Shown here one piece after another: positions 1 to 30,824 of a stretch of 30,824 bases of DNA. Under the pieces are notes generated by a model. It made no database searches. It was not told where the DNA came from and saw only the letters and a list, made by a program, of their open reading frames with translations. The stretch lies in assembly GCA_026387215.1 (NCBI GenBank), contig JAPLMC010000036.1, positions 1 to 30,824 on the forward strand. Reading direction: 5' to 3'. Source of the stretch: Candidatus Omnitrophota bacterium. Lineage in GTDB: Bacteria; Omnitrophota; Gorgyraeia; Gorgyraeales; Gorgyraeaceae. Positions within the stretch are counted from its first letter, which is position 1, and each line of letters begins with the position of its first letter. A program made the position numbers and the translations under genes.

Positions 1-795
1 ATCTTCTAACTTATAGGTATCTATAAAATCATATTTTGTGCCGAATGTTTTTTTGTTTTCTTTGAATAATTCCGGTAATATTTTCAGTACGCCTTTCATG
101 GACTCTGACTGTTGTCTTTTGTGCTCAAAATAATAATCCTGCAGGTCCAGGGGCCCGTAAGTCACTGGATTATCAACATCCAGAAGAGGATGAGCTGCTT
201 TATATTCCCCCACAAACTCTTTTACTAATTTGTCTTCGAATAACTGAACACCTTCCACTGCATGGCTTGTTATAAAACCATCCTGACAAACCATTACAGG
301 TAAAAGTATGTCCTTATGCTCTGCGATCCTTACGGCAAGTATTGTGTTTTCATACACTTCCTGGCCGCTCTCGCAGTAAATCTGTATCCAGCCCGAATCT
401 CTGGCGCCCATTGTATCAGAATGGTCGCAGTGAATATTGATCGGGCCTGAAAGCGCGCGATTTACAACAGGCATTACTATAGGAAGCCTGAGCGAGGCTG
501 CAATGTAAACTATTTCCCACATTAGCGCAAGGCCGTTTGCGGAAGTAGCTGTCATGGTTCTAGCGCCTGCTGCTGAAGCTCCGACGCACGCGCTCATGGC
601 GCTGTGCTCTGATTCTACAGGTATAAGCTCTGTCGAGACCTGGCCGTTTGCGACATAGTTTGAAAAATACATCACTATTTCAGTCTGAGGCGTAATAGGG
701 TAGGCAGCTACTACATCAGGGTCTATCTGCTTCATAGCCGTTGCCACTGCCTGGTCGCCTGTCAGAGGTATCTTTTTGGATTTAGTCTGTGCCAT
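1..795 (-). CDS. porA: Pyruvate:ferredoxin oxidoreductase alpha subunit (runs off window start)
   Basis: Not in ORF track. Manual translation from ATG at 795 gives MAQTKSKKIPLTGDQAVATAMKQIDPDVVAAYPITPQTEIV...VESEHSAMSACVGASAAGARTMTATSANGLALMWE, with YPITP and ESEHSA motifs; lies next to the gamma and delta genes. Confidence 0.95.
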   Translation of the reverse strand, partial: MAQTKSKKIPLTGDQAVATAMKQIDPDVVAAYPITPQTEIVMYFSNYVANGQVSTELIPVESEHSAMSACVGASAAGARTMTATSANGLALMWEIVYIAASLRLPIVMPVVNRALSGPINIHCDHSDTMGARDSGWIQIYCESGQEVYENTILAVRIAEHKDILLPVMVCQDGFITSHAVEGVQLFEDKLVKEFVGEYKAAHPLLDVDNPVTYGPLDLQDYYFEHKRQQSESMKGVLKILPELFKENKKTFGTKYDFIDTYKLED

Positions 796-796
796 A

Positions 797-1078
797 TTAT
801 TCCTTTTTCATATCAATGCATTTTACAGGGCACACCTGTGCGCATATGCCGCAGCCCTTGCAATGATCATAGTCAAAACCAGCCATTTTTCCGTCTTCTA
901 CCTTTATAGAAGAGTCCGGACAATACATCCAGCAGAAAAGGCAGTTGATGCATTTCTTATCATTTTTTTCAGGCCTGAACGTGCGCCATCCGCCTGTTTT
1001 ATATTCTTTGGCATTTCCTGCTTCCAGTATTAATCCGCCTATTGGTATTTCTTTCCAGCTCTTTTTCTTCTCAGCCAT
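797..1078 (-). CDS. porD: Pyruvate:ferredoxin oxidoreductase delta subunit (2x[4Fe-4S] ferredoxin-like)
   Basis: TGGWRTFRP, CINCLFCWMYCP and CKGCGICAQVCP motifs. Start re-called to ATG 1078 behind the GAGGTGG RBS. Confidence 0.93.
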   Translation of the reverse strand: MAEKKKSWKEIPIGGLILEAGNAKEYKTGGWRTFRPEKNDKKCINCLFCWMYCPDSSIKVEDGKMAGFDYDHCKGCGICAQVCPVKCIDMKKE

Positions 1079-1091
1079 ATCTAACCACCTC

Positions 1092-1146
1092 AACTGTACC
1101 CGATCGCCGAACGGGCGTTGTTCCCGTTCGGTGATAGGGTACAGTT
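1092..1146. repeat. Long intercistronic inverted repeat between por gamma and delta genes
   Basis: AACTGTACCC-GATCGCCGAACGGG-cgttgtt-CCCGTTCGGTGAT-A-GGGTACAGTT; abuts the porD RBS; no U-tract. Confidence 0.8.
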
Positions 1147-1147
1147 T

Positions 1148-1717
1148 TTATCCCAATTTTAATTCGCTATAAGCCCTTTTTATACCTTCTATATTTGCCT
1201 TTGTTTTTTCTTCGCCTAACTTCTTGAGAAACTTCGCCTTTACTATATCACTCACTTCATCTATGGTAACAATACTATTTATTTTCAGAAAAGCGCCCAG
1301 CATAGGCATATTCGGCATAGGAATTTTTAAAGTCTCCAAAGCAATCTTAGTAGCATCCACTGTGCCTACCTTGCCGTGTTTAAAATTAACTATCTTTCTT
1401 ATCTCTTCCGGGGATTTTTCAGTATTAACAAGTAATACACCGTTATCTTCCAGGCCTTCTGTTACATTCACGCTGGCCAGAAGAGTAGCGTCTATAACAA
1501 TCACCACATCAGGGTTTTTGACAGAGCTATGGACGTAAATAGGCTCATCGCTGATACGGGTAAACGCCTTCATAGGAGCGCCCGCCCTTTCAGGCCCGTA
1601 CTCAGGAAAAGCCTGTATATATTTGCCTATATCAAGAGCTGCTTCCCCGAGAAACTGAGAAGCTGTCTTTGCGCCTTGGCCACCTCTTCCATGCCATGCA
1701 ACTTCTACCATTGACAT
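1148..1717 (-). CDS. porC: Pyruvate:ferredoxin oxidoreductase gamma subunit
   Basis: WHGRGGQGAKTA, AFPEYGPERAGAP and NMPMLGA motifs. Confidence 0.95.
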   Translation of the reverse strand: MSMVEVAWHGRGGQGAKTASQFLGEAALDIGKYIQAFPEYGPERAGAPMKAFTRISDEPIYVHSSVKNPDVVIVIDATLLASVNVTEGLEDNGVLLVNTEKSPEEIRKIVNFKHGKVGTVDATKIALETLKIPMPNMPMLGAFLKINSIVTIDEVSDIVKAKFLKKLGEEKTKANIEGIKRAYSELKLG

Positions 1718-1751
1718 AAAGATACCTTTCTATTAATAAAAACGTCTTTCT

Positions 1752-1780
1752 ATTGTATAATCCAAACCTTTATTTGTCAA
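1752..1780 (-). promoter_or_regulatory. Sigma70-type promoter of por operon
   Basis: Minus strand TTGACA-17 nt-TACAAT, about 35 nt upstream of the porC ATG. Confidence 0.75.
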
Positions 1781-1810
1781 GGAAATCTGTTTTTAAGGAT
1801 TTTTGCCTAT

Positions 1811-2410
1811 TTATACAGGAAGTCTTCCTTCAAGAGCCCTTATCAAAGTGGCCTGATCTATATAGTCCAAATTCCCGCCTACGGGAATACCATATGCAAT
1901 GCGGCTAATCTTAATCTTTAACGGCTGAATATTCTCTGAAAGATATAATGCCGTGGTCTCGCCTTCCGCATTTGAGTCCATGGCAAGTATTATTTCCTTC
2001 ACCTTGTCCTCTTTTATGCGAGTTATAAGTTCTTTTATCCTTAATTCCTCAGGCCCTATGCCGTCAAGCAGCGATATAACCCCGAAAAGAACGTGATAGA
2101 CCCCTTTGTACCTACCTGATTTTTCTATCGATATCAAATCTGTCGGCTCCTCTACCACACATATAATAGTTTTGTCTCTTCTTAAGTCATTGCAAATCGA
2201 ACAAGTTTCCGTTTCGCTTAAGTTACCGCAAATTTTACAGAACCTGACATCCTCTTTAACCTTGCGTATCACAGAAGAAAACGTTACCATCTCATCGCCA
2301 GGCGATTTAAGCACATAAAAAGCCATTCTTTCAGCTGTTTTAGAGCCTATCCCAGGCATTTTCTTGAAACACTCTATTAATTCCTGCATTGACTTTGTGT
2401 AAGTGCTCAT
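1811..2410 (-). CDS. recR: Recombination mediator RecR
   Basis: MPGIGSKTAERMAF HhH, C4 zinc finger, TOPRIM ICVVEE and EGETTA motifs. Confidence 0.97.
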   Translation of the reverse strand: MSTYTKSMQELIECFKKMPGIGSKTAERMAFYVLKSPGDEMVTFSSVIRKVKEDVRFCKICGNLSETETCSICNDLRRDKTIICVVEEPTDLISIEKSGRYKGVYHVLFGVISLLDGIGPEELRIKELITRIKEDKVKEIILAMDSNAEGETTALYLSENIQPLKIKISRIAYGIPVGGNLDYIDQATLIRALEGRLPV

Positions 2411-4086
2411 ATCTGATTATTCTTTGTTGTCTTAAAAAGCCTGCCGCCGAATATATTTAAAGCTGAATCTATTCGCGGCTCTTTGGTTTTAAAATCTTCC
2501 TTTATCTCGCTATTATTAGCTATAGCTTCTTTTTGTTTTCTATCAGTTGGAATAAAGCTCATCTTAACAGGCATATCCATTATCTGCGAAAGCGCTTGCT
2601 CTATAGCGTCTTTATTATTTTTTTCCTCAAGAACTTCCCTGTGAAAATTGAGTTCCTTAGGAAAACCTATAATTATAACATTACCTTTAACAGAATCGGG
2701 CTCTCCTTCTGCCAGATATGAAGATATAGACATCCTTTTAACAGCCATTGCCTTTACAAGTATCGGCCAGGCATCTTTGACCCTATTTATATCAATTGAT
2801 ATTGGTGTCTGAGCGCTATTGGTTAGCGCAAGATTAGAGATTTCAGACTTCTTATTATTTTCAGTAGCTGGCACAATCTTTTTAAAGAAAGATTTTTCTT
2901 CATGAACTGGATGAGCCGAAACTGGCCTTGGGGTTTCACCAACATTCCCGCTGGATGGGGCATGCAATTTCGAAAGTATCTCCTCTATAGAGATAATAGA
3001 ATCCCGAGAGGCAAGTTTTATCATAGAAAGTTCAAAAACTATCCTTTCAGGAAGAAGTTGTTTTATCATCTTCAGACCATTAGAAATAACGCTTATTATA
3101 TAGAATATATCACCCTGCGTAAGCAAGCCTGCCTGAACCTTAATCCTATCTATGGAATCTTTCGGCAGACAAATTATCTCGTCTGAATCTATGCCTGATT
3201 TTACAATCATTATATTTCTGAAATGCTCCAGAAGTTCCAGGAGAAACTGTTTTGCATCTTTTCCAGAATTCAATATTTCATCCACCAGATGAATGCCGGA
3301 TTTTGTATCTTTACTAATAATCAATTCTGCGCTTTTAAATAGGGTTTCCTGGTCTATCATACCAAGAGACTCTATCACATTCTTCAGACTGACTTTTCCT
3401 TTGCTGAAAGACGCTATCTGGTCAAGTATGCTCTCCGCGTCTCGCATGCTCCCGTCAGACGCCTTCGCGATATATAAAAATGCTTCTTCATCTATATTTA
3501 AATTTTCGACTTTACATACCTCGTGAAGCTTAGCGGTAATATCCTTGATCTGTATACGCCTGAAATCAAATCTCTGGCACCTAGAAAGTATGGTCGGAAG
3601 AACCTTGTGCGGCTCTGTTGTCGCGAATATAAATTTCACGTGCATTGGCGGCTCTTCCAGAGTCTTTAAAAGAGCGTTAAACGCCTCTGTGGTAAGCATA
3701 TGGACTTCGTCTATGATATATATCTTGAAATGGCCTTTTGAAGGAGAAAATTTTACTGTTTCTCTTAAATTTCTAATTTCATCTATCCCGCGATTGGATG
3801 CACCGTCTATCTCTATAACATCCATGCTGGAGCCAGAGGTAATTTCTTTGCAGGTAGAGCAAGCATTGCACGGCTTTACAGAAAGCCCCTTTTCGCAATT
3901 CAAAGCTTTAGAAAATATCCTGGCGGTAGAAGTTTTGCCTATGCCTCTTGGCCCCGTGAACAGATAGGCATGATGGAGTCTGTCCATTGAAATAGCGTTC
4001 TTAAGGGTAGTTGTAATATGCTCTTGCCCCACTATCTCATCAAAGTCCTGCGGCCGCCATTTACGCGCGAAAGGTAAGTATCCCAT
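2407..4086 (-). CDS. dnaX: DNA polymerase III subunit gamma/tau
   Basis: ARKWRPQDF, GPRGIGKT, IIDEVHML, FNALLKTLEEPP and SRC motifs; ATGA overlap with recR. Confidence 0.97.
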   Translation of the reverse strand: MGYLPFARKWRPQDFDEIVGQEHITTTLKNAISMDRLHHAYLFTGPRGIGKTSTARIFSKALNCEKGLSVKPCNACSTCKEITSGSSMDVIEIDGASNRGIDEIRNLRETVKFSPSKGHFKIYIIDEVHMLTTEAFNALLKTLEEPPMHVKFIFATTEPHKVLPTILSRCQRFDFRRIQIKDITAKLHEVCKVENLNIDEEAFLYIAKASDGSMRDAESILDQIASFSKGKVSLKNVIESLGMIDQETLFKSAELIISKDTKSGIHLVDEILNSGKDAKQFLLELLEHFRNIMIVKSGIDSDEIICLPKDSIDRIKVQAGLLTQGDIFYIISVISNGLKMIKQLLPERIVFELSMIKLASRDSIISIEEILSKLHAPSSGNVGETPRPVSAHPVHEEKSFFKKIVPATENNKKSEISNLALTNSAQTPISIDINRVKDAWPILVKAMAVKRMSISSYLAEGEPDSVKGNVIIIGFPKELNFHREVLEEKNNKDAIEQALSQIMDMPVKMSFIPTDRKQKEAIANNSEIKEDFKTKEPRIDSALNIFGGRLFKTTKNNQI

Positions 4087-4089
4087 AGG

Positions 4090-4490
4090 CTAAAATTTTA
4101 TCATAGTTTTCCAATAAAAGAAACTACAAAAATATCCCGATCTCCAACAGTCTTCAGCAGAATACAAGAAAATACAGCCAGCGAAATAAAAAACCTGCGC
4201 TAGTTCCTGAATTTCAATAACAGCAAGGTCTAAAAAATAAACTTCTATTACCCAGGCAATCGCGAATAAAGCCGGAAAAACCTTGCGCAAAAACTAGTAT
4301 GTCAATATCGGCTTTTCAAACTGCAGCGCGTCAAATAGATAAGACGTAAGCCAGGTATGGTACTTTACTGTTTCCTTTGCTGTCTGGGTATAAAAACTTT
4401 GTCCTGATTTGTAAGACTCAGGAGACTGTTACCAAGCATGAAGACATACAGTATAAAAATATTAATATTACTATATGCCTTGTTTGGTTA
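4090..4490 (-). pseudogene. Degraded N-terminal fragment of an ArnT/GT39-like lipid-linked glycosyltransferase
   Basis: Stitching frames gives DKVF/YTQTAKETVKYHTWLTSYLFDALQFEKPILTY*FLRKVFPALFAIAW, resembling the ArnT/PMT_2 DE..Y...AKEM....WLTP.L.....FEKP.L.YW motif. There is a 1-nt loss in a T run near 4392 and a TAG at 4294-4296 where Trp is expected. Boundaries approximate. Confidence 0.7.
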
Positions 4491-4496
4491 TATTGA

Positions 4497-5150
4497 TCAT
4501 TGGCTCGCCAGTTTTTTCCCGTAAATACAGACTATAATATCTTTACTAAGTATATGCTTAAAATACGACCTGGGCGCAGAATAAACCAGATTGAAACCAT
4601 TGTTTTTAAAAAATTTCCCGCCTTCTTCAGACATAGTGGAAAGATGAACCCCTTTTATTTTTTTAACTGTACTATATTCTAAAAAAGAAGATATGAGCTT
4701 TGAACCAATGCCTAATTTTCTGAAACTTTCCATGATATTTATATGCAGGATAGCCGGATAGTCTTCAGAAAAATCAGGGGACCTGAACTCTCCATTTAAA
4801 AAACCATTAAAACAATTCTTAAGATATTCGGAATCTTTCTTTTTTAATAAAACGCCTCTTGTTATTGCTTTAATAAATAGCATTGGTATTATTTTAAATA
4901 TAAAAATTTTCTTTAACTTGGCCTCATCTTCCGCGCCAATCAGATAACCTACAACATTTCCTTTGGATTCCGCGACAAAACAAGATTCAGGCTCATAGTC
5001 AGTAAAATATAATGTAAGAAAATCCGAGAATATCTCTCTGTCGCTAAAAAATACGCTCGCAGGCTTTCCCATAAAAGCTGTTTCCCAAGCAATATCCCTT
5101 ACAACTTGCCTGTCTTTTCTTTTATACTTCCTAATAACAATATCTTCCAT
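4497..5150 (-). CDS. GNAT family N-acetyltransferase
   Basis: FVAESKGNVVGYL, LHINIMESFRKLGIGSKLI (acetyl-CoA binding motif A), FFKNNGF. Confidence 0.85.
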   Translation of the reverse strand: MEDIVIRKYKRKDRQVVRDIAWETAFMGKPASVFFSDREIFSDFLTLYFTDYEPESCFVAESKGNVVGYLIGAEDEAKLKKIFIFKIIPMLFIKAITRGVLLKKKDSEYLKNCFNGFLNGEFRSPDFSEDYPAILHINIMESFRKLGIGSKLISSFLEYSTVKKIKGVHLSTMSEEGGKFFKNNGFNLVYSAPRSYFKHILSKDIIVCIYGKKLASQ

Positions 5151-5153
5151 TTT

Positions 5154-6505
5154 TTATTGCAAATATAATGTACGCCAGCTTGTTTCATCCAGAGGCAATT
5201 TGTTAGGATAAGTCCTGGCGGATGTTAGAATACGATCGGGATTGCCAAGCAACTTTAATGGGATCTTCAGGATCAATGTATTATTTTGAGCTTCAAACTC
5301 AATATCTTTAACCTGCAAAAGTTGTTTTTTATCTCTGACATGCACCCCAAGGGTGTCCGCTTTAATATATAATTTTGGCATTTTGCTAAAATCTACCTTG
5401 CGGCTATAACCAAAAAGAAAAATGGAAACGTCGGGATACATTTCCGCCTCTTTCTTTACTTCAAACCTCACAAGCAATTTATTATCGCTGGCAGCGTAAG
5501 CAACATCCCACGCTATGCTGTTTTCCGTATCTTTTTTATGCTCAAGATCTATTTCAATACTTTGATAAGCCTCTAGATCATGCCATATAATTTCTTTGGA
5601 ATCTTCCGCGCTCAGTTTAATCGCAGGAAAATCTCCAAAAAGTTCATTTCTTCTAGCAAACGTAAAAAGATACCAGGGATTATACTCTATCTGGCTCTTA
5701 TAAAAAGATATAGCGTTATGCTTTGTTTTCAATTCTTCCATTCTATGCCGCTATTAGCCAGCGAGCCAGGCTTTTTTAATTCCAATTCAGGGTGGTAACC
5801 TCTTGGAACTGGCCAATGCGCAGCATGTATAATATAAGGAAAAACCCGGGGAGATTGAAACTTCCCTTCTAAATCCCATAACGCAACCTGCAAAAATAGA
5901 TACAGCGATTTATGGTCTCGATTTATATCGCCTGGATGGGAAACAAATATTTTTGTTGGTTTAAAGCCTGCTATTATTTTCTCTATATCCTTTAGAATGT
6001 TGTTTCCCGTATACAAAGCGCCCACAGACATAGCTTCGCGATAAGAAACCTTGGATGCCCTTGTAAGTAAGCCTTGATATGGCTTAACGTTTCCCCAGTA
6101 TTTAGTAAATATCTCCAATGTGCCAAAATCAGGATATCCTAAAAAAATGATATCTGACGGGTTCACCCCAAGAGAAACCATGGCATGCATAGTCTCTCTT
6201 CTTCTAACCTCTCCCATATGCAGAAATTCGCCTTTTTTAAAAGTGAGTCTTTTTTCATATACAATAAACGCTAATTCATTGTTATCGCCATTTGTATAAC
6301 ATACAACCCTGACTTTTGCATTTTGTTCCAAAGCCCTCTGTATAACCCCGCACGCACCAATAGCTTCATCGTCAGGATGAGGGGCCAGGATCAGCACTCT
6401 ATCATTTTTGGTAAAATCAATGCTGTCTTTTAAATTTCCCGCATACGCATGAGAATACGAAACTAAAAATATACAAAAGATTATAGCGAGGATTATTCTG
6501 CGCAT
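5154..6505 (-). pseudogene. PIG-L/LmbE family N-acetylglucosaminyl deacetylase split into two ORFs (5729-6505 and 5154-5741)
   Basis: The N part has a signal/TM segment, LAPHPDDE and HPGDINRDH. The C part starts EELKTKHNAISFYKSQ, the terminal K..AI..Y.SQ motif of the same domain. The ORFs overlap with a -1 frame offset at about 5735. Confidence 0.7.
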
Positions 6506-6690
6506 TATTTTTTACTTAGAAATAGGATGAGTTTACCCACTAACCATATGAAAAATATTACAATAGCGGCGCTTAACACGAGGCGTAAAATAAAAGCTAT
6601 TAAAAGAAGGAGCGGAAAAAGCAAAAACCCCAGGCTTGCAATTACTCCTACGAATATTAAAAATATCATCCCTGTAAAAAATGCTTTCAT
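6505..6690 (-). CDS. Small hydrophobic membrane protein (61 aa)
   Basis: Two hydrophobic segments; fills the gap in the operon with a 1-nt overlap. Confidence 0.65.
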   Translation of the reverse strand: MKAFFTGMIFLIFVGVIASLGFLLFPLLLLIAFILRLVLSAAIVIFFIWLVGKLILFLSKK

Positions 6691-6695
6691 GTTAT

Positions 6696-7268
6696 TTATC
6701 TGAGATGTTCCCAGATTTCTATTAATATAACTACAACAATTGTAGTTATCATTGGGACTATTTCTTTTTTTATCCAGAAATCTTTCAATGACACGTATTT
6801 GTTAAGCCTTGATAAATAATCAAACCGCGGGAAATACTTCGGAGTAAGTTTGCAATATTCTTTGTATTCCTGGCCAAATCTTTCCAGAAGAATTACTTCT
6901 TCTTTTTTCATCTGAGGGGCATAGATTAATAAAGATATGGCGGCGAATAAGAAAAAAAACCACGGCTCTAGTAGCATTATCACGACCCCCGTACCTATCA
7001 TAAATGTCCCGAAATACATAGGGTTTCTTATGACAGCATACGGTCCGTCTTTAACCAGGGTATTGCCATTAGATGATTTTTCTTCTTTATACCCTCTTGC
7101 TGAGATGCGAAACAAAAAACCAAACAAGATAAACCCCATACCAACTGCGCTCAGCACCCCATCCAGAAATACCTGGCGCTGGTGAGGAAATACAGAATTG
7201 GAGAGCAAAATTACCACTCCCAGGCCCAAAAACATAAGACCACCTTGTATTTTTATGCGAATTTTCAT
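6696..7268 (-). CDS. Isoprenylcysteine carboxyl methyltransferase / PEMT-like membrane methyltransferase
   Basis: LVKDGPYAVIRNPMYFG and EE..L..RFG.EY..Y....P.YFP motifs. Start re-called to ATG 7268 because the longer ORF runs through a tRNA gene. Confidence 0.85.
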   Translation of the reverse strand: MKIRIKIQGGLMFLGLGVVILLSNSVFPHQRQVFLDGVLSAVGMGFILFGFLFRISARGYKEEKSSNGNTLVKDGPYAVIRNPMYFGTFMIGTGVVIMLLEPWFFFLFAAISLLIYAPQMKKEEVILLERFGQEYKEYCKLTPKYFPRFDYLSRLNKYVSLKDFWIKKEIVPMITTIVVVILIEIWEHLR

Positions 7269-7284
7269 GATAGGTGTCTGTATT

Positions 7285-7348
7285 GTCCCTCGCGACTTAT
7301 GTATAAAACCATGGTCGCTCGGGACGAATTTGCCTTCTGCAAATTCGG
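7285..7348 (-). repeat. Two-hairpin CGAG repeat, copy A (directly 3' of tRNA-Ser-GCT)
   Basis: CCG AATTTGC AGAAG GCAAATT C GTCCCGAG CGAC CATGGTTTTATACATAA GTCG CGAGGGAC. Confidence 0.9.
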
Positions 7349-7439
7349 CGGAGAGGCAGGGATTCGAACCCTGGATACAGCTTTTCAACCGTATATCGGT
7401 TTAGCAAACCGACGCACTAGGCCACTATGCGACCTCTCC
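7349..7439 (-). tRNA. tRNA-Ser(GCT)
   Basis: GGAGAGG acceptor, TCGGT-TTGCTAA-ACCGA anticodon arm, long variable arm, GGTTCGAATCC T loop, G discriminator. CCA not encoded (CCG). Confidence 0.97.
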
Positions 7440-7511
7440 AAATTTACTTCGTAAATTTGGATCCCGAGTCAGTCTTGCCACCGCTTTGCAATAGCGGGCA
7501 AGACGAGGAAT
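7440..7511 (+). repeat. Two-hairpin CGAG repeat, copy B (directly 5' of tRNA-Ser-GCT, opposite strand)
   Basis: (CC)A AATTTAC TTC GTAAATT TGG ATCCCGAG ... TCTTGCCACCGCT TTGCAAT AGCGGGCAAGA CGAGGAAT; the inner hairpin differs from other copies. Confidence 0.8.
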
Positions 7512-7529
7512 CTATTGCTTCAGGGGTTA

Positions 7530-7558
7530 ATTCTATCATATATCAAGAACAGTATCAA
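7530..7558 (-). promoter_or_regulatory. Sigma70-type promoter of tRNA-Ser(GCT)
   Basis: TTGATA-17-TAGAAT with extended -10 TG. Confidence 0.65.
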
Positions 7559-7587
7559 TACTTGATTTACGAAACAGCTGTAAATAT

Positions 7588-7625
7588 AAAAAAGGGCAGT
7601 AGTTTAGAAACTAACTGCCCTTTTT
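7588..7625. terminator. Intrinsic terminator after the secreted-protein cluster (bidirectional shape)
   Basis: AAAAAGGGCAGT-AGTTT..AAACT-A-ACTGCCCTTTTT, with A/T tracts on both sides. Confidence 0.8.
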
Positions 7626-7639
7626 ATTAAAATACAATA

Positions 7640-8017
7640 CTATTGCTGATTCTCTATTGAAATCAAACCTAGTTCTTTGCCTTCTAGTTCAGCTGTAACC
7701 ATTACTTGAAGCTTGCTATCAGGTCTTTTCAAAAAAATCTCTACTTTAGCACTGCTTGCTTTGTCAAACTTTAAAAGTTTTCCATCGCTAAATATAGAAT
7801 ATCCGCTGGCCGCACATTTTGGCAAAAGAGCGCATTCTTTTGTATGCGTTTTTACAAAATCCGATAACTGGTTTTTATTCTGAGAACTTGCGCATTTATT
7901 ATCAATAATATAGCCTTTCAGCATTAAAGTTTTTTCGAATTTAGCTGGTGTTTCTCCGGCAAATGCCATTGACACTACAAAACAGGCTAATATCGCAAAA
8001 CAAAATATTTTCTTCAT
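7640..8017 (-). CDS. Secreted hypothetical protein with IDNKC...HTKECALLPKC motif
   Basis: Signal peptide (AFA); three clustered Cys plus His. Confidence 0.75.
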   Translation of the reverse strand: MKKIFCFAILACFVVSMAFAGETPAKFEKTLMLKGYIIDNKCASSQNKNQLSDFVKTHTKECALLPKCAASGYSIFSDGKLLKFDKASSAKVEIFLKRPDSKLQVMVTAELEGKELGLISIENQQ

Positions 8018-8040
8018 ATTTTTTCTACCCCTGGTAAAAT

Positions 8041-8409
8041 TTATTTCTGAATTCTTATAGAAGTCGCTTCGTTAACGCCTTCTTTTGTAGTGATATAAGC
8101 TACTTTTACATTTGAATCTTTCTTAACGCTATCCAAAAGCATAGTATTAGAATAAGCGTCATAAATAGTAGTGGTACTTTTTACTAAAAACGTGAGTTTC
8201 TGATTTTTCTCATTCTCTGCTGTAATTTCAGACTTGGTTCCTTTTGCTATGTCAGGTAAAGACACGGATTCTATTTTCCCCGTAAATACCCTGGTCTCAA
8301 TAGCCTTTGGCGCAGCTTTAGCAACAATTGGCAGCACAGTCTGCTCTGCTGCAAAACATAATGAACTTACAAAAGTAGCCACGATTATTGTTAAAAGTAT
8401 CTTTTTCAT
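8041..8409 (-). CDS. Secreted hypothetical beta-rich (OB-fold-like) protein
   Basis: Signal peptide; FTGKIESV...LTFLVKSTTTI...VKVAY pattern; RBS GGAGG. Confidence 0.7.
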   Translation of the reverse strand: MKKILLTIIVATFVSSLCFAAEQTVLPIVAKAAPKAIETRVFTGKIESVSLPDIAKGTKSEITAENEKNQKLTFLVKSTTTIYDAYSNTMLLDSVKKDSNVKVAYITTKEGVNEATSIRIQK

Positions 8410-8437
8410 ATCGTCCTCCCTTTTCTCTTTTTAAATT

Positions 8438-8665
8438 TTACTTATTAACCTTTGTGTCTTTTTTTACCTTCTTGGCTTTTACATGAGATTTTTCTTTCCT
8501 AACCTTAGTAGCTTTGGTTTTGGTTTTTACAACCTTTGCTTCTGATTTAACGACTTTACCGGCATCGGTTGTTTGACTTTGTATTTCTTCAGCAGCAAAA
8601 CTCCAAGTAGCAATGCTGACAAAAGAAATAAAAGCAATCATCATAACCTTTACTTTTGCGCTCAT
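8438..8665 (-). CDS. Small secreted Lys-rich, low-complexity protein
   Basis: Signal peptide (SFA), K/V/T-rich tail, RBS AAGGAGG. Confidence 0.7.
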   Translation of the reverse strand: MSAKVKVMMIAFISFVSIATWSFAAEEIQSQTTDAGKVVKSEAKVVKTKTKATKVRKEKSHVKAKKVKKDTKVNK

Positions 8666-8691
8666 AGAGCACCTCCTTTCTTATTAAAACA

Positions 8692-8737
8692 ATGATACAT
8701 TAAAGATGGTTAAATAATCATTAAAACAAAATTAAAA
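8692..8737 (-). promoter_or_regulatory. Putative response-regulator-activated promoter (triple direct repeat plus extended -10)
   Basis: TTTTAAT-N4-TTTTAAT-N4-ATTTAAC-N11(ending TG)-TATCAT; same geometry as 11492-11537. Confidence 0.7.
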
Positions 8738-8754
8738 AATTCTAATATTATTTT

Positions 8755-10184
8755 TCAGCAGATTTCCAAAGGAAAGGAGATAATAAAAGTAGTGCCATGG
8801 TTTAAAGTGCTTTCTGCTTCAATTTTGCCTTTATGGGCTTCGGCTATAGACCTGGCTATGCTTAATCCCAGCCCAAAACCACTCTGGTGGCCGGATTTAT
8901 CTACCTGATAGAAACGGTCAAAAATATGGCAAATATCTTTTTCAGGTATTCCTATGCCTGTATCGCTAACTCTTATATGGACAGAATCATTTTTCTTGGT
9001 TATACTTATGTTAACTTTTCCGCCCTGAGGATTATATTTTATTGCATTATCCAGTATATTCAAAAATAATCTTTTTAATTTATCTGCATCTCCGGAAATC
9101 ACTATTTTTTCCTGCTCCTTGATAGACATCTTTATGTTTTTCTGCATAGCCAAAATCTTTATATCATCTACAACGCTTTTAAGTAAAATAGTTATATCCA
9201 GCGTTTTGGTTTCAAGCATAACCGTATCATTTTCAAATCTAGCAAATATTAAAAGGTTTTCGACTATGCTAGAAATCCTATTTATCTCTTCTATGCTGCT
9301 CTTTAAAATATTCTCATATTCCTCTTTCGAGCGTATTTTTTTAAGTGCTACTTCTATTTCACCTTTTAAAATAGCTAAAGGAGTTTTAAGTTCATGCGCA
9401 AGATCTTCTATAAATTTACGCTGCGAGAAAAAAGCATATTCAAGCCTTGCAAGCATATCATTAAAAGTATCAGCCAGCCTGCTTATTTCGTCATTGGTAT
9501 CCGGAATACTTGTTCTTTTTTTTAAATTCTGGGCTGTTATCTGATGTATATCTTTTATGATTCTATCAACTGGATTCAAAGCAACTTTCGCAAAAAAAGC
9601 CCCTATTATACCTGTCAAGAATACCGTTAATGGAAGCAGCACAAACAACATTATCTTAAGACTAGCCAAAGCAGAATGTATGGAATTAAGAGGACACTGA
9701 GCATCCTTAAAGTAACTGGCTTAGACGCAGGGATTGCCGCTATCATAGTGTCAAAATATTTGTTACCGCGTGATACATAATTAAAAATATCTTTTGGTAA
9801 AGTTTCGAACTTCGGAATGTTCTTAGAAGAGGCTATGTGATTTCCTCTGACATTGAAAATCTGGACTATAATATCAAGGAGTTTAGGATCTCTTGATTTT
9901 TCTTCAACCCAACGCTGAGCAATTTTTGCAAAATTTATATTATCTATCTTGGTTAAACTTTCTACTGTAGAGTCGTCTTTTGATGCCTCTTGGCGTTCAG
10001 CCTCCCAGTATGTGTCAATAGAATTTGCAATTCCCTCTGCCCTTGATTCTAAAACATCATCCAAGTCTTCATGTAGCTTCTGGCTATATTTGTTATAAAG
10101 CATTGTGCTGAATAACAAAAGCGTCAAGCCCAATACTAGCATATACCAGAGGGTAATTTTAAATCGGATTGATTTTATAAACAT
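8755..10184 (-). pseudogene. CusS/CzcS-like sensor histidine kinase split into two ORFs (9651-10184 and 8755-9669)
   Basis: N ORF: TM1 plus sensor domain. C ORF: TM2, HAMP, HisKA (LAHELKTP) and HATPase (NILDNAIKY, DTGIGI, GFGLGLSI). -1 frame offset at about 9690. Confidence 0.8.
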
Positions 10185-10185
10185 C

Positions 10186-10854
10186 TTAATTTCTTAGGAT
10201 ATAACCCCTGCCTCTCAGGGTATATATTAATTTCTTTTTATGGTCATGGTCTATTTTATTGCGCAAATAATTAATATAAACATCTATGACATTCGTAAAG
10301 GTATCAAAATTAATATCCCAGACATGTTCCGAAATCATAGTCCTTGTTATAACTGTTCCTGCGTTACGCATAAGATATTCCAGAAGGGCATATTCTTTGT
10401 TGGTTAGCAAAATTTCTTTATTTCCGCGGGTAACCTTATGGGTTAATAAATCAAGTTCAAGGTCTTCTGCTACAAGCTTTGTAGGCTCTGGTAAATCTTT
10501 CTTACGCAAAAGAGCTCTTATCCTGGCTAAAAATTCTTCAAAAGCAAATGGCTTGGTTAGATAATCGTCTGCCCCTGCATCAAGACCTATTACTTTGTCT
10601 TTAACCGCACTCCTCGCAGTAAGCATAAGAATAAATGCGCTAATTTTTTCTTCCCTTATTTTTCGGCATAAATTAATACCGTCCATTTTTGGTAGCATTA
10701 CATCCAACACAATTAAATCATATTCATTTGTTTTTGCTAAAAAATAACCTTCCTCTCCGTCATATGCGATATCTACAATATATCCCTCTTCTTTTAAGCC
10801 GCGTTTAATAAAATCCGCTATTTTTTTCTCATCTTCTATAACAAGAATTCTCAT
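10186..10854 (-). CDS. OmpR/PhoB family response regulator (CusR/CzcR-like)
   Basis: IEDE, LDVMLP phospho-Asp, GADDYLTKPF, winged-helix VIDVYINYLRNKID...TLRGRGY. Confidence 0.95.
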   Translation of the reverse strand: MRILVIEDEKKIADFIKRGLKEEGYIVDIAYDGEEGYFLAKTNEYDLIVLDVMLPKMDGINLCRKIREEKISAFILMLTARSAVKDKVIGLDAGADDYLTKPFAFEEFLARIRALLRKKDLPEPTKLVAEDLELDLLTHKVTRGNKEILLTNKEYALLEYLMRNAGTVITRTMISEHVWDINFDTFTNVIDVYINYLRNKIDHDHKKKLIYTLRGRGYILRN

Positions 10855-10872
10855 TAGATGTATGGTCAGTGC

Positions 10873-10983
10873 TTATTTTTTACATTTAAGGCAATAGTTA
10901 TTATGCATACATTTTACAAAAGTCTTAACAAATACATATATAACTATTAATATCACTATTTGCCCAAACAATCCCCAGCTCAT
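10873..10983 (-). CDS. Unannotated 36-aa single-TM microprotein with C-M-H-x3-C-x2-C tail
   Basis: GGGAGG RBS 5 nt before the ATG; MSWGLFGQIVILIVIYVFVKTFVKCMHNNYCLKCKK*; fills the gap between operon genes. Confidence 0.75.
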   Translation of the reverse strand: MSWGLFGQIVILIVIYVFVKTFVKCMHNNYCLKCKK

Positions 10984-10997
10984 ATATACCTCCCTAT

Positions 10998-11426
10998 TTA
11001 AACTGTTTCGCCTGGTTTCAATGTTATATTATTCTCATTAAGATCCTTCTCTAGCTGCTTACGCAGTTCAATCTCATGGTGAAGCTGTCTGCTGATAATC
11101 CTTTCTGTTTCTGCCTTTGTATGAGCAACTCTTATAAGCTCTTCTTGTAGTCTTATGCACTCAGATGTTTCTTTCTTTAGCTCTATCCATCTACGCCAAG
11201 AGAAAATAGCAAAACCGATACTTAAAGTCAAAAGGAGTGTAATAATTTCATCGATATAAGTTATGGCTTTAGGATGTTTCTGAAATAACCCTACAATAAA
11301 CACGAATGCATTAAAAAAATAGGCAAGAACTGCTATCAGTATTGTAATAGTAGCAATCACAACCATATCTTTAAATGCATTTGTAAATCGGATTTTAGTG
11401 TTATTCTTTTTAAATATTTTGCGCAT
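10998..11426 (-). CDS. Membrane protein with two TM helices and C-terminal coiled coil (stand-alone sensor-like module)
   Basis: IDEIITLLLTLSIGFAIFSWRRWIELKKE followed by a helical E/K/R-rich tail. Confidence 0.7.
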   Translation of the reverse strand: MRKIFKKNNTKIRFTNAFKDMVVIATITILIAVLAYFFNAFVFIVGLFQKHPKAITYIDEIITLLLTLSIGFAIFSWRRWIELKKETSECIRLQEELIRVAHTKAETERIISRQLHHEIELRKQLEKDLNENNITLKPGETV

Positions 11427-11491
11427 CAGGTATTTTTATACAATTCTCTTTTATATTTTTGTTAGATTATACTATATTATGTTTAATTAAA

Positions 11492-11537
11492 ATTATACAT
11501 TATTAGATATTAAAAAAGAATTAAAATCAGATTAAAA
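11492..11537 (-). promoter_or_regulatory. Putative autoregulatory promoter of the two-component operon
   Basis: TTTTAAT-N4-TTTTAAT-N4-TTTTAAT-N11(ending TG)-TATAAT. Confidence 0.75.
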
Positions 11538-11594
11538 TATTTTAATACTTTAATAATTGAACAACACCGGCTTTGTCAAGCTCACAAAATAAAC

Positions 11595-14150
11595 TTAATC
11601 ATACCCGTATTTTTTGATAAACCAGGTTTTTACTATCTGCACAAAAAAGAGATAGGTAATAACCATAAGAAAAAGTGCAAGAAAATATAATGGGGGTGGG
11701 GCCACAAATCCAAAGGGTTTTGCAAGCGAAGAAAAAGGTATAAAAATTCCAAGGCTTACAATAAATATTGATGTAAAAATCAGGAAATTGCTAGGTCTAG
11801 ACTCAATAAAAGGAATTTTTCCTGTTCGGATAATGTGTATCACAAGAGTCTGGGTGCAGAGAGATTCTATAAACCATCCTGTGTGAAACAATTCAGCCTT
11901 AGCATGAAATATAAACAACATTATTCCATAAGTAAGAAAATCATATACAGAACTTATCGGCCCTATAATAAACATGAATTTCTTAATGGCTTTTATATTC
12001 CATGGCCTAGGATTTCTGATATATTCCTTGTCTACCTGATCGCTAGGAATAGCTATTTGGGACAGATCATAAAGAAAATTATTCAGAAGTATCTGTATGG
12101 GAAGCATGGGCAGAAACGGCAAAAATAAGCAACCGCCTGTCATGCTGAACATATTGCCGAAATTAGAGCTTGAGCCCATTTTTATATATTTTACAATATT
12201 CCCGAAGGTCTTTCTGCCTTCTATAACGCCGTCTTCAAGAACCATAAGGCTTTTCTTTAACAATATTATATCCGCCGACTCCTTGGCAATATCAACCACG
12301 TTATTTACCGATATGCCTACATCAGAGGCTTTTAATGCAGGCGCATCATTTATGCCATCACCCAGGTAGCCTACGATATGGCCATTTTCATGAAGCGCGT
12401 GTATCACCTTTTCTTTCTGAAGAGGCGAAAGCCTGGCAAATATATTTGTAGTTTTTACAAGCTCCTGGAGTTCCTTATCGCTGATTTTTTCAACAATATC
12501 TCCTGTAATAAGGCCTTTTGCATCAAGCCCCACGTCACTGCATATCTTCTTAGTAACCAATTCATTATCGCCTGTCAGGACTTTTACTTCTATACCTAGT
12601 TTATTCAAGGCAACTATAGCCCTCTTCGTAGAAGGCTTCGGAGGATCAAAGAACGCGACATAACCTTTAAGTATCAGGTCCTTTTCATCGTCCTTTGAGT
12701 AGACATCCTTCTTTACTTCAATATCTTTATATGCTATCGCTAATACCCTGAAGCCATCTGAGCTAAGATTGTCATATTCCTCTTTCAGATCTGATAATAT
12801 CAGATCCTCCATATCCAGTATTTCGCCTTCAAGCTCATACTTGGAACACCTTTTAAATATCTCTTCAGGCGCACCCTTTGAGATAAGCACATGCTTACCT
12901 TCCATATCCACCACTACAGACATTATTCTTCTGGAAAAATCAAAAGGTATCTCGTCTAACTTCCTGAACTGCTTAACTAATATCTTTTCATATTTAAGAA
13001 TGGCTCTGTCCAAAAGATTTTTCAGACCTGTCTGGTAAAAACTATTAATATACGCGAATCTGAGCACATCTTCATTTTCTTTTCTTATTACATCGCAATG
13101 TTTTTCAAGCACGATCTTATCCATCGTAAGGGTGCCTGTCTTATCAGTACACAATATATCCATAGCCCCGAAATTCTGTATTGAGTTAAGCCGCTTCACG
13201 ATAACCTGCTTTTTAGACATAGCTATCGCGCCTTTGGAGAGATTTATAGCAACAAGCATCGGCAGCATCTCAGGAGTAAGGCCAACAGCTACGCCCAAAG
13301 AAAAAAGTAAAGATTCTATAAAATCCCCGCGACGTAACGCGTTTATGCTGAATATAAATAAAACCATAAACAACATAGCTCGTATCATAAGCCATGTAAA
13401 TTGATGCACGCCTTTATCAAAGCTGGTCTCTACCCTTATTGTAGCGAGTTTTCGGGAAAGCTCCCCGAACTGAGTAGAAAGCCCTGTTTTTACAGCTATG
13501 CCTAACGCCGTGCCGCTTACTACGCTTGAACCCATGAAAGCTATATTTGCTAATTCTGACAATGAGGAATTCTTAGGAATCACAGGGCTTACGAATTTTT
13601 CTATAGGAAAAGCCTCTCCTGTCAAAGACGCCTGATTTATAAATAAATCTTTGCAGGATATTATCCTCAGGTCAGCGGGTATCATGTCTCCTGCTGATAA
13701 ATCAATAATATCTCCTGGGACTATCTCTTTGATTTTAATTTCTTTTGGCCTGGAATTCCTGAAGACAGTCGCTGTTGCGCGTACCATTTCACTTAGCTTT
13801 TCAGCTTCTTTCCCAGCGCGATATTCTTGTATAAAGGAAAGCAGCACGCTCATTATTGCCATGAGAGTTACTAAAATCGCGCTTATTTTTGCTCCGAAAA
13901 ACAACGAGAATCCTGCGATAATCAGAAGGACTATTACAAGCGGATTCACGAATTTGGAAAGAATTTGTATTAGGATAGTTCTTTTTTTCTTCTTGGCAGG
14001 CTCGTTGTGGCCGTATTCTAAAAGCCGTTTTTTAGCCTCTTCTTCGGATAGGCCTTTAAAAGAGGTGTTTAATCTTTCAAAAATAACCTCCATAGAACAG
14101 CCTGTATAATCAAAATCCCAGTTCTGGCGCTTCTCGCTTCCATTTGACAT
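11595..14150 (-). CDS. mgtA: Magnesium-translocating P-type ATPase (P3B)
   Basis: LTGEAFP, AVGLTPEMLP, LCTDKTGTLT, GDGINDAPAL, LLNNFLYD and TGWFIESLCTQ motifs typical of MgtA/MgtB. Confidence 0.95.
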   Translation of the reverse strand: MSNGSEKRQNWDFDYTGCSMEVIFERLNTSFKGLSEEEAKKRLLEYGHNEPAKKKKRTILIQILSKFVNPLVIVLLIIAGFSLFFGAKISAILVTLMAIMSVLLSFIQEYRAGKEAEKLSEMVRATATVFRNSRPKEIKIKEIVPGDIIDLSAGDMIPADLRIISCKDLFINQASLTGEAFPIEKFVSPVIPKNSSLSELANIAFMGSSVVSGTALGIAVKTGLSTQFGELSRKLATIRVETSFDKGVHQFTWLMIRAMLFMVLFIFSINALRRGDFIESLLFSLGVAVGLTPEMLPMLVAINLSKGAIAMSKKQVIVKRLNSIQNFGAMDILCTDKTGTLTMDKIVLEKHCDVIRKENEDVLRFAYINSFYQTGLKNLLDRAILKYEKILVKQFRKLDEIPFDFSRRIMSVVVDMEGKHVLISKGAPEEIFKRCSKYELEGEILDMEDLILSDLKEEYDNLSSDGFRVLAIAYKDIEVKKDVYSKDDEKDLILKGYVAFFDPPKPSTKRAIVALNKLGIEVKVLTGDNELVTKKICSDVGLDAKGLITGDIVEKISDKELQELVKTTNIFARLSPLQKEKVIHALHENGHIVGYLGDGINDAPALKASDVGISVNNVVDIAKESADIILLKKSLMVLEDGVIEGRKTFGNIVKYIKMGSSSNFGNMFSMTGGCLFLPFLPMLPIQILLNNFLYDLSQIAIPSDQVDKEYIRNPRPWNIKAIKKFMFIIGPISSVYDFLTYGIMLFIFHAKAELFHTGWFIESLCTQTLVIHIIRTGKIPFIESRPSNFLIFTSIFIVSLGIFIPFSSLAKPFGFVAPPPLYFLALFLMVITYLFFVQIVKTWFIKKYGYD

Positions 14151-14169
14151 AAATAGTATTAGATAAAAA

Positions 14170-14628
14170 TTAAGACTTGTTCCTCTTTATTTTAAAAAAC
14201 TCCTTTATTAAAGAGCTTGCTTCGCGCTCTAGAATCCCGTTTTTAACTTCAACCTTGTGGTTTAATTTTTTATTATTTAAGATCTTAAAGACTGATTTAT
14301 GCGCGCCTGTCTTTAGATCTTTTGCAGCGTATATTAAATTTTTTATACGGCTTAAAACCATTGCTCCTGCACACATACTGCAGGGTTCAAGCGTAGAATA
14401 CATTGTGCAATCCAGCAGCCTTTCGCTTTGTAAAAAATTTGCTGCCTGCGTAATAGCTATTATTTCTGCATGAGCAGTGGGGTCTTTTAACATTTTTATC
14501 TGATTATGCGCCTTAGCTATTATTTCATTATTATGCACAATAATAGCCCCTACAGGCACTTCATCAGCGTCAAATGCCTTTGCAGCTTCTTTCAAAGCTT
14601 CTTTCATGTAGTATTCGTGATTCTTCAT
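14170..14628 (-). CDS. tadA: tRNA adenosine(34) deaminase
   Basis: EVPVGA, DPTAHAE, TLEPCSMC motifs. Confidence 0.95.
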   Translation of the reverse strand: MKNHEYYMKEALKEAAKAFDADEVPVGAIIVHNNEIIAKAHNQIKMLKDPTAHAEIIAITQAANFLQSERLLDCTMYSTLEPCSMCAGAMVLSRIKNLIYAAKDLKTGAHKSVFKILNNKKLNHKVEVKNGILEREASSLIKEFFKIKRNKS

Positions 14629-14640
14629 AAAAAGTATAAT

Positions 14641-14703
14641 GCTCCTCGCGACTGCTTATAAAACTATGGTTGCTCGGGACGAATTTTACTTCGTAAAATT
14701 CGG
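14641..14703 (-). repeat. Two-hairpin CGAG repeat, copy C (directly 3' of tRNA-Ser-CGA)
   Basis: CCG AATTTTAC GAA GTAAAATT C GTCCCGAG CAAC CATAGTTTTATAAGCA GTCG CGAGGAGC. Confidence 0.9.
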
Positions 14704-14788
14704 CGGAAGGAGCAGGATTTGAACCTGCGAGGCCTTTCAGCCTGGGCGTTTTCGAGACGCCTGGATTAAACCACTCTCCCATCCTTCC
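14704..14788 (-). tRNA. tRNA-Ser(CGA)
   Basis: GGAAGGA acceptor, GGCGT-CTCGAAA-ACGCC anticodon arm, variable arm, GGTTCAAATCC. CCA not encoded (CCG). Confidence 0.97.
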
Positions 14789-14926
14789 GACTTTCCTATC
14801 CGTTTGCCAAAAAAGTAATAGCAGAAACCATTATAATTCAACCCCACCCATATTTAAAGCTCTTTTTCATTCCCCCAATAAACTTGACAAAACCGTCATT
14901 GTTAGAATGTCAAGATTATTGGAAAT

Positions 14927-14966
14927 AAAAAACGGCGATTGTGATAGCAACCACTAATCGCCGTTT
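14927..14966 (-). terminator. Intrinsic terminator after tRNA-fMet
   Basis: AAACGGCGATT-(A)GTG...CAC-AATCGCCGTTT followed by a U-tract on the minus strand. Confidence 0.8.
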
Positions 14967-14970
14967 CATA

Positions 14971-15291
<321 letters not shown>

Positions 15292-15313
15292 GTTTTATTT
15301 AATTGTATTTTGC

Positions 15314-15342
15314 ATTATAGGCTTGTATACACTAAGTGTCAA
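15314..15342 (-). promoter_or_regulatory. Consensus sigma70 promoter of tRNA-fMet
   Basis: TTGACA-17-TATAAT. Confidence 0.85.
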
Positions 15343-15358
15343 TGCTTTTTACCTACTC

Positions 15359-15393
15359 AACCGCGTAGGTTGCCATAGGCAACCTACGCGGTT
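15359..15393. repeat. Perfect 16-bp-arm palindrome downstream of divIC/ftsB
   Basis: AACCGCGTAGGTTGCC-ATA-GGCAACCTACGCGGTT. Confidence 0.85.
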
Positions 15394-15410
15394 TCTTATA
15401 ATATATTAAA

Positions 15411-16975
<1,565 letters not shown>

Positions 16976-16985
16976 TTAAAGCAGT

Positions 16986-17014
16986 ATACTAGCACACATA
17001 AAAGGCCTTGTCAA
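16986..17014 (-). promoter_or_regulatory. Sigma70-type promoter of eno
   Basis: TTGACA-17-TAGTAT with extended TG. Confidence 0.6.
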
Positions 17015-17024
17015 CTAAGCCTGA

Positions 17025-17053
17025 TTGACACGCTTATATTAGTATGCTATACT
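17025..17053 (+). promoter_or_regulatory. Sigma70-type promoter of ftsH-like gene
   Basis: TTGACA-17-TATACT with extended TG. Confidence 0.75.
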
Positions 17054-17117
17054 TTATCTCACAAAAATAAGTCCCTATTTCCAAATCGCTAGCAAGTAAA
17101 ATTATGCAACGATGGAC

Positions 17118-17193
17118 TTGCCTCGGTGTCGAACGCTCTGATAGCTGGCACTTTGGTGCGAAGCGGGATAAAATTTTGTTTTGCAAAATTTGG
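17118..17193 (-). repeat. Degenerate two-hairpin repeat, copy G (ftsH leader, abutting the RBS)
   Basis: CCA AATTTTGC AAA ACAAAATT TT ATCCCG ... CGAGGCAA. Confidence 0.55.
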
Positions 17194-17203
17194 AAGGAGT
17201 TTT

Positions 17204-18832
17204 ATGGCATTTATGGCTTATCGTAAACTCAGAATGCACCTTATGGAGCACTGGGTTAAAATCATTGTTGCTCTAACAATAATTATTCTTATAATCCTAT
17301 CCATATGGGGAATGATGTCTTTGGAATCATTCTACCGCAATCTCACAATAGCACAGATGCCTATCAGCATCCTGCTGGCAGGTCTTAACGCCGGCATATT
17401 TGTATTTATGTATATGATATTTTTGCAAGGCGGATTTTCAAAAATAAAGCAAACTACGATAAAAGGCGAAAATGTAAATATTCACTGGGATGATGTCATA
17501 GGAATGGACGAAGCGAAACAAGAATCACTTGAGGTTGTAGAGTTGATAAAAGACAGGACTAAACTTTTAAAAATAGGTGGTAAAATTCTGAGAGGCTTAT
17601 TAATGGTTGGCCCACCAGGCTGCGGCAAAACATATCTCGCCAAAGCAATCGCAACAGAAGCAGGTATACCTTTTATATCTATGTCAGGCAGCGAATTTAC
17701 CGAGATATTCGTAGGCGTAGGCGCTGCGCGCGTAAGAAAATTATTTAAGAAAGCTCGAACGTTGGCGTATGGATACGGCGCAGCTATTATTTTTATAGAT
17801 GAGCTGGATGCTATAGGCAGGCAACGTTCTTTTAGTTTTATGGGAGGTGGGCAGGAAACCAACAGTACTCAGAACCAGCTTCTTGTAGAAATGGACGGCC
17901 TTCAAGACAAAGATTGCAACGTTATTATTATAGGAGCTACAAATGCCGCAGAAAGCATCCTAGATGAAGCTCTTTTAAGACCAGGAAGATTTGACAGAAA
18001 AATTTATATAGACAGGCCTAACCTGCAAGAAAGAGAAAAAGTCTTTGCCTATTACTTTAAAAAAATAAAATACGATTCAAGCATTGATATGGCGAGGCTT
18101 GCAAGACAGGCAGTGCATAAATCTCCTGCACAGATTGAAAATATTATAAAAGAAGCCGCTCTTATAGCTACCAGGAATAAGAAAGAGATCGTAGGGCAAA
18201 AAGAATTGTCAGAAGCGATGGAACGCATTGATATGGGGTTAAAACATAGAAAACACATGACAAAAGAAGAAAAAGAAATGGTTGCATTCCATGAAACAGG
18301 GCATCTCGTAACTATGTATATGCTCCATCCTACTGATGATGTATTCAAAGCTTCGATAATATCCCGCAAAGAAGCTTTGGGGGCTGTGCACTCTCAGCCT
18401 AGAGAAGAGCTATATACGCACAATAAAGAAAAGCTACTGGCTGACATAAAAGTAAGCATTAGCGGATATATTGCGGAAAAAATAAGGTTCGGAACAACAA
18501 GCACAGGAGTTTCTTCTGATTTCCAAAAATCCATGCAGATAGCTAACTATATGGTATGGAAAGTAGGGATGAGCGAGGCTGGATACGTGGGAGACTACAC
18601 GGCAATACCTGAAAACCTATTATCGGAAGCATTAAAAGAAAGACTAAACGCTGAGACAGATAAGATAATTCAAAACTGCATTAAAGACGCGGAAGCCCTT
18701 CTTAAAAAAGAATGGCCCATCGTAGAACGCTTCGTAAAAGAACTTCTTGAAAAAGAAGAGCTGGAATACGACGATATTGAAGCGATATTTAATGAATACG
18801 GAAAAGGCCACAACTTCAAGAAATCTGAATGA
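17204..18832 (+). CDS. ftsH: FtsH-like AAA+ zinc metalloprotease with minimal periplasmic domain
   Basis: GPPGCGKT, IFIDELDA, LLRPGRFDR, HETGH zinc motif, GVSSD. Start re-called to ATG 17204 behind GGAAGGAG. Confidence 0.9.
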   Translation: MAFMAYRKLRMHLMEHWVKIIVALTIIILIILSIWGMMSLESFYRNLTIAQMPISILLAGLNAGIFVFMYMIFLQGGFSKIKQTTIKGENVNIHWDDVIGMDEAKQESLEVVELIKDRTKLLKIGGKILRGLLMVGPPGCGKTYLAKAIATEAGIPFISMSGSEFTEIFVGVGAARVRKLFKKARTLAYGYGAAIIFIDELDAIGRQRSFSFMGGGQETNSTQNQLLVEMDGLQDKDCNVIIIGATNAAESILDEALLRPGRFDRKIYIDRPNLQEREKVFAYYFKKIKYDSSIDMARLARQAVHKSPAQIENIIKEAALIATRNKKEIVGQKELSEAMERIDMGLKHRKHMTKEEKEMVAFHETGHLVTMYMLHPTDDVFKASIISRKEALGAVHSQPREELYTHNKEKLLADIKVSISGYIAEKIRFGTTSTGVSSDFQKSMQIANYMVWKVGMSEAGYVGDYTAIPENLLSEALKERLNAETDKIIQNCIKDAEALLKKEWPIVERFVKELLEKEELEYDDIEAIFNEYGKGHNFKKSE

Positions 18833-20073
18833 GCGAGTTCCTGACAAAGTATAAAGCTCTAATTATATTTCTGATCCTCGCAATAAGTCTTGCTAGCTGT
18901 AATAAACCAACCTACCCTACTGGCAAAATAGAAGAATCTGTATTAAAACTCTGTAAAGACGAATATAAGCTCAATAACGTAGAAGTAAAAATCGTAGGTT
19001 CTACGCTAGGCGTATATATTCCTGTAGAAGGCCTGATTGATCCTGATTTAAAATTAAACGAAAAAGCCAGTAAAAAAATAGAAGGTGTAGCCCTTTCTAT
19101 TCATCGCGTAGTCACTAGTACGGATATGAATTTAAAATTCTATATTCTCACAGCTAGAGACACGCAAACTACAGGCGCAGAATTTATAATTATAGGATTT
19201 GTATACGATGTTGTAAGGGTTAGGCTCTTTGATATATCAAGAGGAGAATATTTCCAGAGAATACTCAGGGAATTCAGATTCAATCCTGCTATAGCTGGGG
19301 AACAAAAAGCAAAAGAGCTATTCGATATCTTAAATCAGAACGCTCCTATGGCAGAAAGCTTAAAGCCGATATTTTATCCTATATATGTCATAGGTAAAAC
19401 TGGCTCACAGAAAATAGAGATAACCAATATAGAATCAAAAGAATTATCAGACCATGAATCTCTTCTTTATGTAAAAACTATAGAAAAATATGAGATTTCT
19501 CCTGGATTCGAAGCTTACGCAGCGATATTCCCATCTGGATTCAAAAACGAATATCTGTTTCTTATAGATATATCTTTACTTATAAGTCCTGTTAAAGAAA
19601 TTGTATCAAAATATTTTTACTCAAATAATGAGATAAGGCAAAGAAACCTTGAAGAAACTTTTAAACAATATAAAGATTTTGGCATTATAGGCGCAGATGG
19701 TTTCCCAAGTAGAGATTTGGACCTTGGATGGTTTTTAAGTCGGCAAATTTCGAAAAGAATAAATTCTATTTTTTTAGAAAATAATGAATTAAAAAATAAA
19801 TTTACAGTTACCTCAAGTCAGGGTGATATAAAAGACAGGGTTTTCGAATTTAAATTCAATATAACTTCAAATAATAATCAGGCTGATGATAAAAGTATCA
19901 TATTTGGCAATATAATAAAAATGGCAGGAACAGTCCTTCATCTTTACGCATTTGAAGAATATAAAGGCATTGAGTTTATAAGTACTTCCGAAGGGGAGAA
20001 AAAAATATATCTTTCAAAAGAAGATTTAGAAAGATTTAGAAAAAATGAAATAAAAATAGACAGCCTAATCTAA
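18829..20073 (+). CDS. Hypothetical lipoprotein
   Basis: Signal peptide with LASC lipobox; ATGA overlap with ftsH; 414 aa. Confidence 0.75.
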   Translation: MSEFLTKYKALIIFLILAISLASCNKPTYPTGKIEESVLKLCKDEYKLNNVEVKIVGSTLGVYIPVEGLIDPDLKLNEKASKKIEGVALSIHRVVTSTDMNLKFYILTARDTQTTGAEFIIIGFVYDVVRVRLFDISRGEYFQRILREFRFNPAIAGEQKAKELFDILNQNAPMAESLKPIFYPIYVIGKTGSQKIEITNIESKELSDHESLLYVKTIEKYEISPGFEAYAAIFPSGFKNEYLFLIDISLLISPVKEIVSKYFYSNNEIRQRNLEETFKQYKDFGIIGADGFPSRDLDLGWFLSRQISKRINSIFLENNELKNKFTVTSSQGDIKDRVFEFKFNITSNNNQADDKSIIFGNIIKMAGTVLHLYAFEEYKGIEFISTSEGEKKIYLSKEDLERFRKNEIKIDSLI

Positions 20074-20679
20074 TATCCTTATCCTTCTTCCTTCTATCTT
20101 TAATTTTCCATCTACAAATAATTGAATCGCCCTGGGATAGATTTTATGCTCTTCTTCATGAACAGCCTCTGCAAGAGTCTCTTCCGTGTCATCTTCAGTT
20201 ACCTTGACGCTCGACTGCAATATGACAGGGCCTGAGTCCATATCCTTGGTAACAAAATGCACCGTAGTTCCGGTAAGTTTTACGCCATATTCAAACGCGT
20301 CCTTTATCCCCTGAGTGCCTTTAAAGGACGGAAGAAGCGCAGGATGTATATTTAAGATTTTATTTTCATAAGCTGCTATAAAATCTTCGGATAGCATACG
20401 CATATAACCTGCCAAAACTATAAGCCCTATATCTTCTTTCTTAAGGGCTTTTAAAAATTCCGCTTCAAAATCTTTTTTTGTTTTAAAATTTTTTCTTTCA
20501 ACTACAAGTATATTTATACCTATATTTATACCCGCATTTTTTGCCCTGGTAAGAGCGCAGCAACCAGGCACATCTGAAACAACTAGTTTAATCTCCGCTT
20601 TTATATGGCCTTTTTTCTGGCTGTTTATTATAGCCTGCAAGTTTGTACCGTTACCGGAACAAAAAATCGCTATATTCAT
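20065..20679 (-). CDS. purN: Phosphoribosylglycinamide formyltransferase
   Basis: SGNGTNLQA, LAGYMR, LNIHPALLP, HFVT..MDSGP, EEHKIYP motifs. Confidence 0.96.
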   Translation of the reverse strand: MNIAIFCSGNGTNLQAIINSQKKGHIKAEIKLVVSDVPGCCALTRAKNAGINIGINILVVERKNFKTKKDFEAEFLKALKKEDIGLIVLAGYMRMLSEDFIAAYENKILNIHPALLPSFKGTQGIKDAFEYGVKLTGTTVHFVTKDMDSGPVILQSSVKVTEDDTEETLAEAVHEEEHKIYPRAIQLFVDGKLKIEGRRIRILD

Positions 20680-21005
20680 ACAAAAACCTCATCTATCTTC
20701 TTTAAAATATCTCTTTTAGAAGCAGCACCTACGATTCTAGCCACCTCTTCACCCTTACTGAAAAATATAAGCGTAGGTATATTCATAACGCTGAGATTAG
20801 TTGCTACATCCATAGCGTCGTCTATATTAAGCTTCGCTATCTTATATTTACCTTTATATTCGTTCGCTATTTCTTCTATTGTAGGCGCCAACATTTTGCA
20901 CGGCATACACCACGTAGCCCAAAAATCCACAATTACAGGTTTATCTGACTTTAATACAACTTCTTTAAAAATATCATCACTTAACTCCAGAACATTTCCT
21001 GCCAT
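20676..21005 (-). CDS. trxA: Thioredoxin (WCMPC)
   Basis: VDFWATWCMPCK, IPTL. Start re-called to ATG 21005 behind GGAGG. Confidence 0.93.
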   Translation of the reverse strand: MAGNVLELSDDIFKEVVLKSDKPVIVDFWATWCMPCKMLAPTIEEIANEYKGKYKIAKLNIDDAMDVATNLSVMNIPTLIFFSKGEEVARIVGAASKRDILKKIDEVFV

Positions 21006-21013
21006 ATTGCCTC

Positions 21014-21079
21014 CCAAATTTTGTGCAACAAAATTTAACCCCAAGAGCTACACTGTCTTTACATAAAGTCGCAAGGGAC
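21014..21079 (+). repeat. Two-hairpin repeat, copy H (fills the rnfB-trxA spacer; CAAG/CAAG variant)
   Basis: CCA AATTTTGT GCA ACAAAATT TA ACCCCAAG AGCTAC ACTGTCTTTACATAAA GTCG CAAGGGAC. Confidence 0.75.
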
Positions 21080-21082
21080 ATT

Positions 21083-21868
21083 CTACTCTCTTGCAATACA
21101 TTTAGTCGGACACTTTTCAATAACTGCCTGCCATGGCGTATCTGATTTTGCTTTAGTATAATCTGCTTTCGAGAGATTGTTTTCCACTATAAATGCGCCT
21201 ACAGAAAGCTTTTCGCAAATCTTACAGCCAATACAACCAACCGGACATATAGATTTTACCACCACTGCCTTATCCTGCGAAAGACATTTTACATAAATCT
21301 TATGATCAGCGTTTTCTAAAATAATTATTTTTTTCGGGCAAGTTTTTACGCATTTGCCGCAAGCAGTACATTTGGAACCATTAACTACTGGAATATTATT
21401 TTCGTTTAAACGAATTGCATCAAAAGGGCATATTGATACACAGTCTCCAAAACCAAGGCAGCCGAATCTGCATTCTTTGTTTCCGCCAGCCAGTAAACTT
21501 ACTCCGGCACATTTTTTTAATCCGCTATATTCATATTTATCTGAAGATCTTTTACCTCCATTACATCTTATTCGCGCTATTTTTTTCTTTTTTACTTTTA
21601 CTTCCGCCCCCAGAATTTCCGCTATTCTATTGTAAACTTCCTGTCCGCCAGGCGCGCAAGATGTGATTTCGGATTTTCCGTTTACTATCGCTTCCGCTAA
21701 ACTAGCGCATCCTGCCATACCACAGGCCCCGCAATTCGCGCCAGGAAGAGCATGTATTACCCTGTCTATCTTAGGGTCTATCTCCACCCTGAAAATATTT
21801 GAGGCGTATGCAAGCCCCAGGCCGAATAAAAGCCCCATTAATGACATTGTTAAAATAGGTATTAACAT
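21083..21868 (-). CDS. rnfB: Rnf complex subunit B
   Basis: LPGANCGACGMAGC, CRFGCLGFGDC, CTACGKC ferredoxin motifs. Confidence 0.95.
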   Translation of the reverse strand: MLIPILTMSLMGLLFGLGLAYASNIFRVEIDPKIDRVIHALPGANCGACGMAGCASLAEAIVNGKSEITSCAPGGQEVYNRIAEILGAEVKVKKKKIARIRCNGGKRSSDKYEYSGLKKCAGVSLLAGGNKECRFGCLGFGDCVSICPFDAIRLNENNIPVVNGSKCTACGKCVKTCPKKIIILENADHKIYVKCLSQDKAVVVKSICPVGCIGCKICEKLSVGAFIVENNLSKADYTKAKSDTPWQAVIEKCPTKCIARE

Positions 21869-21871
21869 AGG

Positions 21872-22480
21872 TTAAAATCTGAATCCTGAGAATCCCATAA
21901 ATGCCATTGACATTAAAGATGCAATTATAAAAGAAATAGGCGCATCCTTAAAAGATTTTGGTACATCACAGAGTTCAAGCCTCTCTCTTATCCCTGACAT
22001 GAATAACATTACAAGTATATAACCCAATCCCACGCAAAAACCCTGCAGGGCTGATAACGTAAAACTAGTTAAGGTGTTAAGTCCAGGTTTAAAAAACATC
22101 TCGCTATTCAAAACAGCTACGCCAAGCACTGCGCAATTGACAGTAATAAGAGGAAGATATATGCCTAGAGTCCTATAAAGCGCCTGGCTGAATTTTTTTA
22201 TGACCATCTCTACAAGCTGCACAAATGAGGCAATAACCAGAATAAATGAAATTGTCCTTAAGTATTCTATATGACAAGGGACCAGTATAAAGTTATAAAT
22301 AGCCCAAGTAATTATAGAAGCGCAGGTAGTTACAAAGGTAACTGAAACTCCCATATAAAGAGCAGGCTTAGTTTCTTTTGAAATGCCTATAAACGAACAA
22401 AGCCCCAGGAACTTGGATAGGATAAAATTATTTATAAAGATTGCACCAATTATAACCGATAAAAACATTGAAAGATCCAT
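21872..22480 (-). CDS. rnfA: Rnf complex subunit A
   Basis: NNFILSKFLGLC, YLPLITVNCAVLG, IRERL motifs. Confidence 0.95.
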   Translation of the reverse strand: MDLSMFLSVIIGAIFINNFILSKFLGLCSFIGISKETKPALYMGVSVTFVTTCASIITWAIYNFILVPCHIEYLRTISFILVIASFVQLVEMVIKKFSQALYRTLGIYLPLITVNCAVLGVAVLNSEMFFKPGLNTLTSFTLSALQGFCVGLGYILVMLFMSGIRERLELCDVPKSFKDAPISFIIASLMSMAFMGFSGFRF

Positions 22481-23079
22481 TATGTAGTGCTCCTTTTCCT
22501 GGCCAGGAAATTAATGCCACCTATTAATAACCCTATTACTAAAAGCGCACCCGGAGCCAAAACCAGATACAAAACAGGCTCATAGCTCTTTACAATTAAA
22601 AGTCCGAAAAGAGTGCCATTCCCAAAGATCTCTCTTATAGCTGATATAAGCAAAAGAGCTAATGTAAAACCAATTCCCATACCTAATGCATCCAGCAATG
22701 AACTAAAAACGCCTTCCTTGCACGCAAATGCTTCTGCCCTTCCAAGCACAATACAATTCACTACTATAAGTGGTACAAATATGCCAAGAGATTTTGAAAG
22801 TTCAGGCGCGTAAGCCTTCATCATAAGTTCTACAATTGTAACAAACGTAGCTATTATTACGATAAAGCACGGGATTCTAATCTGGTCAGGTATGGATTTC
22901 CTAACTAAAGATATAATAACATTTGAACCTATCAAAACAAAAGTAGCGGCAACCCCCATTCCAAGACCGTTTACAACGCTAGTAGAAACCGCAAGCGTAG
23001 GACAAAGTCCGAGAACAAGGCGAAACGTGGGATTTTCGCTGCCTATGCCTTTAAAAAACTCTTTAAGCAATTTCTTCAT
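22480..23079 (-). CDS. rnfE: Rnf complex subunit E
   Basis: ENPTFRLVLGLCPTLAV, PLIVVNCIVLGRAEAFA motifs. Confidence 0.95.
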   Translation of the reverse strand: MKKLLKEFFKGIGSENPTFRLVLGLCPTLAVSTSVVNGLGMGVAATFVLIGSNVIISLVRKSIPDQIRIPCFIVIIATFVTIVELMMKAYAPELSKSLGIFVPLIVVNCIVLGRAEAFACKEGVFSSLLDALGMGIGFTLALLLISAIREIFGNGTLFGLLIVKSYEPVLYLVLAPGALLVIGLLIGGINFLARKRSTT

Positions 23080-24014
23080 TTTTTTATAAACCCATATTTT
23101 TGGGTTTTTGTAAACCTATCTATTATAGGCACAGCTGCATTCATAAATAATATTGCGTAGCAAACGCCTTCGGGATAGCTCCCTCTCAATCTTATGATAG
23201 CGGTCAATATACCACAGCCTATACCAAAAACAATCTTACCTTTTTTCGTAAGAGGCGAAGTCACATAATCAGTTGCCATAAAAAAAGCTCCAAGGATAAG
23301 CCCCCCCGCCATTATATTAAAAATAAAATCCCCTTTAAAAAATCCATCTTTTCCAAATACCCAGGTGATAACTCCAACTGTGCCTATAAAACTTAAAGGT
23401 ATGTGTAGGGAAATTATTTTCGTAATCAATAAAAATAGCGCCCCTATAATTAGTGCTATCACACAAACTTCGCCTAAAGAGCCTGCTCTATTCCCAAGAA
23501 ATAAATCCATATAACTAAAGTGCGCGCTTGTTTCTTTAGCCAAAGGCGTTGCACTGGATACTGCATCAGGCCACCATCTTGGATTTTTCCATGTAGTCAT
23601 ATAAACAGGCCATGAGATTTGTAAAAATGCCCTTCCCACAAGAGCTGGGTTAAATATATTCTGGCCTAATCCTCCGAAAATCTGTTTTCCTAAAGCAATA
23701 CTTACAACGCCTCCTACAACAGGTATCCAGAAAGGTATCTGGGGTGGAAGATTATATGCTAGAAGCAACCCTGTTAATATAGCGCTTCCATCCAAAACTG
23801 TTTTAGGGTTTCTATTTCTGAATTTCAAAAATAAAGCTTCTGTGAAAACACAGGAAAGAACAGATAAAATCATCACATTCAGGCTTGATATGCCAAATAT
23901 ATAGATACCTGCTATGCCTGCTGGCACAAGAGACCACACTACAGCCCACATGATATTTTTCGTAGTCTGATTTGATTTAATATGCGGACTTTGGGAAACA
24001 GTAAGTTTATTCAT
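23076..24014 (-). CDS. rnfD: Rnf complex subunit D
   Basis: SPH start, KQIFGGLGQNIFNPA, DAVSSATPL (FMN-Thr), FMATD, YPEGV motifs. Confidence 0.95.
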   Translation of the reverse strand: MNKLTVSQSPHIKSNQTTKNIMWAVVWSLVPAGIAGIYIFGISSLNVMILSVLSCVFTEALFLKFRNRNPKTVLDGSAILTGLLLAYNLPPQIPFWIPVVGGVVSIALGKQIFGGLGQNIFNPALVGRAFLQISWPVYMTTWKNPRWWPDAVSSATPLAKETSAHFSYMDLFLGNRAGSLGEVCVIALIIGALFLLITKIISLHIPLSFIGTVGVITWVFGKDGFFKGDFIFNIMAGGLILGAFFMATDYVTSPLTKKGKIVFGIGCGILTAIIRLRGSYPEGVCYAILFMNAAVPIIDRFTKTQKYGFIKK

Positions 24015-24624
24015 CGCGATTATTTAATATTTCCAATCCACTTGATTTTATAGAATCCAGCACTGCTCTGGATGATATAGTAGCGCCTGTAATTGCTTGA
24101 ATTCCGCCATTAGATAATTCCAACTCTTTTACATTCCTGTTTGTGAATTGTTCTGTAAAATACGGGGATAGTATTTCTTTGGGATGTTTTTCTTTTATAA
24201 ATATTTCTCTCAAAGAACTAAACAATGTCCTGGTAGAAACAATCTCTATGATTTTAGCACCAAGGCCTGGGGTTTCATTCTGAGAAAGAACTCTCACGCC
24301 TGTAATAGTCCCGTCTTTTCTGATCCCTACCATTATTTCTATTACACTCGAGTATCCGTACTTTTTAGCAATATATATATAACCCTGTGGTTCTGGGTTA
24401 TCTCCCTTTAATACTTTCCAATATTTTATTGTATCGCTTTCCTTAACAAGCTCTATCTTATTTCCTATTGTTTCTGGCATTACTTGCTTAAGAGCTTCTT
24501 CTTGAATCATGCTTTCTTGTTTTTGTATCTTAGATTTAGTAAGATTATAAGTTCCTGCTAGAATCGTAGCAGCTATTAAATTTACAAAAAATAAAATAAA
24601 CGCAAATTTTAAAATAATCTTCAT
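24007..24624 (-). CDS. rnfG: Rnf complex subunit G
   Basis: One TM, ETPGLG, IQAITGATISS FMN-attachment motif. Confidence 0.92.
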   Translation of the reverse strand: MKIILKFAFILFFVNLIAATILAGTYNLTKSKIQKQESMIQEEALKQVMPETIGNKIELVKESDTIKYWKVLKGDNPEPQGYIYIAKKYGYSSVIEIMVGIRKDGTITGVRVLSQNETPGLGAKIIEIVSTRTLFSSLREIFIKEKHPKEILSPYFTEQFTNRNVKELELSNGGIQAITGATISSRAVLDSIKSSGLEILNNRDE

Positions 24625-24642
24625 TGCCTTATATATTCAAGA

Positions 24643-25959
24643 CTAAGCCTTGATCTTCACTTTTGCAAGCTTTATAAGCTGCACAAGAGGTATATTAGAC
24701 GGACATACAAAACTGCAAGAACCGCATTCAATGCAGTCAAAAGGATCATATGAACTTGCTATATCAAACTTCGCTTTTTTAGAGCTAAGCCCTATCATGC
24801 AAGGCATAAGCCCTACAGGGCATGCTTCAATACATCTGGAGCACCTGATACATTCAAGCTCTTTTTCTTCAAGTTTGAATTTTTTATCCAGAACAAGTAT
24901 GCCTGATGTACCTTTAATAATAGGCGCTTTCGAGTTACTCTGCGCCACTCCTGTCATTGGTCCGCCCATTACAATCTTATAAATATCGAGTTTTGGATTT
25001 AGGCCGCAATAGTCCAGGATATCTTTTATAGGAGTACCTATCCTAACTAAGATATTTTTTGCTATATTGGGAAAACCGCCTGATATGGTTATAACTCTTT
25101 CGTATAAAGGTTTTCTTAAATAAATCGCTTCATAAATAGCAAAAATTGTCTGCACGTTAATTACCACAATTCCTATATCAAGAGGTAGCCCACCTGAAGG
25201 AACCTCTTTGTTCAATAAAGTTTTTATGAGCTGTTTCTCCCCTCCCTGCGGATATTTGGTCTTTAAGCTTACTACTTTCGGTTTTAAATCATCGGCTTTC
25301 ATCCTGAATACCACGCTCTTTATGCTTTCTATTGCATCTAGCTTATTTTCCTCTATGCCTATGATGATATTTTTAACTCCTAAAACATTTGCTACCAATT
25401 GAACGCCCAGAATTATTTCTTTTGATTTTTCAAGCATCAAGCGATGGTCGCAAGTAAGAAAAGGCTCACATTCTGCGCCATTTATAATAAGTGAGATTAT
25501 TTTCTTAGCAGGTGGAGGGTTCAATTTTACTAACGTTGGAAACGCAGCGCCTCCCAAACCTACAATACCTGCTTCTTTTATTAAAGTCATTATCTCCTCT
25601 TTTGACAAAGCTGAAATATCTTTGGCGGAAACTGAATTTAAATATGCTTTTGTATCCAGGCCATCTGACTCTATGATGATTGCTCTGGATAAACCTATTA
25701 TAGGGTGGGGGCTATCTTCGATTGTAACGACTTTGCCGGAAATGCTTGAATGCAGATTGCTGGATATAAACCCTTTTGCCTGAGCTATTAAAGAGCCTGT
25801 CTTAACGCTGTCTCCTACGCTAACTACAGGCTCTGAAGGAGCTCCTGTATGCTGAGATAGGAGCAATATTGCCTTTTTGGGCGGCAGAGCTGTTTCTATT
25901 TTCTTATTTTTTGTAATATCTTTATAATCAGGGGGGTGTATGAAATTTACGCTAGCCAT
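24643..25959 (-). CDS. rnfC: Rnf complex subunit C
   Basis: GIVGLGGAAFPT, NGAECEPFLTCD, YPQGGEKQLI, CIRCSRC and CIECGSC. Confidence 0.96.
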   Translation of the reverse strand: MASVNFIHPPDYKDITKNKKIETALPPKKAILLLSQHTGAPSEPVVSVGDSVKTGSLIAQAKGFISSNLHSSISGKVVTIEDSPHPIIGLSRAIIIESDGLDTKAYLNSVSAKDISALSKEEIMTLIKEAGIVGLGGAAFPTLVKLNPPPAKKIISLIINGAECEPFLTCDHRLMLEKSKEIILGVQLVANVLGVKNIIIGIEENKLDAIESIKSVVFRMKADDLKPKVVSLKTKYPQGGEKQLIKTLLNKEVPSGGLPLDIGIVVINVQTIFAIYEAIYLRKPLYERVITISGGFPNIAKNILVRIGTPIKDILDYCGLNPKLDIYKIVMGGPMTGVAQSNSKAPIIKGTSGILVLDKKFKLEEKELECIRCSRCIEACPVGLMPCMIGLSSKKAKFDIASSYDPFDCIECGSCSFVCPSNIPLVQLIKLAKVKIKA

Positions 25960-25967
25960 ATTATTTA

Positions 25968-26018
25968 ATTATACAGAAAAGCTGGTTTCTTGACAACCTT
26001 TTTAAGTTAGGGTATACT
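25968..26018. promoter_or_regulatory. Overlapping divergent sigma70 promoters (rnf / Cys-rich gene)
   Basis: Minus: TTGTCA(25991-96)-17-TATAAT(25968-73). Plus: TTGACA(25990-95)-17-TATACT(26013-18). The -35 boxes overlap. Confidence 0.75.
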
Positions 26019-26037
26019 TATGGTACAGGAGAATAAA

Positions 26038-26205
26038 ATGAGCATTGACAATTTCGGAAAATGTTGCACAGATTGTCAGATTTATTGGACATGCGAAACC
26101 AAGTGGTACAGAGGCGAGCGGCATGAAGATGACGCATGCTGCTCTACCTGCAATTACTATTCAAAATGTACCGAATCCAACAAATCCAAAAAGAAACAGA
26201 AATAA
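26038..26205 (+). CDS. 55-aa Cys-rich protein with two CCxxCxxYxxC repeats
   Basis: Own promoter, AGGAG RBS, ATG at 26038; KCCTDCQIYWTC and ACCSTCNYYSKC. Confidence 0.8.
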   Translation: MSIDNFGKCCTDCQIYWTCETKWYRGERHEDDACCSTCNYYSKCTESNKSKKKQK

Positions 26206-26213
26206 CTACCCTT

Positions 26214-27467
26214 CTAAACTTTTTCCTCTTCGTTTCCTAACCTTATTAATTTTATCAAACCTATAATAGAAAATAAAATCCCTGTTGTTATAAGGACCCA
26301 ATCTCCGCCTATCTTCTCAGCTATAAGAGACGCAAGAAACATAAATAAAAGAAATCCTACATGCATCACTATCTCGAGAGAACTAAAAATCCTCCCTCTC
26401 ATTTCATCATGCGTTACCTCATGAAGCAGAGTGTTGGAAGATACGATTATGGGGGCGCTAAAAATTCCAAGTACTATTGATAATAGGCCGGCTATAAAAA
26501 AAGAAGGTATAAATTTTAGGCATATAGTAAATAGCACTATCGTTAATCCTGTAGTTAATAGCCCAAAATTGATTACCTTTCTCTTTGAAAACTTTGATCC
26601 AAACTTCCCGTATATAATGGAGCCCAGAAATAACCCTACTCCTAAAAACATCACAAGCAACCCGAGATGCTTAGTAGATGATTGTAGCGCTTTCTGTATA
26701 AAAACTATTATCACTATGTAAATAGAGCCAACCCCTGCCATAATAAGAAACATTGTGTTTGCAACCATTCTTATGTCTTTATGACCTTTCAAATACTCAA
26801 TGCCCTCTTTTATATCTCCAACAATAGTTCTCCTGGAGATATCTGTAAGCTTCGTGCTGGCTCCGCTCAGCTCTATATTTTCTTTTAATTTAACTGCTAC
26901 AAAAAATACCAGTATTGCGGATATAAAATAACTTGCTGAGTCTATATAAAATCCTGCCTGAGGCCCAAACACAGCAACTATTATTCCGCTAAACCCAAAG
27001 CTAACTATCGTAGCAATCATCATAGTTGTAGAGGATAGCGAATTCGCTAAAAGAAGTTTATCTTTATGGACAATATCTGGAATTATAGATAGTTTTGAAG
27101 GTACAAAAAATCTTGTTACAGAAAAAATTATAAATACGATTATGTATATTGGAACCATGCTAGTGGAGTATTTAACAATCAAGGGAATCGTAAGTACCAG
27201 CAAGCCTCTTATGATGTCACAAGCAATCATAGTAGTTCTCCTATTCCATCTATCCACATATATGCCTGCTATAGGACCTATAATAAATACCGGGATTATT
27301 GTAAAGGAGAGAAGCTTTGCCAACTCTATTGTAGAGCCAGGAGTGCGGATATAAATAAGCCCTATCAAAGCCATTTGGTTCAGTCTGTCTCCAAAATTTG
27401 AAACTATTTGGGCAAACCATAGGAGAAAAAAATTTTTATTTTTTAAAAGTTCTCGGACGTGGGCCAT
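26214..27467 (-). CDS. MFS transporter (12 TM, DHA3/MFS_3-like)
   Basis: NFFLLWFAQIVSNFGD, GIYVDRWNRR motif A, 12 hydrophobic segments. Confidence 0.9.
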   Translation of the reverse strand: MAHVRELLKNKNFFLLWFAQIVSNFGDRLNQMALIGLIYIRTPGSTIELAKLLSFTIIPVFIIGPIAGIYVDRWNRRTTMIACDIIRGLLVLTIPLIVKYSTSMVPIYIIVFIIFSVTRFFVPSKLSIIPDIVHKDKLLLANSLSSTTMMIATIVSFGFSGIIVAVFGPQAGFYIDSASYFISAILVFFVAVKLKENIELSGASTKLTDISRRTIVGDIKEGIEYLKGHKDIRMVANTMFLIMAGVGSIYIVIIVFIQKALQSSTKHLGLLVMFLGVGLFLGSIIYGKFGSKFSKRKVINFGLLTTGLTIVLFTICLKFIPSFFIAGLLSIVLGIFSAPIIVSSNTLLHEVTHDEMRGRIFSSLEIVMHVGFLLFMFLASLIAEKIGGDWVLITTGILFSIIGLIKLIRLGNEEEKV

Positions 27468-27512
27468 TAAAATTAACCTTTTTCTAAAACCTAGATAGTT
27501 GAAATAGTTAAC

Positions 27513-27579
27513 ACCCCTTGCAGCATAATAGAAAAGACAAGGGCTACTCGGGACTCATTCTGCCTATTCGGCAGAATTT
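27513..27579 (-). repeat. Two-hairpin CGAG repeat, copy F (follows the duplicated tRNA-Thr 3' end)
   Basis: AAATTCTGCC GAATA GGCAGAAT GA GTCCCGAG TAGC CCTTGTCTTTTCTATTAT GCTG CAAGGGGT. Confidence 0.8.
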
Positions 27580-27600
27580 TGGAACCGATGAGTGGATTTG
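27580..27600 (-). repeat. Duplicated 3' end of tRNA-Thr (att-like direct repeat)
   Basis: CAAATCCACTCATCGGTTCCA matches tRNA-Thr 27794-27814 (CAAATCCACTCATCGGCTCCA) at 20/21 nt. Confidence 0.85.
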
Positions 27601-27604
27601 CGAA

Positions 27605-27665
27605 CCCAGCCGTAAGGTTGGGCGAGTCTCGAGCGGCAATATTTTTACTTTGCGCCGCGAGGGAA
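27605..27665 (+). repeat. Two-hairpin CGAG repeat, copy E
   Basis: CCCAGCC GTAA GGTTGGG CGA GTCTCGAG CGGC AATATTTTTACTTTGC GCCG CGAGGGAA. Confidence 0.75.
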
Positions 27666-27730
27666 ACCGCCGATTAAGCAAATACTTAAACAGCTCTCAT
27701 TTGTATTTAATACAAAGTTGCTCATCAGTA

Positions 27731-27793
27731 TTCCCTCGCAACTACATGCAAAATCATAGTTGCTCGGGATCAAATTTTACTTTGTAAAATTTG
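27731..27793 (-). repeat. Two-hairpin CGAG repeat, copy D (directly 3' of tRNA-Thr)
   Basis: CA AATTTTAC AAA GTAAAATT TG ATCCCGAG CAAC TATGATTTTGCATGTA GTTG CGAGGGAA. Confidence 0.9.
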
Positions 27794-27869
27794 TGGAGCC
27801 GATGAGTGGATTTGAACCACCGACCTGAGCTTTACGAAAGCACTGCTCTACCAACTGAGCTACATCGGC
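27794..27869 (-). tRNA. tRNA-Thr(CGT)
   Basis: GCCGATG acceptor, anticodon loop TTCGTAA, GGTTCAAATCC, encoded CCA; 76 nt. Confidence 0.95.
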
Positions 27870-27950
27870 ATGTATTGTATTTTCAATGTGTTACGATAAA
27901 TATCAATTCTGTAATAATTTGATTAGTAACGGTATTGTGCACGATATTTA

Positions 27951-29003
27951 CTAATTTAAAGTCTCTACTGCTTGTCTGTTATATTCAGAATTAGGATTAG
28001 CATATTTCATAGTTGTTTTGATATCTGCATGCCCTAGTAAATTTTGAACAGTAACTAAATTTACATTATTTTCAATCAGTCTTGTAGTAAAAGTTGCCCT
28101 AGTATCATGAAATCTGCATTTATTGATACCAGACCTTCGTAATGCATTATTAAATGCTGTCTTTATAGATTCTATTGGCTTGCCACAATCATCGCAAAAA
28201 ACATATTCACTGTTTACATTTATAGCACATTTTAGTACTTCTTTCAATTTATTATTAATGGGGATTGTTCTAATCTTACCACTTTTTGTTTTTGTAAGTG
28301 TTATTATCTCTTTTTCTAAATCTACATTTTCCCATTTAAGATTAAGAATTTCTCCCAGTCTCATGCCTGTATTCAATGCTGCTATAATAATAGATTTTAA
28401 GTGATTGCAAGAGGCGTTTAATAACTTTTCTTCTTCATCTTTTGAAATTACACGTATTGCACGTTCTTCTATTTTAAATTGCTTTATATTAATCATTGGG
28501 CTTCGCATCATCTTACCTAATTTCACTGCTTCGTTTAACATATGCCTTAAAACTATAGTTTCTCTGTTTACTGTTGATTTTTTTACATATTTAAGCCTAT
28601 CATACATATAATTTTCAATTTCGTTAGGAATTATCTTATTTAAAGTTTTATTACCAAAATATTTTATTAAACATTTAACTATTATTTTTTCTCTACTATA
28701 AGAACGTTTTGATTCTTTAATTTTCTTTAAATAATCTATGGCAAAATTCTTAAAAGTTATTCTATCTTTAATAGCCGTAAGGCTTAATTTACCTTCTCTT
28801 ACATCTGTTCGCCTCTTTTCAAGTTTATAACGAGCTTCTGTTCTAGTTCTGCCGCCATGCTCCCATATCCGCTTCTTATCCAGATAATAATCAATCATAT
28901 AATAATTTTCTCTTTTTTTGTATATTCCCATAATAGCACTCTCTATTCTCTCTTGGTGGTGGAGGATATCACATGACCTCGGTAAGTCAAGATATATCCC
29001 CAT
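27951..29003 (-). CDS. Tyrosine recombinase/integrase
   Basis: LNTGMRLGE (R), KTKSGK (K), FHDTRATF (HxxR), LLGHAD (H), TMKYA (Y), all intact. Alternative start ATG 28931. Confidence 0.93.
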   Translation of the reverse strand: MGIYLDLPRSCDILHHQERIESAIMGIYKKRENYYMIDYYLDKKRIWEHGGRTRTEARYKLEKRRTDVREGKLSLTAIKDRITFKNFAIDYLKKIKESKRSYSREKIIVKCLIKYFGNKTLNKIIPNEIENYMYDRLKYVKKSTVNRETIVLRHMLNEAVKLGKMMRSPMINIKQFKIEERAIRVISKDEEEKLLNASCNHLKSIIIAALNTGMRLGEILNLKWENVDLEKEIITLTKTKSGKIRTIPINNKLKEVLKCAINVNSEYVFCDDCGKPIESIKTAFNNALRRSGINKCRFHDTRATFTTRLIENNVNLVTVQNLLGHADIKTTMKYANPNSEYNRQAVETLN

Positions 29004-29187
29004 CTATTTCCTCATTAACTACTCTTTTAGTAAGCACCCATTTATCTAAATCCAGTAAGTCAAATTTCAACAGCCTACCCATCTTTATATAAGGTATCTG
29101 CTTCTGGTGCGTCCAAGAGTATATTGTGCTCACTTGAATACCCAGATACCCTGAAGCTTCTTTTATATCTATATATCTCTTATCCAT
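28987..29187 (-). CDS. Excisionase/AlpA-like HTH DNA-binding protein
   Basis: IDIKEASGYLGIQVSTIYSWTHQKQIPYIKMGRLLKF...LDKW, HTH_17-like; directly upstream of int. Confidence 0.85.
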   Translation of the reverse strand: MDKRYIDIKEASGYLGIQVSTIYSWTHQKQIPYIKMGRLLKFDLLDLDKWVLTKRVVNEEIDGDIS

Positions 29188-29388
29188 TATTGGAATCCTT
29201 TATTAGAGACAACTTCCTGAAAAAACTGTATTTTACCCCACATATAAGCTATAAAGACCGCCCATATTCAAATCCAACGCAAACCAAGCACATCCAAATA
29301 GTGTTGCTTATAATATATATACATACCAGCATTCTCTATCTATTACTTTAATGCTGTTCTGTAAAAGATAATTATATATAAGATAAGT

Positions 29389-29560
29389 TTGCATTTTGCA
29401 CTTAGCATAACTTATTTAAATATATAATGTTACAAGTGCAATCTAAAATTTACACTGAAATAGTCTTTATATTACTTAAATCTTTAAATTTCAAGCTGTT
29501 ACATAAGTGCAAGCTAGTTTTACTGCAACTTTGCACTTGCATTTACACTTATTTTTGCAC
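29389..29560. repeat. Iteron-like cluster, candidate replication origin
   Basis: About ten TTGCAC/TTGCAT/TTACAC/GTGCAA units in both orientations around AT-rich spacers, directly after the replication gene. Confidence 0.6.
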
Positions 29561-30824
29561 CTACGTAATGCTCCAATAAACACCTTTGCCTTTCTTTTGT
29601 TTAGCATCTAATGTCTTTATTTTTTTTCTCTTTTTAGCTTCTTTTATAAAATTTCGAACTGTCCCGTCTGACACACCGATAGACTCCTTTGCCTTTTCTA
29701 CAATGTCTTTTTGAGAAATACCATCTTGGCTACTTGCTTTTACAATGTCTACTATTTTATTAATCGCAGACTCTTTTTTATCGGCTGCCGAACATTCGTA
29801 ATAGAGATTATTGTTTAGCTTGATTTTTAATGGTCTAGGATTTGCTGCATTTCTTAATTCCCATGTAACTTCTATTGAGTCGCCAGAAGATTTTAAAATA
29901 ATATAAGAGTCTCCCCAATCAAAGATAGTACTAGAACCCCTGAGTACATGACCGCCTTGTTTTTCCCCTTTACCATGATGATGAACTATAATTATACTGA
30001 TTTTATATTTATCAATCAGTTCGTCAAATTTATCAAAAACCTGCTTCATCGCTTGCGTTGAATTCTCCTCTTTATTATGAAATTTGTATAAAGGGTCAAA
30101 CATAACAACTTCATACCCTTTCTCTCTTATCCATTTTTCTAATTGAGAGAAATGGCTTGCGTTAAGGATATCAAAACCTCTTACATTGCAAATTGTAAAA
30201 TTCTCTTTATCTACTTCGCCTATAGATTCAAGCATTAATTTAAGTCGAGCATAAAGTGCATGGCTACTGATTTCTTGTTGGATATACAGAACTTTTGATT
30301 TCTTTATTACTCGTATATTTAAGAAGTCTCTGCCTGTAGCAATACATAAACCTAGATTCATAACAAAATTACTTTTGCCTAATTTGCCCATGCCGCTGAT
30401 AATTGTTTTTGAATCGTAATTTATAATACCATCTCCCCAGATACTTTCTATTTTTTCATCTTTAAAATTATCTATAAAATCTTTTAAAACTACAGGCTGA
30501 CCAAAATCTTTATCTTCATTTAAAATATTACCTTTTTTTAAAAAGCATGCTTCGTCGCAAAATTCCTGCATATAACTTGCTTCACATCCAAATCCTGTAT
30601 AAGCACCTTCATAAGCAGAGTCTACTTTCTTAAATACTTCTGTTTCGCTTAATGGTGGTTTGCATCGCTCTTTATTCAATCTTTGAAGCATTTCTAGTGT
30701 TGCTTCCTTTAAATAACTATTCTTCTTAAATATTATTGCTAATCTATAAAGTATGTTATCTCTGATGCCTTCTAGTATGTCACTTTTTGATATTTTTTTA
30801 ACGCAGGGAGGTAATTTTCCTCTT
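29561..30824 (-). CDS. Primase C-terminal domain fused to RecA-like AAA_25 helicase (N-terminus beyond window)
   Basis: The frame stays open to the window edge (RGKLPPCVKKI...EGIRDNILYRLA...CKPPLSETEV...GFGC...FCDEAC). Walker A GMGKLGKS, Walker B VMFDP, IVHHHGK, RGSS, DWGD. Confidence 0.85.
   Translation of the reverse strand, partial: RGKLPPCVKKISKSDILEGIRDNILYRLAIIFKKNSYLKEATLEMLQRLNKERCKPPLSETEVFKKVDSAYEGAYTGFGCEASYMQEFCDEACFLKKGNILNEDKDFGQPVVLKDFIDNFKDEKIESIWGDGIINYDSKTIISGMGKLGKSNFVMNLGLCIATGRDFLNIRVIKKSKVLYIQQEISSHALYARLKLMLESIGEVDKENFTICNVRGFDILNASHFSQLEKWIREKGYEVVMFDPLYKFHNKEENSTQAMKQVFDKFDELIDKYKISIIIVHHHGKGEKQGGHVLRGSSTIFDWGDSYIILKSSGDSIEVTWELRNAANPRPLKIKLNNNLYYECSAADKKESAINKIVDIVKASSQDGISQKDIVEKAKESIGVSDGTVRNFIKEAKKRKKIKTLDAKQKKGKGVYWSIT

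Follow-up and report, generated by a model that had tools for sequence, protein, structure and literature searches.

Two-hairpin repeats at tRNA ends and gene starts

The window analyzed here, a 30,824-nt stretch of a Candidatus Omnitrophota genome, contains eight copies (A to H) of a repeat that consists of two hairpins, H1 and H2. All eight had been proposed in an initial annotation and proved to be real, with coordinates correct to within 1-2 nt. A covariance model based on 25 copies detects copies A, B, C, D, F, G and H, and copy E was found with nhmmer as a match to H2 only.

The tRNA-Ser(gct) gene (7347..7439, minus strand) is flanked by copies on both sides. Copy A (7284..7348, minus strand), with H1 and a short H2, lies directly 3' of the tRNA (GCC/GAATTT; slashes mark junctions), and copy B (7440..7511, plus strand), with H1 and a 48-nt H2 variant, adjoins the antisense 5' end (CCTCTCC/AAATTT), placing it between the promoter and the mature 5' end of the tRNA. 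Copy C (14641..14703, minus strand; H1 and short H2) separates the 3' end of tRNA-Ser(cga) (14702..14788, minus strand) from the start of the following gene. tRNA-Thr(cgt) (27794..27869, minus strand), whose CCA is encoded, is followed immediately by copy D (27731..27793, minus strand; H1 and short H2), and copy F (27513..27579, minus strand) lies 3' of a duplicated tRNA-Thr 3' fragment (TTCCA/AAATTC). In copy E (27605..27665, plus strand) a GC-rich hairpin with a GTAA loop replaces H1 in front of H2. The tRNA association that had been noted for this window, comprising three of its four tRNA genes (Ser-gct, Ser-cga and Thr-cgt) and the tRNA-Thr fragment, was thereby recovered; in each case the copy begins at the CCA position or overlaps it. 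A tyrosine recombinase gene with weak matches to Xer and integron-integrase models adjoins the tRNA-Thr that bears copies D, E and F.

The remaining two copies are found at starts of protein genes or between them. Copy G (17118..17192, minus strand) has an intact H1 (17171-17191) against the ribosome-binding site of an ftsH-like gene, followed by a degenerate H2; its description as degenerate is justified by a covariance-model score of only 31 bits. One metagenome contig (run X4) skips positions 17067-17170. Copy H (21015..21079, plus strand) lies antisense between two minus-strand genes with the junction CCTCC/CAAATTTT.

Structure and covariation of the repeat

H1 is an A/T-rich palindromic hairpin, typically C-AAATTTTGC-GAA-GCAAAATTT-G, that begins right at the junction. 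Its most frequent core is GCGAAGC, the classical DNA mini-hairpin of extraordinary stability (PMC13037366, PMC3201870). H2 follows one or two bases after H1, and the bases in front of it are variable (GA, TA, AA, AG or CG). The foot of H2 is conserved and consists of TCCC, a tandem G.A mismatch within a CGAG/CGAG context and a covarying 5-bp stem. The interior, in contrast to this foot, is exchangeable and comprises about 37, 48 or 52 nt, each H2 subtype being present at several loci. The unit terminates in GGGAC(C).

Both hairpins had been described as covarying, and this was confirmed with 64 distinct copies from many genomes, in which 97.7% of the cells are paired compared to 84.1% after shuffling and no more than 53.5% with a slid partner. 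In this alignment, which was fitted to the covariance model, 129 double-change cells were counted (24.2 ± 3.9 expected), and compensatory changes are found in 17 of 19 pairs. An independent MAFFT alignment gave 90% paired cells versus 82%, and 40 double-change cells versus 12.6.

The tandem G.A pairs had been predicted to form on one strand only. The positions concerned are indeed near-invariant (G in 64/64, A in 63/64, G in 60/64 and A in 63/64 copies), and on the strand that bears them 45 copies have a purine-rich H1 loop and 5 a pyrimidine-rich one. However, G.U and A.C mismatches in the stems are equally frequent (20 and 16, respectively), and predicted folding favors the strand of the initial annotation by only about 1 kcal/mol, so that these data argue only weakly for strand-specific folding.

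A repeat family of Omnitrophota genomes

The 1.05-Mb genome contains 85-87 copies of this repeat of about 65-70 nt (typically about 68 bases), with 87 non-overlapping nhmmer matches and 85 covariance-model matches. Twelve congeners with a completeness of 61-97% carry 3-99 copies each. Within the family the repeat was found in 20 of 24 genomes; over the class its occurrence is patchy, and the H2 foot is kept across families. Nearly all copies are intergenic, and the repeat is a high-copy extragenic imperfect palindrome, as REP sequences are. The motif TCCCGAG-N18-34-CRAGGR alone has four matches in the window, compared to 0.03 expected from shuffled sequences. A search of Rfam 15 gave no match to the repeat at gathering score in the window, and none even at E<=1 for 20 copies.

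The junction follows a YCC text

Fifty of the 87 copies adjoin an antisense ribosome-binding site and start codon at zero spacing. These copies lie between co-directional genes, with H1 placed against the complement of the Shine-Dalgarno (SD) sequence (CCTCC/CAAATTTT). The context CAT-N5-8-CCTCC/CAAATTTT is also present in other Omnitrophota genomes, with CTCC in 46 and CAT in 47 of 64 copies. tRNA CCA or 3' ends precede 7-9 of about 87 copies, in sense; six copies follow an earlier copy, whose GGGRCC end then forms the junction, and the antisense 5' ends of tmRNA (one copy) and of a tRNA serve as junctions as well. The 5' neighbor is YCC in most copies, and an identical junction is found after unrelated YCC texts. 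GGGACC follows 45% of the copies and CC precedes most of them, with CC at the 3' end of fewer than half.

Both orientations occur within the 30-kb window and follow the local context: the same DNA strand of the repeat is sense after tRNAs and antisense in mRNAs, so there is no single RNA common to all copies. The main habitat of the repeat is not the tRNA trailer. The alternative of a tRNA-trailer RNA motif does not fit as the primary reading: few copies follow tRNAs and most are antisense to local transcription. Read in element orientation, the sequence 3' of the repeat is rich in T. A role as intrinsic terminator finds no support, as the 20 terminator-like sites in 20 kb of the window all lie outside the copies, empty sites have the T-rich flank as well, and copies located after tRNAs lack it.

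Empty sites and spread as a unit

Empty orthologous sites had been named as a test of mobility. Nine orthologous sites were compared and found to be unoccupied in most congeners. The site of copy A is unoccupied in G004 and G009, and that of copy B in G003, G004 and G008. The copy C site is occupied in G003 and unoccupied in G005, G008, G009 and G012, and the copy H site is occupied only in G000 and unoccupied in five congeners. For five sites on contig C75, none of the congener sequences that were read (two to five per site) contains the G000 copy. At one C75 site, 9227, the G009 coordinates suggest extra sequence, and the part that was read is unlike the two-hairpin element. The cleanest pair of an occupied and an unoccupied site reads CTCC/element/TTTA and CTCC/TTTA, and no target duplication was seen at the pairs compared with congeners; because the genomes are only about 75-85% identical, boundaries are accurate to about ±1 nt, and loss and gain at a single site are not formally separable.

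A composite subfamily, in which a 48-nt element with terminal inverted repeats (TIR) is nested at a fixed point of the H1 loop, comprises eight copies. Six of these lie against different ribosome-binding sites and two follow an earlier copy. In addition, 54-nt in-frame versions of the repeat are present inside two protein genes, one within a Proton_antipo_M protein loop (an 18-codon insert) and one in a PurL-like gene, and most orthologues lack the insert. These coding insertions are in keeping with selfish behavior. The empty orthologous sites, the same junction after unrelated YCC texts and the spread of the composite form as a unit support the proposal of a non-autonomous mobile element with a YCC(R) preference.

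Search for a mobilizing enzyme

A Y1/HUH transposase had been suggested as one example of a mobilizer. Y1_Tnp genes are present in all 13 genomes of the genus; however, no H1-H2 or H2 copy was found near any of their 36 loci (about ±1.2-1.5 kb each), and a different repeat (CTTGACA..ACAATGT..TGTCAAG), with at least 121 copies, flanks six RAYT-like genes of about 300 aa. Over 41 genomes the presence of Y1_Tnp does not follow the element: G037 carries 10 copies but lacks a Y1 match, and several genomes without the element do have Y1 genes. The suggestion thus found no support at these loci. In five genomes searched, no TnpB domain was detected and IS110 is present in only one. A search for an H1...ORF...H2 arrangement gave no candidate, and no solo H1 able to start a longer element was found. 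Since metagenome-assembled genomes may lack multicopy insertion sequences, this does not prove the absence of an autonomous, Y1-bearing copy.

Interpretation

The data above show a repeat family with its structure and junction rule, which is present or absent at orthologous sites and has propagated as a unit. We propose, with a probability of roughly 60%, that the repeat is a short non-coding, non-autonomous mobile DNA that inserts in one orientation 3' of YCC, the transfer step probably being an HUH-like transfer of single-stranded DNA. New copies would derive from existing ones and would insert immediately 3' of a YCC text in A/T-rich DNA without detectable target duplication. The YCC texts available in such a compact genome would mostly be CCTCC (the SD complements), NCCA ends of tRNAs, the antisense of RNA genes starting with GGAG or GGGG, and the GGGRCC of earlier copies, which would explain the odd mirror-image distribution. 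The hairpins may be recognized on single-stranded DNA, on the strand with the G.A pairs and GNA triloops, by a putative hairpin-binding strand-transferase that would act like a Y1/HUH enzyme of the IS200/IS605 or RAYT type; its gene may be unassembled or located outside the regions examined. In transcripts of the host genes a structured leader of reverse-complement sequence would then lie against the SD, which may secondarily influence mRNA stability or translation.

A related and clearly less probable reading is that of an undescribed hairpin transposon whose enzyme is not among the recognizable Y1, TnpB and IS110 genes, with YCC as its landing mark. If this reading is true, the transposon would have placed a standard structured leader directly at the SD of some 5% of the genes and would follow roughly 40% of the assembled tRNAs, which would probably affect expression in these nanobacteria. 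Somewhat less likely again is a functional RNA module under selection, either an intercistronic leader stacking on the SD (with a role in processing, stabilization or translation) or a tRNA 3' trailer, for which the spread would be secondary. The fixed position relative to the SD, the location within operons, the strong covariation of both stems and the conservation of the H2 foot across families of a class would agree with such a module, but its occupancy is species-specific, with the nine orthologous sites mostly empty in congeners, and the strand that is sense behind tRNAs is the antisense one in mRNAs, where the invariant G.A tandem reads U.C/C.U. Furthermore, G.U pairs are not in excess of A.C, copies lie in frame within coding regions and in a tRNA 5' leader, and Rfam offers no family.

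We regard mobility through a site-specific recombinase as unlikely, slightly more so than the RNA module. H2 would then be a folded attC-like site or an IS110-type target or donor site with a short CC crossover core. In outline H2 resembles attC (conserved foot, internal mismatch, variable terminal structure), insertion is orientation-specific without evident duplication, GGGACC after 45% of the copies and CC before most are compatible with a shared core, and a tyrosine recombinase lies beside the tRNA-Thr of copies D, E and F. However, there are no cassettes, arrays or GTTRRRY and RYYYAAC boxes, integron-integrase models stay far under the cut-off (76 versus 265 bits), IS110 is confined to one of five genomes and the 3'-end CC to less than half of the copies. 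That the repeat is not mobile and represents a protein-binding DNA site, a terminator or an insulator that arose repeatedly or spread by gene conversion is very improbable: the conserved CGAG...CGAG boxes might serve in binding and the 3' flank is T-rich, but empty sites already have this flank, terminator-like sites do not overlap copies (0 of 20), compensatory changes favor a folded single strand over duplex recognition, and without copying it would be difficult to account for the composite subfamily and the coding insertions.

Comparison with known systems

The non-autonomous mobile DNA favored here shares features with several known systems. RAYTs cut at a dinucleotide beside the REP hairpin, and REP/REPIN mobilization is presumed to occur on single-stranded DNA (PMC8266576). 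Like REP/REPIN sequences, the repeat is a short and abundant extragenic hairpin element with conserved stem mismatches and a copy number that varies between related genomes. Unlike them, it has no GTAG-type tetranucleotide 5' of the hairpin, consists of two dissimilar hairpins instead of an inverted REP doublet, and inserts nucleotide-precisely beside CTCC or CCA. Membership in a REPtron was rejected, the RAYT-like genes of the genus not being flanked by the repeat.

The left end of IS200/IS605 elements inserts 3' of a specific tetra- or pentanucleotide, and these elements have subterminal hairpins and neither TIRs nor target duplications (PMC5027513, PMC3201880). PATEs, the non-autonomous derivatives of this family, resemble the repeat in the single orientation 3' of a short target, without TIRs or a visible duplication, and in having a hairpin toward each end, but here the hairpin foot lies at the junction and leaves no room for a 5' guide tetranucleotide, and no autonomous copy bearing tnpA or tnpB was found. 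IS608 differs in that the hairpins at its ends are similar, whereas H1 and H2 differ from each other, and may differ also in its lagging-strand bias, as the orientation of the repeat follows the local context and apparently not one replication strand.

RPEs (Rickettsia palindromic elements) are small palindromic repeats of a reduced genome that can be located in frame inside genes and be translated (PMC10969869). The in-frame insertions in conserved proteins, mostly absent from orthologues, are alike; however, only 2 of about 87 copies lie in genes, and the sequences are unrelated. A preference for ribosome-binding sites or CCA junctions is not known for RPEs. Classical MITEs (Correia/NEMIS, ERIC, RUP, BOX) and MIRUs are dispersed non-coding repeats that are often co-transcribed with flanking genes, MIRUs being intercistronic and of fixed orientation. 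In contrast to classical MITEs, the two-hairpin repeat, with the ends CAAATTTT... and ...GGGAC, lacks terminal inverted repeats and has no target site duplication (TSD); since the element nested in the composite copies is a true TIR-plus-TSD MITE, this contrast is directly visible.

With attC sites the repeat shares strand-specific features and a structure conserved above sequence, in which the foot is conserved, an internal spacer is unpaired and the terminal part varies. Integron attC was nevertheless rejected as an identity: the R''/L''...L'/R' boxes (RYYYAAC...GTTRRRY) are absent from the consensus, copies are solitary at ribosome-binding sites and tRNA ends, and the best integrase model scores as low as given above. 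We rate the two-hairpin repeat as a family specific to Candidatus Omnitrophota and of the REP/PATE/RPE kind.

Family size and distribution

The Candidatus Omnitrophota genome under study, G000 (1.05 Mb in 114 contigs, 91% complete; the window is its contig C30), contains 87 non-overlapping copies of the element when searched with an HMM built from 33 seeds (E<1e-3) and 85 when searched with a covariance model built from 25 copies. The eight window copies of the initial annotation (A to H) were all read and aligned, confirming their two-hairpin architecture, and the family is more extensive genome-wide than first noted. This one structured repeat makes up about 0.6% of a compact genome; within the window, its core pattern occurs four times against 0.03 expected by chance. 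With the 25-copy covariance model, 3 to 99 copies per genome were detected in 12 congeners, and matches were present in 20 of the family's 24 genomes and, elsewhere in the class, in families scattered across it. When one genome per species was scanned with the exact pattern, true copies were found in MAGs labelled Candidatus Omnitrophota or Omnitrophica and a few under other phylum labels, e.g. in one MAG labelled Nitrospirae and two labelled Planctomycetes; the untested exact-pattern matches in high-GC taxa look like chance matches. The element has no match in Rfam 15 at the gathering score or at E<=1, and a known RNA family was rejected on this result. None of the H2-only loci matched the known RNAs with which they were compared, all three matches in viral contigs were chance matches, and a literature search for repeats in the phylum Omnitrophota found no paper.

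Structure and strand

In every window copy, a first, A/T-rich hairpin (H1) is followed at a distance of one to three bases by a second (H2), in which TCCCGAG and CRAGGGA enclose a short covarying stem and its loop. Copy G is indeed degenerate, with an intact H1 and a decayed H2 (31 bits), and in copy E a GC-rich hairpin with a GTAA loop replaces H1. The covariation proposed for both hairpins was found in two alignments. In a MAFFT alignment of 25 copies, 90% of the cells are paired under the two-hairpin structure, compared with 82% in column shuffles and under 51% with slid partners, and 40 cells show double changes (12.6 ± 3.7 in the control). A model-aligned set of 64 distinct copies from many genomes, which was fitted to the structure and is biased in its favour, has 97.7% of the cells paired, 129 double-change cells (versus 24.2 ± 3.9) and compensatory changes in 17 of 19 pairs. 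The first base of H1 is part of the element rather than of the target, since it covaries with its pairing partner (C-G, G-C, A-T). The interior of H2 recurs in subtypes of about 37, 48 and 52 nt, the last with an inverted H2 nested in its loop.

Both G and both A of the CGAG...CGAG boxes are near-invariant; they give tandem G.A within the helix on the strand read in the initial annotation and would give U.C/C.U on the opposite strand. On the former strand, 45 copies have a purine-rich H1 loop (GAA, AAA, GNRA-like) and five a pyrimidine-rich one, and the most frequent H1 core, GCGAAGC, is a classical, very stable DNA mini-hairpin (PMC13037366, PMC3201870). Two results count against strand specificity: stem mismatches show no asymmetry (20 G.U versus 16 A.C), and RNA folding prediction favours the annotated strand by only about 1 kcal/mol.

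Genomic context of the copies

The contexts of the 87 copies were sorted using a crude ORF map and ARAGORN. Fifty copies occupy the gap between neighbouring co-directional genes and are antisense to both; the gene strand then reads stop codon, a few bases, H2', H1', GGGAGG, N5-8 and ATG, and the spacing from H1 to the ribosome-binding site (SD) is zero. The same context, CAT-N5-8-CCTCC followed directly by CAAATTTT, was also seen for copies from other Omnitrophota genomes. Seven copies are located in sense orientation at tRNA 3' ends (Glu, Lys twice, Trp, Ser twice and Thr), two further ones at a tRNA-Thr fragment and a tRNA-Leu, and H1 begins at or overlaps the CCA in these tRNA-end copies. 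Six follow the GGGRCC end of an earlier copy, one adjoins the antisense 5' end of the tmRNA gene, and copy B of the window adjoins the antisense 5' end of tRNA-Ser. Ten copies are H2-only or 5'-truncated, and 13 have other contexts, mostly as composites with a nested 48-nt element. The sole feature common to the contexts is the text on the 5' side: CCTCC, CTCCT, NCCA/NCCG, CCCC or GRCC. The tRNA adjacency described initially was verified, as copies A, C and D begin exactly at the tRNA-Ser(gct), tRNA-Ser(cga) and tRNA-Thr(cgt) genes predicted by ARAGORN and Rfam. The suggestion that the family is a tRNA-trailer RNA motif was nevertheless not supported, with 7 (+2) tRNA-end copies versus 50 antisense intergenic ones among 87.

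Both tRNA-Ser genes of the window end in GCCG (7344-7348 and 14699-14703) and those of G003, G004, G008 and G009 in GCCA, so the 3' end is not an encoded CCA here. The GCCG was not caused by insertion, because G005 and G012 also have it at empty tRNA-Ser(cga) sites. The 3' side of tRNA-Thr holds copies D, E and F together with a duplicated 21-nt tRNA end, and a tyrosine recombinase of 350 aa (Phage_integrase, 129 bits) is encoded directly upstream of this tRNA at 27951-29003 on the minus strand. Rfam also matched a group I intron (61.8 bits) at 15054-15238 on the minus strand, where an interrupted initiator tRNA region had been annotated; the region is probably common to other organisms, because public contigs cover it at very high depth.

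Occupancy of orthologous sites

In five congeners the stop-to-start interval at the copy H site is just 12-26 nt, with CCTCC followed directly by TTTTATT; of the other congeners, one carries H1 by itself, another part of the element, and three an unrelated palindrome rich in TTCGTCG at this position. The palindrome is a TTCGTCG/CGACGAA-rich repeat of about 100 nt located directly after CCTCCC in L151 (G011), L153 (G005) and L156 (G003), the orthologues of window positions 21005-21083, and it makes the spot upstream of the SD a niche common to several repeat families. The 3' site of tRNA-Ser(cga) is filled in G003, carries a variant copy in G011 and is empty in G005, G008, G009 and G012; that of tRNA-Ser(gct) is empty in G004 and G009. 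Copy B is absent in G003, G004 and G008, where the tRNA promoter lies at the normal distance.

On contig C75, five intergenic copies and one in-gene copy were compared with two to five congeners per site, and the G000 copies are absent from all congener sequences compared; at site 9227, G009 apparently has extra sequence, and the portion read is unlike the element. In the cleanest pair, CATagcttCTCC is followed at the filled site by CAAATTTT...AAAGAC and TTTACAT, and at the empty site directly by TTTATAT, which places the insertion exactly 3' of CTCC without target duplication.

The spacer beside copy C75:3591 (C75 about 3560-3590, L281) contains a tandem duplication of about 14 nt (TTTACATAATC / TTTTTCATATAATC) that is absent in five empty congeners; it may be an insertion by-product, or unrelated. 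Further short hairpins, e.g. ATCCAGCTGCATCAGCTGGAT, directly adjoin two copies (C75:9160-9230 and 15540-15630) and are absent in congeners, which suggests still more small inserted elements. Metagenome contigs around a neighbouring 851-aa gene (80 loci) had neither copies nor synteny and were therefore unusable for empty-site tests. Public-read contigs lacked the length needed to define boundaries; one DNA contig (run X4), the shorter side of which is only 30 nt, skips 17067-17170, taking out the decayed H2 of copy G and keeping H1.

Composite and in-gene copies

An exact-pattern search found eight copies with a common nested 48-nt element that has 12-bp terminal inverted repeats (CCCCGCTCTTTT...AAAAGAGCGGGG) and a 5-bp TGAAA duplication (C4 near 13812, 19066, 20819 and 21134; C83; two on C94; C54). 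It occupies the same point of the H1 loop in all eight, six of which lie each at a different CCTCC and two after an earlier copy. Because the nested point is the same and the junctions differ, the composite was copied as a unit. The nested element is a classical MITE within a hairpin element.

Two copies lie in genes. A 54-nt H2 module adds, in frame, 18 residues to a loop of a Proton_antipo_M protein (NuoL/Mrp-like; C4:29997-31838, minus strand; L260:1495-3339); these residues are absent in nine congeners, and G002 and G005 have different palindromic inserts at the same loop. A PurL-like gene (C75:27-2762) likewise carries an in-frame 54-nt H2 module.

Probable nature of the element and possible effects on the host

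Taken together, the absences at orthologous sites, the descent of the composite and the coding insertions argue for a selfish, copy-generating DNA element as the best reading (probability roughly 0.85-0.9). The initial proposal of a non-autonomous structured mobile element with a YCC target preference is supported. A terminator was ruled out by a consensus scan, in which the 20 terminator-like sites of a 20-kb part of the window did not overlap any copy, and by the empty-site comparison, as the T-rich 3' flank is already there at empty sites.

Host mRNAs carry the reverse complement as a leader of ~68 nt, the last hairpin of which ends at the first G of the SD, and in tRNA contexts the sense strand is carried as a trailer with structure. 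The element may plausibly influence mRNA stability, processing or translation. Such a function is probably not the reason for the family's existence, since occupancy is species-specific, opposite strands are used in the two contexts, and some copies are coding.

Search for a mobilising enzyme

Y1_Tnp genes are present in 13 of 13 genomes of the genus. The RAYT or Y1 gene flanked by copies that had been envisaged was not found: none of the 36 Y1_Tnp loci of the genus has a copy nearby (HMM and H2 regex scan), and the RAYT-like genes are flanked by a different repeat. The only Y1 gene of G000 is RAYT-like (294 aa, HIH and YxHxNP motifs) and scores 59 bits against NF047646, below the cut-off of 80; like its relatives of ~300 aa in five congeners, it has this different repeat as inverted flanks.

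The second repeat, AACTTGACA-N-CTNACAATGT-N-TTTTGTCAAGTTTATGG, is about 40 nt long and more abundant than the element, with at least 121 copies genome-wide. Three copies lie upstream of the RAYT-like gene and one, inverted, downstream (G000 contig C1:5961-7150, L306), and a diverged copy is found in the window at about 14881-14918. Its presence around the RAYT-like genes of five congeners too makes it look like a REPtron.

Across 41 genomes, the presence of Y1_Tnp does not track the element. In five genomes searched, TnpB was not found and IS110 was present in only one. Solo H1 was not detected in G000 except for two short cases, nor in 147 scanned loci, and no candidate for an autonomous H1...ORF...H2 copy emerged from either set. 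Multicopy insertion sequences are often missing from MAGs; the absence of an autonomous partner is therefore weak evidence.

The element has one orientation with the left end 3' of a short target, bears a hairpin at either end and shows neither terminal inverted repeats nor a duplication, all of which are properties of IS200/IS605 single-strand transposition (PMC5027513, PMC3201880). RAYT cleavage, for comparison, takes place at a dinucleotide beside the REP hairpin (PMC8266576). The orientation of the element tracks local context and not one replication strand. An HUH-type mechanism is a tentative candidate for moving the element, a recombinase acting on folded H2 in an attC-like or IS110-like manner is unlikely, and the remaining probability falls to some other enzyme.

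Significance and comparison with known systems

The Omnitrophota, which are uncultured and for the most part ultra-small bacteria, have compact genomes. Besides the element, at least three other families of small repeats occupy the same intergenic niches; elements of this kind therefore shape the spacers of operons in the phylum. Placement with single-nucleotide regularity offers a clean natural example of how a hairpin element chooses its target site, occupancy is a marker for very recent genome change among congeners, and about 50 natural constructs with a hairpin next to an SD can be tested for an effect on expression. If the mobilising enzyme is found, the short YCC target and the tiny, cargo-free substrate would help to understand single-strand transposition and might be of use in engineering it.

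REP/PATE elements are the closest working likeness, and the behaviour of the Rickettsia RPEs is alike in part; tests of membership that need a cognate transposase came out negative. The element differs from the known kinds in that its two hairpins are dissimilar and that it is placed precisely next to ribosome-binding sites and CCA ends.

Follow-up and report, generated by a model that had tools for sequence, protein, structure and literature searches.

What kind of DNA separates a tRNA gene from a second copy of its own 3′ end? The question is posed by the tRNA-Thr(CGT) gene of the stretch analysed here (the window, 30,824 nt), which represents most of one contig of a 1.05-Mb MAG (G000; 114 contigs, 37.7% G+C, assembly 91% complete) from a freshwater lineage with a small genome, far from the Enterobacteria. 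The gene occupies positions 27794–27869 on the minus strand, is complete with an encoded CCA and was called by ARAGORN and by the Rfam tRNA model (67.5 bits). Its last 21 nt (27794–27814, minus; tRNA positions 56–76, reaching from T-loop base C56 to CCA) are repeated on the same strand at 27580–27600 with a single mismatch (20/21), again ending in CCA and with C56 at 27600; the two copies are 214 bp apart from start to start. Given the base composition of the window, a match at least this good (20/21) has a chance of ~4e-9 of arising somewhere within 400 nt. An earlier note on this DNA had reported the repeat, two hairpin copies (D and E) facing each other between its halves, a third copy (F) beyond the second half, and no credible gene in between. 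That description proved correct in every item: the tRNA calls and the 20/21 match bear out the repeat, hairpins were located at all three copies, and the sole ORF overlies these hairpins and has no Pfam match.

Read from the tRNA in its own sense, the order is hp1, hp2, a spacer, a short match to tRNA positions 47–55, copy D, a module with a GC hairpin, the repeat and copy F. The inserted unit begins at the first base after CCA and lies on the strand of the tRNA. Copy E consists of hp1 (27771–27793, minus), an A/T-rich hairpin directly after CCA with a 10-bp perfect inverted repeat, and hp2 (27733–27768, minus), a CCCGAG...CGAGGG hairpin with a tandem G-A internal loop, both as predicted by folding. 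The spacer that follows (59 nt; 27674–27732, minus) includes ACTGATGAG at 27721–27729, predicted to pair with the duplicated acceptor strand. Directly before copy D, the nine nucleotides 27665–27673 (minus) match tRNA positions 47–55 (T-stem 5′ strand plus TT) at 8/9; GGT(T) within this match may belong to the repeat consensus instead. A partial copy of tRNA-Thr that begins further upstream than position 47 was rejected, the likeness of the 59-nt spacer to tRNA-Thr positions 1–46 not being significant (p = 0.45). Copy D (27628–27663, plus) is an inverted hairpin of the hp2 type, predicted by folding and belonging to the subtype with a GTAAAAAT loop, which faces copy E across 69 nt. The right-end module (27601–27627, minus), composed of ACTCG, a GC hairpin (27605–27622) and TTCG, abuts the second repeat. 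The position of the 47–55 match would place copy D and the GC hairpin between T55 and C56 of the partial tRNA copy. Beyond the repeat, copy F (27514–27579, minus) is a complete hp1+hp2 unit (hairpins 27557–27577 and 27514–27552), 63% identical to copy E, and the start of an MFS transporter gene is found 46 nt further on. Copy F is probably the older trailer of the tRNA; a single hp1+hp2 unit is what stands between tRNA-Thr and the MFS gene in the relative G004.

The sole ORF at the unit (27518–27787, plus; 89 aa, TTG start) runs over the hairpins and was rejected as a gene, having no Pfam family and lying where the DNA of the relatives is quite different. Treated as RNA (281 nt), the unit folds at −94.3 kcal/mol (z = −5.8 against shuffles), and the fold is closed by a 9-bp helix between 27721–27729 and the duplicated acceptor strand. 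A hammerhead ribozyme, suggested by CUGAUGAG at 27721–27728, and a tmRNA-like reading of the trailer were both discarded, as no Rfam match was returned at gathering score or at E ≤ 1; in the predicted fold the hammerhead-like CUGAUGAG pairs with the duplicated acceptor strand instead.

The neighbourhood of tRNA-Thr and the MFS gene is kept through genus, family and class, and the unit is absent at this locus in most congeners. Empty sites, at which the tRNA is followed by 7–18 nt and then by the MFS gene, were found in G003, G007, G009 and G022; the earlier note had expected such alleles to be lacking if the segment were a simple tandem duplication. The larger relatives that it had proposed to look for at tRNA-Thr are represented by the congener G008, in which the same frame (Type II) holds an 89-aa GIY-YIG ORF (PF01541, 2e-21) between both hairpins, at the position taken by the 59-nt spacer in G000. 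The right-end module has its counterpart at the matching place in G008, and the displaced tRNA end is followed there by 8 nt and the MFS start, as at the empty sites. A T-loop variant private to G008 (AAGTCC) is present in both of its copies; hence the repeat was made from, or homogenised with, the local tRNA. A strict pattern for the right end, run over 41 genomes, recovered only G000 and G008, together with one false match within coding DNA of G016. None of the loci compared among 15 relatives was seen to have two intact tRNA-Thr genes in tandem. A unit of another build (Type I), with an exact 20- or 30-nt repeat, is present at tRNA-Thr in G012 and G021, and G006 has the matching empty site for the unit of G012.

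Read mapping had also been proposed as a check. Contigs of four public runs on 27200–28100 contain no joint that skips the 214 bp, contigs being prone to drop rare variants. Contigs of the likely source run and of a second study cover 27502–27793 with 0–1 differences, which shows the presence and stability of the unit only. In run X3, a low-depth contig from a 97%-similar strain joins 27492 to 27793, that is, the MFS leader to the tRNA 3′ end; this joint skips 300 bp, has only 20 letters on one side and was not counted as evidence. In the closest relatives (G012, G005 and G006; loci L012, L023 and L024) a conserved ORF of ~130 aa lies between tRNA-Thr and the MFS gene. The repeat unit takes the place of this ORF in G000; both arrangements have in common the final 16 nt ahead of the MFS start.

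The hairpins themselves belong to a dispersed family. The hp2 motif is present in 37 copies in G000, 74 in G008, 44 in G010 and 26 in G005, with 0–2 in the controls (0–1 in that for G000), and in 1–4 copies in the congeners G001, G006, G007, G011 and G012. At least eight tRNAs of G000 are followed by an hp1+hp2 unit directly against CCA, and inverted units abut the GGGAGG ribosome-binding sites of >20 housekeeping genes (frr, clpP, rpmA, rpmE, pheS and others). The outer CCCGAG/CGAGGG is fixed and the inner stems covary. Because copy number varies and the inner stems covary with a fixed outer stem, hp1+hp2 behaves as a dynamic, REP-like mobile family rather than a conserved regulatory site; its units could nevertheless be general punctuation rather than element ends. 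Other examples lie at 7287–7323 and 14644–14687 of the window and at about 35 other places in G000. Hairpins of the copy D type (GTAAAAAT loop) are also found nested in an outer CCCGAG...CTCGGG palindrome (G000 contigs C4:19120, C78:1994, C80:4842, C25:16869 and C8), as if one hairpin element had been inserted into another.

Like REP/REPIN sequences and their RAYT partners (PMC3116915, PMC3337134), the family consists of dispersed imperfect hairpins with covarying stems, forms inverted doublets with a short spacer, differs strongly in copy number and flanks one small nuclease gene in some genomes; copies E and D constitute such an inverted doublet. The flanked gene is a Y1 HUH transposase in the RAYT/REPIN case, whereas it is GIY-YIG here, and a tRNA end is not duplicated by REPINs. 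No Y1 (HUH) transposase flanked by hp repeats was found, the only PF01797 gene of G000 having a different hairpin family. This PF01797 gene (Y1_Tnp, RAYT-like, 294 aa; C1:6237–7121 of G000) has a third hairpin family on both sides (AACTTGACA...TGTCAAGTT), which also trails tRNA-Arg and tRNA-Ala; the arrangement resembles a classical REP/RAYT system, here in a genome of 1 Mb.

Duplicated tRNA ends are not confined to tRNA-Thr. Five of the 22 tRNAs detected in G000 repeat their own last 20 nt downstream, 116–211 nt away: Leu(tag), Gly(ccc) and Arg(tcg) do so exactly, and Lys(ctt) and Thr(cgt) complete the set. All five repeats start at T-loop position 56/57. The Thr and Lys(ctt) units are hairpin-built (Type II), the latter without an ORF, and have an odd right end (GGG, TTCGC) in common. 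The partial tRNA copy of the Lys(ctt) unit extends as far back as position 36 (17/18, p ~0.001); it occupies the same relative place as in Thr and is likewise split at T55|C56 by an inverted hairpin. Type I units follow Leu, Gly-ccc and Arg in G000, with a variant after Gly-gcc. Their structured cores of ~100–115 nt are highly similar across different tRNAs and different genomes, near-identical cores being found after Thr, Gly, Leu, Arg, Met and Tyr tRNAs, each with the end of its own tRNA. The left end of a Type I unit is an 8–10-nt complement of the T-loop and T-stem 3′ strand of the host tRNA and varies by tRNA; the right end, corresponding to the right-end module of Type II, reads GAC, GC hairpin, CGCC and then the repeat. 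In G000, units swell an Arg-Lys-Leu-Gly tRNA cluster whose G010 counterpart is compact, with spacers of 68, 1 and 54 nt.

Some further features of the Type I units may be recorded here. They are ~100–155 nt long and comprise a conserved loop GAC-NAAWAGGA, TGGCCGAC, a GC hairpin and the last 19–30 nt of the tRNA. Loci with such units are G000 contig C14:4700–6800 (L131), G000 contig C25 just below 11145, L012, L015, L087, L111 and L124. Behind tRNA-Met of G010 at least three Type I units stand in tandem, each ending in the tRNA-Met 3′ end. The Type I architecture is that of the E. coli RtT units, but it has no Rfam match.

In E. coli, tRNA-linked repeats (TLRs) have been known since 1978; those described by Egan and Landy in 1978 and by Rudd in 1999 reportedly include the RtT units behind tyrT/tyrV. 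In strain K-12, tyrV, which served as our control, is followed by three 178-bp units, each of which ends in the exact last 19 nt of tRNA-Tyr and contains a 10-nt complement of this end piece. K-12 has 22 TLRs at ten loci, whose hallmark is an identity of the 3′-terminal 18–19 bp with the 3′ end of the RNA upstream; those behind 5S rRNA are transcribed and processed, the repeat has been suggested to be a processing signal, and the TLRs were described as without known function in 2021 (PMC8144298). The Thr unit, too, lies directly downstream of a tRNA on the same strand, and its terminal identity amounts to 20/21 at 27580–27600. Features in common with the E. coli TLRs are thus the position and strand, the last 18–21 nt representing the tRNA 3′ end from the T-loop, an internal complement of the duplicated piece and the possibility of standing in tandem (as at tRNA-Met of G010); unlike them, the Thr unit is built from dispersed hairpin repeats and has a relative with a GIY-YIG ORF. 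The RtT covariance model (Rfam RF00391) gave no match at E ≤ 1 on locus L001, which covers the tRNA-Thr locus, and L131 and L111, both loci with Type I units, stayed without a match even at E ≤ 10; the same model scored four E. coli units at 133–138 bits. Alignment to the E. coli TLRs scored no better than shuffles, the likeness consisting of one 17-mer in one Type I unit. Judged by its sequence, the Thr unit would work like a TLR and fits the descriptive definition; we do not class it as homologous to the E. coli TLRs.

The GIY-YIG gene recurs in similar settings. Both G010 and G004 have a tRNA followed by a Type I unit, the repeat, hp1, hp2 and GIY-YIG; in G010, at the tRNA-Gly and tRNA-Val loci, the GIY-YIG ORF is followed by inverted hp2 and hp1. 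The architecture of the G008 unit recurs at tRNA-Val of G032, a member of a different family, where it comprises a GIY-YIG ORF and a repeat of 13 nt. The two genomes richest in hairpin copies are those with hairpin-flanked GIY-YIG ORFs, an association seen in n = 2 genomes only. Neither a GIY-YIG homologue (tblastn and genome search of the 91%-complete assembly) nor a reverse transcriptase was found in the G000 assembly. Hairpin flanks as a general trait of GIY-YIG genes were rejected, as many GIY-YIG ORFs of relatives lack them and resemble normal syntenic genes; the nuclease could be cargo, or could simply happen to lie adjacent. A limited body of literature contained nothing relevant on GIY-YIG proteins in connection with REP/REPIN sequences or with tRNA-gene insertion. 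A second GIY-YIG subfamily (MKE.WKWY.Y.IECKD) has its own palindromic repeats on both sides, GTCGAGAAG / GCTCGAACAATATT (L121, L123 and L129 in G010, G004 and G007).

We give an even chance to the explanation of the Thr segment as a TLR-type unit without an ORF, assembled from a REP-like two-hairpin family, the full form of which carries a GIY-YIG nuclease gene. In this model, the DNA gained directly behind tRNA-Thr re-creates the T-loop-to-CCA end with its own 3′ end; one hairpin unit points away from the tRNA, and the second, inverted, abuts the duplicated end together with the GC hairpin. The Thr unit would be the ORF-less counterpart of the G008 unit, in which the GIY-YIG gene lies between the same two hairpins. 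We infer that the unit would be read through with the tRNA, its second tRNA-type 3′ end acting as a second 3′-processing signal, as has been proposed for the E. coli TLRs. The hairpin units would spread in trans through a nuclease that cuts hairpins or T-arms, for which the GIY-YIG protein is a candidate; because this protein was not found in the G000 assembly, the Thr copy would now be immobile.

A different origin had been favoured in the earlier note, namely a tRNA-targeting integrative element reduced to its ends and linked to integrase-type recombination, the adjacent integrase included. What holds of this is a gained, discrete, non-autonomous segment bracketed by a duplicated tRNA 3′ end; the tie to integrase-type recombination found no support. 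That the segment is an insertion remnant with attL and attR, its cargo mostly deleted, made or mobilisable by a tyrosine integrase such as the neighbour, we consider unlikely. The identity block used by tRNA-targeting integrases, which is left behind as a repeat, usually runs from the T-loop or anticodon loop up to the 3′ end, and direct repeats over the tRNA 3′ block are indeed present, from the T-loop in Thr and from the anticodon loop in Lys (36–76). The att sites of P4-type integrases are the T-loop-to-3′-end block of a tRNA, alike in position and length. Cis-mobilisable elements (CIMEs), reportedly defined in Streptococcus thermophilus work as attL–attR remnants of integrative elements, are also short non-autonomous segments, lying between direct repeats at a conserved gene's 3′ end, and have empty and filled alleles, as observed for the Thr unit. 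Moreover, the neighbour, 81 nt away from the tRNA, is a phage-type tyrosine integrase (350 aa; 27951–29003, minus; PF00589, 2.3e-37) accompanied by an HTH_17 gene. However, the integrase, the HTH_17 gene and an AAA_25 gene are on the 5′ side of tRNA-Thr, outside the repeats, and integrases of this family stand 80–100 nt upstream of a co-directional tRNA at eight loci (in G000, G010, G019, G031, G014, G009 and two distant MAGs). In five relatives, direct repeats of the 5′ 26–47 nt of tRNA-Thr lie 0.5–11.7 kb upstream of the gene, and integrase fragments occur on its 5′ side in G006, G014 and G017. This geometry, the 5′-half repeats and the fragments together indicate that islands enter tRNA-Thr on the 5′ side and that the integrase belongs to one of them. 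In contrast to CIMEs and P4-type sites, the Thr unit has no integrase inside, the larger versions found have no recombinase or recombination module between the T-loop-to-CCA repeats and hold only GIY-YIG, and the repeat is specific to each of several tRNAs, one core being found at many tRNA species. G008 and G012 carry T-loop repeats, yet only Xer-like recombinases were matched in them; the recombinases of G000 are this integrase and two Xer-like genes. As five G000 tRNAs show the duplication with nearly identical cores, one tRNA-specific integrase cannot explain the units, and the near-identical Type I cores at six tRNA species require that the repeat be made from the target. The integrase link is favoured by G010, where a 37%-identical integrase precedes the tRNA-Met with its tandem Type I units, an arrangement that may be a coincidence.

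Two other accounts start from the RNA and from the tRNA gene itself. A function at the RNA level, in which the structured trailer with its acceptor-like closing helix and UCCA end is a processed small RNA or a processing or decoy element, strikes us as distinctly improbable as the explanation of the segment. It would agree with the fold (z = −5.8) and its closing helix onto the duplicated acceptor strand, with the T-loop/T-stem complement of 8–10 nt that changes with the tRNA in Type I units and E. coli TLRs, with the single base by which the unit differs in the contigs of the second study, and with the transcription and processing of E. coli TLRs behind 5S rRNA (PMC8144298); the absence of the unit at this locus in most congeners and the inverted occurrence of the hairpin family before protein genes argue against it. 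This reading is compatible with the explanation as a TLR-type unit, and the origin of the unit is secondary to it. A local tandem duplication of tRNA-Thr and its trailer, with the second copy decayed and then invaded by a hairpin repeat, appears very unlikely. The partial copies, which may extend back to position 47 in Thr and 36 in Lys, and the hp1+hp2 trailer behind each copy would be expected from it, but the trailers are only 63% alike as against 95% for the tRNA piece, which disfavours a plain tandem duplication; nor does it sit well with a spacer without significant likeness to tRNA positions 1–46, a gene at this place in the G008 unit, and the odd right end (GGG, TTCGC) that the Thr unit has in common with the Lys unit.

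A more general proposal can be put forward tentatively, with a rather low probability in our estimate: a small GIY-YIG nuclease and hairpin repeats would form a partnership that inserts at tRNA T-loops and 3′ ends, copies the tRNA end and leaves TLR-type footprints. Such a partnership would be so far undescribed and the GIY-YIG counterpart of RAYT/REPIN; were it real, the origin of the E. coli tRNA-linked repeats would be explained as well. Unlike E. coli, the lineage of G000 offers filled and empty alleles in close relatives, two types of unit spread over many tRNAs, a version with a nuclease gene and an internal stretch that varies with the target tRNA, and these features together make the origin of tRNA-linked repeats testable. 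The locus also advises caution, as a duplicated tRNA 3′ end beside an integrase is not always the att site of that integrase.

Two observations concern other parts of the window. Features of the 5′-side island lie within 27870–30691, and its far end in G000 is beyond the contig; the corresponding loci are L010, L013, L016, L019, L022, L111–L116, L025 and L031. An Rfam group I intron (61.8 bits) was detected at 15054–15238 on the minus strand, ~270 nt upstream of tRNA-Ser(cga); the earlier note had placed it in tRNA-fMet.
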